Below are positions 1 through 64,000 of a DNA stretch of 64,000 bases, piece after piece (positions within the stretch are counted from its first letter, which is position 1; the number at the start of each line of letters is the position of its first letter). Made by a program: the position numbers and the translations under genes. Below the pieces are notes generated by a model. That model made no database searches and was not told the DNA's origin. It saw only the letters and a list, made by a program, of their open reading frames with translations. Location of the stretch: sequence record NC_000866.4. One strand, given 5' to 3'. Source of the DNA: Escherichia phage T4.

Positions 1-11
1 AATTTTCCTTA

Positions 12-2189
12 TTAGGCCGCAAGGGCCTTCATAGTTTTAGCGATTTGGGAAACTTCATCATCACTTAAAGAGTTGCGATAACCGATGAAGTCGGAAACAA
101 TACGGAATTTCTTGGTAAACTCAGCAACCATTTTATCACTGTTTTTTGAAGCATTATTTGATAATACATCAAAAAGATTAGTTACTGTCCAAATGTCATG
201 ACCGATGGTATCTTTTCCACCATTAAAATATACACCCTGTAATGAACTAACCATATTAGCGAGTCGTGTATATTCTTCAGAAACTTCATCTATACTGAAG
301 TACTTCATCATAAAATCTAACTCAGGATACTTGATAATTTTATCAATATATCGTTTAGCTGAACTTGAATAACCTACATACTTATCATAATCTACATCAT
401 CAAAAGCATCTACATATAAATCACGCAAAGCTTCAAAAATACATTGGCACTGACCGAGTTCTTTTACCTTTTTCTGTAAAAGCGGACGAATAACATAAAA
501 TTCATTAATGCCAATAAGATTAGCCATACGAATCAAAATATTCATAGATGGATGACAAAGAGATGTAGTACCATCCATAGAGAAAATATCAGAACGATGC
601 ATATACGCTACATAACCAGTAATTTCATCTGCTTCTGATGTGAGGCGTAAATAATTCCTCTTTTCCCAGCGCCCGTCTTTAATTTCAAACTTAAACGCTG
701 TAGCAGCTTTAGGACGAGGAGCTTTACTTTTAACTACCTTTGGAATATAACTTTTTACTAAAGCTTCAATTTCTGACAAATAATGAATGTTAACTTCATC
801 ACTTTCAAACATCGCCATAATATCAGGAAGCAAATCAATCTGCGATTCTACTTCTGGATTAATAAACAGAAGACGTTCGTTATGATGAATATTCAAAGTG
901 TTATTAAATTCACTATCATCTAACGCACGTGCTAATCCACGGACAATATTAACACGATTTTTAATATTATCAATAACGATATTAATTTTTGTTGTATTAA
1001 TACCAAACAGACGATAACTTGATGCAACGGCTGAAGTTTCATGACTTTGCTTAATGCGCTTCAGTCGAGGGTCAAGATTTACTTCATACACAACTCCCGC
1101 GTTGCATAACTTACTGTCAGGTTCAAACATGCTCTGCATCTTTTTATATGACAGATTTTTAGTCGTGAATTTGACTGAATTACTAATCATATAATCTCGA
1201 GCAGAATACCCCATCTTCATCAATTCACGATATGTGTGACGAGGAGATGTAGATTCTTTAAATCGTTTTACATCTTCATTAAATGCTTTCTCACTGAGTT
1301 CTTTAACTCGTTCAATAATATTTTTACGAGTGCGATCATCCAGTGAAAGAGCCTCGCGAGATGGAGCAATATCAAGTGAACCCATTGGAAACTTAATGTA
1401 ATTCACTTCATTGCGAATGCTTAGCCAGTTACGGTCTCTAATAACACCATCGATAGGATAAACAATACCACCGTAGATAGCATATAATCCACCACGATCA
1501 GGCCAGTATCTTTCTGGATTTACACCGTAATAGTCATCAAAATCCGGAAAATAATCAATTTCGCGGTCAAGACCATTAATGATAGCCAAATCTTTGAACG
1601 GTCGCATGATATAAGAAACTTCATAAGCAAAGTTTCTAAAGTCTTTTTCTTCAACTGGAACTACGATTTCAATACCAGTTTTATCATCTGGACCCATTTC
1701 TTTTACGAATGTAGGTTTAATCTGTGGACCATCACCATCCATGTAAGCTACATAACCACGAATTTCACCTTTATGATACGAAGTAATACTAAACGTATCA
1801 GTATAACTAAACGGAGATTTAGAACCTAAACCAAATCCGCCAATAAAGTCATTAGATTCAGCTTTAGATGAACTGAAGTATGAATTATACAACCCAGGAG
1901 AATTATCATCACCTTGAATATCAAAATCACTCATACCCGGACCAAAATCTCGACAAACAAATCGTGGGTCTAAACGTCCAGGAACTTGTATGATAAATTT
2001 TTCAGGATTTCCATTAAGTGCATGAGCATCAATCATGTTAGTAATCAATTCACGGACTACTGCGCGAATCTTGTTTGTATACAAATCAGATGACAGAATT
2101 TTAAATACTTTAGGAGATGCTGTGATGCTAAATGCTTTTGATTTAGAACCATTACCAAGAATTGTTTCTTTTTCAGTGGTGATAATCAT
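12..2189 (-). CDS. rIIA: rIIA protein, 725 aa, GHKL-type ATPase-like N-terminal region
   Basis: 725-aa [11 protein letters not shown]..., ATG at 2187-2189; length and sequence match T4-type rIIA; motif [10 protein letters not shown]. Confidence 0.93.
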
Positions 2190-2199
2190 AATTTCCTCA

Positions 2200-2403
2200 T
2201 TAATTCATATTACGCTTAATAACTTCAGCAACTTCTAGTAGTTCATCTTTAGTTGCGGTGTCGGATTGAATTTTATCTCTAATATCTTTAAAGCGGGTTT
2301 TAAATTCTTCGGCTTCTCCCATATCGAAAAAGCGTTGAATGATTCTATATTCTCGATGAACTGCTTTATCAAAAAGTTCTAAATTTACTTTATATGATTT
2401 CAT
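2200..2403 (-). CDS. hypothetical small protein (rIIA.1 position)
   Basis: 67-aa ORF packed between rIIA and gene 60. Confidence 0.6.
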
Positions 2404-2457
2404 TTCAATATCCTCATTTGCCCAATTAATTATACCACATCCTTGTGGTAAAGTAAA

Positions 2458-2990
2458 CTACTGGCTCATCCATTCTTTACGAAGGTCAGCATTATCTCCC
2501 ATGAGCATTTCAAAAAGCTCTTTCCAGTTCTCAGGAAGTTTAACAACATCATATACTGGGTTTTGAATCATCTCACGATATTCAGATTTTTCCAAAGAGC
2601 CAAGTCCCTTAATATAACGGATGCTATGTTTAGGTAGAGCATCTTTGGCACTCTCATATTCAGCGACTGTATAAAACCATTCTTGTTTTTTACCGACCTG
2701 AGCGATGATTACAGGAGTTTTGACAAAGCGAATTCGTCCTTGCTCAAACAATTCTGGCCAATTACTAAAAAATCCGAGCAGAGAAGGATAAATAGAACCT
2801 AATCCAATAATCTCTTAATTATGAGGTATTTCTATAGATAGCCCGAAGGCTATCCATCGTGATCTGCGTCTGTCATAATAGCGACATTCGCATAGTTCAT
2901 TGAAGAGGATTTAATAGAACGACGAACATTGTTCTGCAATTTATATTTTTTCATATCAACGCTAGAAGAATCAATTTTTACAAATTTCAT
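2458..2990 (-). CDS. 60: DNA topoisomerase II subunit gp60, translated across a 50-nt coding gap
   Basis: Two ORF-track pieces (2850..3041 holding MKFVKIDSS...MTDADHDG then stop; 2458..2751 holding the C-terminal part) separated by the classic bypass sequence; ATG at 2988-2990. Confidence 0.9.
2803..2855 (-). other. translational bypass (hop) element: take-off GGA, UAG stop, UUCG-loop hairpin, landing GGA
   Basis: Minus-strand sequence GGA UAG CCUUCGGGCUAUCUAUAGAAAUACCUCAUAAUUAAGAGAUUAUU GGA read directly; take-off GGA at 2853-2855, stop at 2850-2852, landing GGA at 2803-2805. Confidence 0.88.
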
Positions 2991-3351
2991 TATACACCTC
3001 ATAGAACTTTTCATCAGGAATCCAACCGCGTTTAAATTCATTAAATGCTCGGCCGAATAATTTTGAATTCACAGTTATATTATTAACTGATTTCCATTTA
3101 GCAACTCCCGTTCGTTTATAATGATCGGGGTCATATTTCGTGACGTACCATTCATATAAATTTGGTATTAATTTTACAGCCTCTGGATTTGTCGCTGATT
3201 TATTATACCATGGTTTCGCTTTTTCAAGTTCAGCTGCTTTTGCAGTAGCAGCAACAGTATTTCCAACACCAACTAATTTTTCAGTTTTAATGCGTGGATC
3301 ATTAACATGAAGACGAAAAACTTCGCCCTTTTCATTTTTAAAGCATGTCAT
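2971..3351 (-). pseudogene. mobA: mobA-like truncated homing-endonuclease remnant
   Basis: 126-aa ORF between genes 60 and 39; upstream 3352-3777 has no intact ORF on either strand. Confidence 0.45.
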
Positions 3352-3777
3352 GCCTTTAATTCCAGGAAGCTTAACACCTTTATTAACACCGCATCATTCC
3401 TTTGGGTTAAATGATCCTTTAATTAATAAGGCGCATTTACCCGATTTAACTACTTCTCATTCAACAACTTTATCTTTCATAACGTTTTTTGACCATTCAG
3501 ATACTGCTCTTTGATGGCTAAATTCTAGCAATTTCACTATAATTTGCACTAGAACGTAAACTATTTTTCAGTGTTTCAACATTCTATTCATCGCATATGC
3601 CATTTCACGATTACGATGAATTTTATATAGTAGAAAATAGTGCTAAAAAGTGTTCACGAAAAGTCATGTTTCACCAAATTTTCGTTATCATCAGAACCTC
3701 CCATTGATCTTGGAAGGATATGATGAATTTCACCCTTAAATTTAGAAACGCGGGTTTTACCCCGCACTATTAAGTCA

Positions 3778-5328
3778 TTATAGATTTTTTCGTAATTCAC
3801 CTACTGTTATCCATTTACCATTAATCTGTACTTCATCATTTTCATTTACGATAATTGTATCGCCATTTAGCTCGAAAGTAAACCACTCGCCATCTTCTTT
3901 TTCTTCAAACGCTTTTTCACCGAGAACTAGACCAGTGATTGCGCAAATATCAAATAGTTCTTTGTTTTTAAGCATATCTGCATAAGACATACCCCAACTG
4001 TTGAGAACTTTACCACGCAATGGATAACCACCGTGAAGTTCTTTATCACGAACATCAATAAGATATCCGATAGCCGAATCACCCTCAGTCAAGAAAAGAG
4101 TAGTATCAGCATCTTTACCGCAAAGATTCGCTTTGATATGTTTATGAACCTTAGCTTTAGAAGCCTTTTTAGCTGCTTTAGTTTCTGCTGCTTTTTCTGC
4201 CGCCAATTTACGAGCCAAAGCAGCTTCAATAATCGGCATTAGAATTGCTTCATTATTTAGAATATCACGTGAAATCTTTTTAGCATCAAGTTGAATATGA
4301 CTACGAATTTCGCCAAATGGAGAAGTCAAACGCTCTTTAGTTTGACGAATCAATCGCATGTTTTTCATATCACGAACAAACATAACGATAGTCAAACATT
4401 CTTTGACACGTGCTTTAGTCACATCAATTTTGAACTTACGTTTGATTTGTGGAATAAGGTCTTCACAAATATCATCCATAGCGCAGTCAATGTGATGGCC
4501 ACCATTCTTAGTATGAATGTTATTGACGTATGTTAATTGACGAAAACCATCCGGTGAACGACCAACCGCAATAGAACAATTTTCTTGCTCTTGAACAATA
4601 GCATGTTCATCATACTGCCGTGCATATTTCTTAAAATTGCCCTGAACCTTTTTACCATTAAAGGTAAATTGAATATCAGGATAAACTACAGCAAGTGTCT
4701 GGAGACGATCCAGTGTAATGTCAAGATAAACTTGGGACAGCTCATTAGTTTCAAATGACATAAAATCAGGAATGAAAGTAACACGAGTTCCTTTCCATTT
4801 TCCAGGAATATCTTCCCATGATTTATTTTCCATGCCATTTGAACAACGAACTACAATATTATTTTGACCGTCGCCAGTTTCACCGACAAACATCACAGAA
4901 AAAATGTTTGTCAAACTAGAACCAACACCGTTCATACCGCCGGTGACGCGTTCTTTATCATCACCAAAGTTACCACCTGCTTTTGGAATAGTCCATGCGG
5001 CAACAGGACCAGGAATTTCTTCACCGGTAGGTGTTTTAACCATCGCTTGTGGAATACCGCGACCGTTATCTTCAACTGTTACTTGATTGTTTTTAATAGT
5101 AACATTAATTTTATTCGCGAATTTAAACTTAGTACGAATACCTTCATCTACTGAGTTATCGATAATTTCATCAATAAGCTTAACAAGACCAGGTACATAC
5201 TGAACACTTTCCCATTTACCAAACATAAAGCGCTCATGCGTTTCATTAGCAGAAGAGCCAATGTACATGCCACTACGCTTTTTGATATGTTCAATATCGC
5301 TCAGAATTTTAATTTCATTCTTAATCAT
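3778..5328 (-). CDS. 39: DNA topoisomerase II large subunit gp39 (GyrB-like ATPase)
   Basis: ORF MIKNEIKILSDIEHIKKRSGMYIGSS..., GHKL ATPase motifs; ORF-track start is GTG at 5329-5331, ATG at 5326-5328 gives 516 aa. Confidence 0.94.
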   Translation of the reverse strand: MIKNEIKILSDIEHIKKRSGMYIGSSANETHERFMFGKWESVQYVPGLVKLIDEIIDNSVDEGIRTKFKFANKINVTIKNNQVTVEDNGRGIPQAMVKTPTGEEIPGPVAAWTIPKAGGNFGDDKERVTGGMNGVGSSLTNIFSVMFVGETGDGQNNIVVRCSNGMENKSWEDIPGKWKGTRVTFIPDFMSFETNELSQVYLDITLDRLQTLAVVYPDIQFTFNGKKVQGNFKKYARQYDEHAIVQEQENCSIAVGRSPDGFRQLTYVNNIHTKNGGHHIDCAMDDICEDLIPQIKRKFKIDVTKARVKECLTIVMFVRDMKNMRLIRQTKERLTSPFGEIRSHIQLDAKKISRDILNNEAILMPIIEAALARKLAAEKAAETKAAKKASKAKVHKHIKANLCGKDADTTLFLTEGDSAIGYLIDVRDKELHGGYPLRGKVLNSWGMSYADMLKNKELFDICAITGLVLGEKAFEEKEDGEWFTFELNGDTIIVNENDEVQINGKWITVGELRKNL

Positions 5329-5397
5329 CACTTATCCTCGTTTGGTTTCGGGAATATTATACTCCGGTAATCATAAAGCTAAAGGCCCGAAGGCCTT

Positions 5398-5595
5398 TTA
5401 TTTAAAACGAATAGTTGAATCCTTAAAGAACAGCCCAGAACATACTGTTCCTTCTACTTTCTGCCCGGTAGGTCCAATAGCACGAAATCCAGTATGCTGG
5501 AAATCATTTTCAGAGCAACCGAACCAATTATATCCAGTGATTTCAATATTAGTAAAACCACTTGAAGACAAAACTTTGGTTGCATTAATCAGCAT
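5398..5595 (-). CDS. hypothetical protein (39.1 position)
   Basis: 65-aa ORF followed by a UUCG-loop hairpin. Confidence 0.5.
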   Translation of the reverse strand: MLINATKVLSSSGFTNIEITGYNWFGCSENDFQHTGFRAIGPTGQKVEGTVCSGLFFKDSTIRFK

Positions 5596-5701
5596 CAGTA
5601 CTATTAATTAAAGACACTGCTAATACTAATGCTGCAATTGAACGACTAATATATTTCATAACTACCCTTTAAGCAAGTCGTAAAATCCATTATTCCCATG
5701 C

Positions 5702-5839
5702 TTAGGAAGCGGAAACTAACCGAACAGCCAGCCGATGACAATCAGGACATACACCAGTATCTCTTCCAGAAATTTTCTTGATTTTTTCGTATTCTTTTGC
5801 ACAGTCTTTGGATTGACATTTATAATCATAAAGCGGCAT
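5702..5839 (-). CDS. possible 45-aa zinc-ribbon protein (CxxC...CxxC)
   Basis: Translation gives MPLYDYKCQSKDCAKEYEKIKKISGRDTGVCPDCHRLAVR... only if one extra T is read in a T-run near 5820; the goF ORF-track coordinates imply my reading is 1 nt short in this interval. Confidence 0.35.
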   Translation of the reverse strand: MPLYDYKCQSKDCAKEYEKIKKISGRDTGVCPDCHRLAVRLVSAS

Positions 5840-5841
5840 AA

Positions 5842-6267
5842 TTATTCCTTAAAGTAAGCTTTCAACATCTGATATAAAGACCACGCCTGATCATTATTTT
5901 CAATAGTAACTTTCATGACTGGGAATTCTGTGAAATCTTCTATTTGTTCTTGCTCTTTCTCTTCCTGCTCTTGCTCTTCAACCGCCTGATATGGATTTTC
6001 CACTTCATCAAAGAACCCAGCTTCGTTAGTAGAGAGCCAGATAAAGTTTTCGTCAAGGATATCACCGCCGGCACAACGTTTGAGTACACCTATGGATGTC
6101 ATAATTTTAGTAGGACGCCCAAGATAATCAGCATCTAAAATTTTAAAAGGCTCCATACCTAAACGTCGTGCATAGATTCCGTTATCAGTATGGTCTTTAA
6201 TAAAATTTTCTTGAGCTTGTTTATTTTTAAATTGATACCATTTATTAACTTCAAATTTAATAGCCAT
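5842..6267 (-). CDS. goF: 141-aa protein, probably goF
   Basis: 141-aa [15 protein letters not shown]... at the goF position and length. Confidence 0.6.
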
Positions 6268-6482
6268 TAATAAATTTCCTTCCAGTAAGTTGTGCCGTCT
6301 TCAGTAATTTCACGAAATACACCATAAATTGGCTGTTTATCACCGACTTTCTCATACACATAAACAGAAGTCAAGTGAGTAAACTTGCTAGTATGTTCCT
6401 TTTGAACTACTACCAAATTTGGATCAAATAATACATCTTCAAATTCATCATTAGTGCAATTCTGAACAATTTTACGTTTCAT
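6267..6482 (-). CDS. cef: 71-aa protein, probably cef
   Basis: 71-aa ORF whose stop overlaps the goF start; synteny. Confidence 0.5.
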
Positions 6483-6652
6483 TACAATTTCCTCATTAAT
6501 TGAACAGTGGAGCGATACGTTTCAGAAGAGTATCAACACCTTTAGCGAATTTTCCATTTTATTCTCCAAGTTGTTTTCTGTATCAGTAGTTGATATTGAT
6601 ATAGTACCATAATCAACTACTGATGTATATAGTTTTATGAAAAATTTAAACT

Positions 6653-7141
6653 TTATGCATAGAGAGCATTGCTATAGTGTTTAATCCAACTTTCAGGAAT
6701 GACTTTGTATGTTCCTAAAAATACCACGTTGTACAACTTAACACCATCTTCTACCCATTGATCGGTAATGTATCCACACATAGCGCGAGTATAAACAACC
6801 CTTCCATCATCTTTAATAAAGTTAAATTCACAAGGAGCAATGAACTTGATAGCCTGACCGAGTTTCCACTTAAAGTCTACACCTACATGCGAAGTATCAA
6901 TCGTTTCAATTCCTTTAGCAGGAACAGCTTTTAAAAACGCAGACTCAAGAAATTTCGCACGAACATAGCCAAACTGGGGTTTAGACTTTCCATCTTTAGG
7001 AATGATACGCACTTTTACTTCAGAATCTTCATCTTTAACACCATGCTTAAGCTGAATGCTTACAACTTCGACCAATTTTCCTGCTGCTTTAGAACGGGAT
7101 TTATCAGATACACGAGCTAATTCACCAATATTAATAATCAT
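6653..7141 (-). CDS. motB: 162-aa protein, probably MotB
   Basis: 162-aa ORF with an early promoter upstream; synteny. Confidence 0.6.
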   Translation of the reverse strand: MIINIGELARVSDKSRSKAAGKLVEVVSIQLKHGVKDEDSEVKVRIIPKDGKSKPQFGYVRAKFLESAFLKAVPAKGIETIDTSHVGVDFKWKLGQAIKFIAPCEFNFIKDDGRVVYTRAMCGYITDQWVEDGVKLYNVVFLGTYKVIPESWIKHYSNALYA

Positions 7142-7185
7142 AGTTATCTCTCACTTGTTAAAAAGATTTTATACTCCACGGGACC

Positions 7186-7216
7186 ATTATACTCTGGTCC
7201 CAAGAGTTTGTAAACT
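7186..7216 (-). promoter_or_regulatory. early sigma70-type promoter (GTTTAC -35, TATAAT -10)
   Basis: Minus strand reads GTTTACaaactcttgggaccagagTATAAT upstream of 6653..7141. Confidence 0.6.
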
Positions 7217-7290
7217 ATTAATTCAAAATAGCTACCACTGCACTACGAGGAACTACGGAGTACTCTCCAGCATGAACTACGTTCAGAAGT

Positions 7291-7650
7291 TCAACGCCAT
7301 CTTCCAATCCATTGGTCAGTTACCCAACCACCAATCGGATTCGCAAATGGACGACGAATGTAAACTGCCTTACACAACAAATCAGTCGGGTCTTCAGGTT
7401 TTTCAATTTCTGTCAATAGATTAAAATCTTCTTCATAGATGATGAATGATGATACCCTTCCATAATAGTTTCTAATTTCCATGTACACTGTACCAATGAG
7501 AATTCCACTATTAACACTAATGACAGTAAAAGGATATCCGCCAGTTGTACCAAGAAGTTCCCAAAATTTGCTATCAGTCGTATTCGACATTGTCTGAAAA
7601 TCAATTTCAGATGGTTTTTTCATTTGATACGCAGTATTAATTTTAATCAT
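7291..7650 (-). CDS. hypothetical protein
   Basis: 119-aa ORF in the minus-strand array. Confidence 0.55.
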   Translation of the reverse strand: MIKINTAYQMKKPSEIDFQTMSNTTDSKFWELLGTTGGYPFTVISVNSGILIGTVYMEIRNYYGRVSSFIIYEEDFNLLTEIEKPEDPTDLLCKAVYIRRPFANPIGGWVTDQWIGRWR

Positions 7651-7660
7651 AATTTTCTCT

Positions 7661-8200
7661 TTAGTTTAAGGTAATAAAGCCTTTTAGTTCGGCATAGGAT
7701 TTACGGAACATTACTTGATGCCCGCCAATGATAACTTGGTCATCTGGTACTTCGTATACAGCAAGATAAAATCCTTTCGAAGCTAATTCTTCACGCTCTT
7801 CTCGTGTGAACCATTTCATCATATCATATTCGCTAGCAAAAGCAAAATGATAAAGAGCTACAAACCATCCGGGAATATGATATTCTACTCCAACATAATC
7901 TTTCTTGAACTTAGTATTAATTACGATATTAGCATTTTTAACTAATAGTTTGTCTTCGTGCGGCACAGGAATTCTTTTATTATCATTACTATGATGCATA
8001 AAATTAGGTCTGTCATAACCTACATGTAATAACCACTCTTCACTCCATGAATCTATTATACTTCTATACGGCGTTATTTGAACACAAAGATCTCGGCGTA
8101 TTGTTATAGCGTCTTCATAATTAAGAATACTAAACGATGATTCAACACGATAAATTTTCATTTTATTATCCTCAGTAGCTATGGTGTTATAGTACCACAA
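7661..8200 (-). CDS. hypothetical protein
   Basis: 179-aa ORF in the minus-strand array; true start may be an internal Met. Confidence 0.55.
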   Translation of the reverse strand: MWYYNTIATEDNKMKIYRVESSFSILNYEDAITIRRDLCVQITPYRSIIDSWSEEWLLHVGYDRPNFMHHSNDNKRIPVPHEDKLLVKNANIVINTKFKKDYVGVEYHIPGWFVALYHFAFASEYDMMKWFTREEREELASKGFYLAVYEVPDDQVIIGGHQVMFRKSYAELKGFITLN

Positions 8201-8224
8201 CTAACCGAGGAAGTAAACAACTTT

Positions 8225-8908
8225 TTATCGTTTTGTTGGAAGAGATAGAGGATCGCATTCTTCCTCTGATGGAGCATCTTCAAGACCCATAGCATATCGC
8301 AAAGCATACTTCATCATCAGGATGTCTTTCGCACAGTCATGAATAGAATCATGTGCAACGAATCCATCTAAAGTTCCCTTTGGAAGAGGACACGTTGTCA
8401 TATCACGAACAAGCAGAAGTGCTTCAATTCTAGTACGAATATCACGCTGATTCCAAAATTTACAAGGTTCTAACTTAAATGTATCAAGCTCATTCTCGGA
8501 AACGCCGTTAAGACGTTGAATATCGCGAATAAGATCGACTAAAATTGGAAAATCAAACGACATTCCACGGCACCAGCCTTGAGATTTCCAAGGATCGATA
8601 TTATGTGCATTGATGTAATCATTAAATTTTGCAATACCGTCGATAGTGCTTACATCTTCATCGGATGGTGCAATATTTTTTCGAGCTTCAGGAGATTGAT
8701 TCTTCCACCATTCGATAGTACTTTTAGTAAAAAGACGGTGTCCTTTTTGGCTTTTTAAATCAAATTTGATTTTAATGCCACGTGAAACTAATTCATCGAA
8801 TGTTTCAACTACTTCTGGATTAGGGTCAAAAGCAATTACAGCCAAATCAATAACCGCTGCTTTTTCACCACTTCCCATTGTTTCAAAATCTATAATAAAA
8901 TCAAACAT
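8225..8908 (-). CDS. dexA: exonuclease A (DnaQ-like 3'-5' exonuclease)
   Basis: 227-aa ORF MFDFIIDFETMG... with DxE exonuclease motif. Confidence 0.88.
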   Translation of the reverse strand: MFDFIIDFETMGSGEKAAVIDLAVIAFDPNPEVVETFDELVSRGIKIKFDLKSQKGHRLFTKSTIEWWKNQSPEARKNIAPSDEDVSTIDGIAKFNDYINAHNIDPWKSQGWCRGMSFDFPILVDLIRDIQRLNGVSENELDTFKLEPCKFWNQRDIRTRIEALLLVRDMTTCPLPKGTLDGFVAHDSIHDCAKDILMMKYALRYAMGLEDAPSEEECDPLSLPTKR

Positions 8909-9165
8909 TAAATTTTCCTCGCTAAATCACGAATTTGACCTACAGTATAGTCTTGAATATAAACTTTATTAATAGGCTCATCAATAAATTTTGCCATAGA
9001 TTCAATATCTTTTTGTATTTCTTCAAGACTGTATACTATCTTTGAAGCTTTTTCGCGAATAGTGATATTTTCAGGACCCGGATTTTCTTGAATGACAACT
9101 TTAACATTTGTCATAAGAGATTTAAACTGGTACCAACTTAATTCAATCATTAATAATCGCCTCAT
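8908..9165 (-). CDS. hypothetical protein
   Basis: 85-aa ORF, start overlaps upstream stop. Confidence 0.55.
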   Translation of the reverse strand: MRRLLMIELSWYQFKSLMTNVKVVIQENPGPENITIREKASKIVYSLEEIQKDIESMAKFIDEPINKVYIQDYTVGQIRDLARKI

Positions 9166-9403
9166 AAAGATAGCTAATTTCGCCTAAAACATAATCATTG
9201 ATTGTAACAGTTTTAACTTCACCGCAAAAGAATTCTAACGCAATTAAATCTCGTTCAATTTCTTCTAATTGAAGCATCAACTTACTAGATTCAATTTTTA
9301 CAGTTTCACGATTTTTGCTATAAGCTATTTCATAAATTTCGCTTACTTTATCTTGAAGAAGATAAAACTGATCTTTAGTTATTTCCACGAATAGCTTCCT
9401 CAA
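9143..9403 (-). CDS. hypothetical protein
   Basis: 86-aa ORF. Confidence 0.55.
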   Translation of the reverse strand: MRKLFVEITKDQFYLLQDKVSEIYEIAYSKNRETVKIESSKLMLQLEEIERDLIALEFFCGEVKTVTINDYVLGEISYLYEAIIND

Positions 9404-9409
9404 ATTTAA

Positions 9410-10729
9410 TCATACATAAAACACATCATAACGACCACGGGTGACACCAACATAAAGAAGTTGTTGAGCTAATTCAACATCTGCATAATGAATACAAGGC
9501 GTATAAATGAAAGCACGGTCTACAGACATACCCTGCGCTTTATGGAATGTTGATGCAGGAAGTGCTTTCACTTTACTAAACTGTGATTTAGCATCCCAAA
9601 AATCACTCCACGGAGCTTTTCCGCCTTTGTTCCAATTTTTATAAGTTTCTGCTGTTTTAGCTAAAAATAGGTTAAACTTATACAATTCTTCGTCAGATGA
9701 AATTATTTTAATCTTTTCACGATAATATTCATCATCGCCATAAGTTTCTACTGTTAAATCCCAATGACGAATTAGATATTCTCCAGGAACACCACGGGCT
9801 TTAACAAACGTTGATGTATACTCTGCTTCTATAATACGAACTAATTGTCCGTTATTAAAAATAATTTCTGACACAGGCTTTCCATCAATTTTATATGTTT
9901 TAAATAATGGTTCCTGCATTACAATAATTTCACCGACAATAAAATCTTTATCAGTTTCAAAAATCTTTTTACGAATAATGCTATTTAACTTGTCAACAGA
10001 TTTATTCGTAAATGCCATTACGCGATTTTCAAACAAATCATCTAGTGATTTGACGATTGAAAAATAATTTACCATAAAATCGCGTAAAGCGGTATCACCA
10101 GTAAATCCACGTACTCCATGCCCGTCAACAACTTTATCATAATTCCACTTACCGTTGCGAACGTCAGTAGCTACATCAATAATAGGAGCATTACTGCGTT
10201 TAACTTCAGTGAGTTCACACTGATAAAAATCTTTATGTGTAAAGAATGGACTGATATAAGCAGTATTTTCTCCTGGTTCAACAGGTCTGATTTGCTTATT
10301 ATCCCCTATTCCAATTATAGTACACCAAGGTGGAATAGTTGAAAGCAGAATTTTAAATAGCTTTCTATCATACATTGACACTTCGTCGCAGATTAATACT
10401 CTGCATTTGGCTAAATCAGGTACTTCTTTTTGTTCAAAAAGAACATTTTCTTCATATGTTACTGGGTTAATTTTAAGAATACTATGAATAGTACTCGCTT
10501 CTTTCCCTGATAGTTTTGAAAGAATCTTTTTAGCTGCATGTGTAGGAGCTGCTAAAATAATACCAGTTCCACCCGTAGATATTAAAGCTTCAATGATGAA
10601 CTTAGTAAGAGTAGTCTTACCGGTACCAGCAGGTCCATTAATAGTTACATGATGTTTCTTTTCTTTAATAGCCTTCATAACAATGTTAAAGGCATTTTTC
10701 TGGCCTTCGGTCAAATCATCAAATGTCAT
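9410..10729 (-). CDS. dda: Dda DNA helicase (SF1)
   Basis: 439-aa ORF, Walker A GPAGTGKT. Confidence 0.94.
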   Translation of the reverse strand: MTFDDLTEGQKNAFNIVMKAIKEKKHHVTINGPAGTGKTTLTKFIIEALISTGGTGIILAAPTHAAKKILSKLSGKEASTIHSILKINPVTYEENVLFEQKEVPDLAKCRVLICDEVSMYDRKLFKILLSTIPPWCTIIGIGDNKQIRPVEPGENTAYISPFFTHKDFYQCELTEVKRSNAPIIDVATDVRNGKWNYDKVVDGHGVRGFTGDTALRDFMVNYFSIVKSLDDLFENRVMAFTNKSVDKLNSIIRKKIFETDKDFIVGEIIVMQEPLFKTYKIDGKPVSEIIFNNGQLVRIIEAEYTSTFVKARGVPGEYLIRHWDLTVETYGDDEYYREKIKIISSDEELYKFNLFLAKTAETYKNWNKGGKAPWSDFWDAKSQFSKVKALPASTFHKAQGMSVDRAFIYTPCIHYADVELAQQLLYVGVTRGRYDVFYV

Positions 10730-11037
10730 CGTAAATTCCCTGCAATTGGTATACTAACAATACGCCCAGTATCTAAAATTCGCTGATATAATCTTTGCGT
10801 GTCTACGTCAGGCTTAACATGTTTAACTTCTATTTTATTAAACCAAAATTTACGTGGAGTCTCAACTAATCTTGGAATTCCCTTACCTAAAGCTAATCGA
10901 TACTGCTCTTTAAGAGTGGTAAATACTTTATCAGCAATCTTCCATTCAAAAAATACAGCAGGACGATGTTCATCAAGCGGAACTGGCGCTGTAAATCCGT
11001 CTTTGTCTCGGTAAACTATCGCATATACATAAACCAT
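10726..11037 (-). CDS. hypothetical protein
   Basis: 103-aa ORF. Confidence 0.6.
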   Translation of the reverse strand: MVYVYAIVYRDKDGFTAPVPLDEHRPAVFFEWKIADKVFTTLKEQYRLALGKGIPRLVETPRKFWFNKIEVKHVKPDVDTQRLYQRILDTGRIVSIPIAGNLR

Positions 11038-11038
11038 A

Positions 11039-11785
11039 TTATCCTCGGATAAGTTTAAAAATTGAACAATTTAGCGGATATCCTCTTTTCAGTTTAAGTT
11101 TATCAATAAAAGACAAATTTTGATACCGCTCTACACCTTGAATAATTTTATCACACATATCATATTGCATTTCTGCTTCTGACAACTTTTTCACAATTTT
11201 CCAATCCGAGCCTTTAAGAAGAACGTTCAATTTAACAACTTCAGCGCCTTCTGCTATGCGAGAACCATCAATACGTGCTTTAAGTGCTATAATTCTCAGC
11301 TTAATGTCAGAGGTCTGTTTTGATTTAGAAAGCTGAGAAATGTGTTCAATTCGATTTTCACGTTTTTTCTGTATAGCTTTAATTTGATTATAAGTCTTTT
11401 TGATTTTAGCCCATTTCTTTTCATCTAAATTTAGTTTATGAACTTTTTTCGCAGATGAACGACCAATTCGCAAAGCAAATAAATCACGCTTTTCAATCAA
11501 CTCTTCTAAAGTATAATCAGAACGAAATGTATTATACTTTTTCTTTACTGCAATAACATTCCCTTTAATGTATCCAACGTTATTATCAAAACGTTCTAAT
11601 GATAATTTCTCTCCTTCAATACGATTATCAAAAGGTTCTCCCGAGTAAGCACAAACTTTTTGATCTAAAATGTTCTTAATGTAATTGAAGTCTAAGTTAA
11701 AATCTTTAGAACGTCTTTTTGCAGATGCCTGAGTATGCTCTAAACGACGTTTAATTTTACGAATTTGGTTATTAGACAGCTTCAT
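11039..11785 (-). CDS. srd: 248-aa basic protein, probably Srd
   Basis: 248-aa lysine/arginine-rich ORF at the srd position. Confidence 0.55.
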   Translation of the reverse strand: MKLSNNQIRKIKRRLEHTQASAKRRSKDFNLDFNYIKNILDQKVCAYSGEPFDNRIEGEKLSLERFDNNVGYIKGNVIAVKKKYNTFRSDYTLEELIEKRDLFALRIGRSSAKKVHKLNLDEKKWAKIKKTYNQIKAIQKKRENRIEHISQLSKSKQTSDIKLRIIALKARIDGSRIAEGAEVVKLNVLLKGSDWKIVKKLSEAEMQYDMCDKIIQGVERYQNLSFIDKLKLKRGYPLNCSIFKLIRG

Positions 11786-11907
11786 ATTTTTCTCACATCT
11801 TACGGACGGTTAACTACTTATACTATAACATTTTTACTTTAACTTGTAAACAACTTTATGAAAAATGCTTTAAAACTTTCATGGTATAATGAATCTAAGT
11901 CCTTCCA

Positions 11908-12510
11908 TTATAGATTAAATCCTTCAAAATCAAGAGTATAGATAGTGTATGTTGAACACTTTTTATACTCATATCTATCTGCAATTCTAAATACACTTCC
12001 AGCTGGTATCATTACTTCTTGTTCATCTGAAACTAATTCCATATTACGATAACGATGACTATCCGGAAACTTAAAGTTTGGATTGTATTCTTTACAGCGT
12101 AGAGCTTTTATAGCATACTCCTGGAAATTGAATACCATAGGAGCTTTGAATTCAAAAATAACTTGTGTGTTATACTCTAAACCAGAAGCAAAATGTAGAG
12201 CTATATTTTTATCATATGAAGCTGATACGACTTTATCAAATGTAATAATATCAATTCCTTGATTTAATACTTGTTTAGTCTCAGCTGGAACACCTCTCCA
12301 AAGAGGTTTATCGTTTGGAACCAAACGAGATTTGATTATTTCATTTAACCAAGAATGGTCATCTGGTTTATTAGTAATACAATGAATTAAAAGTTCAATT
12401 TCAGATAAATTAAACCCTTCAGAAAGTAATTCTTCACGAATAGAAGCACGCACCGATGCATCCATTGATTTTATTTTAAAATCTTTTAGTTGCATTACTG
12501 AGTATTTCAT
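11908..12510 (-). CDS. modA: ADP-ribosyltransferase ModA
   Basis: 200-aa ORF, paralogous to the adjacent 207-aa ORF; synteny and length. Confidence 0.78.
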   Translation of the reverse strand: MKYSVMQLKDFKIKSMDASVRASIREELLSEGFNLSEIELLIHCITNKPDDHSWLNEIIKSRLVPNDKPLWRGVPAETKQVLNQGIDIITFDKVVSASYDKNIALHFASGLEYNTQVIFEFKAPMVFNFQEYAIKALRCKEYNPNFKFPDSHRYRNMELVSDEQEVMIPAGSVFRIADRYEYKKCSTYTIYTLDFEGFNL

Positions 12511-13130
12511 TCAACTACCTCAATATCATAAACTTTAAATGTTCCAAATGAATCGTGTAATTTTTCTTTTGAAATAGAAGTTATTTTATACTTTCCAATT
12601 GGAATCATCCATTCTTGTTCACGCACAATCATCATTAAGTTATCAGTACGCTCTGAATCTAATCCATCAGTATCTTCATACGTGTACTTAAACTCAGTAT
12701 TAGGAGAAGAAAGTATAATATCGCTGATATGGTCAGAATAATTAAAAGCTTTATCAGTTTTTAAACGAAGTATTGTTTCAGTGAAATATTCAGCATAAGA
12801 AAAAGAACACGCTGTATGCAAACTAGTAGTAAATGAATCTACCCTGTTCGTTGAAAACACTTCTCCAACTTGTAAATCTTTAATGAGTTCTTTTGTCGAT
12901 TTTGATATACCACGATATAATTGATAAGGCGATTTAGTTAAATGCTTTTTAATGATTTCATTTAAATGCTTATGAAGAGCTTCATTCTTTTTGGCTTCCA
13001 TACATTGCCAAAGAACAGACTGCTCAAAGTCAGTAAATTTTTCACAGACCTTTTTATACATATCATATTGAAAATCAACGCTTTCAGCTTTTATAGATAA
13101 CTGTTCAACATCTGCAAGATTAATAATCAT
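12507..13130 (-). CDS. modB: ADP-ribosyltransferase ModB
   Basis: 207-aa ORF, stop overlaps the modA start. Confidence 0.78.
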   Translation of the reverse strand: MIINLADVEQLSIKAESVDFQYDMYKKVCEKFTDFEQSVLWQCMEAKKNEALHKHLNEIIKKHLTKSPYQLYRGISKSTKELIKDLQVGEVFSTNRVDSFTTSLHTACSFSYAEYFTETILRLKTDKAFNYSDHISDIILSSPNTEFKYTYEDTDGLDSERTDNLMMIVREQEWMIPIGKYKITSISKEKLHDSFGTFKVYDIEVVE

Positions 13131-13197
13131 GATAGCCTCCGTATACTTCAGAAGCTATCATATCATCGTTAGAAAGGAAAGTAAACAACTTTTTGAA

Positions 13198-13380
13198 TTA
13201 TTTTGCCCAGGGAGCCCAAGGCGGAGGGTCAAGATGGTATGAAGCTAGTTCTTCTAGAAGAGCATCTGGGGCTTCAATTCCATAATTCTGTAATACTATA
13301 CGGTACTCTTTCTTATAATCACTAGAATCATTCTGGTTATTCGTAGAATGATTATCTTCTAACATCTCAAATAAATCCAT
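13198..13380 (-). CDS. hypothetical small protein
   Basis: 60-aa ORF. Confidence 0.5.
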   Translation of the reverse strand: MDLFEMLEDNHSTNNQNDSSDYKKEYRIVLQNYGIEAPDALLEELASYHLDPPPWAPWAK

Positions 13381-13388
13381 ATTAATTC

Positions 13389-13859
13389 CTAGCGATAAAA
13401 ACCAAATTTACGATTAGTTTCAATGATCTTTCTTTCTTCTTCGGACATTCTCCAGCGTAGTCCAACATCAAAATGAGCCCAGACCATCCTAACAAATGCA
13501 TTTATATCTTTAATATCTTCAATAATGAATGTTTTACTTTTAGAAGGTTGACTCGCTAATTTAACTTTATCGTCTTCAAACATGTCAAAAAGACCATATT
13601 CATGAGCTCTTTTATAGCCTTTAATAGTTAAAGCTTCAGAAGAAGAAAATGGTGAATCTGTATTCTGCAAAATATCTTCAGTATGCTTTATAATTAGAAT
13701 AATATTTTCTGGATATTTTCTTTCTTTTATATCTTTAATTAAAAAATCCGGATTTTCTGCTAAAGGAATAATTAATGAGCAATTTTTATCAAGTGTATTT
13801 ACTGATTTACCTTCTTTAGACATAAATTCTATTGAATATAATTTTGCTACTTCAATCAT
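13389..13859 (-). CDS. hypothetical protein
   Basis: 156-aa ORF. Confidence 0.6.
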
Positions 13860-14017
13860 GTGATTTCCTTTTGCCTACTAATGGACCGTCAGGAATTTTA
13901 TTTTCCTGGATATATTTCTCATTTTCTTCCATCATTTTACTGCCAATTTTAAGAAGCAAATCCATTGCTTCATTTGCTTTTGCTTTAGCTTCTTCTAACG
14001 TCATATCTTTGTTCATG
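13857..14017 (-). CDS. hypothetical small protein (about 54 aa)
   Basis: By-eye translation [42 protein letters not shown]...; stop overlaps next ATG (ATGA); below the ORF-track size cutoff. Confidence 0.4.
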
Positions 14018-14216
14018 ATTTATCACCATAGATGTCTCTCATCAATTTAAGCGCTGAGCGTTCTAGTTTCTTTTCTTTCTCAGCACTAATCATTGATTTC
14101 ATCCATTCTTCTGATTCATTCTGCATTTCTTTATTTGCTTGTTCAACCCAACCGTCATCAATATACATTGAGTTTGGTCTATTGAACCATTCAAGCATCT
14201 TCTTCAGAACTTTCAT
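14013..14216 (-). CDS. hypothetical small protein
   Basis: 67-aa ORF. Confidence 0.5.
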
Positions 14217-14688
14217 TCGTTTTACCTAAAACAATAGTAGGAGCATCGTCAAATTTATGAATTTTTAGCAAATTTGGATTTAAATTATTCCATAAAGAGG
14301 TAATAAAATATGATAGCGCACTTTCGTCCGTAATTATAAATTTATTTCCTTTATCTATTTTCCAATCATATATTGAATCATATGAATAGAAGGATAACGG
14401 TTTATTATTATAATATGCTTCAGCAACATCAATATAGTTAGATTTAGTAAATGCTTGAATTGCCATAAATGGAGAATTTTGTACAGTTTCAATAATTCCG
14501 ATCTTTTTAAGTTTTATTTCAACATCTTCTGGAATTGGCATTGAAATAAAATCTTCTACTAGATACATATTATTGTCATATCTTTTATCAATCATTACTG
14601 CTACAGTAATTGGAACATCCTTGACAAACGCCATACTAATACTATTGATAGACATTTCAAACAAAATTGCTTCCATAATTTTCCTCAA
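14191..14688 (-). CDS. hypothetical protein
   Basis: 165-aa ORF. Confidence 0.6.
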
Positions 14689-15026
14689 TCACAAGATGTA
14701 GATGAACAACTAGAATCACAAGAACTTCCACATGAATCACCTGCCCATACATGAACAGGAACATTAGTATCATATGAATCAGAACTAGACTGTGTATTCT
14801 GTGTGTTAGATGATGTAGTAGGTGTTGACCAGCGCCAAGGATTTTTATAATATTCTTGGGCTTCTTCATAAGTCATAGTAACTGCTTCTACTGTTCCATC
14901 TCCCATATAAACATATTCAACTACAGTTAAAGGAAGGTAGTCATTTGAAATAGGAACTACACCTTCCCCAGGAGTTGTAGAGAAAAAATCCGTAAAGAAA
15001 CTTTTAAACCAATTAAAGATAAACAT
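14685..15026 (-). CDS. hypothetical protein with Cys/Ser-rich C-terminus
   Basis: 113-aa ORF ending ...[18 protein letters not shown]. Confidence 0.55.
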
Positions 15027-15232
15027 TACAAAAAGCCTCTTTTGAATTCGACTTGCTTCTCACCATAATCATATCGAATCTCTACATTAAATTCGACAGA
15101 ACCATCTGCGTACATCATAAATGAATGCACAACAACTTCTGTAGACCATGGTTGTAGTTCATATTTCTTCATTACATGTCGTGAAATGATAATATCTAAA
15201 TCTTCATTTGGTTTAATCCAACGATTTAACAT
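15026..15232 (-). CDS. hypothetical small protein
   Basis: 68-aa ORF. Confidence 0.55.
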   Translation of the reverse strand: MLNRWIKPNEDLDIIISRHVMKKYELQPWSTEVVVHSFMMYADGSVEFNVEIRYDYGEKQVEFKRGFL

Positions 15233-15258
15233 AGTACTCTCCTCTATAAGATAATTCT

Positions 15259-15288
15259 ATTATACCATACTCATTTTGGAAAGTAAAC
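15259..15288 (-). promoter_or_regulatory. early sigma70-type promoter
   Basis: Minus strand GTTTACtttccaaaatgagtatggTATAAT. Confidence 0.6.
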
Positions 15289-15304
15289 CATTTAAATGAA
15301 AAAA

Positions 15305-15322
15305 GGACTCCCGAAGGAGTCC
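15305..15322 (-). terminator. GC-rich hairpin with UUCG tetraloop downstream of soc
   Basis: ggactcc-cgaa-ggagtcc inverted repeat directly after the soc stop. Confidence 0.6.
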
Positions 15323-15330
15323 TTGAGTTA

Positions 15331-15573
15331 TTAACCAGTTACTTTCCACAAATCTTCATTTGCAGCAATCCATTCAGTACGTTGATTTTCTTCATATACT
15401 GTAGAATATGCTGCTTTTTCTGAAGGGAATGTCTGGTAATGAGCGCCAGAAATTTTGTGAACGTCAGAATAAAGAGGGAAAGCTACAGAAATTTCCTTTC
15501 CTTCAATTTTCTTATTTCCATCTAATTTCTGCTCAAATGTTTTGATATTAACATAACCGCGAGTACTAGCCAT
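15331..15573 (-). CDS. soc: small outer capsid protein Soc
   Basis: 80-aa ORF MASTRGYVNIKTFEQKLDGNKK... Confidence 0.93.
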   Translation of the reverse strand: MASTRGYVNIKTFEQKLDGNKKIEGKEISVAFPLYSDVHKISGAHYQTFPSEKAAYSTVYEENQRTEWIAANEDLWKVTG

Positions 15574-15603
15574 GTAATTCTCCTTTATTTAAATTACATG
15601 ATT

Positions 15604-15611
15604 ATTTATAC
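15604..15611 (-). promoter_or_regulatory. late promoter motif TATAAATA upstream of soc
   Basis: Minus strand TATAAATA about 25 nt upstream of the soc SD/ATG, inside the 3' end of the segF ORF. Confidence 0.55.
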
Positions 15612-16295
15612 ATCTTCTTTTCTGAATAAGTAAATTAAATTCTTAAGAGCCGAACTTGTTACATCATATTTTCCTTTAAGCGCCTTTACAACCGGGCCTG
15701 TTGCTGGTTTACCTAAAGAAACCCATAACTCGTGTATTTCGCTTTTAAGTGGTTCATGCCAATGCGGTGCTTTTCTTTGCGCCCTTGAAGTTCCTTCTGA
15801 AATCTTTTTATTTCCGCCATTCGAATAAAACTTTTTCATTACTTCAGATTGCCGAGCTTTTCTTTCTGCCCTATTTTGGGCTATACGTTGTGAATTCTTC
15901 ATCCGAGTTTTTGTTTCAGGATTGTTTAATCTAAGTTTATGTTCTAATCGTTGTTGCTCAGTCCATTTTCTTCCTTCTCCACCCTGACCACCAGGAGAAA
16001 TATTAATGCAAGTATCTGGGTGTTTACGTTTTAATGCAGATATTAGCTCACGTTCAACTTCATATGATTTTTCTCTAGAACCATGGCATTTTGACCATCG
16101 TATTTTATAATTAAATCCATACTTACGATATATGTTCCATAGTATTTTACCTGAACCCGGATATTTATCATTATATGGATTTACAATAAATGATTCATGT
16201 TTCCCAGCGTACCAAAAGACGCCTTTCGGCGTCCTAACTTTTACTATATATGTTCTATAAAATTTTTGTTTAATATCCATTATCTTGACGTTCAA
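15606..16295 (-). CDS. segF: GIY-YIG-type homing endonuclease SegF
   Basis: 229-aa ORF with an N-terminal GIY-YIG-like region (YIVKV...YAGKH); sits between 56 and soc. Confidence 0.75.
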   Translation of the reverse strand: MNVKIMDIKQKFYRTYIVKVRTPKGVFWYAGKHESFIVNPYNDKYPGSGKILWNIYRKYGFNYKIRWSKCHGSREKSYEVERELISALKRKHPDTCINISPGGQGGEGRKWTEQQRLEHKLRLNNPETKTRMKNSQRIAQNRAERKARQSEVMKKFYSNGGNKKISEGTSRAQRKAPHWHEPLKSEIHELWVSLGKPATGPVVKALKGKYDVTSSALKNLIYLFRKEDV

Positions 16296-16785
16296 AATTA
16301 TGTTTGTTCTTCAGATAATAAAGTTTAAAGATTTCTTCCGCATTCATTCCAAGGCCAACAAACATATTTAATACGAAATGAAATATATCCACAAGCTCAA
16401 ATTTAATTTCGAGCTGGTCTTCGGGGGACATTTCATCAATGCGTTTTTCTTGCGCTTCAATATAACGTGCTTTCCATTTTTTCCATACAGCAGAAGCTTC
16501 TTTTTCACCACGTGACATTTCACCAAGAGAAGTCAGAAGTTCGCGGAATTCATCATCAATACAGTCTTTTTGTTCACGCATCCAAGAAACAACATCACCG
16601 GCAGTTTCTAATTTATCTGGATGATAGCAGTATTCGCGGACATTAGCCAAACGAATCTGTAAAAACCGCTGCATATCAAGCATAACTTGCAGCGGATCTT
16701 TTTCATCACCGAGAATATCCCAGTATTCATTTTGAGCTTTATCAACACCTTCGATCAAATGAGCACATTCATTAAAGTGAGCCAT
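16270..16785 (-). CDS. 56: dCTP pyrophosphatase gp56 (MazG-like)
   Basis: ORF MAHFNECAHLIEG...; ORF-track start is TTG, ATG at 16783-16785 gives 171 aa; stop overlaps the segF start by 26 nt. Confidence 0.88.
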   Translation of the reverse strand: MAHFNECAHLIEGVDKAQNEYWDILGDEKDPLQVMLDMQRFLQIRLANVREYCYHPDKLETAGDVVSWMREQKDCIDDEFRELLTSLGEMSRGEKEASAVWKKWKARYIEAQEKRIDEMSPEDQLEIKFELVDIFHFVLNMFVGLGMNAEEIFKLYYLKNKHNFERQDNGY

Positions 16786-16845
16786 TAGTTTTCCTTTCAA
16801 TTCATTAATAAGTTAAATAATTATATCATTTGAGTATGTAAGCAA

Positions 16846-17634
<789 letters not shown>

Positions 17635-17737
17635 TCATTTATTGCAGCAAAAATGAATTATACAATTCTTCATCATATGTATTTGATAGTAATACTAACA
17701 CGTTTTGCGATAAATATTAATTTAAAGGAGGATATAT

Positions 17738-17938
17738 ATGGTACAAAAATTAATGGCACTTGTTAATGCCATAAAAGGTAATAAGAAACGTATAGCTTTT
17801 ACTATTTCTACTATGGTAGGAATTTTACTCTGGAACTTTATTTTATCACCTGTTGCAATTGCACATGGTGTTAATATTCCAGTAGTTACTCTTGATACAT
17901 TCGTAGATTTAGCATTTGCTTTAGTTGGGTTAATTTAA
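17738..17938 (+). CDS. hypothetical small hydrophobic protein, 66 aa, opposite strand to all neighbours
   Basis: ORF-track plus-strand ORF in a 309-nt intergenic gap; strong SD (AAAGGAGG) 6-8 nt before the ATG; late-promoter-like GATAAATA about 20 nt upstream; two hydrophobic segments. Confidence 0.45.
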   Translation: MVQKLMALVNAIKGNKKRIAFTISTMVGILLWNFILSPVAIAHGVNIPVVTLDTFVDLAFALVGLI

Positions 17939-18963
17939 ATCTTAGCATATTTAGATAGCCGCATTTTAGCCATTAACCCCTGGGCAATATTATTTTTCAT
18001 ATATTCCATAATTTGTTCAGGGGTTGCACCTTCCTTTCTAATCATATCATTAACATCTTTTGATTTCCAGGGAGATTTATCCCAAAACATAACCCTTTCT
18101 CCTGCATCAACTAATTTAGTCATTCGTTTAATAGTGTCAGGGTGACGAGGTTCATTATCTAAGACCCACACACGTCTATCTTTAAATGGAACAACTTCTA
18201 GGTCTAATTGACCGCCCGTAATAGCTATACCATTTTCAATAAAAAGTGAATCTATAGGTCCTTCTAGAACATATACATCACCATCTTTAACTCGTTCGAC
18301 TCCATAGATTTTTGTTGCCTCAGGATAAGCTTCGATGGTGATATATTTTTGAGGAGCATCTTTCTTTAATGCACGTCCTTGAAAAGACTCAGCTTTTCCA
18401 TTAGCATTATAAATTGGAATAACAAGACGAGGCTCAGAAATTTCCTTTTTGTATGTTCCCGGTGCTATGCTATTAACTAATTTAGGCCATTCGGTTGTAA
18501 ACCAAAGATATTTCCATTTATCCTTTGGAATACAACGAGCTTTTACGTATTTTATAATTGGATGGTCTTCCGCCAGTTTATCTAATCTAACACATGACGG
18601 AAGAGATTTAATTATTTTCTTCTCGGGTTGTTTAGGAAGTTCTTTAGGTTTTTCTATTGGACGACTTTTACCTTTTTCTTTTCTTATTTCAAAGATATAC
18701 TCACGATATAAATCGGGTTCAAACTCCTTTAAATATATTCCGATTGGTGCATGATAGTTACAGTTATAACAATGAATATTTCCTTCATTATTATCACCAT
18801 AATACCATCCACGGGCTTTATTCTGGTCGGTTTTTGAATCTCCACAAACAGGGCATCTAAACCGTAATTTAAAAGTTGAACTATTATTTACTTGTGTGAA
18901 TTTAGGTAAATGAGCTAATGCACGGTATGCAAACTCATTATCAATCCAAGGTATTGATGACAT
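17935..18963 (-). CDS. 61: DNA primase gp61
   Basis: 342-aa ORF with an N-terminal zinc-ribbon (CPVCG...CYNC) and TOPRIM-like region. Confidence 0.93.
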   Translation of the reverse strand: MSSIPWIDNEFAYRALAHLPKFTQVNNSSTFKLRFRCPVCGDSKTDQNKARGWYYGDNNEGNIHCYNCNYHAPIGIYLKEFEPDLYREYIFEIRKEKGKSRPIEKPKELPKQPEKKIIKSLPSCVRLDKLAEDHPIIKYVKARCIPKDKWKYLWFTTEWPKLVNSIAPGTYKKEISEPRLVIPIYNANGKAESFQGRALKKDAPQKYITIEAYPEATKIYGVERVKDGDVYVLEGPIDSLFIENGIAITGGQLDLEVVPFKDRRVWVLDNEPRHPDTIKRMTKLVDAGERVMFWDKSPWKSKDVNDMIRKEGATPEQIMEYMKNNIAQGLMAKMRLSKYAKI

Positions 18964-18965
18964 TT

Positions 18966-19130
18966 TTACTCTTCTTTTTCTTTAGATTCCTCTTTTTTCT
19001 TTTTAGGAATCTGTTCAGGACCTTTATTTACTACAGCGCCTGATGTTGTTCCAATAGAGATATTTTCAGGATTACCACCTGAATCTCCAGCGACCATATC
19101 TTCTTTGATAAATTCTTTAAATGTTTTCAT
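18966..19130 (-). CDS. hypothetical small acidic/basic protein (about 54 aa)
   Basis: By-eye translation MKTFKEFIKEDMVAGDSGGNPENISIG...KKKKEESKEKEE; stop sits 2 nt before the gene 61 ATG. Confidence 0.4.
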   Translation of the reverse strand: MKTFKEFIKEDMVAGDSGGNPENISIGTTSGAVVNKGPEQIPKKKKEESKEKEE

Positions 19131-19131
19131 A

Positions 19132-19758
19132 TTAACCTCTATTCATAAAAGCATTAAAAATTTGGTCATCAATAGAAACATTTACTTTAGGCTGTTTTTC
19201 AGATGGCAATTCATATCCACATATTACAATTTTATGATCAATATCAAAATACACAGAAGCAATATGATTAATGATATTTTCAGTAAAGTCTAAATCAACA
19301 TCAATATCTTTTTGACCAAAGCCCAAAGGATAAATAATGCGAGTAATTCGATTATCTTTAACAAAGATTCCACCGACATACTCTGTGCTGCGTTTAAAGT
19401 CTACACGCCGACGAAATGAAAAATATTCAGGCTCTTTATGAGCTCGGCTCATAGGACACAACGAATAACTAGAATAAGAGATGTCAAATCCTACGCCTTC
19501 AATATGAACTAAATTGTCATGATTAAACCAATTATAATCATATGCCAAGTCCATTAGATTGTCATATGTGAAAAGCACCGGATTAACATCATTGGTCACA
19601 AGCATATAATTAGCAACTGCTATAATTTCATTATTTTTAACGAATACAAACCGTGATTGATGCGAATGGCCTGGACCTGCGTTTTCACGATTAATGATAT
19701 AACACTGGGCACCTTTATATTTGTACGTGTCTTTACACTTGTGCATTTGATAAAGCAT
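19132..19758 (-). CDS. hypothetical protein at the 61.2 position (possibly the anti-DarT factor AdfA)
   Basis: 208-aa ORF; assignment by synteny and from memory only. Confidence 0.55.
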   Translation of the reverse strand: MLYQMHKCKDTYKYKGAQCYIINRENAGPGHSHQSRFVFVKNNEIIAVANYMLVTNDVNPVLFTYDNLMDLAYDYNWFNHDNLVHIEGVGFDISYSSYSLCPMSRAHKEPEYFSFRRRVDFKRSTEYVGGIFVKDNRITRIIYPLGFGQKDIDVDLDFTENIINHIASVYFDIDHKIVICGYELPSEKQPKVNVSIDDQIFNAFMNRG

Positions 19759-20051
19759 TATTCACCTACCACTTCAGCGATGATATTTTTGTTATTAAAG
19801 TTTTTATCGCAATACAGAACATAATTATACTGCATTACACCACCAGACTTAAGCTGTTTTTGCACTTCAGCTTTCATTTCAGGACGATCACGCTTAACGA
19901 TATTCATAATATCTGCTTCAATTTGAGTTTCAACCTCAGTCTGATCCGCAGTCATAGACCATTCGCACAAATCTTTATCATAACCTGCCATAGCAGGCTG
20001 AGCAGCACAAGAAGCTAAAGCAAAAATTGTAGCAAAGATGAATTTTTTCAT
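19758..20051 (-). CDS. predicted lipoprotein
   Basis: 97-aa ORF with signal peptide and lipobox (MKKFIFATIFALASCAAQ...). Confidence 0.65.
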   Translation of the reverse strand: MKKFIFATIFALASCAAQPAMAGYDKDLCEWSMTADQTEVETQIEADIMNIVKRDRPEMKAEVQKQLKSGGVMQYNYVLYCDKNFNNKNIIAEVVGE

Positions 20052-20111
20052 GATAATCTCCTCAGTAGTTTATGTTTATATAGTATCTCAATTTCCAACA
20101 AAAGTAAACAG

Positions 20112-20411
20112 TTATTTTAAAATTTCTGCGTAATCACATGTTACAAACTGTTTCTCTAACTTGACGATTTTACGAAAGTATCTTTTGCATTGGCGAATCT
20201 GCCTCTTCGTAGGGCGAACAGCAAACTTAATAAATTCCACTCGACCAAATGGAGGGCTTTCTTCTGCTGGAATATCTAACACCAATTCCCACGTATCTGC
20301 AATAAGTGCTTTGAATTGCGTATTTTTCCTGACGTTATACGGAGTAGGTTTAAATAAAACAATATGCATATTATCCTCGGCAATCCACTTCACATACTTT
20401 CTTGTCATCAA
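20112..20411 (-). CDS. small basic protein at the 61.4 position (possibly TifA)
   Basis: 99-aa ORF with a basic C-terminal region (KRQIRQCKRYFRKIVKLEKQ); assignment from memory. Confidence 0.55.
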   Translation of the reverse strand: MMTRKYVKWIAEDNMHIVLFKPTPYNVRKNTQFKALIADTWELVLDIPAEESPPFGRVEFIKFAVRPTKRQIRQCKRYFRKIVKLEKQFVTCDYAEILK

Positions 20412-20553
20412 TGAAAGCTTTAACTAATGCTTTATTAACTTCAGCATATTGAGTAGTAGCCCATTGAACGTCATCTTTCATCATTGTGATTTCTTTAGTA
20501 AACATGCTTTCATTCTTAAACCACCCCATAAAAACTACCTTTACCAATTCCAT
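20371..20553 (-). CDS. dmd: Dmd, antitoxin against RnlA/LsoA
   Basis: 60-aa ORF MELVKVVFMGWFKNESMFTKEITMMKDD... matches Dmd. Confidence 0.88.
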   Translation of the reverse strand: MELVKVVFMGWFKNESMFTKEITMMKDDVQWATTQYAEVNKALVKAFIDDKKVCEVDCRG

Positions 20554-20582
20554 AACAATCTCCTCATTTAACCGACAAGACT

Positions 20583-20611
20583 ACTATACCATAGTCTTGT
20601 CAGCTTGTAAA
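20583..20611 (-). promoter_or_regulatory. early sigma70-type promoter upstream of dmd
   Basis: Minus strand GTTTACaagctgacaagactatggTATAGT within a 13-bp inverted repeat. Confidence 0.55.
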
Positions 20612-22039
20612 CTAAAATTTTAATTCATTCGCCAAAGCATCTAACTGAGCTCGAGTCGATTCATTTCTTTGATAGCGATTCTGCTCAGCCTGAATCTGTT
20701 GTGAACCTGCTACTTCGTTCACTTCAGTTGGAGTAGAATCTTGTTCAATTTCTACCCATTTTTGATTTCCTTTTTGAACACCCATCAAAAACTTATTCCA
20801 CTTATTCTTATCACCATATCGTGATTTGATTTGCTTAATGAGTTGTTGTTCAGCAGCTGCTAGCTCCTCGGTTTCAATGACCGCAAGCATAAAATCGGCT
20901 GTTGCTGGAAGACCGGCAGATTCTGCAATATCGCTCATGTTAACATCGGAAGAGTCCCAAGCTTGTTTACCAACCTGTGCTGCAGTCCAAAGAACAGTTT
21001 CGGTTTCAACAGCCAGAGCACGTAATTCCTCTGCAATAGCTTTAACAGTTGTGTAACTATTTTCTGAATAAACTCTAATGCGGCAAGATTTACAAATACC
21101 TAGATAGTCGACAATAATGATTGTTGGAACAAAATTCTTCTTGAGCTTCAATTCGTTTAAAAGTGATCGAAATGTATTAGCGTCTGCTCCACCAGTAGGA
21201 TACTGTTTAACGATTAAACGACCAAGAGTAGATTTCTCACGCCATTTTTCCATTTTTCCTTTATACTCAGCGTAAGAAATATGCCCATCATCAATGTCAT
21301 CAAGAGAAACATCAAGCATATTAGCGTCAATACGTTTAGCACAGACTTCTTCTGCCATTTCCATGGAAATGTAAAGAACATTATGTCCGAGCTGTAAATA
21401 ATCTGCCGCTAATGAACACAATCCTAATGATTTACCAACGTTAACGCCAGCCATTAAAACGTTCAGTGTTCCAGTTTCAGCTCCGCCTTTCGTAATTTTG
21501 TTCAGAATTCTGAGTTTAAATGGAACCTTACGAGCTTTATTCATATAAGATAGCCAACGTGCTTCGTAGTCATCCATCCAATCATGACCAACGTAACTAT
21601 CAAATGAAATTGATAATGCCTGGCGCATGATGTCAGGAATAGCACCAACATCCGGCATTTTCTTATTTCGTTTTTCCGGAGGAAGCTCAGCATTAGTTTG
21701 AATTTCGATTATTTTAGACGTAGCATTAAACATCGCCCTTTGCTGAACATATTTTTCTGTTTCTTTTACTAACCAGCTGTGGTCTTCCGGAGAATCAGCC
21801 AGTTTTGAAATAAGTGTTTTTACACCAGAATATTCTGTTTCAGTAAATGAACTATTTTCTAATGCAACATTTAACGCATTAATAGATGGAACGCTATGGT
21901 ACTCATTAACATGAGATTTAATTAATTTGAATGTATTTTTAGCTGGACCACTTTCAAAATATTCTGAATCCATATATGGCCAAACTTTTGAAAAATAAGC
22001 TTGATCAAATATGAGATGAGAAAGAATAATTTCTACCAC
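20612..22039 (-). CDS. 41: replicative DNA helicase gp41 (DnaB-like)
   Basis: 475-aa ORF, Walker A GVNVGKS. Confidence 0.94.
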   Translation of the reverse strand: MVEIILSHLIFDQAYFSKVWPYMDSEYFESGPAKNTFKLIKSHVNEYHSVPSINALNVALENSSFTETEYSGVKTLISKLADSPEDHSWLVKETEKYVQQRAMFNATSKIIEIQTNAELPPEKRNKKMPDVGAIPDIMRQALSISFDSYVGHDWMDDYEARWLSYMNKARKVPFKLRILNKITKGGAETGTLNVLMAGVNVGKSLGLCSLAADYLQLGHNVLYISMEMAEEVCAKRIDANMLDVSLDDIDDGHISYAEYKGKMEKWREKSTLGRLIVKQYPTGGADANTFRSLLNELKLKKNFVPTIIIVDYLGICKSCRIRVYSENSYTTVKAIAEELRALAVETETVLWTAAQVGKQAWDSSDVNMSDIAESAGLPATADFMLAVIETEELAAAEQQLIKQIKSRYGDKNKWNKFLMGVQKGNQKWVEIEQDSTPTEVNEVAGSQQIQAEQNRYQRNESTRAQLDALANELKF

Positions 22040-22048
22040 ACTTACTCC

Positions 22049-22411
22049 TTAAAAGAATTTAAATTTTTTCTTTGACCTTTTATTAAATGCATCTTGCAGT
22101 TGCATTGTAATACATTTTTCTACATGAGGAGCTAACTCAGCTTTTCTTTCTTGGTCAAGAACAGCAAAGTCCATTACAACCTTTCCATCAACCCAATCCA
22201 GTTTAGTTACATACACTATATGCGTAGAACCATCTTCTAGTTTAATGACAATCTCCTGGATAACATTTTCCATAGCAGATTTAATTATCTTAAGAGACTC
22301 ATTAAAAAGACGTTCTTTTCTTTCTTCTTCCCCCTCCGAAGAGGGGGATTCATCGATAATTTCTAGATCTAAATCTAAATCATCTTTATTCATTAAATTC
22401 TTCCATATCAC
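22049..22411 (-). CDS. 40: gp40-like protein
   Basis: 120-aa ORF between 41 and uvsX; synteny. Confidence 0.65.
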   Translation of the reverse strand: MIWKNLMNKDDLDLDLEIIDESPSSEGEEERKERLFNESLKIIKSAMENVIQEIVIKLEDGSTHIVYVTKLDWVDGKVVMDFAVLDQERKAELAPHVEKCITMQLQDAFNKRSKKKFKFF

Positions 22412-23561
22412 TTAGCTGTTCGAGGTCAGTTTCTAAATCAGCAGCTGATTTACTTTTACTTTCTGGAGATTTAAATTTTTCAACCTTTGAGTTAATCAAT
22501 TCATCAACTTCAGCTTCAACAATTTCATTACTATCAATAGCACCTAACTGATAAGCACGTTTAATAGCATCTCGGAATGGTTGATGCTTAAATAAAGGAC
22601 CCCAGAATGTAGTGCAGTTGGTATCTTTTGCACGCCAAGATTTTTCTTCGCGAATCATCTCGCCAGTTTCTTCGTCAAGAAATTCACGAGCATACCAGCC
22701 ATTTTTAGGTTTTACCACGAATCCTAATTCTAGAGCCATATCTAACAATCCAGAATAAGGATCGATACCACCGTCAAATTTAACATCAATAAAGAATTTA
22801 CTTTTTTCTTTAACGGTACGAGATTTTTCTACATTTAGAACAAATTGATACCCCTGAAGATCAGAACCATCTTTAATCTGGCGTTTACCGATAATGAATA
22901 CGGTATCAGCCGAATACATCGGTCCAGTACCACCTCCCATAACTGTTTTACTAAACATTTCTTGTGTTTCGTATGTATGGTTAATAGCAATACATGGAAT
23001 ATTTTTAGTACTAAAATAGGGAGTTACGATACGAAATAAGCTTTTCATTGTTTTAGCTCTAGTCATATCACTAACAACTTTTTCATTTAAAGCATCTTCA
23101 GTTTCTTTCTTAGAAGCTAAGTTACCAAGTGAATCGATAAAAACGACTACCTTTTCGCCGCGTTCAATTGCATCCAATTGATTAACCATGTCAATACGTA
23201 ATTGCTCAAGTGATTGAACCGGAGTATGAATTACTCGTTCTGGATCGACTCCCATAGACCGCAAATAAGCAGGAGTAATACCAAATTCACTATCATAAAA
23301 CAAACATACTGCATCAGGATATTGACGCATGTAAGATGACACCATTGTTAATCCAAAGTTTGATTTAAATGATTTTGATGGACCTGCCAAAATTAACAGA
23401 CCAGATTGCATACCACCAGTAATTTCACCAGAAAGTGCAATATTCATCATAGGAATTTTTGTTCGAACTACATCTTTTTCATTAAAGAATTTAGATGCTG
23501 TTAATTCTGCAGTCAATTTAGAAGTAGAAGCTTTAATCAAACGAGATTTTAAATCAGACAT
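22386..23561 (-). CDS. uvsX: UvsX recombinase (RecA-like)
   Basis: 391-aa ORF, Walker A GPSKSFKS. Confidence 0.94.
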   Translation of the reverse strand: MSDLKSRLIKASTSKLTAELTASKFFNEKDVVRTKIPMMNIALSGEITGGMQSGLLILAGPSKSFKSNFGLTMVSSYMRQYPDAVCLFYDSEFGITPAYLRSMGVDPERVIHTPVQSLEQLRIDMVNQLDAIERGEKVVVFIDSLGNLASKKETEDALNEKVVSDMTRAKTMKSLFRIVTPYFSTKNIPCIAINHTYETQEMFSKTVMGGGTGPMYSADTVFIIGKRQIKDGSDLQGYQFVLNVEKSRTVKEKSKFFIDVKFDGGIDPYSGLLDMALELGFVVKPKNGWYAREFLDEETGEMIREEKSWRAKDTNCTTFWGPLFKHQPFRDAIKRAYQLGAIDSNEIVEAEVDELINSKVEKFKSPESKSKSAADLETDLEQLSDMEEFNE

Positions 23562-23569
23562 ATAATACC

Positions 23570-24235
23570 TTATAGTAGTGTTCTTGTTCCACGAAATACT
23601 TCGAGCATTCTTGCATAAGATTTATTTGGAAATCCAGCTTCAATTGCTAATTTTTTAAGCTTAATAGCACCGGATTTTCCAGAGTTTTCCCATATTTCTT
23701 TAATCTTTTCAATGTTATCCCACATTATTGGGTCACGTTTATGTGATGGTTTATTTCTATTATAACCATATGGATTATTAAGCAAAGCTTCTTTTCGTTT
23801 TGCTTTAGTTTCTTCTGACTGCTTTTTGCCTAGCTGGGCTTTCCGGCAAACATCACTAAATCCAAGATGTTTTGGTTTTCCTTTTTGAGCTTTTGAAATT
23901 TTTTCTTTGGTTTCTGATGAAACTCTATAACCAATTCTTCTACCACCCTCTCCACCAATTTTTAAATTATAAGTCATAGGATCATTTACCACATCTATTG
24001 TTACTAATTCTCTTTCAGCATCACGGGCTGATTTAAAATCTTTATAAAACCCAAGAATGCTTAAATTAAAATTTTTCTTACCATACTTTTTCTTGGCTTG
24101 TGCTAATAAAGTTCCTGATCCCATATAACCATCATTTAAATCATCGGTTGAATGAGTTCCATAGTAAATTTTATTATTAACTAAATTAGTTATAACATAA
24201 GTATAATTATATTTCTTTTCTTTATGTCTTTTCAT
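23570..24235 (-). CDS. segA: GIY-YIG homing endonuclease SegA
   Basis: ORF with GIY-YIG motif (YVITNLVNNKIYYGTH); ATG at 24233-24235 gives 221 aa. Confidence 0.82.
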   Translation of the reverse strand: MKRHKEKKYNYTYVITNLVNNKIYYGTHSTDDLNDGYMGSGTLLAQAKKKYGKKNFNLSILGFYKDFKSARDAERELVTIDVVNDPMTYNLKIGGEGGRRIGYRVSSETKEKISKAQKGKPKHLGFSDVCRKAQLGKKQSEETKAKRKEALLNNPYGYNRNKPSHKRDPIMWDNIEKIKEIWENSGKSGAIKLKKLAIEAGFPNKSYARMLEVFRGTRTLL

Positions 24236-24399
24236 GTCATTAATCAACTGCTATTCGATGAACTTCTCTCTTTTCTAATCAATATAACAAAAGAAGTCCC
24301 AAAAAGCAAACAGACCTAAACCGATAATAAGCAATAAAGGTCCTAACATTTATTCCACCGGTTAAAGATAAATAACTTTCTAATAATAGTTCATAATTT

Positions 24400-25455
24400 T
24401 TATAAATCAATAGCTTTTTTGAACGCATCTTGCCATTCGGCTTTCTTTGCACGGGTTTTATTTAAAATATCATGTTGAATAGAAAGCATCTCTTTACGCA
24501 AAACATCACTGTGTTTTAACTCATTGACTCTATCAATGAGTTCAGCACGATTATTTACATAAAAACGAGCATCATTAATAATTCGATGTTTGGTATCAAA
24601 TTCTTCGTCAATTAGCATCACTGCATCAGATGCCATTGTTTCCCAGACGCGTAAGGTAATAAAGTTGTCATTATAATTCTTGTCACCAATAATTAATGCA
24701 GCAATAGCTTGACTATTCTTTTCAGATACCATGTTCATAGGAATTTTTCCAGTGAACACCGGAGCTTTGGTCCAAGGATATTTAGGATTTTTAAACTGTT
24801 TTTCTCGTGCATTGCCAAAAAACTCAATATTTAAACCGGTGTCAAATAAGAATTCTACCATCTTGGATTCGCGTTGACCGGACCGAAATGAACCGCCATA
24901 AATAACATCCAAAGTTTTCTTGGTAGGCTTAGATAATTGAAAATCGTTCATATGAATTTTATATTGTTCAATAGGAAAATATTCAAATTCAATAACATTA
25001 TCAACTTTCTTATGCGCAGCCTTAGCAATGTCTAAATTTATACCTTGGGAAATCACTTTAATTGGTGATTTAATTAATAGCTCTTCTTCAGTGTACAAAT
25101 ATGCCCATGGTCTATTTTTAACATTTGGCCAAGACTGCGAAAACGGCAAACGTATATCTGTAAATAAATAATAAATTTTACTTTTGTATTTTGCCATAAA
25201 TTTTTGCGCAGATAAAATTGCTAAATTAGGTTTACCGCCAAAAAAGTTAATAGAAGAATTAACAACTATCAAACGGTCATAATCATTAACATCTACTTCA
25301 TCAAAAGATTTAGTGTAAACACCATTTTTAAGAGAAATAATGTCGACATTAAGACCCATTTCAGAAATAACTTTAAAAAGATAAATAGTTTCAGAAGATG
25401 GAACAGTTTTAAAATTAATAACATTATTACCCATATTAATTATAGCAATTTTCAT
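24400..25455 (-). CDS. bgt: DNA beta-glucosyltransferase
   Basis: 351-aa ORF MKIAIINMGNNVINFKTVPSSETIYLFK... Confidence 0.9.
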   Translation of the reverse strand: MKIAIINMGNNVINFKTVPSSETIYLFKVISEMGLNVDIISLKNGVYTKSFDEVDVNDYDRLIVVNSSINFFGGKPNLAILSAQKFMAKYKSKIYYLFTDIRLPFSQSWPNVKNRPWAYLYTEEELLIKSPIKVISQGINLDIAKAAHKKVDNVIEFEYFPIEQYKIHMNDFQLSKPTKKTLDVIYGGSFRSGQRESKMVEFLFDTGLNIEFFGNAREKQFKNPKYPWTKAPVFTGKIPMNMVSEKNSQAIAALIIGDKNYNDNFITLRVWETMASDAVMLIDEEFDTKHRIINDARFYVNNRAELIDRVNELKHSDVLRKEMLSIQHDILNKTRAKKAEWQDAFKKAIDL

Positions 25456-25478
25456 ATTATTCCTTTTATGTTAAACGA

Positions 25479-26219
25479 TTAAGCGTATTTTCCTACATAA
25501 TCTTTTTTCGAAATATGTGTTTCGCCAGTTTTCCACCAATGATCAACCAAATAAAAATGACGAGAATACACATGTAGGCTTCCAACATTCCATATAATGG
25601 AACCTGCTTTATACTGGCGAGTTGAATCACCTGCATTCAAATCAGATACTAATTTATCTAATACGTATTTTTGCCATGCATAATCATTACGGAATCCGAA
25701 GACCACGTCATTTGAGCGCATGTTAACAACCGCATTGATTTTCTTGTCACGAATCAGGTATTGTACTGTATTCGTGCACATGAAATCTGACATACCATCT
25801 TTATTATAGTCAAACTGCATAGATGGACGAGTATAAATCATGATACCACGTCGAGAATCAGGATTTTGACCAAGTTCAGCTAAACACATGTCATACTGAG
25901 CATAGTTATCTTCTGACCAGATAGCCCAACCATAATTCGAGTTAATTTCACCTTTAGAAGATGCTACTTGTTGCCAAATCTTCGGTGTTTCACCCGGAAT
26001 ATCTTTAACGAACAAGCTTTTAGATTTATACCATTCAAGTTCACGCTGAATGTATTCATCATTAAGAGCGCCAAAAATAAACGGTTCATCTGCTACAAAT
26101 GATGCGCCAATAATTTCAATAGTTTTAACACCTGTTTTATCAACTACGAAATCTTTTTCTTTTAATGCAAGCCCCAAATGAAGACGGATTTCTTCAACTG
26201 TCATAGAGTCACTAATCAT
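25479..26219 (-). CDS. 42: dCMP hydroxymethylase gp42
   Basis: 246-aa ORF, thymidylate-synthase-like fold. Confidence 0.93.
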   Translation of the reverse strand: MISDSMTVEEIRLHLGLALKEKDFVVDKTGVKTIEIIGASFVADEPFIFGALNDEYIQRELEWYKSKSLFVKDIPGETPKIWQQVASSKGEINSNYGWAIWSEDNYAQYDMCLAELGQNPDSRRGIMIYTRPSMQFDYNKDGMSDFMCTNTVQYLIRDKKINAVVNMRSNDVVFGFRNDYAWQKYVLDKLVSDLNAGDSTRQYKAGSIIWNVGSLHVYSRHFYLVDHWWKTGETHISKKDYVGKYA

Positions 26220-26227
26220 TTAAACCT

Positions 26228-26376
26228 CAATTGATACATTCATATTTAACTTGTAACAGTAATAAACTCCAACCTAAAATAATAGTTGGAATCATAAGAG
26301 GAACCGTTACACTATAGTATATACTTATTATAATCATCAAGATTAAAAGCAATGCTGCTATAATTTTGCTTTTCAT
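26228..26376 (-). CDS. possible 49-aa membrane peptide
   Basis: By-eye ORF MKSKIIAALLLILMIIISIYY...; its ATG overlaps the upstream stop (ATGA). Confidence 0.35.
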
Positions 26377-26624
26377 TCCTTCTCTCTGATGATAATTACC
26401 TGATTTGGCTGCGCAGACTTTTTAGTTTCACCTGCAATTGACCAAATAAATGTAATAAACCAACCAATAATTGACCAGTTAAACAGTAAAGATGCGAAAA
26501 AGATTCCTACTGTCGATTTTGACCCACGCATCAAGGCGATAAACCATGGAAGCATGTATATAATAATAGCCAACACGCCTGAAACTAAAACCATAAAAAT
26601 TGAACCTGCTACTAAAGTTTCCAT
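26373..26624 (-). CDS. imm: two-TM membrane protein, probably Imm
   Basis: ORF METLVAGSIFMVLVSGVLAIIIYMLPWF... with two hydrophobic helices; ATG at 26622-26624 gives 83 aa. Confidence 0.6.
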   Translation of the reverse strand: METLVAGSIFMVLVSGVLAIIIYMLPWFIALMRGSKSTVGIFFASLLFNWSIIGWFITFIWSIAGETKKSAQPNQVIIIREKE

Positions 26625-26635
26625 GTTTTCCTCAC

Positions 26636-27025
26636 TTAGGTCAAATTTTTTACACATGAATTATAAGAATTCACTACATACTCCATCGGAGCGTTTTTAC
26701 CTGTACGCCACTGGTAATTATTAGCCCAATTTGCCCAAAGCTCAGCGCAGTAGTTTTCAATTTTTTCTTCGCGTGTAATTACATCTGAATTACGATATGC
26801 TTGAGCAGATTCATCTGGACGAATAGCTTCGTCAAAATTCGCCTGCATTTGTTCTACTGTCTGTTTTGGAGCTTCTTTATAACACTTGACATTAGGATTA
26901 TAAAATTTGCTTGAACAGTTTACAATTTTTCCTACATCAGACTGATTTACTACCGGTCCTTGAGCTACACAACCAGCAAGACCTAATGCAATAACCAAAA
27001 TAGCGATTTTCATTTCATTCTCCAA
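26636..27025 (-). CDS. predicted lipoprotein (imm.1 position)
   Basis: 129-aa ORF with signal peptide and lipobox (LGLAGC). Confidence 0.6.
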   Translation of the reverse strand: MENEMKIAILVIALGLAGCVAQGPVVNQSDVGKIVNCSSKFYNPNVKCYKEAPKQTVEQMQANFDEAIRPDESAQAYRNSDVITREEKIENYCAELWANWANNYQWRTGKNAPMEYVVNSYNSCVKNLT

Positions 27026-27048
27026 ATCCGTATCAGTAGTTGATAGTT

Positions 27049-27080
27049 GTATAGTACCATGGAAGAACAGTCTTGTAAAC
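27049..27080 (-). promoter_or_regulatory. early sigma70-type promoter
   Basis: Minus strand GTTTAC -35 with AT-rich UP-like tract, just upstream of 26636..27025. Confidence 0.55.
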
Positions 27081-27167
27081 AGTTTTGTGAAAAAATTTTT
27101 AGGGAATCCAAAGGGTCCAGAATCATCTCTTTTTCATAAGTATAGATTTATATTACTTGTATGAAAA

Positions 27168-27185
27168 AGGGACCTGGAGGTCCTA
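27168..27185 (-). terminator. hairpin downstream of gene 43
   Basis: gggacc-tgg-aggtcc inverted repeat after the gene 43 stop. Confidence 0.5.
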
Positions 27186-27196
27186 GATTTATTCTA

Positions 27197-29893
27197 TCAG
27201 CCAAACAGGAAGTCTAACGAAGCTTTTTCTTCATAGTCCATGCCAGCCGATTCACACATACCCGCAAGCGGTTTAACAAACGATTTTTGGAACAAAGTTG
27301 AGTGGTCAATCCAAGATAGCACATCAGAACGAATTTCTTTTGGAAGTTCTGTACCCGATGGCCAAGCAATGCACTTGTCACCAAATGGATTTCCTTCACG
27401 TAATGGAAGAACCATTACTTTATTTCCATCCAAAATTGGAGCTACACCTAAACCGCTAACAGCTCGACGATAAGTTAGCACACCACGAATATGGAACGGG
27501 CATTTAAATCCTGGCCAACCTTTATCATCATATTTCGCTATATCGTTCGCAGTTTTTACTTCAGCAATAACTTTATAGTCAAGTTGACGATATTCTTTCT
27601 CGAAGTTCTTGTAGTATTCTTGGACAGACTCTTCACCTTCCTGAAGAATACGACGAATACTTTCTTCGAGAGCTTCTTGCACTGCTTTTGGTGTTGAACT
27701 CTGCTGAGTTTCCATACCCATGATTTTTAGATGCGGTTCAGCAAATCGCTTATCTTCCATATCATAAACGTTCAGAGCATAACGCTTTTTCGCTTTCCAA
27801 AATCCACCAACGCCCTTTGAACCAAGCGGAGGGCAAGAAATAGCTTCACGGTCCATATGCATCAGATGCTCGCGGTTATTCATATAATCACATAACTCAC
27901 GATATGCAACATCAATCATAGGTTCCATCTTTTTCTTACCGAACTGATTCATGAATTCAACCAAATCGTTCTGCTCTTTGAATCGGTCAAGACCAACTTT
28001 TTCAATAACTTTATCTACGCAAACATATACCGAATCAGTATCACCTGCTGCAATGAAATCTTCATCATTAGTTCCGCATACTTTATTCAGATATTCATTA
28101 ATTTTACGAGCAATCCACTGAATACCGACTTGGCCGAAAATTGTGATAGCAGTAGCATTTCGCAAATCATAGTAACGGAAATGAATATTACCAAGAGCAC
28201 CATAAAGACTGTTAATGAGAATTTTACGGTTCAGCTGATTTGTATTAGCAAGTGTAGCTGCTTTTTCACATTCTTCAATCAGACTATTGAGAACAGATTC
28301 GGTGTAATTCGATAGTTCATTTAAGAAATCATCACTGAACTTAACATATCGTTCAACTTCTGGTTTAGTTGAACAAGACCCTGCGCCTTTCATAATAATC
28401 TTTTTAATAGCTTCGGCATTCATTTCTTCAGCGAACATTTTCTTTTTCCAGTCTTTACGCTGGAAAAATACTTTAGCGATTTCCTTTGGAATGATACCTT
28501 CTTGATGTTTATCATACATCCATCCATTCGGAGAACAAGAATATTCATCACTCGGTTTAGGAGCTGTTCCTGCGATATATTCATGAATTGGATGAACTTT
28601 AAACTGACCACGAATAGTTTCAGGACTAATGTTAACCTGGCGAATAATGCTCGGATACAGAGACGTCAAGTCAAAACTCATAATGTATCGACGTGCAATT
28701 GGTTTAGGTTCAAACACAAATGCACCCGGAAAACTCTGTTTAACGTGCGAACCTTGTTGAGGAATAACCTTATGTTCACCTTTCAATGAGTTAAAAATAA
28801 TAGCATCCCAAGTTTTAATAGGACTCATTACACCAGAAAAAGGCATTTTAGCGTAATAAGACATACTTAAAACTAGATCGATAAACCCACGAATTTTATC
28901 GATTGCTTGAACTGATTCTACGTCAATGATGTTATAACTAATGTATCGTTGATGATTAGTCTCACGAAGTTTATTAATAGGACCGTCGTATGGTAATTTA
29001 CCTTTTTTGGTTTCATGTTGAGCAACTGATTCCAAAGAGAATGACGGCAAATTAGTAAAAGCGAATTTCTTGTACAAATCTAAATAATCAAGAATAGATA
29101 CGCCATCAATAGAATAAATTTCTTTGCTACCGTACATATTTTGAATTAGTTTAGATTTTACCCGACCGATTGGAGAGAAACGTTTCATACTACGTTCACC
29201 CAGAATCATTTTAACACGATTCATGATATACGGAACGTCAAACCCCTCAATATTCCAACCAGTAAAAATAGCAGGTCGTTTCTGTTCCCAAAGATTGATA
29301 TATTCCATGAGCATATCACGCTCATTATCGAATGGCATATAAATTACTCGGTCAAGAATTTCTTGAGGAACTTCATCACCACCTTCACAGTCAAGCTTAG
29401 CAGCTAACTTTGCATCCCATTTTGATACTGAACCGTACATTGAATTCAAAAGGTCGAAAACATAAAAACGATCGTCAATTGAATCGTAATGAGTGATAGC
29501 ATCAATTTCATATTCTGCTTTCATTGGGTCAGGAAATTTATCACCAGTAACCTCAATGTCACAGTTAGCTACACGAACAAATTTTCGGTCATAAACAATT
29601 TCTGAACCATATGTATCACTTATATAAGCGAGTTTAAAATCGTTCATACCGAGAGCTTCGAGACCGATGTCTTCCATTCGCTTCATCCAATCTCGAGCAT
29701 CTTTCATTGATGGAAATTTTTGAGGAGCGCAGTTTTTACCATAGATGTCTTTGTATTTTGACTCTTCCTTACAATGCCTAAACATAGTTGGAAGATATTC
29801 TACTTCACGGGTACGTTCCTTTCCATTTTCATCAATATAACGTTCAACAATGTTATTTCCGACTGTTTCAATAGAGATATAAAATTCTTTCAT
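27197..29893 (-). CDS. 43: DNA polymerase gp43 (family B)
   Basis: 898-aa ORF MKEFYISIETVGNNIVERYIDENGKER... Confidence 0.96.
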   Translation of the reverse strand: MKEFYISIETVGNNIVERYIDENGKERTREVEYLPTMFRHCKEESKYKDIYGKNCAPQKFPSMKDARDWMKRMEDIGLEALGMNDFKLAYISDTYGSEIVYDRKFVRVANCDIEVTGDKFPDPMKAEYEIDAITHYDSIDDRFYVFDLLNSMYGSVSKWDAKLAAKLDCEGGDEVPQEILDRVIYMPFDNERDMLMEYINLWEQKRPAIFTGWNIEGFDVPYIMNRVKMILGERSMKRFSPIGRVKSKLIQNMYGSKEIYSIDGVSILDYLDLYKKFAFTNLPSFSLESVAQHETKKGKLPYDGPINKLRETNHQRYISYNIIDVESVQAIDKIRGFIDLVLSMSYYAKMPFSGVMSPIKTWDAIIFNSLKGEHKVIPQQGSHVKQSFPGAFVFEPKPIARRYIMSFDLTSLYPSIIRQVNISPETIRGQFKVHPIHEYIAGTAPKPSDEYSCSPNGWMYDKHQEGIIPKEIAKVFFQRKDWKKKMFAEEMNAEAIKKIIMKGAGSCSTKPEVERYVKFSDDFLNELSNYTESVLNSLIEECEKAATLANTNQLNRKILINSLYGALGNIHFRYYDLRNATAITIFGQVGIQWIARKINEYLNKVCGTNDEDFIAAGDTDSVYVCVDKVIEKVGLDRFKEQNDLVEFMNQFGKKKMEPMIDVAYRELCDYMNNREHLMHMDREAISCPPLGSKGVGGFWKAKKRYALNVYDMEDKRFAEPHLKIMGMETQQSSTPKAVQEALEESIRRILQEGEESVQEYYKNFEKEYRQLDYKVIAEVKTANDIAKYDDKGWPGFKCPFHIRGVLTYRRAVSGLGVAPILDGNKVMVLPLREGNPFGDKCIAWPSGTELPKEIRSDVLSWIDHSTLFQKSFVKPLAGMCESAGMDYEEKASLDFLFG

Positions 29894-29951
29894 AGATATT
29901 CCTTAGTTTATAGCCCGAGTTATTAGGCTCTTGATATATTATACTCCAAAT

Positions 29952-29969
29952 AAGGGGCCGAAGCCCCTT
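29952..29969 (-). terminator. UUCG-tetraloop hairpin between regA and 43
   Basis: aaggggc-cgaa-gcccctt inverted repeat. Confidence 0.5.
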
Positions 29970-29971
29970 GC

Positions 29972-30340
29972 TTAATTACCAATCGTATATTTAGGAACGA
30001 GCTTCCATTCATGTTTTTGTTTAAAAGAAATAACTCGGAAGTTATTAGTTAAATCTTTCATAAAAGTTCTTTGACCAGGAACGATTTCAATTAGTCCCCA
30101 ATCTTCTAATAGCCATGCAATCGAATCACGACGAACTTCATCTTCTTCTGTCATTTCAACTTGACGACCATCCATACGAAGCATTTCTTTAAAATGAACG
30201 ATATAGTATAGTCCTTTTTTCTGAAGAATATGACAGGACTGATATAGAACTTTATCTTTATTATTAGCAATTCCCATACGAGTCAAAGTTTCTTTTACTT
30301 TCAGAAAATCTTCAGGTTTTTTAAGAGTAATTTCAATCAT
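29972..30340 (-). CDS. regA: translational repressor RegA
   Basis: 122-aa ORF MIEITLKKPEDFLKVKETLTRMG... Confidence 0.9.
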   Translation of the reverse strand: MIEITLKKPEDFLKVKETLTRMGIANNKDKVLYQSCHILQKKGLYYIVHFKEMLRMDGRQVEMTEEDEVRRDSIAWLLEDWGLIEIVPGQRTFMKDLTNNFRVISFKQKHEWKLVPKYTIGN

Positions 30341-30341
30341 T

Positions 30342-30905
30342 TTACCATTCCAATGCTAGTTTTTTGAGTTGTTTCTGTTCTTTTACGTTCTTAGTCACTT
30401 CTTTCAAAAAATCATCCGTGACTAAACCTTTTAGTTCTTTTAATACTAAAGGAAGTTTTCCATTTTTAGTAAGAATTGATTTATAGTTAATTGCATCATT
30501 TGTATTAACTTGATACCGCTTAGCAAGTAACTTAATAATCAATACTTCGGTGGAATCTTCAACCAGTTTTGCCCATTTACCATATCTTTTACCACGAGGA
30601 ACTGCAGCCATTAGATAATTAAAATGAGCTTCATCACTTAAGCCTGATCCAATTAAATTCATAGCATATACAGCTGGCATACACTCTGGAAATTGTGATA
30701 ATGCATTTTCAACCATGAATTTTGAATAATCTTTTTGAGCAATAGAGCATTTAGTTTTATTATTAATAGCTCCAATTATTTCAAAAAATTCATTTTCTGC
30801 TTTTTCTTTAAAAGAATCAGCAGCGGATTGGACAGCTGTCCAATCTTTTGAATACCAAGCAACTTGATGCTCGTTTAATTGAATATCATCTTTAAATAAG
30901 CTCAT
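30342..30905 (-). CDS. 62: clamp loader small subunit gp62
   Basis: 187-aa ORF directly downstream of 44. Confidence 0.88.
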
Positions 30906-30906
30906 A

Positions 30907-31866
30907 TCACTTCCACTGCATTTCGCATGCTAATTGAATGAAAAGATAAGCTAAATGCAATTCAGTATTAGCTGCAATACCATGATACTGATTATTTTCG
31001 CCGACAATTTCGTACATACGAATAATACTTTGTGGAGTTACACGTGAATAGATTTCTTCGGCAAGTTTACCCACGAACCACGAATAATCAGCCGCATATT
31101 TTGGTGCTAAAGCTCTGAGTTGTTTAACATCTTTATTTTTGAGAGACTCAAGAACATCATCAATAGCACCACGATCGTTAGTAACCAGTGATAAAATACC
31201 AGCATCCAAAACACCTTTAGACGAATAACTATCGAGCTCGCCAATAGTTTTACGAAAATCAGGAAAATTCTTTTTAACCAAAGCTGCTACAACTTTCATA
31301 TCAGCTATAGCAATTCCTTCATGCTTGCAGATTTCAGTCAATCGACGAATCATCTGCTTCATCATTTCAATTTTATCTTCATCAGTTGGTTGACCGAATG
31401 TAATAACTCGGCAGCGTGACTGAAGCGGTTTAATAATACCATCAATATTATTAGCAGTAATAATAATACTACAGTTTGAACTATAAGCTTCCATAAAGGA
31501 ACGAAGATGTCGCTGAGACTCTGCTAACCCTGAACGGTCAAATTCATCAATAACGATTACTTTTTGACGACCATCAAATGAAGCGGCGCTGGCAAAATTA
31601 GTCAAAGGACCACGAACGAAATCAATTTTACAATCTGACCCATTCACAAACATCATATCAGCATTTACATCATGACATAATGCTTTTGCTACAGTTGTTT
31701 TACCTGTTCCTGGAGAAGGAGAATGAAGAATAATATGTGGAATCTTACCTTTACTTGTAATAGATTTAAAGGTTTCTTTATCAAAAGCGGGAAGAATACA
31801 TTCATCGATAGTAGATGGACGATATTTCTGTTCAAGAATGTGTTCTTTTTCATTTACAGTAATCAT
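30907..31866 (-). CDS. 44: clamp loader large subunit gp44 (AAA+)
   Basis: ORF-track start is TTG; ATG at 31864-31866 gives 319 aa; Walker A GTGKTT. Confidence 0.92.
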
Positions 31867-31916
31867 AATTTCCTCATTCAAGTTTTAGTGTAAATTATAA
31901 AGGCCGAAGCCCTCTA

Positions 31917-32603
31917 TTAAAAATCGTGGGTAGAATCAGCTTCAAGAGCTACCACATAATTCGCGTGTTCACCTTCAAATTTAGCAGCACCTTGTTTACC
32001 TTTTGCCCAAAGCAGAAGTTTATAATTTCCTGGTTGCATTTTCATATTTGCCATATTGATAATGAAATTAAATGTATTTTCACCATCATAATCACCAAGA
32101 GTCAAAGAATATTTAACACGGGTCAGAGCAGAATCTTCTACTTTATTAAAACCGTTAATTACGATTTTACCTTCTTTTACCGTGATAGCAATTGTATCAA
32201 TTTGCAGACCACGAGATACACGCAACAGCTGTTGAAGGTCTTCAGCTTTAATTTCAGTAACAGCAGATGCTACCGGGAATGGAATTGGTTTATTAGGAGC
32301 AACTACTGTACTCGGATCGGCTGCTGGCCAAAAAATTGTTGAGCGGGCATCAGCAATTTTAATATTTCCATCTTCTGACTGGGAAATTTCTGCATCATCA
32401 TTAACTAAAGACAGAATACCGAGAAAACCGTTCAAATCGTAAATTGCTACATCAAAATCAATAACGTCAGAAATATTTGCTTCCGCATAAGTTGTACCAT
32501 TAACTGCGCGAGTCATAATAAATTGACCGGATTTAAGCATAATACCAGAGTTAATAGTAGCGAAATTTTTAAGCAGAGCAGTAGTATCTTTAGACAGTTT
32601 CAT
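31917..32603 (-). CDS. 45: sliding clamp gp45
   Basis: 228-aa ORF MKLSKDTTALLKNFATINSGIMLK... Confidence 0.94.
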   Translation of the reverse strand: MKLSKDTTALLKNFATINSGIMLKSGQFIMTRAVNGTTYAEANISDVIDFDVAIYDLNGFLGILSLVNDDAEISQSEDGNIKIADARSTIFWPAADPSTVVAPNKPIPFPVASAVTEIKAEDLQQLLRVSRGLQIDTIAITVKEGKIVINGFNKVEDSALTRVKYSLTLGDYDGENTFNFIINMANMKMQPGNYKLLLWAKGKQGAAKFEGEHANYVVALEADSTHDF

Positions 32604-32658
32604 GTAATTTCCTTCAATTCAAATGAGATTTAATTTTATAACTAATTTAATAAAGCAA

Positions 32659-33048
32659 TTAACGATTAAAATCAGCCGCAATTGTTTCCGCAACAATTTG
32701 AGCAGCAACAATTAGACGTTCATCTGCATTACCGCAATAATCATCTTCAAGGCGTTCACCACATGAAGTCATAATAAATTTAGCACCGGCGTTTAGGGAT
32801 TCTGTAGTATGTTTGCGCATTAGTTCAATCCATTTATTACTTACTTCACGATCGATAGCTTCATAATACGCATGACGAGCAGGTGCAGATTTAATTTTGT
32901 TCTGAATAACTTCCATTGCGTTATCAGAAAGAGACAAAACCCATGCTCGACGAATTTTATTTTGGTTTTGTGGATTTGATTCAGAACGCACGTGTTTTGG
33001 CTGAATATCTTTTACATCAACAGTATAATTCACAGTAATTTTAGTCAT
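32659..33048 (-). CDS. rpbA: RNA polymerase-binding protein RpbA
   Basis: 129-aa ORF at the rpbA position; synteny and length. Confidence 0.65.
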
Positions 33049-33057
33049 AATACACCT

Positions 33058-33246
33058 TTAGTCATAATAATCAGTAACAGTCCAAGCTTCATTTCTATTG
33101 GACATTATTTTTGTATATTCTGCTTTAAATGCATTCCTAAGCATAGATTCAGTAACTATATGCTCTTCATTAGAAAAATTATTTCTCAGAATATATCGTT
33201 TTATTTCAGGAATAGTTAATAGATGCTGTCCAGTTGAATATTCCAT
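33058..33246 (-). CDS. hypothetical small protein
   Basis: 62-aa ORF. Confidence 0.5.
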   Translation of the reverse strand: MEYSTGQHLLTIPEIKRYILRNNFSNEEHIVTESMLRNAFKAEYTKIMSNRNEAWTVTDYYD

Positions 33247-33301
33247 GTTTTTCCTCCATAGAGATTATACTCTAATAAATTAAAGCATAATCTCTTATAA
33301 A

Positions 33302-34984
33302 TTAAACCATTACAGTAAATCGACCAACTTTCTTCATTTGAAGATGCTGACCATATTCTTGCGGGTCATGGTCTTTATGCGAAATTATAAAAACGTTAGT
33401 GTTTTTCATTGAATTTATAATATTAGCTACACCTTTAATACCTTCGGCATCAAATGACCCATCAAACACTTCATCAAGAATTAATGTACTAATACTAACA
33501 CCAGATACGATAGAAGCAATATCACGCCAAGTAAATAAAAGAGCAATATCGATTCGTGCCTTTTCACCTTCACTAAATGAAGCATAACTAAAATCTTCAC
33601 GACCACGGGATTTAATTGTCTCATTAAATTCTTCATCTAATGTAAACACATAATCCGCTTCCATTATTTTAAGATAATGGTTAATCTGCTTATTAAATAA
33701 TGGAATGTACTTTTTAATAATAGCACCTTTAATACCAGAATCTTTGAGCATATCAGTCAAAATTCCTCGGTGGTATTTTTCCATTACTAAATTAGTTTTT
33801 GTCTTAACAATTTTATCAAGTTCTTCTTGAAGCAGTGCTATTTCATCAGCATGGTCAATAAACTCAGAAGATGCTTTTTCTATAGCCGCTTTAACTTTTT
33901 TAGCTTTATCTACTGCTGCGATCAGAGATTGCTTTTTATTGCGAATATCATTTGCCAACGACTGCTGGGTTTTAATATTATCTCGGTATTCATCAACAAG
34001 AACTTTTAAATTATCACGATGTGTTGAAAGCTGTTCAAACGAATGTGTGCATTCAGAAACTTTATCTTTAATTTTAGAAACAACTTTATCACCGGAACTC
34101 AATTGTGACAAACAGGTTGGACATAATCCACCTTCGTGATACATATTAATGACTTTATTATACGAGTCAATTTTTGATTTAATTAAAAATGCTTCTTGAC
34201 CGATTTTATTAAATGCATCAGTCGGGTCTTCGTCCAAAACAATATTAACTAATCTTTCGTTAGCTTCTTCTATTTCCGATTTTAGCGTTCTAGCTTCTTT
34301 TGCCAAATCATCATACATATTTTGTAGACGAGTAAGGTTGTCACCCGTTAATTTTTTCTGGCGTTCAACATTATCATTATATATTTTAATTTGTTGGATA
34401 ATACTATCTTTTTTAACATCAAGCACTTGGTTCTGCGAATTTAATTCACGTATTAGTGCTTTATTAAGCTTATCCATTTCAGCTAATGTTCCTACCTCAA
34501 GCAGGTCTTCCACAAGCTTTCTTCGCGCAGGGGTCGACAAACCCATGAAAGGGGTATACCCTGCTGTACCAAGGACAACAATCTGCTTGAAACTGGCATA
34601 TGACATTCCGATAAGCTGTTCAAATTCTGCTTGGAAATCTTTACTGCTGGCAGATTCATTAAGACGTGTACCGTTAACGGTGATTTCGAAAACGTTTGGT
34701 TTTTGTCCTCTTTTGATATAGTACTTTTTCTCATCATATTCCATCCACAGTTCAACTAAAAGTTCTTTCTTATTTGTGCTGTTTATTAATTGACCTTTCT
34801 TTACATCGCGAAATGGCTTACCAAAAAGCCCAAATGTGATGGCTTCTAGCATAGTAGACTTACCACCGCCATTTCGTCCAGTAATAAGAGTTTTTTGAAC
34901 CTTATCTAATTGAATGTCAATCCCATTTTGACCAACTGACATTATATTTTTATATTTTACTCTATTAAGTTTAAAATTCTTCAC
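33302..34984 (-). CDS. 46: recombination nuclease subunit gp46 (Rad50/SbcC-like ATPase)
   Basis: 560-aa ORF, Walker A GRNGGGKST, coiled-coil middle. Confidence 0.92.
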   Translation of the reverse strand: MKNFKLNRVKYKNIMSVGQNGIDIQLDKVQKTLITGRNGGGKSTMLEAITFGLFGKPFRDVKKGQLINSTNKKELLVELWMEYDEKKYYIKRGQKPNVFEITVNGTRLNESASSKDFQAEFEQLIGMSYASFKQIVVLGTAGYTPFMGLSTPARRKLVEDLLEVGTLAEMDKLNKALIRELNSQNQVLDVKKDSIIQQIKIYNDNVERQKKLTGDNLTRLQNMYDDLAKEARTLKSEIEEANERLVNIVLDEDPTDAFNKIGQEAFLIKSKIDSYNKVINMYHEGGLCPTCLSQLSSGDKVVSKIKDKVSECTHSFEQLSTHRDNLKVLVDEYRDNIKTQQSLANDIRNKKQSLIAAVDKAKKVKAAIEKASSEFIDHADEIALLQEELDKIVKTKTNLVMEKYHRGILTDMLKDSGIKGAIIKKYIPLFNKQINHYLKIMEADYVFTLDEEFNETIKSRGREDFSYASFSEGEKARIDIALLFTWRDIASIVSGVSISTLILDEVFDGSFDAEGIKGVANIINSMKNTNVFIISHKDHDPQEYGQHLQMKKVGRFTVMV

Positions 34985-35244
34985 AAAAGATTCCTTTTAA
35001 TGTATCTTTTAGACCATTCTATCATATCATCATAATCTAAAAAGTATTCATCAAATTCAGCCATGCAAACAACGCCTTGTGCTGTTTTTGATGTGATATA
35101 AATTATTCCAACATATCTAGAATCTTCTTCGGTATAATCAATATTTGCTATGAATTCATCATTAATGTCAAATGTCGAAAACTTCACAGTATGCATCCTT
35201 AATACAAGATACAGCCATATCTCGTAATGATTTAGGTGTGTCAT
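34981..35244 (-). CDS. hypothetical protein
   Basis: 87-aa ORF. Confidence 0.55.
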   Translation of the reverse strand: MTHLNHYEIWLYLVLRMHTVKFSTFDINDEFIANIDYTEEDSRYVGIIYITSKTAQGVVCMAEFDEYFLDYDDMIEWSKRYIKRNLL

Positions 35245-35431
35245 TATCTAAAATGTTGAAGTTAAAAGATACAGCCCAGTCAGTGCAGACAGTAACCTTT
35301 TTAATACAATTATCTTCAACCTCTAACGGTTCAAACCAGTATTCAATAATTTCTTTATGACCAATATCATCTTTTACTTCACATTTAAAATGCTGACTCA
35401 TCATAACATTTTTAAATTCATCAAAAGTCAT
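35168..35431 (-). CDS. hypothetical protein
   Basis: 87-aa ORF, start likely at an internal Met. Confidence 0.5.
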   Translation of the reverse strand: MTFDEFKNVMMSQHFKCEVKDDIGHKEIIEYWFEPLEVEDNCIKKVTVCTDWAVSFNFNILDNDTPKSLRDMAVSCIKDAYCEVFDI

Positions 35432-36447
35432 TGTGTTGCCTCTACATATAGCTGATTTGCATATTGAATAAGTGCTTCACGGTCAGAATCAGTGATGTCT
35501 GGAATTGCATTAATATACTCTTCCATTAATGTCTGAAGCGATTGAACTTCAACTTCTTCACTGTCATCTGACTCGACAGAGTTATCAATCTTTGACACAA
35601 CTCGTAATGAATGCACAACTTTTTCTAGTTCAGATTCGAACTTCGTCAGATTTTTGTCTACTTCAGTTACTATAACACGTACTGATAGATTTGTAAAATC
35701 TTTATAGTCAATTTTTCCTTTAAATGGATAATGAATTCTACGATGCCAGGTAGTATTGTTTGGAATAAATTCCGTTCGTTCTGTTTCTGTATCAAACATC
35801 CAGAACCCACGAGGGTCATTCTCGTCACCTGCGGTTAGTGTCCATGGTGTCCCAATATATCTGACGTTTGCAGCCTCAGAAATAGTATGGAAGTGACCAG
35901 ACCACACTTCTTTATAAGTCTTAAGGAAATCGGGTTCAAGACCATGAGATTTCATTCCTTTATAAAAATAAAATCCATTCAGTTCCCAGTGACCAACACA
36001 AAAAGAAGCAGATGAAGTTTTGATATGCTCAAGAATTTCACCAGTATTTTCTTCGCACATCCAAGGAATCAAATCAATCAAACACCCGTCAAAATCTACT
36101 GTAGTAGGCTTATCATACACTTTAACATTAGGATATTTAGCCAAAAGCTCAGTAGAAGCATTTGGATGCATTACATTTTTATAGTGGAGATCGTGATTTC
36201 CTACAATAGTGTGTAATGTAATTCCAGCATCATCAAGCGTTTGAACTATTTCACGGGCAAACTCCATAGTTTTATGTGTGATCGCTTTTCGCACATCAAA
36301 AATATCACCGTATTGAATCCAGGTAGTAATTCCATTTTTCTTAGAATATTCTATCGCTTGCTTAATTCCATCAATTTGAATACCGCGAATCCACTCATCA
36401 TCAGCTTTAACGCCTAAATGCCAATCACCTAAATTTAAAATTTTCAT
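35428..36447 (-). CDS. 47: recombination nuclease subunit gp47 (Mre11/SbcD-like)
   Basis: 339-aa ORF with calcineurin-like phosphoesterase motifs (GDWH, GNHD). Confidence 0.92.
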   Translation of the reverse strand: MKILNLGDWHLGVKADDEWIRGIQIDGIKQAIEYSKKNGITTWIQYGDIFDVRKAITHKTMEFAREIVQTLDDAGITLHTIVGNHDLHYKNVMHPNASTELLAKYPNVKVYDKPTTVDFDGCLIDLIPWMCEENTGEILEHIKTSSASFCVGHWELNGFYFYKGMKSHGLEPDFLKTYKEVWSGHFHTISEAANVRYIGTPWTLTAGDENDPRGFWMFDTETERTEFIPNNTTWHRRIHYPFKGKIDYKDFTNLSVRVIVTEVDKNLTKFESELEKVVHSLRVVSKIDNSVESDDSEEVEVQSLQTLMEEYINAIPDITDSDREALIQYANQLYVEATQ

Positions 36448-36607
36448 ATATCAAGAACCGTCATTGAAATGCAAAATAAAATTATTGAAATAAATCCATC
36501 TGGAGTGCTAAAGAACCCAATCCAACATGCTCTAGTGAATAGATAAAATGCAAGAAAAAGTATCACATATCCAAGAAATATCATTATATCAAACTCCGTA
36601 TAAAGCT

Positions 36608-36622
36608 AAAGGGCCGAAGCCC
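36608..36622 (-). terminator. UUCG-tetraloop hairpin after the alpha-glucosyltransferase gene
   Basis: aaagggc-cgaa-gcccttt inverted repeat. Confidence 0.5.
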
Positions 36623-36623
36623 T

Positions 36624-37826
36624 TTATTTTGTAATAATGTCAAACTGTTCTTTAAAGCAGAAGCTTGAATCTTGATGCTGATACAAAAATTCATATGCTT
36701 TTTCTCGCTCACGGTCATAAAGAGCTCGGTCAGATGACAGTTCTTTAATACGTTCAAATGTTGATTCCATATCATTTTCATCAAACCAAATGATACCGCT
36801 ATCATGCGAGGTCAAAGGAGTATTATCAACACGGAATTTTAAATTTTCGCCAGTAGATTTCCAAAATACCGGAATTGTTCCACATGCACCAAGCTCGAGA
36901 TGAGTATATTCGAGTGAGCGTTGTAAGTATTTCTGGTTAAGTTTACTCAACTGATATCCAAAGCCAGATTTACTCATTCGTTCAAGCATTTCACTATTAA
37001 TATAACAATCTAGGATTTGTGCCGGTTGATTCGGCGCGAGATTCATTTTATCAATCTCACGATTACCGTAATATTCATACGGAATACCTTTTTCCTTAAT
37101 TGCAATAAAAGCAGGGGAACGTTCCAGACCTTCCATTACAGTGGATTTACCAGCAGGTTTTAAGAATTTTTCATGAAAATCAAACATCTGGTAAAAACCT
37201 TTCCATGTAGTCGTACGACCAATCCAACGGTTGATATTCATGTTAATTTCAGAAACATCTTTCCAATAAGTTGACCGAACCTTCACAATATCCATAGGAG
37301 GCTGAAAATTATATACTGTCGGTGCTTCTTCAATATCATCAAACAGAGAAACAGTTTCTGGATACCATTCTTTCATCAGAACTTTATTAAAATCACCATT
37401 ATCAGAATGGCTAAAAATAACATCAGCTCGACGAACAGTTTCTTCTAATCCCAAATTTCGACGCAAAGAAAGAACAGAATGATCATGCTGATAAACTACA
37501 ACACGAATAGAAGGTTTAATATTATCTAAAAGTTTTTTATAGTTATTAATCGTAGCTTCTTGAACGGAAGTAGCAGGAACAGAATTAATAATTAGAATAT
37601 CACAATCATTTACTAGCTTAAGTGCTTTATCGTATTCTTTAGCTAAAATAACTGGAATTGAAAATGATTTGTGGTCATGAGAACTTGTACGAGTAAATGA
37701 TTTATCTTTAGCATAAACCAAAGTTACTTCATGACCATTTTTAATAAACCAATCACGTTGCTCGAGTGAGAATTTTGTTACACCACAACCTTCAAGACCT
37801 CGAGCCATAAAAATGCAAATACGCAT
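36624..37826 (-). CDS. agt: DNA alpha-glucosyltransferase
   Basis: 400-aa ORF MRICIFMARGLEGCGVTKF... Confidence 0.9.
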   Translation of the reverse strand: MRICIFMARGLEGCGVTKFSLEQRDWFIKNGHEVTLVYAKDKSFTRTSSHDHKSFSIPVILAKEYDKALKLVNDCDILIINSVPATSVQEATINNYKKLLDNIKPSIRVVVYQHDHSVLSLRRNLGLEETVRRADVIFSHSDNGDFNKVLMKEWYPETVSLFDDIEEAPTVYNFQPPMDIVKVRSTYWKDVSEINMNINRWIGRTTTWKGFYQMFDFHEKFLKPAGKSTVMEGLERSPAFIAIKEKGIPYEYYGNREIDKMNLAPNQPAQILDCYINSEMLERMSKSGFGYQLSKLNQKYLQRSLEYTHLELGACGTIPVFWKSTGENLKFRVDNTPLTSHDSGIIWFDENDMESTFERIKELSSDRALYDREREKAYEFLYQHQDSSFCFKEQFDIITK

Positions 37827-37884
37827 AGTTTTCCTCTTTTCATTTAATAAATCATGTAAATAATATTTTATTTTCTATAAAACG

Positions 37885-38679
37885 CTACGAATAGGCCCAA
37901 ACATATCCATAAGCAATTTTGCTTTTTCCAGATATGCACTTTTTAATATTAGACATGCATCCTTTAACGGATACAGCTGCGTCTTTAATTCTAGGAAATA
38001 CTCGTAATAATTTTCCAGTAGTATCATATTGAAATACTGGCACATTTCTTTTCTGAGTTATCCCACGTTTAGATTTAGACATTTTTTGTTTAGTTGCATT
38101 AGACATCCTAGAGGGCTTTCCTATGTTATCAGAATAATAATATTTCCATTGAAATCCTCCAGCGGTTTTCCTTTTACCATCTACACATTGTTTAATTGAA
38201 GTTGAACAGCTATATGACATATCTTCTGCAGCATCTGTAATACATCTATATTTGCGAATAAAATTTCCATTTAAATCATATTGATAAATTGGTTTTCCAG
38301 CATTTCGTCTAGCGTTAGACATGTATTTTTTATTATCATCATCTTTCCAGAACTCTTTCATGCTTTCCGATATTGAAGAAGATACAGCTGTTTTAATCCA
38401 TCCATACATTTTATTATTTAGTCTTGTTCCGTCAGAACTATAACACATCATACGAATAGCTAAAGCCAATTTAGGAAGTCTATAAATTTTAAATAATAAT
38501 AAATGCGCGGTAAAATGTTCTTCTGGTGTCAAAAGAACTAAATTAGTTTTATCATCTGTACCACCCATACATCTAGGAATTATATGATGTGTTTCAGTAT
38601 AGTATGTCAAAAGACTTTTATCATTGCCTCTGTTTAGTCCTTTTTCGATCAGTAAATTATATATGTTTAAATAATTCAT
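37885..38679 (-). CDS. mobB: HNH homing endonuclease MobB
   Basis: 264-aa ORF with HNH motif (HHIIPRCMGGTDDKTNLVLLTPEEH). Confidence 0.8.
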   Translation of the reverse strand: MNYLNIYNLLIEKGLNRGNDKSLLTYYTETHHIIPRCMGGTDDKTNLVLLTPEEHFTAHLLLFKIYRLPKLALAIRMMCYSSDGTRLNNKMYGWIKTAVSSSISESMKEFWKDDDNKKYMSNARRNAGKPIYQYDLNGNFIRKYRCITDAAEDMSYSCSTSIKQCVDGKRKTAGGFQWKYYYSDNIGKPSRMSNATKQKMSKSKRGITQKRNVPVFQYDTTGKLLRVFPRIKDAAVSVKGCMSNIKKCISGKSKIAYGYVWAYS

Positions 38680-38730
38680 TTTAGTTTATTTTACCAAAAA
38701 ATTTATAAAGCAATATAGGAGCCGAAGCTC

Positions 38731-38922
38731 CTATCCACATAATACGCCATACAGAGGCTCGTTAGAACTTTTAAATTTTATGCGCTTATATGTTATAGTT
38801 CCTTCTGCTTTAGCTTTATCATGAGCCTCTTTAAAGCGTCTCATCATTTCCTCTCTAGAGGAACGAATTTTATTATAATCTATTTCAGAAGTCGGATGTT
38901 CATCTTTCACAGTTGCCACCAT
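38731..38922 (-). CDS. hypothetical small protein
   Basis: 63-aa ORF. Confidence 0.5.
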   Translation of the reverse strand: MVATVKDEHPTSEIDYNKIRSSREEMMRRFKEAHDKAKAEGTITYKRIKFKSSNEPLYGVLCG

Positions 38923-39113
38923 TTTTTGACTTGATAAGAATCAACCCACACTTTCATATTAGGGTCTGCTCTTACAATAGGAGGATTAACTTCTTTGATT
39001 GAACTATCACGGTATTCTTTTTCAGAAATTTTCACGCAAAGATGACCATTCAAAGATTCAGTAAATCCTGCATTAATTTTAAGACGCTTGAATTTTACGT
39101 GTGTAAGCATCAA
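38907..39113 (-). CDS. hypothetical small protein
   Basis: 68-aa ORF. Confidence 0.5.
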   Translation of the reverse strand: MMLTHVKFKRLKINAGFTESLNGHLCVKISEKEYRDSSIKEVNPPIVRADPNMKVWVDSYQVKKWWQL

Positions 39114-39396
39114 TCATATCCTCAATCTGCGATCTAGTAGTCTTCCAAAGAATACTGATGAGTTCATCGTTATATGGCTGTTTTAGAATATCCCGACTTT
39201 TCTTGATAGCATATTCGTATTGAGCAAAATTATTATTTTCAGCTGCGATCTGAGCGTGCTTATAAAGACGATTCAGTTCGCGTTTGTTTTTAGACAATAA
39301 CTTATTTGCTTTTCTTTCTGCTTCAAGACGGTTCTTTTCTTCAATAGAAGAAATAAGCTTTTCCACTTCATCATTAATTTCGGGTTTATCAGTCAT
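39079..39396 (-). CDS. hypothetical coiled-coil protein
   Basis: 105-aa ORF. Confidence 0.5.
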   Translation of the reverse strand: MTDKPEINDEVEKLISSIEEKNRLEAERKANKLLSKNKRELNRLYKHAQIAAENNNFAQYEYAIKKSRDILKQPYNDELISILWKTTRSQIEDMIDAYTRKIQAS

Positions 39397-39397
39397 A

Positions 39398-39643
39398 TTA
39401 TTTCTCTAATATAAAATAAAAATCATCATCTGTTAAATGATACCGATAGTTTAATTCTACACCATTAGATTTAAAAGCGGTATCATACGGATTTTCTGGA
39501 TCAATATCAATGTCAAGAGCTAAAACTTCCCTGAGATACATTTTAAGTAAATAGGGAATAGCTTCAACTTCAGGTATTTCTTCCAAGAATCCGGAGAGGT
39601 TAATCGTTAGCCTCATATAAAAAATCCAAACTAGGAGAATCAT
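39398..39643 (-). CDS. hypothetical small protein
   Basis: 81-aa ORF, start likely internal. Confidence 0.45.
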
Positions 39644-40157
39644 CTACAACACTTTTCTTTTCAGCCCCCGGTGTTCTATAGGTTGATTCTTCGTAATGCG
39701 TCATTTTATCATAGATGTCTTGAATAAAAGTTTCATCTACTAACGCAACCATATCGTCGTCACGGCTGTCATAGACATTGTGAACGAAGTAACTATATTT
39801 CTTTGCAACTTCCTTACGTTCTTTTTTAATACGTTGGACGAATGCATTAAAACAAGCTTGAGTTATATACGCATGTGGGTTTTTATATTTCGTTTCATCA
39901 AAATTGTGAAGCCCCTTAATAGAAGCTTCTATACCATCTGCAATCATTTCTTGTTTCCAAGACTGGGTGTATCCTGAAAAGTTGAAACGTTTAGATAAGC
40001 CTTCTGCAATAAGCATAATGGCTAATCCGATAGTATCATTCTGACGAACTACTTTATTTGGGTCTTTATTATTTGCTAATTCTGTTTTCCAATCAATAAT
40101 AGCTTGTAAAAGCTCTTTATTGTTTACGTAATTATATTTAGGCTTAGTTTCTGACAT
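39600..40157 (-). CDS. 55: late sigma factor gp55
   Basis: [26 protein letters not shown]...; ORF-track start is GTG, ATG at 40155-40157 gives 185 aa. Confidence 0.9.
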
Positions 40158-40192
40158 TTTCACCTCTTAGCTCAATTCATAGATCTATTATA

Positions 40193-40456
40193 TCATAATA
40201 TTTGAAGACCTATCTTAAAGCATAGAGGATGAATCAATTTCAAGCACTTCATCAGATTAGCCGCTCCAAGAGCTGCATCTAGTGAATCAAATTGGTCAAC
40301 ATATTCAATTAATTCGCCGTAATTAGCGTATAACCACCATTGGCTAAATTCATACTCAAGGATGAATCCATTTCCTTCAATTTGAGTTAAACCAATGCCA
40401 TTTGTATTTACTTCATACCCAGCGAGACGTAAATCGTTAATAAGAGCTTCGTTCAT
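40193..40456 (-). CDS. hypothetical protein
   Basis: 87-aa ORF. Confidence 0.5.
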   Translation of the reverse strand: MNEALINDLRLAGYEVNTNGIGLTQIEGNGFILEYEFSQWWLYANYGELIEYVDQFDSLDAALGAANLMKCLKLIHPLCFKIGLQIL

Positions 40457-40458
40457 AA

Positions 40459-40785
40459 TTATACCTTAGTAATTTTCAGGTCTGCAAATTTTTTCTTGCG
40501 TTGATTTTTCATGCGACGAATAGTTTTATCGGAAATTTCATGCTTTTGATAAGCTTTAGATTCTACACCAAAAGCTTTAACATCAAATTCTGACAAGATA
40601 TATTGAACCAACAATTCACGGACAGTATTGCGTCCAATCTTCTGATCATTCTGTTTCATCGTTTGATGAAGCTCTTTTTCCCATTTATCCAAAATTTGAG
40701 GAGTTACAATATCGCCTTTTTCTAGCAAAGAAACTACTTTATCATATGCGTAAGAATTGATGGCGTTTTTAATTTGAATAGTCAT
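40459..40785 (-). CDS. hypothetical protein
   Basis: 108-aa ORF. Confidence 0.55.
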   Translation of the reverse strand: MTIQIKNAINSYAYDKVVSLLEKGDIVTPQILDKWEKELHQTMKQNDQKIGRNTVRELLVQYILSEFDVKAFGVESKAYQKHEISDKTIRRMKNQRKKKFADLKITKV

Positions 40786-40798
40786 ACATTATCCTCAA

Positions 40799-41038
40799 TT
40801 ACGTTAAAATTTTATTATCCAAAAAGGCCGAAGCCCTTAGGCTAAACTTTTTGGCACCCTTCCAGCCTTCGTACATCATTGCGACTGACAATGACAAAGC
40901 TCCTTCACATGCTGCATACTTATTATTCCAGAACCAATTTAGAAAAACTTCATCCTCAATACCGTTGTGTTTCATGTTCTGGAAAAATTTGGCGCGTTCT
41001 TCAGCAATTCGCTGCGATAATTTAGATTCAGGATTCAT
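40799..41038 (-). CDS. hypothetical protein
   Basis: 79-aa ORF; a UUCG-loop hairpin is embedded in its 3' end. Confidence 0.5.
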   Translation of the reverse strand: MNPESKLSQRIAEERAKFFQNMKHNGIEDEVFLNWFWNNKYAACEGALSLSVAMMYEGWKGAKKFSLRASAFLDNKILT

Positions 41039-41254
41039 TTAAATTTCCCAATTGCCATTTTCATCAATAAATTTAATCCAGTCATTTACTGACCACTTGG
41101 TCGTATCGCCTTTTGGAGTAACATTTAAAGTGTATAGCCCTTGCTTAAAAAGCATGCGTTTGATATTCATATTTTCCTCAGCTGTAACGATAACACTCGT
41201 TTGATTTACGTTTAGCAACTCGTTGAGAAGTATTATAATCAAAATCATCATCAA
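41039..41254 (-). CDS. hypothetical small protein
   Basis: 71-aa ORF. Confidence 0.5.
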   Translation of the reverse strand: MMMILIIILLNELLNVNQTSVIVTAEENMNIKRMLFKQGLYTLNVTPKGDTTKWSVNDWIKFIDENGNWEI

Positions 41255-41516
41255 TGTAAACTGATTTTTTCAACTTTCTTACTTCACCGCGTAATTGACG
41301 ATTTAACTCATCTTTAACTTCTGAATCAATACCTTTCATTCTACGCCATTTATCTGAGCGAAAAATGTTTTCAACCATATCTTTATGACTTACCCCATCA
41401 GGAGCTTTACGCTTTCCGAAATAGTCATAATCACGCACTTTTAAGTCTTTACGACGATACGTTTTACCCATGGAGTTTAATTTCCTTAGCAACTGAACTA
41501 AATACAGCACGATCAC
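41178..41516 (-). CDS. hypothetical basic protein
   Basis: 112-aa ORF, start likely internal. Confidence 0.45.
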   Translation of the reverse strand: MIVLYLVQLLRKLNSMGKTYRRKDLKVRDYDYFGKRKAPDGVSHKDMVENIFRSDKWRRMKGIDSEVKDELNRQLRGEVRKLKKSVYIDDDFDYNTSQRVAKRKSNECYRYS

Positions 41517-41646
41517 AAATCATACGTTTATGTAACTTGAGTATAAGATAGTAAACATCAAAACCATTTACATAAGTAACACGAACAACATTACCATTCA
41601 CGAGATAATACTGTCCCTTTTTAATCTCTTTATCAACCACAACCAT
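41464..41646 (-). CDS. hypothetical small protein
   Basis: 60-aa ORF downstream of an early promoter. Confidence 0.5.
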   Translation of the reverse strand: MVVVDKEIKKGQYYLVNGNVVRVTYVNGFDVYYLILKLHKRMICDRAVFSSVAKEIKLHG

Positions 41647-41676
41647 ATCAATTCCTCAAAGGTAATTCATATGTTA

Positions 41677-41706
41677 ATAATACCACGGTTTGAACTTGTT
41701 GTAAAC
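41677..41706 (-). promoter_or_regulatory. early sigma70-type promoter
   Basis: Minus strand GTTTACaacaagttcaaaccgtgGTATTAT. Confidence 0.5.
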
Positions 41707-41786
41707 AACTTTGTGAAAAATATTTTAGGGAATGATAAGAAAGGAACGATAGCTTAGAATGGTAATATACAGAATGTGAGAAAGAA

Positions 41787-41803
41787 AGGCCCAGAGGGCC
41801 CGT
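41787..41803 (-). terminator. GC-rich hairpin after nrdH
   Basis: ggccc-aga-gggcc inverted repeat directly after the nrdH stop. Confidence 0.5.
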
Positions 41804-41804
41804 C

Positions 41805-42113
41805 TTAATCTTCTATGATATCTCTATCATATCCAAGTGAAATGAGAGTTTCTTTGAAGTGTTTAATGTTCTTTTGTCTAGAATCATTAATGAAAATGAC
41901 TGGATAACGAATGTTAAGAGATGTGAATCCAGCGCGTTTAGCAAGAGATACAATCAGCGGACGATCATACTCAATCTTACCATTATTTGTAAGAACTTTA
42001 TAGAAAGTAAAAGGAGCATTGAGCTCCTTTAGAAGTTTTGTAACTGATTGACATCCAGGACAACGACCTACTTCATCTGGAATTCCATAGACTTCAATCT
42101 TATTTTGTTTCAC
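41805..42113 (-). CDS. nrdH: glutaredoxin-like protein (CPGC active site)
   Basis: 102-aa ORF with CPGC redox motif. Confidence 0.72.
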   Translation of the reverse strand: MKQNKIEVYGIPDEVGRCPGCQSVTKLLKELNAPFTFYKVLTNNGKIEYDRPLIVSLAKRAGFTSLNIRYPVIFINDSRQKNIKHFKETLISLGYDRDIIED

Positions 42114-42115
42114 AA

Positions 42116-42328
42116 CTATTCCTTACTAAGAGCAGCATTCAGCTTGTTAGTAATTTTATCCAGACGCTCATTGAATTCACTAGAAGATAAGCCCTTTTCT
42201 GGAGAAATCAAACTAATCACGAAAAATATAGCAATAAAAGGAATAAGGAAAATAGCTCCAACTGCCATAAACAGAAAGAATGTTACAGTTGTAAGAAAAT
42301 CAGCTAAACCTTTACGAAATTTATACAT
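42116..42328 (-). CDS. hypothetical small membrane protein
   Basis: 70-aa ORF with one hydrophobic helix. Confidence 0.5.
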   Translation of the reverse strand: MYKFRKGLADFLTTVTFFLFMAVGAIFLIPFIAIFFVISLISPEKGLSSSEFNERLDKITNKLNAALSKE

Positions 42329-42445
42329 TTACATTTACCTTTAATTGATTAACCAAGCATTGATAAGCACTAAACTATACTGCGAATAAAATTCTGGACC
42401 AAAATGAAAATCATATCATTTATAGTATCCATAATGTAATTCAAT

Positions 42446-42916
42446 TTAATCATGTTTCCACACCCCATCGGTATTTGACCAAAGTCGCTGATTATCTGAT
42501 CCTCGCCACAGCTTTTTGGTCGGAAGATTTTTCTCATACTTCCCATCAATAATAACATCAACATATTTAAGCATTTCTAGTTGTTTAATATCTTCAAACT
42601 TATATCCTGTCCACAACCAGATATCTTTCTCCGGAAATCTTGCTTTAACCCAAGAAACTAAATTTGAAATCTCTTCTCGGTTCTGTGGATAAAGTGGGTC
42701 ACCGCCGGTTAAGGTAAGGCCTTGGATATACGATTTGCTTAAATGGGACGCAAGTTCTTTAACGGTATTCATAGTGAATAACTGTCCGTTACGAGCATTC
42801 CAAGTACTACGATTATAACAACCTTCGCATTTATGCAAACATCCAGTGACGAAGAGAACGACCCTACATCCAGGGCCGTTAACGAAATCGCATGGATAAA
42901 TTCTATCATAATTCAT
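42446..42916 (-). CDS. nrdG: anaerobic ribonucleotide reductase activating protein NrdG (radical SAM)
   Basis: ORF MNYDRIYPCDFVNGPGCRVVLFVTGCLHKCEGC... with CxxxCxxC cluster; ATG at 42914-42916 gives 156 aa. Confidence 0.9.
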   Translation of the reverse strand: MNYDRIYPCDFVNGPGCRVVLFVTGCLHKCEGCYNRSTWNARNGQLFTMNTVKELASHLSKSYIQGLTLTGGDPLYPQNREEISNLVSWVKARFPEKDIWLWTGYKFEDIKQLEMLKYVDVIIDGKYEKNLPTKKLWRGSDNQRLWSNTDGVWKHD

Positions 42917-43538
42917 CTTTATATTTCCAAGTATATCCCTTATGAATAGATTGAATTCCTTTGCAACATTTATAAACAGCAGAATGAAAAAATCCTGCAT
43001 TTCTTATTTCAGTTGCTCCAGTTAGTTCTATTGTATTTCCGTCTGGTGAATAGCCAATAACCGTTTTGGTGTTAAAGCGATTTCTAGAACTATTTTTGAT
43101 ATGCTCTTTATGATTAGTAGACAAAGTTCTTCCTGTTAGCCCATCAGATATCCTTTTTCCAAAATCATCAGGAAGAGTTACTTTAGACCTAGCTATGCTC
43201 ATTAGCTTCTTAGTTTTATCGCTTCTTTTTGCGCCACGCTGATTTTCAAATTTCTTAGCTTTTGCATACGCGTATTGTGAAGAAGTAACTTTTCTATGCT
43301 TACTATTACTCATTATCCAATATGCATCATACATCTTTCCACCATATATTTTAGCCAATAAATGGTGAGCAGTATAGTGGGCCTTATAAGTTAAAAATAC
43401 TAAGTTGTCTAAATCATCTGAACCACCCATACTTCTTGGAATTATATGATGAAGTTCATACCCGGCTTTAGTTTGACGGGGCTTAGATGGGTGTTCAGCA
43501 GAATTAACTAGATTTGAATAGATTCTGTCATAATTCAT
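42906..43538 (-). CDS. mobC: HNH homing endonuclease MobC
   Basis: 210-aa ORF with HNH motif (HHIIPRSMGGSDDLDNLVFLTYKAH); paralogous to mobB and mobD. Confidence 0.8.
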   Translation of the reverse strand: MNYDRIYSNLVNSAEHPSKPRQTKAGYELHHIIPRSMGGSDDLDNLVFLTYKAHYTAHHLLAKIYGGKMYDAYWIMSNSKHRKVTSSQYAYAKAKKFENQRGAKRSDKTKKLMSIARSKVTLPDDFGKRISDGLTGRTLSTNHKEHIKNSSRNRFNTKTVIGYSPDGNTIELTGATEIRNAGFFHSAVYKCCKGIQSIHKGYTWKYKDEL

Positions 43539-44809
43539 TGGTGCTTAACCCTATGCATGATTTCTTTATTTTTACCGAGATTAAATCCGCGTTCGTTCGG
43601 ATTTCCCAAATAACCACATGTTCTTCTTATGGTATTCATCTTTTTAGGATCAGTTTCTCCACAAATAGAACAAACAAATCCGTTTTCAGTAGGAGTCATT
43701 TCATGGGTACTTCCACATGTAAAACATTTATCTACTGGCATATTAACACCAAAATAATCTAAATGCTGTGCAGCATAATCCCACACGGCCTCAAGACCTT
43801 TTAAGTTATTTTTCATATCAGGAAGTTCAACATAAGAAATGTGACCACCTGTCGCAATGAAATGATATGGCGCTTCACGAGAAATCTTTTCAAACGGAGT
43901 AATATTTTCTTCTACTGAAACATGGAAACTGTTAGTGTACCAGCCTTTATCGGTAACATCTTTTACGCTTCCATATTTTTCTGTATCGAGTTTACAGAAG
44001 CGATAACACAGGTTTTCAGCAGGAGTCGAATATAAACTAAAAGCAAATCCGGTTCTTTCAGTCCACTGTTTAAGATGAGCATTCATTTTAGTTAAAATTT
44101 CTCGTCCAATATCACGACCGACAAGAATATTCAATTCGTGAATACCAATGTATCCTAAAGACACTGAACTTCTACCGTTTTTAAATAACTCAATTATGTC
44201 GTCATCAGGTTTAAGACGAACCCCGAATGCACCTTCTTGGTAAAGAATAGGAGCAACAGTAGCTTTAACTCCTTTTAAGGAACTAATTCTACACATCAAA
44301 GCTTCAAAACATAAATCCATTCGTTCATTAAATAGCTCAACAAATTTCTGTTCATTGAACTGTGTTCCAATATAAGAATCTAACGCGATGCGAGGAAGAT
44401 TCAGTGTTACAACACCAAGATTATTGCGTCCATCAAGAATTTCATTGCCAGTCGAATCTTTCCATACGCTCAAGAAACTACGGCAACCCATCGGAGAAAC
44501 AGGAACAGATGAACCAGTGATAGCTTTATTGTTCTTAGCTGAAATAATATCAGGATACATCCTTTTGCTTGCGCACTCTAGAGCAAGCTGTTTAATATCA
44601 TAGTTCGGATCGTCTTTATAAAGATTAACACCTTCTTCAACGAACATAACAAGCTTAGGGAAAATAGGAGTTATCCCATCACGACCAAGACCTTTAATAC
44701 GATTTTTCAGAATTGCTTTCTGAATCATTCGTTCAGTCCAGTCAGTTCCCGTACCAAATGTAATTGTTACAAAAGGAGTCTGTCCGTTTGAACTGAATAA
44801 CGTGTTCAC
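43535..44809 (-). CDS. nrdD: anaerobic ribonucleotide reductase NrdD, exon 2 (glycyl-radical C-terminus)
   Basis: 424-aa ORF ending ...RTCGYLGNPNERGFNLGKNKEIMHRVKHQ; ORF-track start is GTG, the true exon boundary lies upstream within 44810-44851. Confidence 0.9.
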   Translation of the reverse strand: MNTLFSSNGQTPFVTITFGTGTDWTERMIQKAILKNRIKGLGRDGITPIFPKLVMFVEEGVNLYKDDPNYDIKQLALECASKRMYPDIISAKNNKAITGSSVPVSPMGCRSFLSVWKDSTGNEILDGRNNLGVVTLNLPRIALDSYIGTQFNEQKFVELFNERMDLCFEALMCRISSLKGVKATVAPILYQEGAFGVRLKPDDDIIELFKNGRSSVSLGYIGIHELNILVGRDIGREILTKMNAHLKQWTERTGFAFSLYSTPAENLCYRFCKLDTEKYGSVKDVTDKGWYTNSFHVSVEENITPFEKISREAPYHFIATGGHISYVELPDMKNNLKGLEAVWDYAAQHLDYFGVNMPVDKCFTCGSTHEMTPTENGFVCSICGETDPKKMNTIRRTCGYLGNPNERGFNLGKNKEIMHRVKHQ

Positions 44810-45845
44810 TTCATCAATGTGTTCAGTAGAGTTCGCTACTTCTCTACCCGTTTATATGAAACAATGTAATTTGGATAATTGTCATCTAAACACAAATCTT
44901 TAATACGACTTGGGTGGAGTTTTAAATCTTTAGCAGCATCCACAAATGATTTATAGATATTGTCATTTATTTTAACATATTCTGGGACGGGATGAATTGT
45001 TATTTTTATATCTATAACATTTGGATGATTACTAACCTGTTCTTCAGAGCATTTAAGAAATTTTGCAGCTGATTTAAAACTTCTAAATTTATTTCCGGAT
45101 TTTAAAGCTATAGAAACAGTCTTTTTAGCCGTTCTACTACCAATATTATTTTTAACATGAGCTTCACTTCTACTATTATTTTTATAATGCTCAATCAATT
45201 TCTCTCGTATCTTATCTTTATGTTTTAAAGATAAGATTTTACCTTTATGGGCATTACTAAGTTTTTGCTTATGTTCTTCTGAATCCGGATATTTGTTAAA
45301 TTTATATCCACCTATAGATTTATTAAGAATAAATTCGTTATTAAAATATTTCCTAATAAGCATTTCTTCATGTTTAAGGGCCGATTCATAAGAATCAAAA
45401 ACTTGAAGAATTATCCACTTAGCTTTATAATCTTTAAGCTTTTCTTTAACAAGCTTAGATGACGAATTGTATTCTTTCCAATTTGTATCTTTACCATATA
45501 TAGTTTTGAATTTTTTAAAACCTATATAAAAAGACTTATCAGGAAATCTTACCATATAGGTAAATGCTACAGAATTGGCAATTTTTAAGCTTTTTCTTAA
45601 TTTCCATTTCATCGTTTCACCTCGTATTCATATTTATACGAGGATAAACAGCTGCATGTCACCATGCAGTTCAGACTATATCTTCAACTCTTAGAGTTGT
45701 CTGCCGTTTCGGGTCGCTTGACCCTACTCCCTTACATTCATCAGGGATAGTCGTTGGGCATTTACAGCTACTGCTGATTTAGCAACGGATTGTCTCAGTG
45801 AGAGTTTCCCGTTTTAGGCAGATTTTACATGAGCTTGACTTACGT
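44810..45845 (-). ncRNA. group I self-splicing intron in nrdD, carrying the I-TevII ORF
   Basis: About 1 kb between the two nrdD exons; minus strand contains the conserved group I element AAGAUAUAGUC (about 45700-45725) and an intron-encoded GIY-YIG ORF. Confidence 0.8.
44836..45612 (-). CDS. intron-encoded GIY-YIG homing endonuclease I-TevII
   Basis: 258-aa ORF MKWKLRKSLKIANSVAFTYMVRFPDKSFYIGFKKF... with GIY-YIG motif. Confidence 0.88.
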   Translation of the reverse strand: MKWKLRKSLKIANSVAFTYMVRFPDKSFYIGFKKFKTIYGKDTNWKEYNSSSKLVKEKLKDYKAKWIILQVFDSYESALKHEEMLIRKYFNNEFILNKSIGGYKFNKYPDSEEHKQKLSNAHKGKILSLKHKDKIREKLIEHYKNNSRSEAHVKNNIGSRTAKKTVSIALKSGNKFRSFKSAAKFLKCSEEQVSNHPNVIDIKITIHPVPEYVKINDNIYKSFVDAAKDLKLHPSRIKDLCLDDNYPNYIVSYKRVEK

Positions 45846-46385
45846 TAACTCATAAGCTTGGAATGCATCGTATACGTCTTTTTCTGTTTTAGATTGAGCA
45901 TAATTCAACGCATCAGCGATTTGCCATTTTTCTGCATCCTCAATATGTTTTGCATAGGTGCGTTTAACATAAGGAGAAAGTACTTTATCTACATTCGCAA
46001 AAGTCGTTCCGCCGTATTGGTGAGAAGCAACTTGCGCAGTAATTTGTGCCATAATTGCAGTAGCAACTCCAATTGATTTAGGAGTTTCAATCTGCGCATT
46101 ACCAAGCTTAAATCCGTTTTCAAGCATTCCTTTTAAATCTACTAAACAGCAATTAGTAAATGGAAGAGCAGGGGAATAATCAATATCATGCACGTGAATA
46201 ATTCCGCTTTCATGCGCTTTCATAATAAAAGACGGGACCATATTTTTGGCAATGTGTTTAGACACAATACCAGCCATAAGGTCCCGTTGAGTTGGAAAAA
46301 CACGAGAATCTTTATTAGCATTCTCGTTTAAAAGGTCTTTATTAGTTTTATGAATTAATCCTTCAATTTCTTTTTCAATTGTCAT
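45840..46385 (-). CDS. nrdD: anaerobic ribonucleotide reductase NrdD, exon 1
   Basis: 181-aa ORF with NrdD N-terminus; the ORF reads a few codons into the intron before the stop. Confidence 0.88.
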   Translation of the reverse strand: MTIEKEIEGLIHKTNKDLLNENANKDSRVFPTQRDLMAGIVSKHIAKNMVPSFIMKAHESGIIHVHDIDYSPALPFTNCCLVDLKGMLENGFKLGNAQIETPKSIGVATAIMAQITAQVASHQYGGTTFANVDKVLSPYVKRTYAKHIEDAEKWQIADALNYAQSKTEKDVYDAFQAYELT

Positions 46386-46855
46386 TTTAAACTCTTTCTA
46401 AGCTGCTTCTTGAATGAAGCTATTAATTGTGTTTTGGTGTCAGATTCATTATATTCAAATCCTCTTTGAAGCATCTCGGCCATCATTTCCTCTTTTCCTA
46501 AACGAGAAAATTCCTTTGATTTATCTCCAACAAAGTTAGGGTGAATATTATTTTGGGTGTAATCGGATTTTAAATAAGTAAGTAAATTTTCTAACCATTC
46601 AAGATAATCAACACCTTGTCCCTTTAAGCCAGAACGATTAAATTTATGCTTCATTTGACCTTCTGCAGCATTGCATAGATTACAAAGCAATCCACGCACC
46701 TTTCCTGCTTTTGGTCCATTTAATTCATGGTCATGGTCGAGGTGATTAGCTTGAACATCAGGATTTAGTTCTCGTTGGCAAATTAAGCATTTACCGTTTT
46801 GTGCATCATAAAATTTCTGTTTTTCTTCTTTGTATAATTTGCCAGTCAATAACAT
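46382..46855 (-). CDS. 49: endonuclease VII (Holliday junction resolvase) gp49
   Basis: 157-aa ORF with zinc-binding CxxC...CxxC and HNH-like region. Confidence 0.92.
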   Translation of the reverse strand: MLLTGKLYKEEKQKFYDAQNGKCLICQRELNPDVQANHLDHDHELNGPKAGKVRGLLCNLCNAAEGQMKHKFNRSGLKGQGVDYLEWLENLLTYLKSDYTQNNIHPNFVGDKSKEFSRLGKEEMMAEMLQRGFEYNESDTKTQLIASFKKQLRKSLK

Positions 46856-46896
46856 AATAAACCCTTACCTTAAATAGATAAGGGTATTTATTATTT

Positions 46897-47382
46897 TCAA
46901 GTATTGTAAAACATTTGATGCAATCGCTTATATTGCTGAATCATTCGGTCAGAAAAAGAAATTTGAGTTTCAAGCCATTCAATGTACTCTGCGGCAGCTT
47001 GCATTAAATTTCCTTCATAGCCATCGTTATTTTCTTGTGCAGCTAATTTAGCTAATGCGTATGAAATACGTTCACCTTGAAAATCGGCTTTAGGCTTCTG
47101 AACAACTTGATTAGTTCGCTCTACAACTTCTTCAATTTCGCCATTTTCTACTGATTCAGTATTCCACAAACACCAATACGTAATTGGCTTATCGTAGATG
47201 TTAATAATCTTTCCATCAGAAAGTTCAATTTCAATAATTCCAGTGTCAGGCTCTATATCATCTTCACATTCTTTTACAAGTTCACGAACTTTAAAGACAG
47301 TACCTGCACTAAGTTCCGGCCAGTAATTACACAGCCCTGTATCAGCACGATTAATTCTAAACCATTTATCTACTGTAATCAT
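46897..47382 (-). CDS. pin: 161-aa protein, probably protease inhibitor Pin
   Basis: ORF MITVDKWFRINRADTGL...; ATG at 47380-47382 gives 161 aa; synteny. Confidence 0.65.
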   Translation of the reverse strand: MITVDKWFRINRADTGLCNYWPELSAGTVFKVRELVKECEDDIEPDTGIIEIELSDGKIINIYDKPITYWCLWNTESVENGEIEEVVERTNQVVQKPKADFQGERISYALAKLAAQENNDGYEGNLMQAAAEYIEWLETQISFSDRMIQQYKRLHQMFYNT

Positions 47383-47505
47383 GTCCCATCTCCATATCAA
47401 TTAAGTCATTTATCGTTGGTTCATTATACACCGTTTCTTCATCAGTGTAAACCGGTTCTTCCGGCTCTGGCTCTACAGTTTCCCATCTAGCCGCCCACCA
47501 AGGTT

Positions 47506-47826
47506 TTATAGCGTAATCCATTCTCGTACTGTCTGAGTTACTACACGTTCTCGAAGCTCAACCAGTTCAACAGTAGGAACTGCATAATACCAGTCAGAAT
47601 GGTAAGAACCTGAGCGAGATTCATTTACAGCCACATGTACATTATGTTTTGGACTAAAATAAACACACTGACGATATTGGCATTTACCATCTTGCACCCA
47701 GTCTTCTATTTCGATAGGTTTAAGATAGTCGGAAAAATCGAAATCATAGTTTTCCGAAAATGCATCATGGTCTTCAATGATTTCGCTCAGAACTGCATCA
47801 ACATCTAATTTATTTTCAATATTCAT
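47506..47826 (-). CDS. hypothetical protein
   Basis: 106-aa ORF. Confidence 0.55.
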   Translation of the reverse strand: MNIENKLDVDAVLSEIIEDHDAFSENYDFDFSDYLKPIEIEDWVQDGKCQYRQCVYFSPKHNVHVAVNESRSGSYHSDWYYAVPTVELVELRERVVTQTVREWITL

Positions 47827-48131
47827 TTTTCACACCACCAACTGCTTACTTCAAAATCGGGTTCGCCATGTTCCCAGAACCAGGGGCCGATAGGAATCCA
47901 CTTACCTTCATCGGTGACGTCATATTCTTCGGATTTAAGCCCAACGTATCGCCATTCGACTTCATAAGCGGTACCACCGATTACAACTGTGTTCTCGCCA
48001 TACGGGTTAGACACAACAAAGTCTATACCTTCTGCTTTAGCTAACCAAATCATGTATTCATAGAGTTTATATTCCAGGTCGCCTTCTGTTCCATCGCCTA
48101 GAAAAATAATTTGTTCATTTAATTCTATCAT
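47823..48131 (-). CDS. hypothetical protein
   Basis: 102-aa ORF. Confidence 0.55.
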   Translation of the reverse strand: MIELNEQIIFLGDGTEGDLEYKLYEYMIWLAKAEGIDFVVSNPYGENTVVIGGTAYEVEWRYVGLKSEEYDVTDEGKWIPIGPWFWEHGEPDFEVSSWWCEK

Positions 48132-48391
48132 TTAAAGTATTCCCGCAATTGGTCAAATCCACCAATATGACTTCCATCAGGAGCAAATACCTGAGGCATT
48201 GTTAAGCCGATTTGAGTATCACGACCTAGTTTAGTCAGAAGCTCAGCAATTTTCTCATCATCAAAAACACCTTTTTCCGGCATAATGTTGATAAATTCAA
48301 ACGGCTGTTTCTTCACAGTCAAAAGACGTTTTGCATTATCGCAATACACACATTTATGAATGTTGCTATCATAACCATATACTTTAAACAT
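48128..48391 (-). CDS. nrdC: thioredoxin/glutaredoxin NrdC
   Basis: 87-aa ORF MFKVYGYDSNIHKCVYCDNAKRLL... with CVYC active site. Confidence 0.9.
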   Translation of the reverse strand: MFKVYGYDSNIHKCVYCDNAKRLLTVKKQPFEFINIMPEKGVFDDEKIAELLTKLGRDTQIGLTMPQVFAPDGSHIGGFDQLREYFK

Positions 48392-48392
48392 A

Positions 48393-48617
48393 TTATTCCT
48401 TAATTCCTAGTACTTGTTTAAAAGTCTCGTCGTAATCAAGACTTTGGCCCGTTTGTTCTTTATGCTTGTATATAATATCACTTACTTCTGATAGCATATT
48501 TTTATATGAACGAGTTAAAGCAGATTTAAGCACGCTGTATCTATCAGGAAATTTACCGTGTTCATTATAATAAGCTATTGCTAATTCACGGACTGCCTTT
48601 TCAGCAGTCTCCATATA
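48393..48617 (-). CDS. hypothetical protein
   Basis: The 48393..48776 ORF overlaps the next gene; an internal ATG near 48617 removes the overlap. Confidence 0.45.
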
Positions 48618-48621
48618 TTCT

Positions 48622-48936
48622 TTACGCTTTGTCATTTTCTTCTCGGTCAAATCGGTGTTTACAATGGCGACATTTATAACGAAGATTATTAGTCTGCCAA
48701 TGGACCAATTGCACCTGTTCAGTTCCACATTCAGGGCAATTAGGAACGTTTTTAGAAGCCCTTTCGCGACGTTCAACCATGACCATTACAGAATCCCAAT
48801 TAACAGGAGGGCTATAATCATCACAACCATAAATCTTTCCACGCATTTCCAGATCGTCTTCTTCACCAGCCATAATAATTTTAATTAGACTAGAATTACT
48901 TGAAGCTGCAATGTCTTCTAATAGACGCTTTTTCAT
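48622..48936 (-). CDS. hypothetical zinc-ribbon protein
   Basis: 104-aa ORF with CPECG...CRHCKH. Confidence 0.55.
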
Positions 48937-49859
48937 TTCAATACCTCAATAGCATTACGTAAACCATTTGCTTTGGCGGTTAAATCCTTAAGAACTTTAG
49001 TATGCTCTTCAATCTGTTTTTCAACTTCAATCAAACGGGTACTGAGATATTCGCGTTCTTCTTTCATAGTATCATTCCCATGATTGGGCTTTGGCGTAGG
49101 TTTAAATTTATTAGGGTCCTTTAACTTAATAACAACTTTAGTTTCAAACAGTGAAAGACCATAATTCGTATTATCATCAAAGGATTCAACTACGTCCATT
49201 TTAGACAATAACGTACGAAGTTTATAAGTCAAAGAACGAATCGTTTTATTATGTTTATTAGCTTCACATGGTTTCATATATGGAAGATTTTTATATATTT
49301 CATGCGGAGCACAAACAATAATTAACAATTCAAATGGTCCATTCTGAGATGATGGAATGAATTTAGCCGTAACCCAATCTTTTACATTTACATTAATAGT
49401 ACGATCATCGCCATGACAAAACAGTCTACGAGAATGCTTAAAAAGCATATTCACATTATTATTAAATTCGTGTGAAAACTCACTGGCAAATTTTTCTTTA
49501 CTATCTTTAGAAAACCATTCTTCTAAATAAGTTCTTTTCACGTCGTTAATAATATTAAATGTAACAACATTATCATTTGATACATTAGTCTCAATGTAGC
49601 TTGGATACATAAATTTTTTAACATTATTAACAGCTATCACAGAAGATAGTAATCGGGAACGTTTGAACCACTCGAGCAAAGAACCAAGAGAATGTGAATA
49701 CGCATTTTGTGTATCTTTACAAATATGGTTTTCCCATCCAATATAGTCTAAAAAATCACGAAGAATATTATTGATTACTTCTCTATGTCCTTTCTGATAA
49801 TCACGATGTTTAGTAATAAGACTGTCAAAATAATCAATATAATGTTTACGAGTTTTCAT
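48933..49859 (-). CDS. hypothetical protein, paralog family with coiled-coil C-terminus
   Basis: 308-aa ORF starting MKTRKHYIDYF..., coiled-coil C-terminus. Confidence 0.6.
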   Translation of the reverse strand: MKTRKHYIDYFDSLITKHRDYQKGHREVINNILRDFLDYIGWENHICKDTQNAYSHSLGSLLEWFKRSRLLSSVIAVNNVKKFMYPSYIETNVSNDNVVTFNIINDVKRTYLEEWFSKDSKEKFASEFSHEFNNNVNMLFKHSRRLFCHGDDRTINVNVKDWVTAKFIPSSQNGPFELLIIVCAPHEIYKNLPYMKPCEANKHNKTIRSLTYKLRTLLSKMDVVESFDDNTNYGLSLFETKVVIKLKDPNKFKPTPKPNHGNDTMKEEREYLSTRLIEVEKQIEEHTKVLKDLTAKANGLRNAIEVLK

Positions 49860-49913
49860 GTTCTTCTCACTTGGTTAATGATTTATACTCCGAGCCATCC
49901 TTGGCTTTAAATT

Positions 49914-50915
49914 TTACTTAATTAACTGCAAAGCTTGTTCTAGACGATCAAGACGATTAACGGATTCTTCCCAAATCTTTTTAGCCTGCTCATATTCTTT
50001 CTGCGCTTTATTAGAAATTTCTAGAACTTCTTTATAAGCTTTTTCTAGTGCAATAACTTCTGGACGAATTTCTATCGGTTCAGGTGAATCATCAAGACAT
50101 TCCATTAGTTCCTCAAGGGTAGTTTCTTCTTTAGGAGTATTCACAATTTCATCACATTTTTGTTGGTAAATTTCTTTACTAGTAGGTGAATAAGCACATT
50201 TCACTTCACGAAGGCTAATTACGAGTTTATATCCTTCCCAACCGCATATATTCTTAAAAGGATATGTATGAATATTTTCTACTGTTTCCATACAAAGTAA
50301 TGCGGTCTCTAATTGACGAGTTATAGTGCTAGCAATTGAGAAAAATTTATTAATATTCTTTTGGTTAGTTTCTGGTGTAAAAAATCCATAATTCACAAAA
50401 ATAGATACTTTATTTTTATCAAGTTCATATTCTTTTATGATAATCATATCAGAAGCCAAAGGATGAATTTGACGATAATCGCCATAACATAATTTAGAAG
50501 CTGATTTTAGAATTTGCTTCTTGAAAAGTCTGAAATTACTAATCCAACGACGAGTAAAAATATTCTCAGGGTCTTCTTTATTATTGAGATGATAAGAATT
50601 AACATCACCGAACCAATTATATCCTACTACATCTTTAGTTCGTTTAATTTCTTTCCCAAAATTACCAAGAATATCCCGATTAACCAAATATGAAAGAAGA
50701 CGAGACTCTTTAAAGGTTTTCTTGATAACATCTTTATCTACACGGCTAGAAATTTTACGAATTTCATGAATAAATTTAGTAGAAGAAACAATACTTGCAT
50801 CAACACTATTGAGCCACTGATTGATAATAGAAAGAACGCTATTTTGGCCAAACATCGGTATAGCTTTATCATCAATAACGCTATTGAATGATTTGATATA
50901 TTCGTTACGAGTCAT
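49914..50915 (-). CDS. hypothetical protein, paralog family with coiled-coil C-terminus
   Basis: ORF MTRNEYIKSF... (ATG at 50913-50915 behind a strong SD GAGGAG). Confidence 0.6.
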   Translation of the reverse strand: MTRNEYIKSFNSVIDDKAIPMFGQNSVLSIINQWLNSVDASIVSSTKFIHEIRKISSRVDKDVIKKTFKESRLLSYLVNRDILGNFGKEIKRTKDVVGYNWFGDVNSYHLNNKEDPENIFTRRWISNFRLFKKQILKSASKLCYGDYRQIHPLASDMIIIKEYELDKNKVSIFVNYGFFTPETNQKNINKFFSIASTITRQLETALLCMETVENIHTYPFKNICGWEGYKLVISLREVKCAYSPTSKEIYQQKCDEIVNTPKEETTLEELMECLDDSPEPIEIRPEVIALEKAYKEVLEISNKAQKEYEQAKKIWEESVNRLDRLEQALQLIK

Positions 50916-50943
50916 ATTAATCTCCTCAGTAGAAAGTAAGAAC

Positions 50944-50973
50944 ATTATACCACATCCTTGTGGCAAAGTAAAC
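50944..50973 (-). promoter_or_regulatory. early sigma70-type promoter
   Basis: Minus strand GTTTACtttgccacaaggatgtgGTATAAT. Confidence 0.6.
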
Positions 50974-51995
50974 TAGTTCAGTGCATTTAGTGCATTGTTC
51001 AGTTTAGAACGTTGCTTTGTCAGATTTTGAACCCTTGACTGAGCTTGTTCTAACGCCTTTTCAGCTTCTAGCACTTCATTGGTCGCTTTAACTAATTCAG
51101 CATCTACTGCCTTAAGAGACTTCTCAATCGCATCCGCGTGCCATTTTTCAACAGGTTTAAGACTTGGATTTTCAACAGGAAGAAAATTCACTTTATTGAA
51201 TTTCCATGCATCTTTATTACCTGAGCTATACATCCAAAATTTAGGATCGTTTGATAAGTAATTAGATAAATTTAAGTTATCTTGCACTTCTTGCTTTTTC
51301 TCTTGTGTGACTTCGTCCTTTCTCAAAAATTCATATTTAAATGAAACGATCATATCAAGTTCATATGATGTTGTATCTAACTTAAATCGTTCAAAACGAG
51401 GTAAAATCTTAGATTGAACAGCAGCAACAACATCCATATACTTAAATGCTTCTGTCAACTGCGATTTAAGGCATTCGCAAATTGAAAGAGAATTTTTTGT
51501 ATTAGGTTTAAAGCTAATTCGTGCAGTTCTATTATTTTCTTTTAACGGTCTTACTTCCATCTGAAGAGTATAACCATCAAATTTCAGATTCTTTAAGTTA
51601 ATGTCAGAGCCTTTTAATCGACTAGCAGTAGACAAAATTTGCTTTAATTGTCTACGGAACAGAGCAATAAATCTCCATTCAATACGATAATGATTTGGAT
51701 TGAAAAATCCAGATGATAAATCGACCTTACTTTGACCAACGCCTTGAACAAATAGAGGATTTTTATAATCAATAGTTTTACAGAAATCGGTGAGCTGTTC
51801 ACGAGCAGTCATTTGAGTAATATACCCTGCTTTACTAAAATTACGCACCCATTCACTGCTATTCGTATACTTAAAGTGATGAATAACACGATTAACTTTA
51901 TCAGGGTCTAAATTATTTTCACACAAAAATGTCATAACATCACGAGTATAGCTGGCATTACGAACCATATCTTCAATTTGAGAACGAGTTTTCAT
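50973..51995 (-). CDS. hypothetical protein, paralog family with coiled-coil C-terminus
   Basis: 340-aa ORF starting MKTRSQIEDM..., coiled-coil C-terminus. Confidence 0.6.
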   Translation of the reverse strand: MKTRSQIEDMVRNASYTRDVMTFLCENNLDPDKVNRVIHHFKYTNSSEWVRNFSKAGYITQMTAREQLTDFCKTIDYKNPLFVQGVGQSKVDLSSGFFNPNHYRIEWRFIALFRRQLKQILSTASRLKGSDINLKNLKFDGYTLQMEVRPLKENNRTARISFKPNTKNSLSICECLKSQLTEAFKYMDVVAAVQSKILPRFERFKLDTTSYELDMIVSFKYEFLRKDEVTQEKKQEVQDNLNLSNYLSNDPKFWMYSSGNKDAWKFNKVNFLPVENPSLKPVEKWHADAIEKSLKAVDAELVKATNEVLEAEKALEQAQSRVQNLTKQRSKLNNALNALN

Positions 51996-52065
51996 GGTGT
52001 TCCTTAAGATTTAAGTAAATCAACAATTTTAATTAACTTTTCACGCTCAGATTTAGCTTTACTAC

Positions 52066-52917
52066 TCAATCCAGATAGTCTGAAAATTTCATCATCATAT
52101 TGTTGAATAGAAATATCAGCTCTTCAATTTGCTTATTAAAATAATCAATTTGTTCAGAATGTTTTTCGTTACTACGAACTGGTACAGGTTTTGTAGGCAA
52201 TTTAGTTGAACTGGATTCATTCGGGCGATAAATTAAAATGCAATTTGAACCAATCGGGCATTTAGCACCAGATGAATATTCTAACGTTCCAGCTTCTTTT
52301 AAAACTTCAAAAGCTAAACAGAGATGATGCCCCATATTAACATAATCAGTAGAGCGAGCTCTGATGTAATAATCATCTCCACGAGTGCTAAATTTAAAGC
52401 ATTTAAGGTCTTCTGTATTATTAGTTTTAAAAATCATTTGTTTATCTAGACCTTTAGCCAATCGAGCACCTAATGCTAATAATCGTCGTTGATTTTCCCA
52501 CAAATCTGCGATCATTTGGTCAAATGATAATTTCGGCATTAGCCGACCATAAAGGTCATATCCTTTATTATAATTGCGAAGGATTTCACTCGCATTAATA
52601 CGAGACAACGCTCCAATTTTATTAAGGGCTTTCATAATACGATTAGATAAACTCATTCCAGACCCGTTTGTTCGCTGTAAATGTTTTTCTAATCCAAATC
52701 CAATATCAACTTTAAATTTATCTAAAATTTCAGCATGAACATCTCTGTCAATAACATTCAAATCCAAAGTTGGGTTAAATCTATGAAAAAATTTATCTGG
52801 CTCTCCACGACGTAAAACAGTCCATTCATTCATCATTTTTTTATTAACTAAAGATTTAATTACTGCGTTGACATTATTAATTACTACTGACATATTTTCC
52901 TCACTCAATTTTACCAA
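52066..52917 (-). CDS. hypothetical protein
   Basis: 283-aa ORF. Confidence 0.55.
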   Translation of the reverse strand: MVKLSEENMSVVINNVNAVIKSLVNKKMMNEWTVLRRGEPDKFFHRFNPTLDLNVIDRDVHAEILDKFKVDIGFGLEKHLQRTNGSGMSLSNRIMKALNKIGALSRINASEILRNYNKGYDLYGRLMPKLSFDQMIADLWENQRRLLALGARLAKGLDKQMIFKTNNTEDLKCFKFSTRGDDYYIRARSTDYVNMGHHLCLAFEVLKEAGTLEYSSGAKCPIGSNCILIYRPNESSSTKLPTKPVPVRSNEKHSEQIDYFNKQIEELIFLFNNMMMKFSDYLD

Positions 52918-53302
52918 TTACGCGGAATAAGATTGAACAGACTATATAAGTACCACATATAGATTGAACTAATGCCATTCCAAAGAACCAAACAATATTA
53001 TCAAACCATGTCTGTTTTACGTCGAAAGGACGTAAACTTACAGTAATATTATCACCTTTTTCTATTGAAGAATACGTCTCTGGGGAAATATATTCACTAA
53101 ATCTATAACCGTCTTTGAGTTCATATACAGCAATAAACGATAAACTAGACCCCTTTCCTTGAGTTCCTGTAAGGGTATTAACTACAGTAACATCATAATC
53201 TTTATAATGCATATAATCATTAATTGCGTAATAACCATATGCAATTACTATACATAAACAACATATCAATAAATTCAATCTTTTAATTATCAACTGTTTC
53301 AT
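52901..53302 (-). CDS. hypothetical membrane protein
   Basis: 133-aa ORF with N-terminal hydrophobic helix. Confidence 0.55.
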   Translation of the reverse strand: MKQLIIKRLNLLICCLCIVIAYGYYAINDYMHYKDYDVTVVNTLTGTQGKGSSLSFIAVYELKDGYRFSEYISPETYSSIEKGDNITVSLRPFDVKQTWFDNIVWFFGMALVQSICGTYIVCSILFRVIGKIE

Positions 53303-53357
53303 AATAATCTCAATTAAAAGGGCTTAGAACCATTATACCATCCTTGGTATAAAGCGG

Positions 53358-53885
53358 TTATGCGAGTACCGTATTTAACCGTTCTTCAAACTTCCGAAGA
53401 GTGTTCTGGCGTTCAGCTCTTTGCTTTTTGTAAGTTTCAATACGCTCTGAAATGAGAGTGTATCGTTCATTTACTGATTCTTTCATAAAATCAGGAATTT
53501 CTCGAGAAGCTTTAATCTCGTCAAATTTATCAATAACAGCTTGCTCTTCAGCAATTAAGTTATCATACATCAAAATATCTTTCTTGATGAACTCAATATC
53601 TTCTTGAGTTACACGAGATAATTTAGATGCTTTATCCTTTTTGTACTGTTCGTTAGTATCACGAGACCAGTGTAATGTACGATTTTTATTCGTATTCTTG
53701 TAAATTTCTACAATACCAATCTCATCGATAATAACGATCCAATTCCAACGGGATTTGTAAATTTGTCCTCCATTAACAGTGATTTCACCTCCGATTGAGA
53801 TGTCATTAAAGAACTTGCTTTGTGCTTCTGATTTAAATTTACCATCGTTGTAATTTACCAGGTTGAAAATATCTTTAGCGTTCAT
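53358..53885 (-). CDS. hypothetical protein
   Basis: ORF MNAKDIFNLVNYNDGKF... (ATG at 53883-53885 behind SD GGAGGAA); the longer ORF-track start would overlap the promoter. Confidence 0.55.
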   Translation of the reverse strand: MNAKDIFNLVNYNDGKFKSEAQSKFFNDISIGGEITVNGGQIYKSRWNWIVIIDEIGIVEIYKNTNKNRTLHWSRDTNEQYKKDKASKLSRVTQEDIEFIKKDILMYDNLIAEEQAVIDKFDEIKASREIPDFMKESVNERYTLISERIETYKKQRAERQNTLRKFEERLNTVLA

Positions 53886-53911
53886 TTTGTGTTCCTCCGT
53901 AGTTGATAGTT

Positions 53912-53943
53912 GTATAGTACCACAGAGGAACGGTCTTGTAAAC
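53912..53943 (-). promoter_or_regulatory. early sigma70-type promoter
   Basis: Minus strand GTTTAC -35 with a TATAC-type -10, same arrangement as the other early promoters here. Confidence 0.5.
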
Positions 53944-53945
53944 AA

Positions 53946-54260
53946 CTAAAAGAAACTTCTTTCACAATTTTTTCCACTGAACCAAGCGCTCACTGCTTTC
54001 TTAGTTTCAGGAGCAGTGTTATCCATAAACCATTCAAAGGCAGCCTTTTTATGATTCTGGAGGGCTTCTCGGGCTTTAATCTGCTCACGGTCTATTAACA
54101 CTAACATATGAGCCTTTCTTGTCACCAGGGGCTTCTTATGATTTTTTGAATACTCCCAATCATTTGTCCATCGCATCGTTGTTGCGAATTGAAATACAGC
54201 TTCTTTAATCTTAGTTTCGTAAATTTCACGAGCCTTTGAGTATAACATCATTACCTCCAT
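53946..54260 (-). CDS. hypothetical protein
   Basis: 104-aa ORF. Confidence 0.5.
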   Translation of the reverse strand: MEVMMLYSKAREIYETKIKEAVFQFATTMRWTNDWEYSKNHKKPLVTRKAHMLVLIDREQIKAREALQNHKKAAFEWFMDNTAPETKKAVSAWFSGKNCERSFF

Positions 54261-54342
54261 TTACCAGTTTAATTCTAGTCATCTTTTTGATGGCAGTCCA
54301 TATAATCTATTTCTGAACTGCCTTTTTGTCTTAGAAGGCCTC

Positions 54343-55332
54343 TTATGAATTTATTTCAGAAGAGTAACCCGTAGCGATTTCTTCCCAACCGTTTTTGTCG
54401 GTCATAATAAAGTCAGCAAGATAAAGTGCAGTACGCAGTGAAACATTACGTAAACGGTTAACATTGACTTTCATCCATGATAATGCTTTATAAGTTTCTT
54501 CATCAGAAAGACCACGCTTTTGCATCATGTCGGTTGAAAGAATAACATCTTCAACCCTGACCATAATTTCTTCATTAGTGTGAACACCCAAATCCAAATA
54601 AACTGAGCGGGACACTAATGCTTGTAAATGTGGAGCAAGTTTAGTACCACGGTCTAATTCGCGGTCAATGTCAACGTTTGTGATAAAAACAATTGTTCCT
54701 TTAAATTCGAGCTCACGCTCAATGCCTTTTTCTTCTAAGTAAGAAGATGCAGTGCTCCAGCAGACTTTACGGGTCTCTCCAGTGTCCAGAGCAGCTTTCA
54801 GAAGATTAAGAATGTCCATATCAGAGAAAACATCCACATCATCAATCAAAAGGACAGAATTCTCTTCACGATTATTCCAAAGCTGTTCATAAAGACCGAT
54901 ACCAGAGATTTTACCGTTAATGCTTTTATACTCAATGTATCCAATATCATTTGCTTTATTCAAAGCTTTATCTAAAGAATATGTTTTACCAATACCCGCC
55001 GCACCAGAGATAATTAATGAACGAATATTTCCGTTAATAATACCATTCGTCATCATTCCCATAACATTAAATCTTTTATTAATGCGGGTTTTCATATCTT
55101 CATATGATTCTTTAACTTCTTCAACTTTTACACCATCATATGAAATGTCTGATTTGTAAACCCAAACACCGCGACGTTTACCGTCAATTTCAACAAAAAC
55201 TTTACCATCTCCTTGTGCATCTACCGGAGCATTATCAGGGAACCATTCACCTAAGAGCTCAAAAGTTCCAGAGATTTCTTTACCGAAGTACATACCCTTA
55301 TTGATAGTTACAGTTTTCATTTTATTCTCCAA
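54343..55332 (-). CDS. predicted P-loop NTPase (AAA-like ATPase)
   Basis: 329-aa ORF with Walker A GAAGIGKT and Walker B LLIDDVD. Confidence 0.65.
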   Translation of the reverse strand: MENKMKTVTINKGMYFGKEISGTFELLGEWFPDNAPVDAQGDGKVFVEIDGKRRGVWVYKSDISYDGVKVEEVKESYEDMKTRINKRFNVMGMMTNGIINGNIRSLIISGAAGIGKTYSLDKALNKANDIGYIEYKSINGKISGIGLYEQLWNNREENSVLLIDDVDVFSDMDILNLLKAALDTGETRKVCWSTASSYLEEKGIERELEFKGTIVFITNVDIDRELDRGTKLAPHLQALVSRSVYLDLGVHTNEEIMVRVEDVILSTDMMQKRGLSDEETYKALSWMKVNVNRLRNVSLRTALYLADFIMTDKNGWEEIATGYSSEINS

Positions 55333-55352
55333 ATCCGTATCAGTTGATAGTT

Positions 55353-55384
55353 GTATAGTACCATAAAGCTTTATGCTTGTAAAC
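55353..55384 (-). promoter_or_regulatory. early sigma70-type promoter
   Basis: Minus strand GTTTAC -35 with an A-rich upstream tract. Confidence 0.5.
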
Positions 55385-55412
55385 CGTTTTGTGAAAAAAT
55401 TTTGAAATAAAA

Positions 55413-55432
55413 AAGGGAGCCCGAAGGCTCCC
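55413..55432 (-). terminator. UUCG-tetraloop hairpin
   Basis: agggagc-ccgaagg-ctccct inverted repeat directly after the 55435 stop. Confidence 0.55.
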
Positions 55433-55434
55433 TA

Positions 55435-56445
55435 TCATTTATAATAACTTCGATGGTTTTCAAGATAAACCCTCTCAAGGAAGTCATCCCAGAAACTCAT
55501 GTCTACTTTTTGCTGCATACCGTTCTTAGAAGCTTCAGTAGATGCTGCTTCTACTTGATCGACCACATCTTCCAAAAACTCTTGAACGGTTTTAAATGGA
55601 TGCTTACCCAACTTCACGTCGAGAATAAATGGAGCATCTTGGAGTGGATAAACCAAGTCACCAGTTTTGTAAATTTCCAATAGTTGAAGTCCACCACGAC
55701 AAGCATGGCTCAGAGCTTTCCAGTCAATGCCTTCATTGGCTTCGGCCTTACGAGCACGTTCGCCGTATTCAGCATCTAATTTGTTCAGTGACTGCTTAAG
55801 CTCAATAAGAGAAAGCGTTGTCTGATATTTACGACCCAACACTGTGTAAAACGTTTGTGGGCCTGTTTTCTCATGATTATGGAACACCCATTCACAGAAT
55901 TCGTTTTCTGGAAGACGATGCTTAATATCTTCAACTTTAGTACGACGCTGCTTAATGGAACCATCTTCTTGGTAATCAACCCATTGCTCAGGGATTTGAT
56001 TAACTACTTTCAATACATCGCGTAATGCAGCCAAACGAGAACCCTTGACGCCGTATTTAGAAGCTTGCTTGCGGACATATCCTAAATATGATTTCATGTT
56101 AGTCGTATAAAAACGAGAACGGTTGTCTTGAATAAACTTCCAAACATCAGGCAAATCGGATTTAACCACTAGTTCAGGTGGAGTGTGAAGCATATCCAAT
56201 GCTACAGGTTCACCATCTGCTGCTAATTTAAAGAAATACTTAAGACTATACAATTCGTGGTCAATATTATCTTTAGTGTTTTTAGATGATGTGTTGTTGG
56301 TATTTTTACTCATGTGCTCTTTGACGTTTCCAATAAGAATATCGCGAGCAGGAGGAACAAAGATTTCTTTAAAATCTACATCAGATTCTGGAGTAGAAGT
56401 TCCATAAAGATGACTACCAAAATAAGACTTAACTACAGTTTTCAT
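55435..56445 (-). CDS. predicted Pol-beta-type nucleotidyltransferase
   Basis: ORF with the minimal NTase motif GSHLYGTSTPESDVD (GS...S/D-x-D); ATG at 56443-56445. Confidence 0.6.
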   Translation of the reverse strand: MKTVVKSYFGSHLYGTSTPESDVDFKEIFVPPARDILIGNVKEHMSKNTNNTSSKNTKDNIDHELYSLKYFFKLAADGEPVALDMLHTPPELVVKSDLPDVWKFIQDNRSRFYTTNMKSYLGYVRKQASKYGVKGSRLAALRDVLKVVNQIPEQWVDYQEDGSIKQRRTKVEDIKHRLPENEFCEWVFHNHEKTGPQTFYTVLGRKYQTTLSLIELKQSLNKLDAEYGERARKAEANEGIDWKALSHACRGGLQLLEIYKTGDLVYPLQDAPFILDVKLGKHPFKTVQEFLEDVVDQVEAASTEASKNGMQQKVDMSFWDDFLERVYLENHRSYYK

Positions 56446-57208
56446 TATTAGACCTTTCATAATCTTCATTAAATTGTACAATCAATCGATGATAATTAGA
56501 TTTTGGATATCCTAATTTACTTATATAAGTTCCGAATGACCCACGTTTAGGTCTATTTAATTTAATCCATAACTTATAAAGTAAGTCATAGTCTTGCCAA
56601 TGTTTACCAGTTCTTTGTCTAATTTTAGATGAATTTGATTGTTTCTTTTTAGCTTCAAAATTATTCAAAGATTTTTTGACTGCAGCAGAGTGTTTTTCTT
56701 TAACTCCCGGTCGTTTAAAAGCAGCTTTCACCCCTTTAGATATTTTTTCTTTAACTTCCGGTTTGTTTTGTGCTTCTAACTGGGATTCTGAAATTTTAGC
56801 CCTTATTTCAGGAAGACTTAATGTTATCGAACGTTTTTCTCTGTATTCATTAGACTTCCACATTTCTTTCATTGTATTAGAATGTATTTTTGAAAATTTT
56901 TCTCTAACTAACTGATATCCTCTTGAAGTTAATTTGAGATTTCTTCCTAAAGAATCTTCTCCAAAATTATAAAATGACCACCATGCATAAATTAATCCAG
57001 GCGAATTGTAATGAATTTTAGCTAAAAGCCAATGGGCTATAAAATGCTCTCTAGCTGTTAATAAAACTAGATTATCAGAATCATCATTACCACCAATACA
57101 AGATGGAATAATATGATGCTTTTCCGTATAAAAATTTAATTTAGATTTATCTAATTTTCTGAGTTTTCCTTTCTTAATTAAATTATTATATACTTTAGTA
57201 TAATTCAT
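56429..57208 (-). CDS. mobD: HNH homing endonuclease MobD
   Basis: 259-aa ORF with HNH motif (HHIIPSCIGGNDDSDNLVLLTAREH). Confidence 0.8.
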   Translation of the reverse strand: MNYTKVYNNLIKKGKLRKLDKSKLNFYTEKHHIIPSCIGGNDDSDNLVLLTAREHFIAHWLLAKIHYNSPGLIYAWWSFYNFGEDSLGRNLKLTSRGYQLVREKFSKIHSNTMKEMWKSNEYREKRSITLSLPEIRAKISESQLEAQNKPEVKEKISKGVKAAFKRPGVKEKHSAAVKKSLNNFEAKKKQSNSSKIRQRTGKHWQDYDLLYKLWIKLNRPKRGSFGTYISKLGYPKSNYHRLIVQFNEDYERSNNENCS

Positions 57209-57282
57209 TGGTTCTTCGTCTCATTTAATTTTGCTTTGCATTTATAACACATGTCTGTTCCACTTGAAATAAACATATTTCC

Positions 57283-57828
57283 TCACTTTGAAATCATAGT
57301 TGGAATAACAGAATCAAGATAAGTCTTTAGTGCAATAGCTTCCTCTTTCTTTAATGTAATGATATGTGATCGAAAATCATCAATTTGACGAATAGATACT
57401 ACATCTCCCTCTTCATAGCATTTTGAAACATTTAAAATAGTTTCATCATTCTGATTACAGGAGTTAGTAATAATAGCATTACATTTTTTAAACCATTTTA
57501 AATTATGTTTTCTTTTAGTAGAATCATAAAAATATTTAATGTTAGTTATAAAATTATCCCAATTATTAATTGATAAGCACATTGACTCGCTTTTAATATT
57601 AAATCCTGGGCATGAAGAATAAAAATGAATTTTATGCTCATCATTAATGCTTACAATTTTATCAGTGTAAGCATATTCAATTTGGGTTAAACGAACAATT
57701 TCGCTAGGCGTAAAATATAACATGTCATCTTCTTGCGTCAAACGATACATGTTATTTACTTTTTCTATAGCCAATTCACCAAAAAGTGGACTAACTTCTA
57801 ATACTAGTCGTTTCGCCTCGCTCATCAT
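57283..57828 (-). CDS. hypothetical protein
   Basis: 181-aa ORF. Confidence 0.55.
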   Translation of the reverse strand: MMSEAKRLVLEVSPLFGELAIEKVNNMYRLTQEDDMLYFTPSEIVRLTQIEYAYTDKIVSINDEHKIHFYSSCPGFNIKSESMCLSINNWDNFITNIKYFYDSTKRKHNLKWFKKCNAIITNSCNQNDETILNVSKCYEEGDVVSIRQIDDFRSHIITLKKEEAIALKTYLDSVIPTMISK

Positions 57829-58154
57829 TACATACTCCTCTGAATCATATTAATAATGTTATTCACCAGATTATAAGTAAACATTGGGTAATTATATTGA
57901 ATCATCACATATATAACAAACAAAACTTTCATTCTCTTCTCCTTGGCAGTTGACAAGATTACTATACCATAATCTTGTCAACTTGTAAACCATTAAATGA
58001 CGTTTTCGATAAAATTTTGAAGCTTTGTATGAGCATCAACCATGATTTTCATTTCTTCCTTGGAAAAGCTGTGCCTCTTTCCCGAGAAGAACATTCATAG
58101 TCAGAAACTGCATTAGCATATTCTTCAATTAGCTTCATTAAAAACATCTGTTTT

Positions 58155-58349
58155 TCAGTTTTCATTATTCCACCTAATCATTTCAAGATATTGAACTAAC
58201 TTAGCTTTGGATTTATCCAAATCCCTTTTAGCTGCTTCTATACCGTCGTATGAATATCCTTCACAATGCTCAACTGCTAATTGATATGAATCTATTTCAA
58301 TATCATGCGCTAATTTAATGATTTTTTCAAACTGTTCGCGTGTTAGCAT
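58155..58349 (-). CDS. hypothetical small protein
   Basis: 64-aa ORF. Confidence 0.5.
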   Translation of the reverse strand: MLTREQFEKIIKLAHDIEIDSYQLAVEHCEGYSYDGIEAAKRDLDKSKAKLVQYLEMIRWNNEN

Positions 58350-58351
58350 AC

Positions 58352-58570
58352 TTAAACTCTCGTATTATGATCGATAATTTCATCAAGAAACATATCTAAC
58401 GCTTCTACAGCATTATTAACTTTAGCTTCAAATTCTTCAATACCTGATAAGGCAAAGTTAATGCGTTCCTCATCTGCTTTACGAATTAAAGCTACCAATT
58501 CCTTAATTTTATCCGCTTGTTCGATACTAATCATTATTCCACCACATATGAAAGAGAGAATATTGCACAC
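58352..58570 (-). CDS. hypothetical small protein
   Basis: 72-aa ORF. Confidence 0.5.
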
Positions 58571-58722
58571 GCCATGTGAGTTGCAACTTCATCACACATA
58601 TTATAACGTTTCTTAAGAAGTTCTACAAGTTCTTCACTAGTAACTTCATCCATGTCGACGAAAAAATCACCATTAATGATGACGTAGATATTTCCTTCTT
58701 GATTGAGTGCTTCAATTTTCAT
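58534..58722 (-). CDS. hypothetical small protein
   Basis: [21 protein letters not shown]... (ATG at 58720-58722 behind SD GAGGAGA). Confidence 0.5.
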
Positions 58723-58748
58723 GATGTTCTCCTCTTTATCCGATGGTT

Positions 58749-58780
58749 GTATAGTACCACAGCTCAAACGGAAAGTAAAC
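58749..58780 (-). promoter_or_regulatory. early sigma70-type promoter
   Basis: Minus strand GTTTAC -35 with a TATAC-type -10. Confidence 0.5.
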
Positions 58781-58795
58781 CGGTAAAATGAAAAA

Positions 58796-58815
58796 AAGTC
58801 TCCCGAAGGAGACTA
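58796..58815 (-). terminator. UUCG-tetraloop hairpin
   Basis: agtctcc-cgaa-ggagact inverted repeat after the 58819 stop. Confidence 0.55.
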
Positions 58816-58818
58816 ATG

Positions 58819-59205
58819 TTATTCGAGGGAAAGAAGATACTTACTCTGGTAAAACATTCCAGTAATATCATCTATCGTGCTTTGGATGGCTGGAGGCATT
58901 TCTTTATAAATGCTGTTAGATTGGTCTAGTATGCGATCAATCATTTTAATTGTGTCGGTAGGAAGTTTACTGGCATCTGGAATTGAAGGCGTGTATTTTC
59001 GACCAGAATACCCCAAATATTGCTCACCAAATTTATCAATCAAATCTGGCAACTCGGAAAAAATAAAATCGTATGCTTTGTGTCTAGCATAACTTTTAGT
59101 TTCAAAATGTGCAGAATGAAAATAAGCTTGTGCAGCCATTAATAAACCTAAGTATTCATCTGCCTTTGAAGGTTTTCCACTTTGTGAAAAGTCGCTGAAT
59201 TTCAT
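58819..59205 (-). CDS. hypothetical protein
   Basis: 128-aa ORF, start overlaps the rI stop. Confidence 0.55.
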   Translation of the reverse strand: MKFSDFSQSGKPSKADEYLGLLMAAQAYFHSAHFETKSYARHKAYDFIFSELPDLIDKFGEQYLGYSGRKYTPSIPDASKLPTDTIKMIDRILDQSNSIYKEMPPAIQSTIDDITGMFYQSKYLLSLE

Positions 59206-59495
59206 TCAGTCTCCAATTTAATGTTCATAATTCTAGCGTATGATTGTGCCATCTCCGCGCCTCGCTCTATACATTCAAAATCAGAAGAGCACGGGTCATT
59301 TTTATAGGTCGTTCTCATAAAACTATAGAATTGTTCAGACGATTCTACGCTTTTATTTTCAAAAAGCATATAAACGTGCCTAATACCAGATTCCATAAAT
59401 TTATCAAAATGAGGATCGACATTCGCTTCAATCGATGGAGATAAAACAAATGACAATCCTAGCATGGCAAAAAGTGCTGTTGCTTTTAAGGCCAT
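59202..59495 (-). CDS. rI: lysis-inhibition regulator rI (periplasmic antiholin)
   Basis: 97-aa ORF MALKATALFAMLGLSFVLSPSIEANVDPHFDKF... with N-terminal signal-anchor. Confidence 0.85.
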   Translation of the reverse strand: MALKATALFAMLGLSFVLSPSIEANVDPHFDKFMESGIRHVYMLFENKSVESSEQFYSFMRTTYKNDPCSSDFECIERGAEMAQSYARIMNIKLETE

Positions 59496-59507
59496 AAAGG
59501 CCTCCTA

Positions 59508-59720
59508 TCATTTTTGTCCTGTATTTACTTTGTGCCGATGCACGGCCTTAACTTTATCAAGGTATTTTTCAAAATTTCGCAATCTAGTATAGTCTGCCGG
59601 AGATTGGTTGAGTGATACTTCTCGACGCAAAGCTGAAATGATATTTCCAACTTCCCTACGAATTTCATCTAATTGAAGAACAGTAAGATTGCGAAGTTGC
59701 TTTTCAGTTAATTGTAGCAT
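59508..59720 (-). CDS. hypothetical small protein
   Basis: 70-aa ORF. Confidence 0.5.
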
Positions 59721-59762
59721 ATATACCCCTTTAGTTAGATAAACCTATTTATAACTTTTGCA

Positions 59763-60344
59763 CTAACCGAGCTTTTTAGTTAATTCATTCCAATGTTTTC
59801 TACACAAAGAAACATAAATTTCATCACCAATACAAATTTGATTACCTTCTTTAACTGGTGTTCCATCTTCCATTAATCGAGCTGTCATAATCGCTTTTTT
59901 ACCACAATGACAAACTGCTTTTAGTTCAATAAGTTTATCTGCAATCGCTAAAAGTTCTTTAGAACCTTCAAATAATTTTCCAGCGAAATCAGTCCTTAGC
60001 CCATAAGCCATAACAGGAACATTATATGTATCAACAATTCGGCTCAATTGATGCACCTGTTCAGTTTTTAAAAACTGAGCTTCATCTACAAATACGCAAT
60101 GAATATCTTTTTGTGCTTCAGCCCATTTATAGAACTCGAAAATATCCATATCATCTGTAATAATATTCGCTTCCTGCTTAATTCCAATGCGAGAAACGAC
60201 TTCACAGACAGAATCGCGAGTATCAATAGCAGGCTTAAGAACTAATACACTCATTCCACGTTCTTTATAATTATGTGCAGCAATCAAAAGAGAAGCAGAT
60301 TTTCCAGCATTCATTGCTGCATAAGTAAAAATTAAACTCGCCAT
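59763..60344 (-). CDS. tk: thymidine kinase
   Basis: 193-aa ORF, P-loop AMNAGKS, C-terminal zinc CxxC. Confidence 0.94.
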   Translation of the reverse strand: MASLIFTYAAMNAGKSASLLIAAHNYKERGMSVLVLKPAIDTRDSVCEVVSRIGIKQEANIITDDMDIFEFYKWAEAQKDIHCVFVDEAQFLKTEQVHQLSRIVDTYNVPVMAYGLRTDFAGKLFEGSKELLAIADKLIELKAVCHCGKKAIMTARLMEDGTPVKEGNQICIGDEIYVSLCRKHWNELTKKLG

Positions 60345-60345
60345 C

Positions 60346-60534
60346 TTAGTCCTTAGTTAAATTTTCTAAATATGTTTCTAAATCATTTTCAGCTTTATCG
60401 ATAGATTTTACTAATTCGTAATATGTTTCGGCATCTCCATATTCAGAAGATATTTCAAAAGACAAATCCTTTTCTAAACTAATAATTTCACCAACTAAAA
60501 ATAATATTTCGTTCTTTTGTTCGCGAGTAATCAT
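60346..60534 (-). CDS. hypothetical small protein
   Basis: 62-aa ORF. Confidence 0.5.
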   Translation of the reverse strand: MITREQKNEILFLVGEIISLEKDLSFEISSEYGDAETYYELVKSIDKAENDLETYLENLTKD

Positions 60535-60722
60535 AAGGAATTTATATAATCAATGAGTTCTTGTTCTTTATTATCGAATTCTTTAGAAAGTTCTTCGTAC
60601 TCGTTTGCGCTAAAAGGACCGCATTCATTACAAACTTTTTCCAATTCACTATTTTTATCCATAACTTCGTGGATAAGAGAAAAGAGTGTGTCTTTTTGTT
60701 CTTTGCTTAAACTCATAACCAT
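60531..60722 (-). CDS. hypothetical small protein
   Basis: 63-aa ORF, paralogous in style to 60346..60534 (...SKEQKDTLFSL / ...TREQKNEILFL). Confidence 0.5.
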   Translation of the reverse strand: MVMSLSKEQKDTLFSLIHEVMDKNSELEKVCNECGPFSANEYEELSKEFDNKEQELIDYINSL

Positions 60723-60940
60723 GTCACCTTTAAGCAGTATTCTTCTACATGCTGTTTACGACCTTTCTTATCAATAAAGGTATATTCAACGAATGTTCCA
60801 ATGTAGTCTTTATCTACATCATGTGGACTATTAATTGGACATTTAGTGCGACAAATGCGTTCCCATTGACGAATAATTACTGCCTTATTCTTTGGGTCAT
60901 ATGGATGTGGATAATGTATATTCATAATAATGGTTCCCAA
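60713..60940 (-). CDS. hypothetical small protein
   Basis: 75-aa ORF. Confidence 0.5.
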   Translation of the reverse strand: MGTIIMNIHYPHPYDPKNKAVIIRQWERICRTKCPINSPHDVDKDYIGTFVEYTFIDKKGRKQHVEEYCLKVTWL

Positions 60941-61389
60941 TCAACAATCACAATTTCTAATTTAGAGGAATATGTATCTAAAATCCCCTCAATAATATCC
61001 CAGTTCCCTTTACCTATGCCTGCACCAATCCTAGGCATATAGATTGTAGGTTTAATCAGTTTATTTTCACCAAACTCATTTAATTCTAACATACAATTCA
61101 TTAAAGCGGAATACTCAAAATTTGGCCCTGGTTGAAATTGAGTATAAAGATTGAAGCAGTAAGCTTTATGAGTCCTAAAGTATTTTTCATAGACTGAGTA
61201 AGAACCGAGTTTAGTTACATCACCCCATTCAGTCTGTAATTTATCAGCTTCCAAAATTTTAGGGAAAGCTTTGGTTAATTGACCCGCTACGCCTGAACCC
61301 ATAGTATGAAAACAATTACATCCATGTGCAATATTTTTACCTTCAGCGAAAAGGGCGACAATATCGCCCTTGATATATTTTACAATCAT
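60922..61389 (-). CDS. macro-domain protein (predicted ADP-ribose binding/hydrolase)
   Basis: 155-aa ORF with macro-domain signatures KGDIV...IAHGCNC..MGSGVAG and PRIGAGIGKG. Confidence 0.72.
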   Translation of the reverse strand: MIVKYIKGDIVALFAEGKNIAHGCNCFHTMGSGVAGQLTKAFPKILEADKLQTEWGDVTKLGSYSVYEKYFRTHKAYCFNLYTQFQPGPNFEYSALMNCMLELNEFGENKLIKPTIYMPRIGAGIGKGNWDIIEGILDTYSSKLEIVIVDWEPLL

Positions 61390-61733
61390 CTAGTACTCAA
61401 TCCTCGATTATAAGAATCTACCAAACGGTCAACCATTGAATGACAAGCGGCTTTATCTTTCTCCTCCGCAACTGAACATTCTAAGGTATTCCACTTTTTA
61501 GCATATCGTTTTAACAATGTATCGTTTTTGTATCTGCTTGATTTATCTCTTTCTCCGTCTTTATATGCATATATTAATTTCTGTGCAAATTCAGCTTGGC
61601 ATGCCTTATTTTTCCCACAATAATCTGCCGCAGTGCGGTTTACATATTCTCTAATTTCAGTATATGATGTATCTGCTGACGCAGAAGCAGAAAATGAAAT
61701 TAATCCTATACATAAAACCAAAATTTTAGTCAT
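61386..61733 (-). CDS. secreted 115-aa protein (vs position)
   Basis: 115-aa ORF with N-terminal signal peptide (MTKILVLCIGLISFSASASA). Confidence 0.6.
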   Translation of the reverse strand: MTKILVLCIGLISFSASASADTSYTEIREYVNRTAADYCGKNKACQAEFAQKLIYAYKDGERDKSSRYKNDTLLKRYAKKWNTLECSVAEEKDKAACHSMVDRLVDSYNRGLSTR

Positions 61734-62271
61734 TTACTATTTCCAAAAGTTTATTATTTTTAAGGTAATTAGCCTTTTCTAGGACTTCAGAAGCATATTT
61801 AGAACCTGCTTTAACATTCCATCCCGAATTATAAGAGGATATTGCTTTTCTTATATCGCCCTTATGTATATTTAACCAATAAGAAAGTTCAATGTACGCC
61901 CAGGAAGCTGAATTGGATCGTTTATTCAACATTCTTTTTATTTCAGCATCGGTCATATTATAACCAAGTTCCTTAACTCTTGCTCGCATAGTAGGCAAAT
62001 AATTTTGGAACATTCCGTAGGCGTGATGCTTTGGTTTAGATTTTAAATTAACTCCGCCAGAGCTTTCTTGCCATAAAATGGCAGCCATTATATGACCTAA
62101 TCCGCTCTTGTGGATATTTTTGTGTGTTTTATATTTTCCATCCTTAGAAAATTGTTCCCCGAATTGATACGCGTAACGCATGTTATCGAGTTGGACATTA
62201 CTGAAAGTATGCTCGGAGCTATGTGCCATCATTGAAATGGCCAATAGACCAGCGAGTAGTGCTTTTCTCAT
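61726..62271 (-). CDS. secreted lytic-transglycosylase-like protein
   Basis: 181-aa ORF with signal peptide and SLT-like motif (AAILWQESSGG). Confidence 0.6.
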   Translation of the reverse strand: MRKALLAGLLAISMMAHSSEHTFSNVQLDNMRYAYQFGEQFSKDGKYKTHKNIHKSGLGHIMAAILWQESSGGVNLKSKPKHHAYGMFQNYLPTMRARVKELGYNMTDAEIKRMLNKRSNSASWAYIELSYWLNIHKGDIRKAISSYNSGWNVKAGSKYASEVLEKANYLKNNKLLEIVND

Positions 62272-62278
62272 GCTTACC

Positions 62279-62740
62279 TCATTGAGTTTTAATTACTGCT
62301 TTAGAAGCCTTTCCTGGTAAACGACGACTGTTGATAATTGCCATCCTACATTGAAGTGACGGGTCTTTGAACTTCTCGTTAGGTTTACAAACTGTAAATC
62401 CAAGCCAAAGATTTCCATCTGTGATTTCTAAACGTCCAGGACGATATTCAACCCCATCAATAAAATCCTCGTCAATGTCAGGACGCGGAGGCATACTCAG
62501 GAATTCATTAACTTCTAAAACATGGTCTTTTATTTTATGGAATAATTCAAAAACGTATGTCTCATCAATCTCCCGTTGAATTGCGCGATCAAGAAGATGT
62601 TGAGAATATTTTAGATGAAACGATGAGACTCCTGCTGCTTTTGATGCCTCACGAATCTCATTGTTAATTTGACGAAACTCCGACTCAAAGTGACGACGAA
62701 GCTTATTTCGACGGATAAAAACTTCTGTATTGATAGTCAT
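62279..62740 (-). CDS. regB: endoribonuclease RegB
   Basis: 153-aa ORF MTINTEVFIRRNKLRRHFESEFRQINNEIREA... Confidence 0.88.
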   Translation of the reverse strand: MTINTEVFIRRNKLRRHFESEFRQINNEIREASKAAGVSSFHLKYSQHLLDRAIQREIDETYVFELFHKIKDHVLEVNEFLSMPPRPDIDEDFIDGVEYRPGRLEITDGNLWLGFTVCKPNEKFKDPSLQCRMAIINSRRLPGKASKAVIKTQ

Positions 62741-62768
62741 GTTATTCTCCTCTTAACTGATAGAAAAA

Positions 62769-62797
62769 TTATACCACAGTCAAGAGGAAAAGTAAAC
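62769..62797 (-). promoter_or_regulatory. early sigma70-type promoter upstream of regB
   Basis: Minus strand GTTTACttttcctcttgactgtgGTATAAT. Confidence 0.6.
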
Positions 62798-62799
62798 AG

Positions 62800-63078
62800 T
62801 TATTCTTTAAATCTAATCAATTTATTCATAGACTTTGAAACTTCGGCACGAACCTCATGTAGATTTTTGAGCTGTTCAAGACGCTGCGTATAGTAAGCAA
62901 TTTCATCTTCTTCGAGACAGTCCTGCGAATCTTCTTTAAGATAACGTGCATAGTCCTGGAAAGCGTTACGGACTACTTCCTGGAAGTCATCAAGACTTTG
63001 AATTTTCTTAGGAGCAACAGATACACGACGAGGGGCAGTATAATACTCATAACCAAACCCTGCGCTTAATTGAGCCAT
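62800..63078 (-). CDS. hypothetical protein (vs.3 position)
   Basis: ORF 62800..63120; likely ATG at 63076-63078 ([14 protein letters not shown]...) overlapping the upstream stop. Confidence 0.5.
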
Positions 63079-63380
63079 TAGTATTTTTCCTCTGGTTGGA
63101 ACACTGCACGACAAGCCCACATACTGGCTTCTTTGAGTTTCGTTTTAGCAATAGTTAACTGATCGAGACTTTCAGCATAATTCTTCGCGAATTCACAGTC
63201 TTCGCAATTATCTAGTGCTTCCCAGAATTCATCATATAAAGCATCAAAGATAAGTCCTAAACGAACTTCAGCGTCTTTAATAGCATTTACTTTACCGATT
63301 TTCTCTTCAGTATGTGGTTTATAACCCTTAATATCTTCAATCATATTTGACTTCCTCACCAGTACATAATACGTATTCAA
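63078..63380 (-). CDS. acb2: probable Acb2-like anti-CBASS cyclic-nucleotide sponge (vs.4 position)
   Basis: ORF-track start is TTG; first in-frame ATG gives about 88 aa ([17 protein letters not shown]...); assignment by synteny and from memory. Confidence 0.55.
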
Positions 63381-63556
63381 CTAAACGAATAGGTTCATGA
63401 ATGCCATAGCCTTGAACAGAAATTTCTGTCGTAGGATAAATTCCATCAATATCACCCATATTCCACGCTTCATTAAATTGCTGTTCGCCTGAGTTACTAA
63501 ACCACTCGCGAAAGCATTTAGCACATCTTCAGAACCTTCAATAATTATCTTTGCCA

Positions 63557-63919
63557 TTACAAACTTTCAGTAAAGGTACGAGCGATAACGTCGCGCTGCT
63601 GTTCCGGAGTCAGAGAGTTAAAGCGAACTGCATAACCGGATACACGGATGGTCAGCTGCGGATATTTTTCCGGATGCTTAACTGCATCTTCCAGAGTTTC
63701 ATGACGCAGAACGTTAACGTTCAGGTGTTGACCACCTTCAATTTTAACTGTAGGTTGTGGCTCAATTTCAATTTCACGGGCATGCAAACCATAGAAAATT
63801 TCTGGGTCTACAAAAGAGTCCTCTTTAAAGGTTTTAGAGACAATAATTCGTGCTTGAATACCATCTTCAAAATAAATAGTACCTTTATGTGTGCCTTCAA
63901 GAATTTGATATGCTTTCAT
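63557..63919 (-). CDS. GrcA/YfiD-like autonomous glycyl-radical cofactor
   Basis: 120-aa ORF ending ...[31 protein letters not shown] with the glycyl-radical motif RVSGY. Confidence 0.85.
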
Positions 63920-64000
63920 ATAAACCTCAATTAGAAAATAAATTTATCCAAGATTGTTCTTTAATTAAAAATGGCTCAGAATCATATGCCATTAAACTTT

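What the first reader, a model, noticed from the sequence alone, without database searches (positions are those of the whole stretch)
12..64000. Window is collinear with the bacteriophage T4 early region (rIIA to the vs cluster)
Gene order, protein lengths and N-terminal sequences of more than 40 ORFs match T4-type proteins (rIIA 725 aa, gp43 898 aa, gp41 475 aa, UvsX 391 aa, Dda 439 aa, Soc 80 aa, Dmd 60 aa and so on), and the hallmark gene 60 bypass and nrdD intron are present. This sets expectations: most of the content is described, so novelty has to be looked for in uncharacterised ORFs.
Basis: partly seen in the sequence, partly recalled or inferred. Interest (0 to 1): 0.3.

Follow-up and report, generated by a model that had tools for sequence, protein, structure and literature searches.

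The report
First 64 kb of phage T4
The window is the first 64,000 bases of the long-studied bacteriophage T4 reference genome, so almost everything in it is already described; the one practical caution is that this old reference text carries about 80 probable sequencing errors that distort a dozen small genes.

Summary
The window is not just collinear with T4. It aligns end to end, in one gap-poor piece starting at record position 1, with every complete T4 genome in the phage collection (99.86% identity, no indel longer than 1 nt, no substituted block).

Six protein variants private to the window are exactly the GenBank/RefSeq T4 proteins (AAD42xxx / NP_0496xx) on a 168,903-bp contig. The window is therefore nt 1-64000 of AF158101 / NC_000866.

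The gene 60 50-nt translational bypass and the 1,033-nt nrdD group I intron carrying I-TevII are present and intact.

Four independent T4 resequencings agree against the window at 81 sites. T2 and T6 side with the resequenced allele at all 64 testable sites. These are best read as legacy sequencing errors, and they break 12 ORFs, including mobA.

The DNA that is accessory relative to T2/T6 is mainly the seven homing-endonuclease cassettes, plus b-gt, motB.1/.2, 49.3 and some lineage-specific blocks.

Already known; low interest.

The parts
1..11 (.). rIIA-rIIB junction; conventional zero point of the T4 map
   Evidence: Window position 1 aligns to record position 1 of T4 records. The map convention is from my own knowledge.
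12..2189 (-). rIIA, 725 aa
   Evidence: The exact sequence equals AAD42647.1 / NP_049616.1. A compensating -1/+1 pair at 644 and 661 gives a private RNYLR stretch at residues 511-515.
2200..2403 (-). rIIA.1, 67 aa
   Evidence: Identical to T4T.
2458..2802 (-). Gene 60, second coding segment (114 aa, starts LGSIY)
2803..2852 (-). Gene 60 50-nt coding gap bypassed by the ribosome: UAG stop, UUCG-loop hairpin, landing GGA
   Evidence: The sequence is read directly. Length and codons are, the hairpin fold (-17.5 kcal/mol, z -2.8), and uniqueness in the window. It is annotated as the bypass region.
2853..2990 (-). Gene 60, first coding segment (46 aa, ends DHDG on take-off codon GGA 2855-2853)
   Evidence: The fused 160-aa product aligns without a gap to residues 472-605 of the unsplit T2 gp39.
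2971..3800 (-). mobA (HNH homing endonuclease). In this text it is fragmented into a 126-aa ORF (2971-3351, 'gp60.1') and a 48-aa HNH N-terminal ORF (3654-3800) by 11 window-private extra bases at 3450-3667.
   Evidence: It is an intact 272-aa ORF in T4T and in more than 200 contigs. The HNH match is weak.
3778..5328 (-). [quoted passage not shown]
   Evidence: Residues 1-473 align to T2 gp39 1-473.
5398..5839 (-). 39.1 and 39.2, lying in a cluster of 15 window-private differences (5587-5766). The window has a 65-aa gp39.1 where all other genomes have 86 aa.
5842..6482 (-). goF and cef
   Evidence: Identical to T4T.
6653..8161 (-). motB, motB.1 (frame broken at 7304 in this text) and motB.2
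   Evidence: motB.1/.2 are absent from T2.
8225..9388 (-). dexA, dexA.1, dexA.2
9410..10729 (-). dda helicase, 439 aa
   Evidence: The window-private variant with six substitutions equals AAD42555.1 / NP_049632.1.
10726..11785 (-). dda.1 and srd
11908..13130 (-). modA and modB ADP-ribosyltransferases
13198..15232 (-). modA.2, modA.3, modA.4, srh, mrh, mrh.1, mrh.2
15331..15573 (-). soc, small outer capsid protein, 80 aa
   Evidence: Pfam Soc, 185 bits.
15606..16280 (-). segF homing endonuclease (accessory; absent from T2 and T6)
   Evidence: No Pfam hit at E<=0.001, so the name rests on the record annotation.
16270..16785 (-). Gene 56 dCTPase; oriA is annotated inside it
16846..17625 (-). dam DNA adenine methyltransferase, 259 aa (absent from T6)
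17738..17938 (+). dam.1, one of only two plus-strand CDSs in the window
17935..18963 (-). Gene 61 primase
18966..19758 (-). 61.1 and 61.2 (AdfA, anti-DarT factor A)
   Evidence: Pfam AdfA, 450 bits. Most of 61.2 is missing in T2.
19758..20051 (-). sp (spackle)
20112..20369 (-). 61.4 = tifA, inhibitor of ToxN
   Evidence: PMC9391042, read.
20371..20553 (-). dmd, 60 aa
   Evidence: Pfam Dmd, 157 bits.
20612..22039 (-). Gene 41 replicative helicase, 475 aa
22049..22393 (-). Gene 40
22386..23561 (-). uvsX recombinase, 391 aa
23570..24247 (-). segA GIY-YIG homing endonuclease (accessory)
   Evidence: Pfam GIY-YIG and NUMOD3. Absent from T2 and T6.
24400..25455 (-). b-gt beta-glucosyltransferase, 351 aa (T2 and T6 carry a different transferase here)
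25479..26219 (-). Gene 42 dCMP hydroxymethylase
26227..27013 (-). 42.1, imm and imm.1 (imm.1 frame broken at 26639 in this text)
27197..29893 (-). Gene 43 DNA polymerase, 898 aa
29972..30340 (-). regA translational repressor
30342..32603 (-). Genes 62 and 44 (clamp loader) and 45 (sliding clamp)
32659..33246 (-). rpbA and 45.2
33302..36584 (-). Genes 46, 46.1, 46.2, 47 and 47.1 (recombination nuclease)
36624..37826 (-). a-gt alpha-glucosyltransferase, 400 aa
   Evidence: Pfam AGT, 862 bits.
37885..38679 (-). mobB HNH homing endonuclease (accessory)
   Evidence: Pfam NUMOD1 and HNH. Absent from T2 and T6.
38731..39616 (-). a-gt.2 to a-gt.5
39600..40157 (-). Gene 55, late sigma factor
40240..42453 (-). 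55.1 to 55.9 and nrdH. 55.7 (41671-41757) is on the plus strand. 55.1, 55.3 and 55.9 have broken frames in this text.
42446..42916 (-). nrdG
42906..43538 (-). mobC HNH homing endonuclease (accessory; T6 has segH at this site)
43535..44814 (-). nrdD exon 2
44815..45847 (-). nrdD group I intron, 1,033 nt
   Evidence: Rfam RF00028, 105.3 bits against a gathering score of 50, at 45652-45883. The boundaries come from the uninterrupted T2 nrdD. The 5' exon ends in U and the intron ends in G. The spliced NrdD is 605 aa and 99.7% identical to T2 NrdD.
44836..45612 (-). I-TevII homing endonuclease ORF inside the intron, 258 aa
   Evidence: Pfam shows only sub-threshold SegE_GIY-YIG and NUMOD1 matches.
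45848..46385 (-). nrdD exon 1
46382..47382 (-). Gene 49 (endonuclease VII) and pin
47366..48131 (-). 49.1, 49.2 and 49.3 (49.3 absent from T2 and T6)
48128..48936 (-). nrdC thioredoxin, nrdC.1 and nrdC.2
48933..55320 (-). nrdC.3 to nrdC.10, eight ORFs. Most have no assigned function. nrdC.3 and nrdC.4 are paralogues. nrdC.5 is linked to overcoming Dsr1. nrdC.6 and nrdC.10 have broken frames in this text.
55435..56445 (-). nrdC.11, with an RlaP-type nucleotidyltransferase domain
   Evidence: Pfam RlaP, 46.6 bits against a cut-off of 23.
56429..57208 (-). mobD homing endonuclease (accessory)
   Evidence: No Pfam hit, so the name rests on the record annotation.
57283..58722 (-). mobD.1 to mobD.5 (mobD.2a frame broken at 58064 in this text)
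58819..59720 (-). rI.-1, rI and rI.1
59763..61389 (-). tk, tk.1 to tk.3, and tk.4 (macro domain)
61386..62271 (-). vs and vs.1 (SLT domain)
62279..62740 (-). regB endoribonuclease
   Evidence: Pfam REGB_T4, 231 bits.
62800..63919 (-). vs.3, vs.4 (Acb2/Tad1 hairpin domain), vs.5 (frame broken at 63508 in this text) and vs.6 (glycine-radical domain). The block is absent from T6.
63927..64000 (-). vs.7, 3' part only; the gene runs off the window end

Best explanation
The window is nucleotides 1-64000 of the bacteriophage T4 reference genome (GenBank AF158101 / RefSeq NC_000866, 168,903 bp), in the standard map orientation starting at the rIIA/rIIB junction.

It carries about 120 genes, from rIIA to the start of vs.7. 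All but two lie on the minus strand. They encode the well-studied replication, recombination, nucleotide-metabolism, DNA-modification and host-takeover functions.

Two hallmark T4 oddities are present. The first is the gene 60 50-nt translational bypass, part of the mobA insertion that splits the topoisomerase gene. The second is the self-splicing group I intron in nrdD, which carries I-TevII.

The window differs from modern T4 genome sequences at 81 private positions: 50 substitutions and 31 single-base indels. These are best explained as errors in the 1980s-2003 composite Sanger sequence rather than biology.

What is shown: the identity and collinearity, the exact match of private protein variants to the RefSeq proteins, the intact bypass and intron anatomy, and the private, derived status of the 81 differences.

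What is inferred: that those differences are sequencing artefacts, and that bypassing and splicing operate as described in the T4 literature.
For: The window aligns in a single HSP to four independent T4 genomes at 99.86-99.87% identity, from record position 1.

The six window-private protein variants I looked up occur in the 15-billion-protein collection only as AAD42647/NP_049616, AAD42555/NP_049632, AAD42462/NP_049621, AAD42553/NP_049647, AAD42463/NP_049622 and AAD42507/NP_049619. These are rIIA, Dda, gp39, Dam, the 65-aa gp39.1 and the 126-aa gp60.1. Each is on two contigs, the longest 168,903 bp.

Of 96 variable sites, 81 are window-private: T4T, MT984581, KJ477684 and OZ035787 all agree against the window, and all 31 window-versus-T4T indels are among them. 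At all 64 of these sites where T2 and/or T6 have homologous DNA, the outgroup carries the resequenced allele and never the window's.

The extra bases in mobA are isolated C or G, not in homopolymers. Three missing bases are a G or C dropped from GGGCC-GAAG-GCCC hairpins, and the resequenced text restores perfect stems there, which is typical of gel compression.

Subedi & Barr 2021 (PMC8573959) independently report 172-175 variations between AF158101 and three T4 sublines, and attribute them to artefacts in the RefSeq entry.

The intron is.
Against: The reference record itself is not in the searchable phage collection. Nucleotide-level identity to AF158101 therefore could not be measured directly and is inferred from six exact protein matches plus the contig length.

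Some of the 50 private substitutions could be genuine differences in the historical stocks and mutant strains that different laboratories sequenced piecemeal. The outgroup test shows they are derived and private, not that they are errors.
Confidence: 0.96

Rival explanations
1. The 81 window-private differences are real polymorphisms of the historical T4 stocks (T4D, T4B and laboratory mutants) that were sequenced piecemeal. They are not sequencing errors.
For: The reference was assembled from many laboratories' clones between 1981 and 2003 (PMC8573959). Modern sublines do differ from each other at a few sites: 15 non-private variable sites in this window.
Against: Four independent modern sequences agree against the window at all 81 sites. 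T2 and T6 agree with them at 64 of 64 testable sites. All 31 indels are private and break 12 ORFs that are intact in every relative. The indel contexts look like gel artefacts: isolated extra C's, and G/C bases lost inside GC hairpins. Modern sublines differ from one another by only about 13 sites genome-wide.
Confidence: 0.1
2. The window comes from a very close T4 relative or another T4 subline (for example RB55, RB59, T4T or GT7) rather than from the RefSeq record.
For: RB55 and RB59 match at 99.7-100%, and several T4 sublines at 99.8-100%.
Against: None of those records matches at 100% over the first 25 kb. The window's private protein variants are found only under the AF158101 / NC_000866 protein accessions.
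Confidence: 0.03
3. The window is a T4-like mosaic phage with substituted or inserted accessory blocks relative to T4. This is the scenario the first reader's check was designed to detect.
For: None found.
Against: There is one uninterrupted HSP over 64,000 nt against four T4 genomes, with no indel longer than 1 nt.
Confidence: 0.01

Closest known systems
Bacteriophage T4 reference genome, GenBank AF158101.6 / RefSeq NC_000866.4, positions 1-64000
   Same: Same start point and orientation, same gene order, and exact identity of the six private protein variants tested, including the artefactual 65-aa gp39.1 and 126-aa gp60.1.
   Different: Nothing detected. Direct nucleotide comparison was not possible because the record is absent from the collection.
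Resequenced T4 sublines: T4T HM137666, T4-Hancock MT984581, T4 'wild' KJ477684, OZ035787
   Same: Fully collinear at 99.86-99.87% identity. 85 of 117 mapped proteins are identical.
   Different: 81 window-private sites. mobA is an intact 272-aa ORF in the sublines but fragmented in the window. 39.1, 39.2, motB.1, imm.1, 55.1, 55.3, 55.9, nrdC.6, nrdC.10, mobD.2a and vs.5 have different frames.
Phages T2 (LC348380) and T6 (MH550421), other Tequatrovirus species
   Same: Same backbone order from rIIA onward. 84-86% of the window aligns at about 96% identity.
   Different: They have an unsplit 605-aa gene 39, with no mobA, no gene 60 and no bypass. Their nrdD is uninterrupted, with no intron and no I-TevII. 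Both lack segF, segA, mobB, mobC, mobD, b-gt and 49.3. T2 also lacks motB.1/.2 and most of 61.2. T6 lacks dam and vs.3-vs.7 at this position.

Membership tests
Tequatrovirus T4 (the species; T4 genome segment) | Nucleotide identity above the 95% species-level threshold over the compared length | tested here: met
   99.86% over 64,000 nt against four T4 genomes. The threshold is the ICTV convention, from my own knowledge.
Tequatrovirus T4 (the species; T4 genome segment) | Unbroken gene order from rIIA to the vs cluster | tested here: met
   Single HSP. All 117 mapped CDSs are in the same order and on the same strand.
RefSeq / GenBank T4 record AF158101 / NC_000866 | Carries the record's private sequence variants | tested here: met
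   Six of six private protein variants match exactly the AAD42xxx / NP_0496xx entries on a 168,903-bp contig.
RefSeq / GenBank T4 record AF158101 / NC_000866 | 100% nucleotide identity to record positions 1-64000 | not testable with these tools
   The record is not in the phage collection.
Gene 60 programmed translational bypass | Matched take-off and landing GGA codons 50 nt apart, with a UAG stop immediately after the take-off codon | tested here: met
   GGA at 2855-2853, UAG at 2852-2850, and a 50-nt gap ending in GGA at 2805-2803.
Gene 60 programmed translational bypass | Stable stem-loop at the take-off site | tested here: met
   A 10-bp stem with a UUCG loop spans the take-off GGA and the UAG. 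MFE is -17.5 kcal/mol and z is -2.8.
Gene 60 programmed translational bypass | The reading frame is restored so that the product is continuous with the homologous unsplit protein | tested here: met
   The 46-aa and 114-aa segments together align without a gap to T2 gp39 residues 472-605 across the junction DHDG|LGSIY.
Gene 60 programmed translational bypass | Ribosomes actually hop over the gap, with the nascent-peptide signal acting | not testable with these tools
   The KKYKLQNNVRRSIKSSS stretch is present in the 46-aa segment. Its role is from the literature (my own knowledge).
Group I self-splicing intron (Rfam RF00028) | Covariance-model match above the gathering score | tested here: met
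   105.3 bits against 50, E = 2.8e-26, with the full model matched.
Group I self-splicing intron (Rfam RF00028) | 5' exon ends in U, intron ends in G, and removal restores the host ORF | tested here: met
   Exon 1 ends ...GAGU and the intron ends ...CAUUG. Removing the 1,033 nt gives a 605-aa NrdD that is 99.7% identical to T2 NrdD.
Group I self-splicing intron (Rfam RF00028) | Self-splicing activity | not testable with these tools
   Established experimentally for the T4 nrdD (sunY) intron in the literature (my own knowledge).
Homing endonuclease genes (GIY-YIG 'seg' and HNH 'mob') | Catalytic-domain profile match | tested here: inconclusive
   segA matches GIY-YIG (37 bits, above cut-off). 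mobB and mobC match HNH above cut-off. mobA's HNH match and I-TevII's SegE_GIY-YIG match are just below cut-off. segF and mobD have no Pfam hit.
Homing endonuclease genes (GIY-YIG 'seg' and HNH 'mob') | Present or absent as discrete cassettes between conserved genes in close relatives | tested here: met
   All seven (mobA, segF, segA, mobB, mobC, I-TevII, mobD) fall in blocks absent from both T2 and T6, with conserved flanks.

The most novel reading that the evidence does not exclude
One or more of the ORFs in this stretch that still lack any family or structural relative may encode an unrecognised counter-defence or host-takeover factor. The candidates are the nrdC.3/nrdC.4 paralogues, nrdC.6, nrdC.7, nrdC.8, 49.2, 49.3 and motB.2. 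This has recently happened for their neighbours 61.2 (AdfA), 61.4 (TifA), vs.4 (Acb2-type) and nrdC.5 (needed against Dsr1). It would be a property of individual ORFs, not of the collinearity finding itself.
Probability: 0.3. Interest if true: 0.35.

Novelty: already known. Interest (0 to 1): 0.04.

Why it matters
The finding only sets context, and its value is calibration. Any feature flagged elsewhere in this window has to be judged against the complete T4 literature.

Anything 'odd' in 12 ORFs is probably an artefact of about 80 legacy errors in the reference text that many pipelines still use. The 12 are mobA, 39.1, 39.2, motB.1, imm.1, 55.1, 55.3, 55.9, nrdC.6, nrdC.10, mobD.2a and vs.5. 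Typical false signals would be a pseudogene, a frameshift, a truncated or fused ORF, or an unusual start.

Using a resequenced T4 genome, such as MT984581 or HM137666, avoids these false signals.

Tried and rejected
I tried to fetch NC_000866 and AF158101 for a direct diff, but they are not in the collection. An exact-protein look-up took its place.

An Rfam scan of the whole window found only the group I intron. ARAGORN found no tRNA genes, as expected because the T4 tRNA cluster lies beyond 64 kb.

The sigma-70 consensus scan over 1-60000 found no more sites than shuffles (101 vs 91.5, 100 vs 88.3, 87 vs 86.1). It therefore cannot support the 'early region' label in this AT-rich DNA. Terminator-like hairpins were about twice the expected number.

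Pfam, PHROGs, NCBIfam and PDB sequence searches gave nothing informative for nrdC.3, nrdC.4, nrdC.6, nrdC.7 or nrdC.8, nor for motB.2, 49.2 or 49.3 apart from a PHROG label 'ribonucleotide reductase' on 49.2 that I did not verify. nrdC.5 matched only DUF7235 and nrdC.10 only sub-threshold P-loop/STAND domains. I ran no further search on these ORFs, because they are outside the question of this finding.

I considered whether the indels could be homopolymer slippage ('contingency loci'). I rejected this because most are isolated bases outside runs, and the window has no A/T run of 8 or more and no G/C run of 6 or more.

Full report

Yes. Megablast of window 1-25000, 25001-50000 and 50001-64000 against 50,697 annotated phage records returned T4 records as the best hits. 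KJ477686, KJ477684, MT984581, HM137666 'T4T' and OZ035787 each matched with 100% coverage in a single piece at 99.8-100% identity, and window position 1 aligned to record position 1.

A full-length alignment to T4T is one HSP covering window 1-64000 and T4T 1-63989. It shows 99.864% identity, 56 substitutions and 31 gaps, each of one base. There is no broken synteny and no indel longer than 1 nt.

I mapped the 117 simple CDSs of the T4T annotation onto the window:
- 85 translate identically.
- 19 have the same length with a few substitutions.
- 13 differ in frame or stop.

GC content is 30-38%, and GC skew is negative throughout. That fits 115 of the 117 CDSs lying on the minus strand.

**2. 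Which T4 sequence is it?**

No record in the collection is 100% identical over the first 25 kb. NC_000866 and AF158101 are not in the collection.

I aligned four independent T4 genomes to the window: T4T, T4-Hancock MT984581, T4 'wild' KJ477684 and OZ035787. Of 96 variable positions, 81 are private to the window, meaning all four genomes agree with each other against it. All 31 window-versus-T4T single-base indels are among these.

I then looked up six window-private protein variants by exact sequence:
- rIIA with the RNYLR stretch
- Dda with six substitutions
- gp39
- Dam
- a 65-aa gp39.1
- a 126-aa 'gp60.1'

Each exists in the 15-billion-protein collection only as the GenBank/RefSeq T4 entry: AAD42647/NP_049616, AAD42555/NP_049632, AAD42462/NP_049621, AAD42553/NP_049647, AAD42463/NP_049622 and AAD42507/NP_049619. 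Each is on a contig of 168,903 bp. The window is therefore nt 1-64000 of AF158101 / NC_000866.

**3. What are the 81 private differences?**

T2 and T6 serve as outgroups. At all 64 private sites where at least one of them has homologous DNA, the outgroup carries the resequenced allele and never the window's. The rest lie in T4-specific DNA, mostly mobA.

The differences cluster in two places. At 3450-3667 the window has 11 extra bases, mostly isolated C's, which fragment mobA. At 5587-5766 there are 15 differences in 39.1/39.2.

The indels are mostly not in homopolymer runs. Three of the window's missing bases (27182, 31902, 40826) are a G or C dropped from GGGCC-GAAG-GCCC-type hairpins, and the resequenced text restores a perfect stem there. 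That is the signature of band compression on sequencing gels.

Subedi & Barr 2021 (PMC8573959) independently found 172-175 variations between AF158101 and three T4 sublines, against only about 13 among the sublines themselves. They concluded the RefSeq entry contains artefacts. The sub-line polymorphisms they list reappear at the expected window positions, including rIIA nt 222, gene 39 nt 475, rI.-1 179dupG and tk.4 nt 106.

My reading is that these are legacy sequencing errors, with about 0.85-0.9 confidence for the set as a whole. A minority of the substitutions could be real differences of the strains originally sequenced.

The consequence is that 12 ORFs have wrong frames in this text: mobA, 39.1, 39.2, motB.1, imm.1, 55.1, 55.3, 55.9, nrdC.6, nrdC.10, mobD.2a and vs.5. 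The thirteenth discrepancy, in b-gt, runs the other way. T4T has a private nonsense change, and the window's 351-aa b-gt is intact.

**4. The hallmark elements**

*Gene 60.* Reading the minus strand, the sequence is ...GAT GGA TAG CCTTCGGGCTATC...ATTATTGGA TTA GGT.
- The take-off codon GGA is at 2855-2853, followed immediately by UAG.
- The gap is exactly 50 nt (2852-2803) and ends in the landing GGA.
- The coding segments give 46 + 114 = 160 aa.
- The fused product aligns without a gap to residues 472-605 of the unsplit 605-aa gp39 of T2, straight across the junction DHDG|LGSIY.

The take-off region folds into a 10-bp stem with a UUCG loop (-17.5 kcal/mol, z -2.8). T2, T6, RB32 and RB14 all have the unsplit gene. 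The block 2794-3910, which holds the bypass, mobA and the split, is absent from T2 and T6. This is consistent with the published view that mobA and the bypass form a mobile cassette (my own knowledge).

*nrdD.* Rfam finds one family in the whole window, the group I intron, at 105.3 bits against a gathering score of 50 (45652-45883, minus strand). Using T2's uninterrupted nrdD as a guide, the intron is 1,033 nt (45847 to 44815). The 5' exon ends in U and the intron ends in G. The spliced NrdD is 605 aa and 99.7% identical to T2 NrdD. I-TevII (44836-45612) lies inside the intron.

**5. Accessory DNA**

Against T2 and T6, 84-86% of the window aligns at about 96% identity. The blocks that do not align are:

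| Window block | Content | Missing from |
|---|---|---|
| 2794-3910 | bypass + mobA | T2 and T6 |
| 7226-8128 | motB.1/.2 | T2 (T6 lacks only 7332-7672) |
| 15611-16306 | segF | T2 and T6 |
| 16826-17724 | dam | T6 only |
| 19177-19756 | most of 61.2 | T2 only |
| 23556-25496 | segA + b-gt | T2 and T6 |
| 37818-38678 | mobB | T2 and T6 |
| 42917-43517 | mobC | T2 and T6 |
| 44815-45849 | intron + I-TevII | T2 and T6 |
| 47831-48126 | 49.3 | T2 and T6 |
| 56450-57257 | mobD | T2 and T6 |
| 62799-64000 | vs.3-vs.7 | T6 only |

All seven homing-endonuclease genes fall in such blocks. Pfam supports segA, mobB and mobC. It is marginal for mobA and I-TevII and silent for segF and mobD.

**6. What remains uncharacterised**

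Pfam assigns:
- 61.2 to AdfA
- vs.4 to the Acb2/Tad1 hairpin domain
- tk.4 to the Macro domain
- vs.1 to SLT
- vs.6 to Gly_radical
- nrdC.11 to RlaP

nrdC.10 shows only sub-threshold P-loop/STAND similarity. 61.4 is TifA, an inhibitor of ToxN, and nrdC.5 is needed to overcome Dsr1 in ECOR17 (PMC9391042).

motB.2, 49.3, nrdC.3/.4 (paralogues in phrog_1435), nrdC.6, nrdC.7 and nrdC.8 have no informative match in Pfam, PHROGs or NCBIfam, and 49.2 has only a PHROG label 'ribonucleotide reductase' that I did not verify. The PDB sequence searches I ran, on nrdC.4.5.6 and .10, also found nothing. These ORFs are the only place in the window where something new could still hide, and they are separate questions from this finding.

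**7. Verdict**

The content is already known, and interest is very low. The useful by-product is a list of 81 probable reference errors and the 12 ORFs they distort, so that downstream readers do not mistake them for biology.

Noticed in passing
window 3450-3667 (mobA): Eleven isolated extra bases, mostly C, are private to the window. They split mobA into a 126-aa ORF and a 48-aa ORF. All resequenced T4 genomes and more than 200 other contigs have an intact 272-aa HNH endonuclease ORF.
   Followed up: yes
window 5587-5766 (39.1/39.2): This is a dense cluster of 15 window-private differences, including 5 indels. The window's gp39.1 is 65 aa, against 86-89 aa in every other genome in its protein cluster.
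   Followed up: yes
window 27169-27184, 31895-31910, 40820-40835: The window lacks one G or C inside GGGCC-GAAG-GCCC-type hairpins. The resequenced text restores perfect stems there, the classic gel-compression pattern.
   Followed up: yes
window 24433 (b-gt) in T4T HM137666; window 59027 (rI.-1) in KJ477684: These are sub-line-private lesions in other T4 records, not in the window. T4T has a nonsense change that shortens b-gt from 351 to 340 aa. KJ477684 has a +1 frameshift in rI.-1, matching the 179dupG reported for T4-Barr and T4-Rao.
   Followed up: partly
window 48933-50915 (nrdC.3, nrdC.4): These two adjacent ORFs of 308 and 333 aa are paralogues (both phrog_1435). They have no Pfam or NCBIfam match, and a PDB sequence search with nrdC.4 found no relative. 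They begin a 6.4-kb run (to 55320) of eight ORFs that mostly lack a known function.
   Followed up: partly
window 54351-56445 (nrdC.10, nrdC.11): This is an adjacent pair: a protein with sub-threshold P-loop/STAND NTPase similarity, and a protein with an RlaP-type nucleotidyltransferase domain (46.6 bits, above cut-off). It could be an RNA-repair-like or counter-defence module. I did not pursue it.
   Followed up: no
window 63557-63919 (vs.6) and 63078-63344 (vs.4): vs.6 carries a glycine-radical domain (65 bits), resembling a spare glycyl-radical module, and it lies in the same window as nrdD/nrdG. vs.4 matches the Acb2/Tad1 hairpin domain, which belongs to cyclic-nucleotide sponges. The whole vs.3-vs.7 block is missing from T6 at this position.
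   Followed up: partly
protein clusters returned: Partial T4-type proteins (Dda, gp39, Dam, MobA, gp39.1) are filed in NCBI as 'Enterococcus faecalis' (WP_4114..., MFP9...), on contigs of 0.3-4 kb. This is most likely T4-like phage contamination of a bacterial assembly.
   Followed up: no
window 15303-15324, 36607-36626, 38715-38734, 55414-55433, 58797-58814: These are GC-rich hairpins with UUCG/GAAG tetraloops followed by T-runs in intergenic positions. Some are perfectly palindromic and score as terminators on both strands. Terminator-like sites are about twice as frequent as in shuffled sequence.
   Followed up: no

Follow-up and report, generated by a model that had tools for sequence, protein, structure and literature searches.

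The early promoters of phage T4 are said to have been listed originally by Wilkens and Rueger and by Miller in 2003, and C(UUCG)G tetraloop hairpins were reportedly described in T4 intercistronic regions by Tuerk et al. in 1988 (PNAS 85:1364). T4 middle promoters consist of a MotA box and a -10 element and are used through sigma appropriation by MotA and AsiA. The published early consensus places GTTTAC at -36 to -31 (Nolan 2006, PMC1524935), and the early promoters have been described as UP/-35/TGn/-10 (Hinton 2010, PMC2988021). Composites of a hairpin and a middle promoter have been named PmSL in phage nt-1 (Comeau 2014, PMC4122927), and an internal promoter in a translation-initiation hairpin is known from the T4 genes e, soc, 49, and I-TevI (Uzan and Miller 2010, PMC3014915). 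The window analyzed here, a stretch of 64,000 nt, was the first 64 kb of T4, from rIIA to vs.8, with genes almost all on the minus strand. Its identity to T4 records was 99.7-99.9%, and the middle-promoter start sites mapped in Hinton 2010 Table 1 agreed with its coordinates. The repeated motifs of the window are the well-known T4 early promoters and CUUCGG hairpins and were already known; gene-cassette shuffling aided by such modules is the same idea as the published PeSL model (Arbiol 2010; Comeau 2014, T4/PST). We hold with high confidence that the recurrent elements are the standard regulatory punctuation of the T4 early-gene region and that the modules are one contributor to recombination among several.

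A search for exact GTTTAC-N(15-19)-TATAAT returned 7 matches, all on the minus strand, compared to a mean of 0.17 in shuffled sequences for both strands together; none of 100 shuffles reached 7. When up to 1 mismatch was allowed, there were 14 minus-strand sites versus 2 plus-strand sites. With TACTAT, TATAGT, TATGAT, or TATTAT also accepted as the -10, we counted 16 intergenic minus-strand sites in which exact GTTTAC was followed after 18 nt by a TATAAT-like hexamer, and all 16 were upstream of a minus-strand gene start. TG was present at -15/-14 in 14 of these promoters, and A+T was 72% over the 30 nt upstream of them. Three further GTTTAC-type sites were within coding sequence (3883, 41261, and 47452), and the one in 55.5 is likely a promoter embedded in that gene. 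The sequence-only reading had claimed at least 10 intergenic minus-strand sites, a number exceeded by our count. Its spacing of about 17 nt was right, since an 18-nt gap after GTTTAC is the canonical 17-nt spacer from TTTAC(A/T), and the range that it gave runs from the outer end of the first promoter (2429) to that of the last (62797). Its labels of early promoter and UUCG hairpin punctuation were accurate, as sequence, spacing, orientation, and position fit T4 early promoters. On the basis of sequence and literature, GTTTAC-N18-TAnnAT combined with an A/T-rich UP element and a TGG immediately ahead of the -10 would make strong sigma-70 early promoters, which host RNA polymerase would use immediately after infection.

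The minus strand of the window had 11 TTCG-loop hairpins with a stem of at least 6 bp and the plus strand had none; 200 first-order Markov simulations averaged 0.85 such hairpins and reached at most 4. Stems spanned 6-10 bp, the loop-closing pair was C-G in all 11, and no other tetraloop occurred more than twice among the GC-rich hairpins. For 9 of them the start was between -3 and +7 nt relative to the preceding stop codon, in agreement with the roughly 10 GC-rich hairpins after stop codons noted earlier, and the other 2 were within coding sequence. The gene 60 hairpin, in a bypass region annotated at 2803-2852 in the T4T record, is in coding sequence and is therefore not a terminator. A clear U-run was missing from 8 of the 11 hairpins, so the term terminator is not established for those 8. 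The 3 hairpins with a U-run look like intrinsic terminators, and the others are more likely stable 3' structures or barriers; at stop codons, C(UUCG)G hairpins would end or stabilize the upstream message. Seven hairpins were directly followed by the next promoter, which was early in 3 cases and a mapped MotA-dependent middle promoter in 4 (start sites of P39 at 5349, P43 at 29933, P47 at 36576, and PmobB at 38682; Hinton 2010 Table 1, PMC2988021). These data show that the UUCG hairpin is coupled to either promoter class.

Table 1. Promoters, hairpins, and composite modules of the window, with the repeat family (D number) where one was assigned
Feature	Coordinates	Strand	Description
Early promoter of rIIA.1	2429-2458	-	GTTTAC-N18-TATAAT, TGG extended -10; paralogue of the nrdC.4 promoter (D4), 97% identity with 50944-50975 over 32 nt
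C(UUCG)G hairpin, gene 60 translational-bypass region	2834-2857	-	Within coding sequence
C(UUCG)G hairpin (5398-5381) and P39	5349-5398	-	Overlaps 39.1 stop; then MotA box AGCTTTAT and -10; D6
Early promoter of motB	7186-7215	-	-10 in loop of 13-pair hairpin; fold z = -4.2
Early promoter of motB.2	8189-8218	-	TACTAT -10; hairpin fold z = -5.7; Shine-Dalgarno GAGG covered by 3' arm
Early promoter of srd	11822-11851	-	TATAGT -10
Early promoter of modB	13157-13186	-	TATGAT -10; 14-pair hairpin, -10 paired with Shine-Dalgarno/AUG region; fold z = -4.1
Composite module after soc	15259-15324	-	C(UUCG)G hairpin (15324-15303), U-run, mrh.2 early promoter (15288-15259); D11, 88% identity with 58770-58811
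Early promoter of sp	20080-20109	-	TACTAT -10
Early promoter of dmd	20571-20612	-	Within imperfect 13-bp inverted repeat; fold z = -4.9; D3
C(UUCG)G hairpin	22329-22348	-	8 bp, 6 G-C pairs; in gene 40, 38 nt after uvsX stop
imm.1 promoter module	27007-27099	-	UP element, GTTTAC...TACTAT, conserved 5'UTR up to ATG; about 93 nt, paralogous to 55314-55403 (D1, D5, D8)
C(UUCG)G hairpin (29969-29952) and P43	29933-29969	-	3 nt after regA stop; middle promoter directly next
C(UUCG)G hairpin	31899-31914	-	Between gene 45 (stop 3 nt upstream) and gene 44 (start 33 nt downstream); U-run absent
C(UUCG)G hairpin (36626-36607) and P47	36576-36626	-	Overlaps a-gt stop; then MotA box and -10; D6
C(UUCG)G hairpin (38734-38715) and PmobB	38682-38734	-	Overlaps a-gt.2 stop; then MotA box
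C(UUCG)G hairpin	40823-40838	-	Overlaps 55.3 stop codon
Exact GTTTAC-N18-TATAAT in 55.5, upstream of 55.4	41232-41261	-	Coding sequence
Early promoter of 55.6	41677-41706	-	TATTAT -10
Exact GTTTAC-N18-TATAAT in 49.1, upstream of pin	47423-47452	-	Coding sequence
Early promoter of nrdC.4	50944-50973	-	D4
Early promoter of nrdC.8	53914-53943	-	TACTAT -10; hairpin fold z = -5.9; Shine-Dalgarno GGAGG covered by 3' arm
Composite module after nrdC.11	55314-55433	-	C(UUCG)G hairpin (55433-55414), U-run and UP element, nrdC.10 early promoter (55384-55355), shared 5'UTR
Early promoter of mobD.2	57949-57990	-	TATAGT -10 in perfect 13-bp inverted repeat; fold z = -4.4
Composite module after rI.-1	58751-58814	-	C(UUCG)G hairpin (58814-58797), U-run, mobD.5 early promoter (58780-58751); D11
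Early promoter of regB	62768-62797	-	Hairpin fold z = -4.3; Shine-Dalgarno AAGAGGAG covered by 3' arm

The 8 largest direct-repeat families of the window were all promoter/hairpin modules. Their copies were paralogous over 32-93 nt and 88-97% identical, spacers without known function included; the rIIA.1 and nrdC.4 promoters, for example, were identical at 31 of 32 nt, and the similarity of imm.1 to nrdC.10 extended over about 93 nt. Identity across spacers and 5'UTRs without known constraint points to common descent or gene conversion and away from convergence, and as paralogous copies the modules are substrates for T4's efficient homologous recombination. The promoter upstream of imm.1 was of the nrdC.8 type in T2 (91% identical to the T4 nrdC.8 promoter over 70 nt) and of the nrdC.10 type in T4.

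Between nrdC.11 and nrdC.10, T2 and HY01 carry ORF T2_95 flanked by two modules, and alignment showed T4 55336-55440 to be a chimera of this pair. The crossover zone (55388-55417) was within a shared stretch of about 32 nt, and the inserted segments, 591-601 bp long in these two phages, overlapped T4 sequence by 19-30 nt. PhiZZ23 had a different ORF at this site. At nrdC.11/nrdC.10, at least, an ORF cassette was gained or lost by a crossover in these modules, in line with the PeSL model. Cassettes of a promoter plus an ORF were inserted at or beside T4 promoter sites in G28 and T2, and the one in G28 was exactly 5' of the sp promoter GTTTAC. Two different extra ORFs were present between the imm.1 promoter and imm.1 in relatives, and HY01 and PhiZZ23 had a 219-bp ORF inserted 3-6 nt from the regA/P43 hairpin. 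T2 was without motB.1 and motB.2, with a left breakpoint 1 nt from the motB promoter GTTTAC, and EC121 was without nrdC.4, with a breakpoint 39 nt from the nrdC.4 promoter. Microhomologies of 8 nt, and not homology between modules, were used in the T4 deletions upstream of imm.1 and in the gap between cef and motB.

In the comparison with five relatives, 9 of the 22 module junctions had breakpoints, as did 30 of the 95 remaining junctions (odds ratio 1.5, p = 0.28). There was consequently no significant association of the elements with variable-region boundaries, the comparison by which the sequence-only reading had proposed that its idea be refuted. Removal of homing-endonuclease events gave 7 of 22 versus 18 of 95 (p = 0.15), and when the comparison was restricted to gaps of 39 nt or more the trend reversed (9 of 21 module junctions versus 9 of 15 others, odds ratio 0.5). 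At least 7 large differences among relatives were homing-endonuclease cassettes, and many indels involved homing endonucleases or microhomology. The majority of small-ORF indels were at junctions that lacked a module. The proposal that these modules could mediate recombination between accessory cassettes was borne out insofar as they are dispersed repeats with a chimera at nrdC.10, but breakpoints were not significantly enriched at them. In this sample the modules are one contributor among several to variable-region boundaries and not the main determinant.

These results could be explained in more than one way. The elements could be purely regulatory, similar through functional constraint or convergence and with no role in recombination, while indels are tolerated in intergenic space. 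Such an explanation is consistent with the lack of significant breakpoint enrichment, with module junctions being, if anything, broken less often where gaps are at least 39 nt, and with the 97-100% conservation of orthologous promoters between phages, which shows strong functional constraint; however, it does not account for identity that runs through spacers and 5'UTRs without known constraint, for the different promoter types upstream of imm.1 in T2 and T4, or for a crossover within the shared sequence of the chimeric module, and we consider it unlikely. Alternatively, accessory ORFs could be gained, lost, and replaced mostly by homologous recombination between modules, possibly with excised mini-circles. 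We regard this scenario as quite improbable, because the junction-level test was not significant, some 10 of the 17 small-ORF insertions that relatives carry were without a module at either edge, several junctions overlapped by only 3-13 nt at start or stop codons, and the large differences included the homing-endonuclease cassettes. Nonetheless, the modules are the top repeat families, the T2_95 cassette lies between direct repeats of about 32 nt at the site where the T4 module is chimeric, nrdC.10/nrdC.11 and the region upstream of imm.1 each have at least 2 alternative cassettes, and the cassettes of promoter plus ORF exist in G28 and T2; mini-circles have been demonstrated in RB49 and phi1, and PeSLs are near indels in the PST/T4 pair (PMC2839356, PMC4122927).

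Seven of the 16 early promoters were in RNA hairpins (fold z -4.1 to -5.9), with the -10 in or beside the loop except at modB, where it was in the stem; the 3' arm was over the Shine-Dalgarno or AUG in 4 of the 7. At mobD.2, GTTGACAAGATTA at 57949-57961 and its exact reverse complement at 57970-57982 were separated by 8 nt. The dmd copy (20571-20604) was 92% identical to the mobD.2 module over 39 nt (family D3), and its arms (20604-20592 and 20583-20571) paired only with two G-T pairs allowed. The description of promoters inside perfect 13-bp inverted repeats thus held near 57950, and the related copy near 20585 exists but is imperfect. Across 5 relatives, 12 of 14 distinct substitutions at paired positions kept pairing, mostly via G-U (binomial p = 0.006). 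Substitutions in relatives kept the RNA pairing of the dmd hairpin, and in the mobD.2 hairpin A-to-G changes gave G-U pairs and one change was compensatory on both sides. These pairing-preserving substitutions fit an RNA structure on the sense strand. It is very improbable that the inverted repeats around the -10 act instead as DNA, as a cruciform or the operator of a dimeric protein that regulates promoters or starts recombination: the perfect arms at mobD.2 are centered on the extended -10 and a stem-loop-binding protein has been speculated (Arbiol 2010, PMC2839356), yet pairing in the dmd copy and in orthologues from relatives depends on G-T pairs, which are mismatches in DNA and on the antisense strand, the substitutions are mostly compatible with RNA pairing through wobble, and the arms are wholly different among the motB, motB.2, regB, and nrdC.8 promoters, so there is no common operator sequence. 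As RNA structures, the promoter hairpins could be folded in read-through transcripts, and transcripts from the internal promoter would be without the 5' arm. Translation of the downstream gene may thereby be tied to its own promoter, by analogy with e, soc, 49, and I-TevI.

Compared to known systems, the early promoters of the window were the same as T4 early promoters (Pe) in sequence, spacing, extended -10, A/T-rich upstream region, orientation, and position before early genes, with no difference. The C(UUCG)G hairpins likewise did not differ from the Tuerk type in their C-G closed loop, GC-rich stem, and position between early or middle cistrons, and the copy in the gene 60 bypass region also matched. 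Directly after 4 hairpins, (A/T)GCTTTAT and a -10 gave the mapped starts P39, P43, P47, and PmobB; these middle promoters differ from the early promoters described in the sequence-only reading. The composites shared with PeSL (PMC2839356; PMC4122927) the order of stop codon, stem-loop, AT-rich part, -35, -10, Shine-Dalgarno, and ATG, stem-loops that either precede the promoter or overlap the -10, copies conserved up to about 100 bp, and one cassette between two modules with a crossover in the AT-rich part, and the motif of the window matches the T4/PST consensus, TTTACW-N17-TAYWAT. In contrast to PeSL, the association with indel boundaries was not statistically demonstrable in the five-genome comparison, and the stems of RB49 and phi1 are polyG/polyC whereas the T4 stem-loops are UUCG or promoter-specific hairpins. 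As in the cases of Uzan and Miller 2010, the promoter was in the DNA of the 5' half or loop of the hairpin, the 3' half held the Shine-Dalgarno or AUG, and the ribosome-binding site is predicted to be open only in internal-promoter transcripts; however, in those cases late (or middle) promoters delay translation of read-through early transcripts, whereas the promoters here are early.

The eight largest direct-repeat families of the whole 64 kb were all promoter or hairpin modules, that is, units in gene gaps made of an early promoter and/or a C(UUCG)G hairpin. The exact pattern GTTTAC-N15-19-TATAAT occurred seven times, always on the minus strand, compared to 0.17 expected, and with one mismatch allowed there were 14 minus-strand versus 2 plus-strand sites. 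The minus strand also holds nearly all 118 annotated genes, in agreement with the constant negative GC skew. All gaps between genes of 39 nt or more were then listed in the direction of transcription, and a scan was made for exact GTTTAC followed by a TAnnnT hexamer with no more than 2 mismatches to TATAAT. Together these gave 16 intergenic promoters, and three more matches lay inside coding sequence, all on the minus strand; the intergenic ones lie 5' of rIIA.1, motB, motB.2, srd, modB, mrh.2, sp, dmd, imm.1, 55.6, nrdC.4, nrdC.8, nrdC.10, mobD.2, mobD.5, and regB. When the 16 were aligned on the -35, GTTTAC occupied -36 to -31, and a TATAAT-like -10 followed it with the canonical spacer of 17 nt if TTTAC[A/T] is taken as the reference. 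The -10 was extended by TG at -15/-14 in 14 promoters and by TGG in 12, and the 30 nt 5' of the -35 were 72% A+T with the consensus form a..attttt.a.a.A.t., as in an UP element. Every promoter had a minus-strand start codon 25-70 nt downstream. A generic sigma-70 scan with the TTGACA-based E. coli consensus returned 101 sites compared to 91.5 expected in shuffles and was without discrimination; the informative pattern is the T4-specific GTTTAC only, not the generic consensus. GTTTAC at -36 to -31 has been described for T4 early promoters (Nolan 2006, PMC1524935), as has their 'UP/-35/TGn/-10' architecture (Hinton 2010, PMC2988021), and the GTTTAC sites of the window are this published promoter, with activity predicted from sequence. 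Two of the coding-embedded matches, those inside 55.5 and 49.1, are probably genuine promoters within genes. No usable RNA-seq map of T4 transcription starts or 3' ends came out of a literature search.

The hairpins were also one-sided. On the minus strand there were 11 TTCG-loop hairpins with a stem of at least 6 pairs and on the plus strand none, whereas first-order Markov simulations averaged 0.85 and never exceeded 4. All 11 were C(TTCG)G, the loop closed by C-G, with stems of 6-10 pairs including 3-6 G-C, and any other tetraloop occurred no more than twice among the GC-rich hairpins of the window. The bare CTTCGG hexamer was not strand-specific (14 minus versus 13 plus), and the strand bias appeared only in the hairpin context. 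In 9 of the 11, the hairpin began at -3 to +7 nt relative to the upstream gene's stop codon; the set also includes a hairpin inside gene 40 and the translational bypass hairpin of gene 60. CUUCGG hairpins were reportedly first noted in T4 intercistronic regions, by Tuerk in 1988. A clear U-run followed only three hairpins (15324, 55433, and 58814) and a weak one was seen at 40838; the other seven had, in place of a U-run, sequences such as AGCUUUAU or AUUUGGAG. The set of 11 therefore does not have the hairpin and immediate U-run of intrinsic (rho-independent) terminators. Because a clear U-run follows those three only, the name 'terminator' seems justified for them, and the rest would be better called stable intercistronic RNA structures. 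At gathering thresholds, Rfam matched only the nrdD group I intron in the window, and the hairpins belonged to no family. The sequence-only reading had proposed at least ten intergenic GTTTAC sites with TATAAT-like hexamers on the minus strand and about ten GC-rich UUCG hairpins after stop codons; both were borne out, and its regulatory interpretation, early promoters with UUCG punctuation, was correct.

Seven of the 11 hairpins had a promoter directly 3' of them, three of these being early and four MotA-dependent middle promoters. The MotA box GCTTTAT begins only a few bases past the stem, and it was read in the sequences after the hairpins at 5398, 36626, and 38734. A T4 middle promoter is recognized by a MotA box (a/t)(a/t)(a/t)TGCTTtA, separated by 11-13 nt from the -10, and by a mapped start site, and these promoters agree with that pattern. 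The unit of hairpin and MotA box is itself a repeat family (D6). The four start sites are those of Table 1 of Hinton 2010 (PMC2988021), whose middle-promoter start sites landed exactly at the expected window coordinates. The modules also have the layout of promoter-early stem-loop (PeSL) cassettes, namely an intergenic early promoter, a stem-loop, and an AT-rich region between an upstream stop codon and a downstream ATG; a UUCG hairpin lay 5' of the promoter in three modules, and a hairpin overlapped the -10 in seven. Separately, the regA-43 gap contains the hairpin AGCCUAAUAACUCGGGCU between the middle promoter P43 and the start of gene 43, which we take to be the gp43 translational operator, the RNA of the first SELEX experiment. 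Coordinates are collected in the table.

Coordinates of modules and neighboring features (window positions unless stated; minus-strand coordinates run from high to low)
Feature	Position	Strand	Remark
Coding-embedded promoter match	3883-3854	minus	GTTTAC-N18-TACAAT, ahead of mobA, just inside the upstream edge of the mobA/gene 60 cassette
Coding-embedded promoter match	41232-41261	minus	exact GTTTAC-N18-TATAAT inside 55.5, 60-90 nt 5' of the 55.4 start codon
Coding-embedded promoter match	47423-47452	minus	exact GTTTAC-N18-TATAAT inside 49.1, ~40 nt 5' of the pin start codon
UUCG hairpin	2857-2834	minus	gene 60 translational bypass hairpin (T4T annotation)
UUCG hairpin	22348-22329	minus	inside gene 40, 38 nt past the uvsX stop
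Hairpin then early promoter, mrh.2	15.3 kb	minus	
Hairpin then early promoter, nrdC.10	55.4 kb	minus	
Hairpin then early promoter, mobD.5	58.8 kb	minus	
Hairpin then middle promoter, P39	5349	minus	mapped start
Hairpin then middle promoter, P43	29933	minus	mapped start
Hairpin then middle promoter, P47	36576	minus	mapped start
Hairpin then middle promoter, PmobB	38682	minus	mapped start
regA-43 hairpin	~29929-29912	minus	
mobD.2 inverted-repeat arms	57982-57970 / 57961-57949		perfect, 13 bp
dmd promoter	20612-20571		
imm.1 module	27007-27099		
nrdC.10 module	55314-55403		
nrdC.8 module	53880-53957		
T2 imm.1 promoter	L003 24935-25010		T2 coordinates
Shared leader	27007-27050, 55314-55354, 6551-6600	minus	three loci
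T2_95/HY01_0089 junction	55388-55417		alignments overlap 19-30 nt
cef-motB gap	6483-6652		170 nt
mobA/gene 60 split cassette	2794-3910	minus	includes UUCG bypass hairpin
nrdD group I intron	45652-45883	minus	Rfam RF00028, 105 bits; with I-TevII endonuclease ORF
T4-specific segment at nrdD	44815-45849		
dam methyltransferase gene	16805-17735		

We folded 70 nt from each GTTTAC of the 16 promoters. Seven (regB, mobD.2, nrdC.8, dmd, modB, motB.2, and motB) lay in hairpins with z of -4.1 to -5.9, and the -10 was in or beside the loop in all of these except modB, where it was within the stem. At mobD.2, the arms flank TGGTATAG, the extended -10. The sequence-only reading had placed some promoters inside perfect 13-bp inverted repeats, with two sites as examples; the repeat near 57950 was perfect, but the copy near 20585, at dmd, pairs only with two G-T pairs, its module being 92% identical to that of mobD.2. 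The 3' arm contained the Shine-Dalgarno sequence or AUG at regB, nrdC.8, motB.2, and modB, so that the fold would sequester the TIR there, whereas at dmd, mobD.2, and motB the folded stem stopped before the Shine-Dalgarno sequence. None of the seven promoter hairpins was followed by a U-run. Orthologous promoters in the five relatives were 93-100% identical, and among the substitutions at paired positions 14 were distinct, 12 of which kept pairing, mostly as G-U (binomial p = 0.006); one of the 14 was a change on both sides. Since G-U pairing works only in sense-strand RNA, these substitutions indicate selection on the hairpins around the -10 as sense-strand RNA structures, present in read-through transcripts. 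A DNA cruciform or operator role of the inverted repeats was rejected on account of the G-T pairs and the G-U-compatible substitutions.

Transcripts from the internal promoter would, by geometry, be without the 5' arm, and the hairpin could not form in them. Read-through from an upstream cassette, on the other hand, would fold the hairpin, and the downstream gene would be poorly translated or protected from RegB; the ribosome-binding site would be open only in transcripts from the cassette's own promoter. Reduced translation of read-through transcripts would be in line with the 12/14 stem substitutions that preserve RNA pairing. It is a tentative and rather doubtful suggestion that early-promoter-in-hairpin modules are general translational insulators. 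If this were true, each cassette of promoter and ORF would be independently expressed at any place of insertion, which would help explain successful movement. No test of an insulator function of early promoters was found in the T4 literature searched.

Several modules were near copies of one another. Those of imm.1 and nrdC.10 had ~93 nt in common, from the UP element to ATGAAA (families D1, D5, and D8). The rIIA.1 and nrdC.4 promoters were identical at 31/32 nt including the spacer (97%, D4), the dmd and mobD.2 modules at 36/39 nt (92%, D3), and the soc/mrh.2 and rI.-1/mobD.5 modules matched at 88% over 42 nt of hairpin, U-run, and -35 (D11). Dispersed copies were thus conserved over up to ~100 bp, as is characteristic of PeSLs. 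Because the identity extends into spacers and 5'UTRs, it points to common descent or gene conversion and not to convergence. A 5'UTR of the form ACAACTATCAACT(AC)TGATACGGATTTGGAGAAT(A/G)AAATGAAA was also common to three loci 3' of the -10, its homology extending past the Shine-Dalgarno GGAG as far as the start codon; a putative RegB target is one example of its possible function.

Blastn alignments of the homologous regions of T2, vB_EcoM-G28 (G28), HY01, PhiZZ23, and EC121 were chained to the window and the junctions were inspected. Of the cases in keeping with exchange through modules, the clearest was an extra ORF of T2 and HY01 (T2_95/HY01_0089), which forms a unit of promoter, ORF, and hairpin bracketed by the direct repeat CCCTTTT(T)ATTTCAAAAATTTTTTCACAAAA. 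The single T4 module at this site consists of the UUCG hairpin of the upstream module joined to the promoter of the downstream module (alignment A1), a textbook-quality example of a module-to-module crossover. This is one clear comparative case of the PeSL behavior in which recombination between copies deletes or inserts an ORF. In PhiZZ23 this site is occupied by another ORF, with a promoter on either side. In G28, a promoter with its ORF was inserted ahead of the sp promoter, exactly at the 5' side of its GTTTAC; both G28 and T2 had a promoter with an ORF in the dam/dam.1 gap. Between the imm.1 promoter and imm.1, two different ORFs were found among the relatives. Over 70 nt, the T2 imm.1 promoter had 91% identity with the nrdC.8 module of T4, 27 kb away. 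Because the T2 imm.1 promoter matches the nrdC.8 type while that of T4 is of the nrdC.10 type, whole promoter modules may have been exchanged ectopically, as this comparison suggests.

Other differences did not fit such exchange. The insertions at 39.1/39.2, dexA.2/dda, 55/55.1, nrdH/55.8, 47/47.1, mobD.1/mobD.2, and tk.2/tk.3 had no module at either edge, and the T4 deletions 5' of imm.1 and in the cef-motB gap had 8-nt microhomologies. The cef-motB gap is the T4 remnant of an ORF intact in T2, G28, and PhiZZ23, and 5' of the remnant lie the shared 5'UTR and a promoter module in degenerate form (ATATAC...TACTAT); a module-mediated deletion was considered and rejected here, the event being an internal 200-bp ORF deletion with 8-nt microhomology. 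Homing-endonuclease differences comprised segments around mobA, segF, segA, mobB, mobC, I-TevII, and mobD. Of the relatives, only HY01 shared the mobA/gene 60 split cassette of T4, which T2, G28, PhiZZ23, and EC121 lacked, and the nrdD intron with its endonuclease ORF was absent from all five relatives. The dam gene was absent from HY01, PhiZZ23, and EC121, with breakpoints in the 56/dam and dam/dam.1 gaps, neither at an early-promoter module. By megablast of positions 1-20000 and 40001-64000 against a phage collection, the window itself was 99.7-99.9% identical to phage T4 records over the full length, from rIIA. Gene names and annotation were taken from T4T (HM137666), from which the window differed by 87 small differences clustered in mobA, and it resembled the older T4 reference. 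Many of the 87, compared to resequenced T4 strains, were a single extra C or G, the mobA cluster including 3450-3667. Because they are single extra C/G bases clustered in mobA, they suggest sequencing errors of the older reference and not biological variation.

All 117 T4 gene junctions were scored for a breakpoint within 40 nt in any of the five relatives, which are not independent. Breakpoints were found at 9/22 module junctions and 30/95 others (odds ratio 1.5, Fisher p = 0.28), and at 7/22 and 18/95, respectively, when endonuclease events were removed (p = 0.15). Among gaps of at least 39 nt, the counts were 9/21 for module and 9/15 for other junctions (odds ratio 0.5). Module junctions were therefore not significantly oftener at variable-region boundaries than other gene junctions. 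For this small sample with five non-independent relatives, the result does not refute a role of the modules but excludes a dominant one in this region. The proposal that the modules mediate recombination between cassettes was thus partly supported: the T2_95/HY01_0089 crossover speaks for it, but there was no significant association with boundaries.

Every component described here is established T4 biology, and the recombination idea is the published, already known PeSL hypothesis, which the sequence-only reading reached independently. This model, by Arbiol, Comeau, and Krisch, was shown experimentally by mini-circles in RB49 and phi1 (Arbiol 2010, PMC2839356) and has been extended in explicit terms to T4 and PST, with TTTACW-N17-TAYWAT as their consensus (Comeau 2014, PMC4122927). 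The added value is small and consists of the five-relative boundary test, the crossover example, and the pattern of RNA-pairing substitutions around the -10. Of the 13 T4 deletions that Mosig had in the dda-56 region, GGGC/GCCC motifs took part in about half (Arbiol 2010, PMC2839356), and these motifs match the stems of the UUCG hairpins of the window. Both hairpin layouts seen here are among the PeSL subclasses of the same study, in which stem-loops that overlap the -35 and -10 or lie between them were regarded as attenuators. The same internal-promoter hairpin logic has been documented for the T4 genes e, soc, 49, and I-TevI (Uzan and Miller 2010, PMC3014915). However, those hairpins use late and middle promoters, whereas the internal promoters of the window are early, and we infer that the gating logic could extend to early promoters.

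Follow-up and report, generated by a model that had tools for sequence, protein, structure and literature searches.

Gene 60 of bacteriophage T4 is the founding and best-studied case of programmed ribosome bypassing, dissected by cryo-EM, single-molecule and kinetic methods, and it shows a homing-endonuclease cassette housed inside an essential gene. The literature on the gene 60 bypass includes Huang (1988), Weiss (1990), the work of Herr, Wills and Atkins, Samatova (2014) and Chen (2015). Agirrezabala 2017 (PMC5462505) and Klimova 2019 (PMC6551183) belong to the same series. The bypass has been placed in a mobile cassette together with the gene for MobA (Bonocora et al. 2011; Manning & Atkins 2022), and comparable cassettes are carried by phages PM2, S16, KARL-1 and Thanatos-1. 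Like the T4 cassette, these are inserted at the same place in the DxD motif of TOPRIM and have UAG after take-off, a hairpin with the apex CC-UUCG-GG, and codons for take-off and landing that match either fully or by wobble; mostly, GAG is also placed 6 nt ahead of the landing codon, and the N-terminal peptide is partly conserved, with Y16, Q19, V22 and R24 kept. They differ in their codon pairs (GGG/GGA, GGU/GGC, GAU/GAC and GGU/GGU) and in their gaps of 43–52 nt. The mitochondrial “byp” elements of Magnusiomyces capitatus are 27–55-nt inserts with matched codons and a slow A-site codon after take-off (bioRxiv 10.1101/2022.08.31.505936). By description, they resemble gene 60 as programmed bypasses with matching codons for take-off and landing, but are of unrelated sequence, present in dozens of copies per genome, read by mitochondrial translation, and devoid of a homing endonuclease.

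The stretch of DNA analysed, hereafter the window, comprises 64,000 nt of Escherichia phage T4 (NC_000866.4) and represents the start of the T4 genome, with gene 60 at 2458..2990 on the minus strand; all features described below lie on that strand. The neighbouring genes rIIA (12..2189), rIIA.1, mobA and gene 39 are those of the T4 map start. Within 2458..2990, 533/533 nt were identical in 13 phage T4 records, most of them at the same coordinates, so that chance is not an issue for this element, and the first 20 kb of the window matched T4 genomes at 99.7%. The locus is the type specimen of the gene 60 bypass, 100% identical and without any difference to it, and all signals were at their published positions (codon 46 GGA, UAG, 50-nt gap, GAG, landing GGA, and UUA as codon 47). 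In the T4T record (HM137666), gene 60 is annotated as join(2458..2802, 2853..2990) with a misc_feature “non-coding translational bypass region” at 2803..2852, which coincides with the gap read from the window. Sequence anatomy, identity with T4, collinearity with T2, stability and covariation of the take-off hairpin, and the boundaries of the cassette were all derived directly from the sequences compared here. The region is almost certainly the T4 gene 60 programmed translational bypass in its type organism, and nothing in the sequence argues against this reading. The first-pass annotation had called the locus an intact copy of the classic ribosome-hopping element, which is borne out by the full identity with T4 and by every published signal being unmutated. 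The element has been known since 1988, and finding it again in T4 adds no knowledge; the re-finding is useful as a positive control, as a reading made from sequence alone hit a real recoding signal at its exact coordinates.

The first open reading frame (ORF1, 2853..2990, MKFVKIDSSSVDMKKYKLQNNVRRSIKSSSMNYANVAIMTDADHDG) starts at ATG 2990 and extends over 46 codons to the take-off codon GGA 2855..2853 (Gly46), after which UAG follows at 2852..2850. A second GGA, the landing codon, is located at 2805..2803, exactly 50 nt downstream of the first when measured from first base to first base, and the subsequent UUA (2802..2800) opens a frame of 114 codons, which ends with a stop at 2460..2458. This second frame (ORF2, 2458..2802 with its stop) encodes residues 47–160 (LGSIYPSLLGFF...KEWMSQ). 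Both the UAG interruption behind GGA and the matching GGA 50 nt further on had been pointed out correctly in the first-pass annotation. The take-off and landing codons, being GGA and GGA, are decodable by one peptidyl-tRNA. The non-coding gap between the two frames (UAGCCUUCGGGCUAUCUAUAGAAAUACCUCAUAAUUAAGAGAUUAUUGGA, 2803..2852) is 50 nt long, which leaves a remainder of 2 when divided by three, and each of its frames 0, +1 and +2 contains a stop; with stops in all three frames and a frame change of 2, the two halves cannot be joined by read-through or by a simple +1 or −1 shift. The gap is recorded as a misc_feature in HM137666 and its tail, 3′ of the take-off hairpin, is 79% A+U.

Of the signals in ORF1, a putative Shine-Dalgarno sequence GAGG (2997..3000, read in GATGAAAAGTTCTATGAGGTGTATAATG) precedes ATG 2990 by 6 nt and sits within the 3′-end of mobA, the overlap of mobA and gene 60 being 20 nt. 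Residues 1–30 of ORF1 are specific to the cassette, and residues ca. 31–46 are encoded by homR and homologous to T2 gp39. The cassette-specific N-terminus of 30 residues carries the nascent-peptide bypass signal KKYKLQNNVRRSIKSSS (codons 14–30, 2901..2951), which is unchanged and the same as in the nascent chain of structure 5np6; chain C of that entry, which is the nascent peptide of the take-off complex solved by cryo-EM, has the same 46 residues as the whole of ORF1. Residues Y16, Q19, V22, R24, S25, K27 and S28 within KKYKLQNNVRRSIKSSS have been implicated by cryo-EM and mutagenesis (PMC5462505, bioRxiv 10.1101/2022.08.31.505936). On the landing side, the triplet GAG (2814..2812) lies 6 nt 5′ of the landing codon with AUUAUU as spacer, and on the basis of its spacing and of the literature it is taken for a mini-Shine-Dalgarno. 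Nascent peptide, GAG, the 5′ and 3′ stem-loops and the mobA context had all been passed over in the first-pass annotation.

The take-off stem-loop AUGGAUAGCC-UUCG-GGCUAUCUAU (2834..2857) consists of a 10-bp stem, 2857..2848 with 2843..2834, closed by a UUCG loop at 2847..2844. Its predicted stability of −13.6 kcal/mol (z = −5.38) was reached in 0/200 dinucleotide shuffles, and on both strands of the window (64 kb each, 128 kb in total) only two of the 11 hairpins with a 10-bp stem and a 4-nt loop were at or below this energy. The other of the two, at about 42857..42880 on the minus strand (AACGGCCCUGGAUGUAGGGUCGUU), had −14.2 kcal/mol. In its 5′ arm, the take-off hairpin has the two final bases of codon 45, followed by GGA, UAG and CC. 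Thus, the UUCG hairpin of the first-pass annotation is present, but it had been placed in the wrong order, as following UAG, when take-off GGA and UAG are in fact contained in the 5′ arm. The apical part of the stem-loop is the A-site hairpin (PMC5462505), and having UAG within it is of mechanistic importance, as the hairpin arising in the A site sequesters the stop codon (PMC5462505). The matched GGA codons and the hairpin, on which the first-pass annotation had made its reading depend, are all in place.

Folding of the flanking sequences gave less pronounced signals. A 5′ stem-loop is predicted upstream of the take-off hairpin (2860..2899), with core pairs 2892..2889/2868..2865 and 2886..2882/2875..2871; at −10.8 kcal/mol (z = −2.13) it was equalled by 9/200 shuffles, and the predicted fold on its own is moderately supported. 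For the downstream stem-loop at 2740..2781, a candidate for the 3′ stem-loop or forward slippage barrier, the fold of 2740..2802 (−11.6 kcal/mol) was indistinguishable from shuffles (z = −0.6), for which reason no independent support is claimed for it. The roles of both are taken from the literature, and as the sequence of the window is that of T4, the published 5′ and 3′ stem-loops must be present. The 50-nt gap folded alone gave z = −1.1. A second small hairpin around GAG (AUAAUU/GAUUAU) was considered and rejected, as its fold was not supported and it would compete with pairing to the anti-Shine-Dalgarno. A scan of 2300..3900 against Rfam at E ≤ 1 matched no family, so the element has no curated RNA model there and no independent model-based call could be made.

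Joining of ORF1 and ORF2 gives a gp60 of 160 amino acids with a TOPRIM_C Pfam match. In five solved structures of T4 topoisomerase II (8yo3 and four others), whose gp39-gp60 chains are engineered constructs, residues 517–676 were 100% identical to the joined protein. Moreover, the uninterrupted gp39 of phage T2 (605 aa) is collinear across the T4 junction DHDG/LGSIY (...DADHDGLGSIYPS...), and its segment ...NIAIMTDADHDGLGSIYPSLLGFFSNW... corresponds to T4 Gly46 joined to Leu47 with zero residues gained or lost. Direct support for a single polypeptide across Gly46-Leu47 has come from mass spectrometry and in vitro translation (bioRxiv 10.1101/2022.08.31.505936, PMC6551183).

The two frames could in principle be translated independently, into polypeptides of 46 and ca. 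97–114 amino acids that assemble non-covalently in the way gp39 and gp60 do. Many GenBank records annotate two coding sequences, the program-made ORF list contains a 97-aa ORF from TTG 2751, and the same cassette did separate gene 39 and gene 60 into subunits that are translated apart. However, the ORF2 frame opens at 2814 and offers no ATG, GTG or TTG before 2751, where a start would forfeit 17 residues (LGSIYPSLLGFFSNWPE) found unchanged in T2; GAG is spaced 6 nt ahead of GGA and not of a start codon, and gp60 is continuous over 160 residues in the solved topoisomerase II structures, though these are engineered constructs. A protein-level test of the gp60 junction has already been published and favours the bypass (bioRxiv 10.1101/2022.08.31.505936). 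Separate translation of two polypeptides is considered very improbable. The statement of the first-pass annotation that both halves are found in the ORF list holds for the listed ORFs 2850..3041 and 2458..2751 as such, but the true start of gene 60 is at 2990, and the true ORF2, which lacks a start codon, runs from 2802.

Splicing of the 50 nt from the mRNA as a small intron, followed by ordinary translation into gp60, would also fit the discontinuity between DNA and protein when this is taken alone, and T4 does have self-splicing group I introns in td, nrdB and nrdD (PMC2988022, Table 1). Against this, 50 nt is far below the size of group I or group II introns and no Rfam intron was matched in 2300..3900. 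The gene 60 mRNA reportedly retains the 50 nt, as Huang et al. are said to have found in 1988. Splicing is refuted by the fully reconstituted in vitro system, in which full-length unspliced gene 60 mRNA gave the bypass product (PMC6551183), and the gap hairpin has been seen in the ribosomal A site by cryo-EM (PMC5462505), leaving the intron with an even slighter probability than the two separate polypeptides.

The whole split gene was found in only 40 of 496 related phage records, when about 455 relatives, including T2, T6 and RB27, matched only from 9 nt beyond the landing site and have a single large-subunit gene annotated there. A sensitive search with the 197 nt specific to the cassette returned 58 records, i.e. 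the 40 near-identical ones of the E. coli clade and 18 diverged cassettes in Salmonella S16-like, Acinetobacter, Proteus and Shewanella phages. Among eight representative cassettes, UAG directly after the take-off codon was kept in 8/8, the hairpin apex CC-UU(C/A)G-GG was conserved throughout, and each take-off/landing pair (GGA/GGA, GGG/GGA, GGU/GGC, GAU/GAC, GGU/GGU) was decodable by one tRNA. GAG was located 6–7 nt before the landing codon in most of the eight, including HY01, GRNsp7, S16, KARL-1 and PM2. Gap lengths among the representatives were 43, 48, 50, 51 and 52 nt, the Proteus PM2 cassette combining GGG take-off and GGA landing with a 51-nt gap, and this variation of 43–52 nt indicates that landing is independent of frame.

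Covariation was assessed in an alignment of six distinct take-off regions, those of T4, HY01, Proteus PM2, Salmonella S16, Acinetobacter KARL-1 and Shewanella Thanatos-1. Across these six sequences, a take-off helix of 12 pairs was 95.8% paired, with four of the 12 pairs changed on both sides; one covarying pair, made with the take-off codon's third base, is A-U in T4, G-C in Proteus and U-A in the others. The covariation score was reached in 0/500 shuffles, and slid registers were only 17–42% paired. With n = 6 the covariation of the take-off hairpin is supportive rather than conclusive, and it agrees with a larger published survey (bioRxiv 10.1101/2022.08.31.505936). There is next to no probability that errors of sequencing or assembly, or a mutation inactivating the gene, produced the interruption in this record. 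Legacy errors do occur nearby, as mobA has 11 extra bases and gene 39 a compensating pair of frameshifts, but at least 25 independently sequenced genomes have the same 50-nt gap, modern T4 genomes contradict an artefact, the gap recurs in the 40 records of the E. coli clade and, diverged, in the 18 from other genera, and compensatory evolution of the hairpin is unexpected of an artefact or a decaying pseudogene.

In the blastn comparison of T4 and T2, DNA homology stopped at 3911 and restarted at 2793, which delimits the whole mobA cassette as 1,117 nt (2794..3910) in place of 64 nt of T2 gene 39. The cassette consists, in order, of a C-terminal extension of gp39, mobA with an HNH Pfam match, the N-terminal extension of gene 60, homR, and the 50-nt gap at the right end. 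Without counterpart in T2 are residues 475–517 of gp39 (the 43-residue C-terminal extension) and residues 1–30 of gp60. The homR sequence repeats the displaced topoisomerase segment in re-coded form, differing from T2 in 18 of 63 nt, with 10 of 21 codons changed synonymously, and its final 9 nt (2802..2794) lie past the gap; just downstream of homR 3/336 nt differ, the DNA from 2793 on being 99% identical to that of T2. Nine homR nucleotides beyond the gap are as in clade 1 of Manning & Atkins (bioRxiv 10.1101/2022.08.31.505936). The locus thus resembles the described MobA/bypass mobile cassette in having its gap at the right end of an HNH-gene insertion, a homR highly diverged from T2, and 9 homR nt beyond the gap, and it differs in that mobA in the window is interrupted by 11 extra bases. 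In terms of DNA, an ancestral gene 39 was split by a mobA homing-endonuclease cassette, of which the gap forms the right end. According to two reports (Manning & Atkins, bioRxiv 10.1101/2022.08.31.505936; Edgell et al., PMC2988022), MobA nicks insert-free gene 39 and the whole cassette moves into T2 in mixed infections, and the gap is reported there to shield the carrier genome from nicking by MobA.

The mobA gene of the window, on the minus strand at 3340..3700, had 11 extra bases and about five substitutions in comparison to T4T. In consequence it is broken into a 48-aa HNH piece (3654..3800) and the “60.1” ORF (2971..3351), when an intact mobA of 272 aa, in the shorter version, was present in 40/41 records, among them 12 or more independent T4 genomes. 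The longer version of the window was matched at 100% only by a legacy entry of 2,561 bp (X06220.1). As mobA is intact in all modern T4 genomes, the breaks in the window are most likely legacy Sanger sequencing errors, with no real pseudogene behind them, and the window is evidently the legacy T4 reference sequence. The T4 mobA gene was called a pseudogene in a 2022 preprint (bioRxiv 10.1101/2022.08.31.505936), and this published statement probably stems from the same legacy errors. In gene 39, a compensating pair of −T and +G was observed at 4333..4362 of the minus strand, around codons 324–333 (CGATTGATTCGTCAA vs CGATTTGATTCTCAA in T4T and T2), by which gp39 residues 326–328 read LIR and not FDS; the pair is probably another legacy sequencing error. 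Residue 355 of gp39 is D in the window vs A in T4T and T2.

The ribosomal mechanism, its efficiency and the immunity to MobA are described here after published experiments. In the proposed course of events, ribosomes would initiate at ATG 2990 and translate 46 codons, upon which the nascent peptide, chiefly KKYKLQNNVRRSIKSSS, would grip the exit tunnel and stall the ribosome, its peptidyl-tRNA-Gly on GGA 2855..2853 and its A site occupied by UAG. The nascent chain has been found to form a helix in the tunnel that contacts L22 and L4 via Y16, R24 and S28, with the peptidyl-transferase centre locked in an inactive state (PMC5462505). The hairpin apex CC-UUCG-GG would then fold in the A site and block both RF1 and read-through, consistent with the guarding function described for a short A-site hairpin containing the stop codon (PMC5462505). 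EF-G reportedly treats this hairpin as a tRNA mimic, leading to pseudotranslocation, after which the peptidyl-tRNA would unpair and the ribosome slide about 50 nt without decoding, aided by refolding of the mRNA on the 5′ side; in the course of sliding, EF-G hydrolyses ca. 1.8 GTP per gap nucleotide (PMC6551183). The contact of GAG with the anti-Shine-Dalgarno and the matched GGA 2805..2803 would stop the ribosome, allowing the tRNA to re-pair and decoding to restart at UUA 2802..2800. Both the GAG:anti-Shine-Dalgarno pairing and the 3′ stem-loop have been described as aids to landing (bioRxiv 10.1101/2022.08.31.505936, PMC6551183). About half of the ribosomes may complete the hop and yield gp60, a subunit of T4 topoisomerase II with 160 aa, the published efficiencies being in the range of ca. 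50–60% (PMC5462505, PMC6551183, bioRxiv 10.1101/2022.08.31.505936), with ca. 60% in vitro and a half-maximal value at 24 °C (PMC6551183).

A function of the gap beyond immunity to MobA, either as a temperature- or physiology-sensitive throttle on the supply of gp60 or through a role of its own for the released 46-aa ORF1 peptide, is regarded as unlikely. If true, it would explain the near-total nucleotide conservation of the gap among E. coli-clade cassettes; such an extra function has already been raised in the literature and is no novelty of this window.

Two deviations from the T4 gap and hairpin were observed among the relatives. Salmonella phage GRNsp7 (ON720975.1, ca. 539..589) has a 51-nt gap with an extra T between GAG and GGA (GAGATTTATTGGA) in a cassette that is otherwise identical to that of T4, whereby the spacing of GAG to the landing codon is 7 nt and ORF1 and ORF2 are in the same frame; either natural variation or a homopolymer sequencing error may account for this. 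In HY01 and pSe_SNUABM_01, both of the E. coli clade, the take-off hairpin has a natural variant form (GGCUAUCCAUUG vs GGCUAUCUAUAG) in which a G.U pair of the stem is replaced by G-C, giving a 12-bp stem of −19.6 vs −14.7 kcal/mol, and the second in-frame UAG of the gap is lost. With regard to annotation, gene 60 appears in most GenBank and RefSeq records of the cassette as two coding sequences, often named “hypothetical protein” or “DNA topoisomerase (x2)”, which in many phage records amounts to a systematic gap for a recoded gene. In some records ORF2 is annotated from a downstream start codon, and a join with bypass annotation is given in few.

Follow-up and report, generated by a model that had tools for sequence, protein, structure and literature searches.

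The disrupted mobA gene between genes 60 and 39 in a phage T4 genome record is very probably an artefact of an old gene 39 record

The window analysed here, a 64,000-nt stretch of Escherichia phage T4 (NC_000866.4), is the start of the phage genome, and its ORF map gives, all on the minus strand, rIIA (12..2189), rIIA.1 (2200..2403), gene 60, mobA and gene 39 (3778..5328, also annotated in T4T). Gene 60 is read in two blocks. Codons 1-46 (2853..2990, minus strand; ORF map and T4T) form a cassette-encoded N-terminal extension whose last codon is the take-off codon GGA. The 50-nt bypass ('hop') gap follows at 2803..2852 (minus strand), marked as a misc_feature in T4T and also seen in the fold, with a UAG stop and a UUCG-capped take-off hairpin. 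Past the GGA landing codon lies the remainder of the gene (2458..2802, minus strand), which is homologous to the C-terminus of the unsplit topoisomerase subunit (T4T annotation and comparison with unsplit relatives). The bypass element is identical in other T4 records.

Between the two topoisomerase genes the ORF map shows a 126-aa ORF (2971..3351, minus strand), the historical 'gp60.1', which corresponds to MobA residues 147-272. The adjoining 426 nt (3352..3777) contain only short frames, of 30 aa at 3457..3549 on the minus strand and of 54, 36 and 35 aa on the plus strand. A preliminary description of this DNA had placed the 126-aa ORF and about 430 nt with no intact reading frame in the interval 2971-3777 between genes 60 and 39. 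The ORF is indeed present and the 426 nt hold no long frame, but two details need amending. Gene 60 already begins within the interval, its first codons sharing 2971..2990 (20 nt) with the 3' end of mobA, and a 48-aa ORF at 3654..3800 (minus strand) with an HNH motif had been missed. This ORF has its GTG start 23 nt within gene 39 and the sequence VNYEKIYNDLIVRGKTRVSKFKGEIHHILPRSMGGSDDNENLVKHDFS; the GUG start of mobA and its 23-bp overlap with gene 39 have already been described (PMC2988022). It carries the motif EIHHILPRSMGGSDDNENLV, scores 21.5 bits against Pfam HNH (cutoff 21.4) and matches PHROG 655 with E=9e-21. The ORF map, tblastn, Pfam and PHROG together identify it as the MobA N-terminus with the first part of the HNH motif.

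The locus is mobA, the free-standing HNH homing-endonuclease gene of T4, which extends over 2971..3800 (minus strand) and has its frame broken in this record (T4T annotation, tblastn and PHROG 655). In T4T (HM137666) the same interval is one gene, mobA (2971..3789, 819 nt, 272 aa), annotated "homing endonuclease; H-N-H family". Intact MobA matches PHROG 655 'homing endonuclease' over residues 1-265 (E=2.2e-57), so that the preliminary assignment of the locus to the homing-endonuclease gene mobA was correct. TBLASTN of the interval had been proposed as a check, and with intact MobA as query it places residues 1-47 at 3800..3660 and residues 47-272 at 3660..2974 in another frame. All of 2974..3800 is MobA-like, but over shifted frames, garbled patches and in-frame stops, and the disruption is therefore real in this sequence.

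In an alignment of 26 homologs N41 and H50 do not vary at all and H26/H27 hardly at all. The corrected ORF has the HNH motif (His ... Asn ... His) in a single frame, GEIHHILPRSMGGSDDKENLVKLTFREH, whereas in the window as literally written the motif is not intact: an inserted T at 3667 separates NLVK from LTFREH by a frameshift, so that the final His lies in a different frame and the 48-aa ORF comes to its stop. Full-length MobA scores 20.1 bits against Pfam HNH, just under the 21.4 cutoff. Full-length orthologs in other phages are 269-282 aa long with 48-99% identity, and more than 100 partial homologs have only the N-terminal HNH module in common with MobA. The C-terminal half (residues ~110-272) is MobA-specific and has no NUMOD1 or NUMOD4 match in Pfam; the region of the 126-aa ORF (residues 147-272) is presumed to be the DNA-binding part. 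Structure searches recovered no solved HNH homing endonuclease, a sequence search of the PDB matched nothing beyond the short HNH motif of a group II intron maturase (E=0.009), and NCBIfam gave only a sub-threshold IscB HNH match.

Comparison with phages whose topoisomerase gene is unsplit delimits the insert. In blastn against AugustSocin and RB14 (where the gene is named '60plus39') homology is confined to 2200..2793 and 3911..5599; since it is lost at 2793 and regained at 3911, the insert relative to the unsplit large-subunit gene is 2794..3910 (minus strand). This MobA mobile cassette is 1117 nt long in the window (1106 nt without 11 extra bases described below) and replaces 64 nt of the unsplit gene. 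Read along the coding strand, it holds the 43 C-terminal codons of gp39, then mobA, the 46 N-terminal codons of gp60, the 50-nt bypass and 9 further nt. The gp39 part, with the stop codon, lies at 3778..3910 (minus strand) and is a cassette-encoded C-terminal extension by comparison with unsplit relatives. AugustSocin and RB14 have a single 605-codon topoisomerase gene and in most relatives the large subunit is encoded by a single gene, which bears out the preliminary statement that gp39 and gp60 are one polypeptide in many related phages; the two breaks in homology likewise agree with its proposal that the insertion separated them.

A megablast search with 2400..4000 returned 498 Tequatrovirus records, 40 of them covering the whole query, and about 450 Tequatrovirus records match the 3' part of gene 60 and do not have mobA. 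The insertion site is thus polymorphic for presence and absence, with close relatives that carry an uninterrupted target gene. These sequence comparisons support a cassette that separates gene 39 from gene 60, in agreement with earlier work (PMC2988022; bioRxiv 10.1101/2022.08.31.505936). The published MobA element is 1097-1106 nt long, encodes a MobA of 269-279 aa, supplies C- and N-terminal extensions and has a bypass protecting against MobA (bioRxiv 10.1101/2022.08.31.505936). mobA, the split 39/60 gene and the bypass cassette are already-known textbook features of T4, and nothing in their arrangement here is biologically new.

One record differs at this site in another way. Escherichia phage CJY920 (PQ349265, an UNVERIFIED record) has, in addition to an intact mobA, an extra insertion of ~886 bp adjoining the 3' end of gene 60. 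The insertion encodes a second, different HNH endonuclease of 270 aa (276..1088, minus strand), which reads MNYRKIYDKLIAAAKNR...HHILPKSMGGS.

The breaks in the mobA frame can be assigned base by base. The window was aligned with five T4 stocks (T4T, MT984581, OZ209023, KJ477684 and OL964735) and five other phages (RB55, BF15, e11/2, HY01 and pSe_SNUABM_01). Eleven single-base insertions are found only in the window, at 3450, 3462, 3465, 3518, 3537, 3546, 3547, 3561, 3577, 3639 and 3667; the inserted bases are C at the 3450-3577 sites (GC at 3546/3547), A at 3639 and T at 3667. Relative to T4T there are also four substitutions (3267, 3394, 3483 and 3684), three missense and one nonsense. The nonsense change, at 3394 on the minus strand, turns TGG (Trp, MobA W133) into the stop TGA and is likewise peculiar to the window. 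All 15-16 differences within 3267-3684 are window-only, and outside this segment the window is identical to the T4 stocks at every variable site of the alignment.

A search with 3380..3700 extended the comparison to 41 records. In 40 of these, among them 11 T4 genome records, RB55 and RB59, the 321 nt of the window correspond to 310 nt, and the 11 insertions and the stop are absent from all 40, the 11 T4 genome records included. Each of the 11 other genomes checked in full has mobA as an intact frame of 272 codons with at most two amino acid differences. Removal of the 11 extra bases and restoration of TGG at 3394 converts the window sequence into the 272-aa MobA of T4T. This is the intact endonuclease ORF, after correction of reading errors, that the preliminary description had set against its own reading of the locus as decayed or degraded, and that reading is not supported by the same comparisons.

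The single record that matches 3380..3700 at 100% is X06220.1, an old gene 39 record of 2561 nt (CDS 600..2150). It is equivalent to window 5928..3367 (minus strand) except for two differences around window 5800-5860, so the 11 insertions all fall within its final 411 nt, together with three of the four substitutions. These 411 nt are the tail of the record past the gene 39 stop, where there is no known frame to serve as a check. The 126-aa ORF (2971..3351) starts just past the end of X06220 (window 3367). The spurious bases of the X06220 tail, mostly phantom C's, together with a few miscalled bases, most likely account for the picture of a 126-aa ORF and some 430 nt of junk, in which an accurate C-terminal half of mobA would adjoin an N-terminal half riddled with errors. 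The appearance of decay would come from the 11 extra bases that this copy of mobA has taken over from the old gene 39 record.

The mobA segment is not the only part of X06220 that departs from other genomes. A second cluster, of 14 window-only differences, lies at 5587-5766 in genes 39.1/39.2, is shared only with X06220 (in its 5' leader) and includes indels at 5587, 5602/5604 and 5707; it is absent in T4T, MT984581, OZ209023 and HY01. The ORFs of this region are 65 aa and 45 aa long in the window and 86 aa (39.1) and 58 aa (39.2) in T4T. These differences are probably reading errors of the same kind. Within gene 39 itself a compensating pair at 4346/4351, an additional C and the lack of an A, puts five bases out of frame, so that the window reads MRLIRQTKERL where T4T and the unsplit relatives read MRFDSQTKERL, with the conserved MRFDSQ. 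This pair, too, is probably an error in the old gene 39 record.

Single-base indels between the window and T4T are also scattered elsewhere, at 644/660, 7304, 26639, 27181, 31901, 40247, 40825/40840, 42406, 52115, 54368, 58063 and 63507. Several of these are nearby compensating pairs (644/660 in rIIA and 40825/40840), and one or other record may be in error at these sites too.

The lesions in mobA do not have the composition of natural decay, for which a mixture of substitutions, deletions and homopolymer slips was looked for: there are 11 insertions, no deletions and only four substitutions. The insertions are also strongly clustered, with 11 indels in 218 bp against 0.07 expected (Poisson P~4e-21), the expectation being taken from the other 20 indel positions in the 64-kb comparison of the window with T4T. 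Nine of the 11 inserted bases are C on the plus strand (P~2e-5 given 21% C). Natural single-base insertions are expected in homopolymers, and none of the 11 extends one. Nor are the disruptions reproduced in independent sequencing, X06220 alone agreeing with the window. We infer that the lesions are reading errors and not mutations in the sequenced clone. Programmed frameshifting that would rescue the window frame was considered and rejected, because 11 separate shifts and the in-frame stop would all have to be bypassed.

The opposite reading, that the stock or clone behind X06220 really carried a heavily mutated mobA while other stocks remained intact, would make mobA a true pseudogene of one laboratory lineage. 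Such mutations could have accumulated because selection was relaxed, or have been favoured during cloning in E. coli by the toxicity of the nuclease; homing-endonuclease genes are often toxic when cloned, and the window and X06220 agree exactly in the mobA segment. Yet a single frameshift would suffice to inactivate the gene, and 11 insertions plus a nonsense change in 290 bp, with no deletions, a strong bias to C and no homopolymer involvement, are unlike natural or cloning-selected mutation. X06220 also carries the 5587-5766 cluster and the compensating frameshift in gene 39, where toxicity explains nothing, and the changes are all absent from the 11 other T4 genome records. A pseudogene of this origin is therefore unlikely.

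Published statements do describe the gene in these terms. [quoted passage not shown] Both statements appear to rest on this same sequence. A literature search for work linking mobA to errors in the reference sequence found nothing relevant.

Decay of mobA in T4 as a species, with an endonuclease past invasion that is eroding and has only the 126-aa ORF left, is what the window says if read literally. It is also what the historical annotation as 'defective' and the naming of ORF 60.1 imply, and the endonuclease has been lost in some other clades (bioRxiv 10.1101/2022.08.31.505936). The sequence is, however, undisrupted in the 40 other records, 11 of them T4 genomes, and the ORF is intact and nearly identical in each of the genomes checked in full; neither relaxed constraint nor loss of the ORF was found in close relatives. 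Natural variation in mobA is moreover lower than in the flanking topoisomerase sequence: among 10 other genomes there are three variable sites in 3026-3722 (~700 nt) against ~25 in 3801-4100 (gene 39). Species-wide decay is thus extremely improbable. Judged from these counts, the low variation of mobA relative to its flank would fit recent horizontal spread and not erosion. The cassette is more uniform than its flanks, as expected of a recently spreading element.

The 126-aa ORF might instead be an independent functional gene, for example for a DNA-binding-only protein translated from the internal ATG at 3351. This start coincides with MobA Met147, the predicted fold is confident for the ORF alone (pLDDT 89) and one T4 record still annotates it separately. 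In every other genome, though, the ORF is in frame and continuous with upstream MobA, the region has homologs only within full-length MobA orthologs, as their C-terminal part, and neither a promoter-like site nor evidence of separate expression was found. We regard an independent gp60.1 as highly improbable. It is also very unlikely that the T4 lineage or clone of the old record truly had a hyper-mutated mobA, with 11 non-slippage insertions in 220 bp, or that the surviving 126-aa ORF is expressed alone as a DNA-binding protein. A hyper-mutated mobA, if true, would point to an unusual localized mutational process or to strong counter-selection against the nuclease.

Taken together, the data argue strongly that real T4 has an intact mobA and that the apparent decay and the separate '60.1' ORF are artefacts of the old gene 39 record; we consider this very probable. 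This sequence should be used with caution: in mobA, in 39.1/39.2 and over a short part of gene 39 it has differences that every other T4 genome lacks. On the reading as record errors, these differences yield a false pseudogene and a false small ORF, '60.1', and the false pseudogene has entered the literature. For studies of homing-endonuclease decay or of the evolution of the bypass cassette, a resequenced T4 genome would be preferable.

[quoted passage not shown] The mobA of real T4 then has 272 codons; it opens with GTG in a 23-nt overlap with gene 39 and closes in a 20-nt overlap with gene 60. MobA is reported to be made from the gene 39 message because the cassette lacks a promoter of its own (PMC2988022). 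A scan of 2400-5500 for sigma-70 promoters and terminators found fewer sites than in shuffled sequence and none that stood out for mobA, which is consistent with co-transcription with gene 39 and is uninformative alone. MobA is described as nicking its target and as being inherited at high frequency (PMC2988022), and the bypass blocks cleavage by MobA (bioRxiv 10.1101/2022.08.31.505936). By the mechanism given in the literature, when a relative such as T2 infects the same cell, MobA would nick the relative's insert-free topoisomerase allele, recombinational repair would then copy the cassette into the nicked allele, and the bypass insert, ~20 nt from the nick site, would protect genomes that already bear the cassette.

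The closest known counterparts are the MobA proteins of T4T (ADJ39722), RB55, HY01 and others, which are encoded at the same locus between genes 39 and 60 with the same overlaps with both. From these the window differs solely in the text of the record, namely by the 11 extra bases, TGG->TGA and three missense changes; after removal of the extra bases, four codons differ from T4T MobA, one of them being the TGA stop. MobA also has its N-terminal HNH module of ~100 residues in common with MobE, mobB, mobC, mobD and NUMOD-bearing phage HNH endonucleases such as I-HmuI. The module shared with the Mob proteins follows the pattern MNYxKIY...HHILPRSMGG...NLV...REH, and many homologs align over 27-40% of the query with 40-60% identity. 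Endonucleases of these groups nick one strand (PMC2988022). Many of the partial homologs carry NUMOD domains, whereas the C-terminal half of MobA is without NUMOD1 or NUMOD4. MobA also differs in location: it splits its host gene, while MobE and the other T4 mob endonucleases sit between genes. In this respect it resembles mobE of Aeromonas phage Aeh1, which splits nrdA and is likewise a free-standing HNH endonuclease inside an essential gene that works as two polypeptides (PMC2988022). The Aeh1 mobE/nrdA arrangement involves another host gene and, unlike the MobA cassette, has no translational bypass element.
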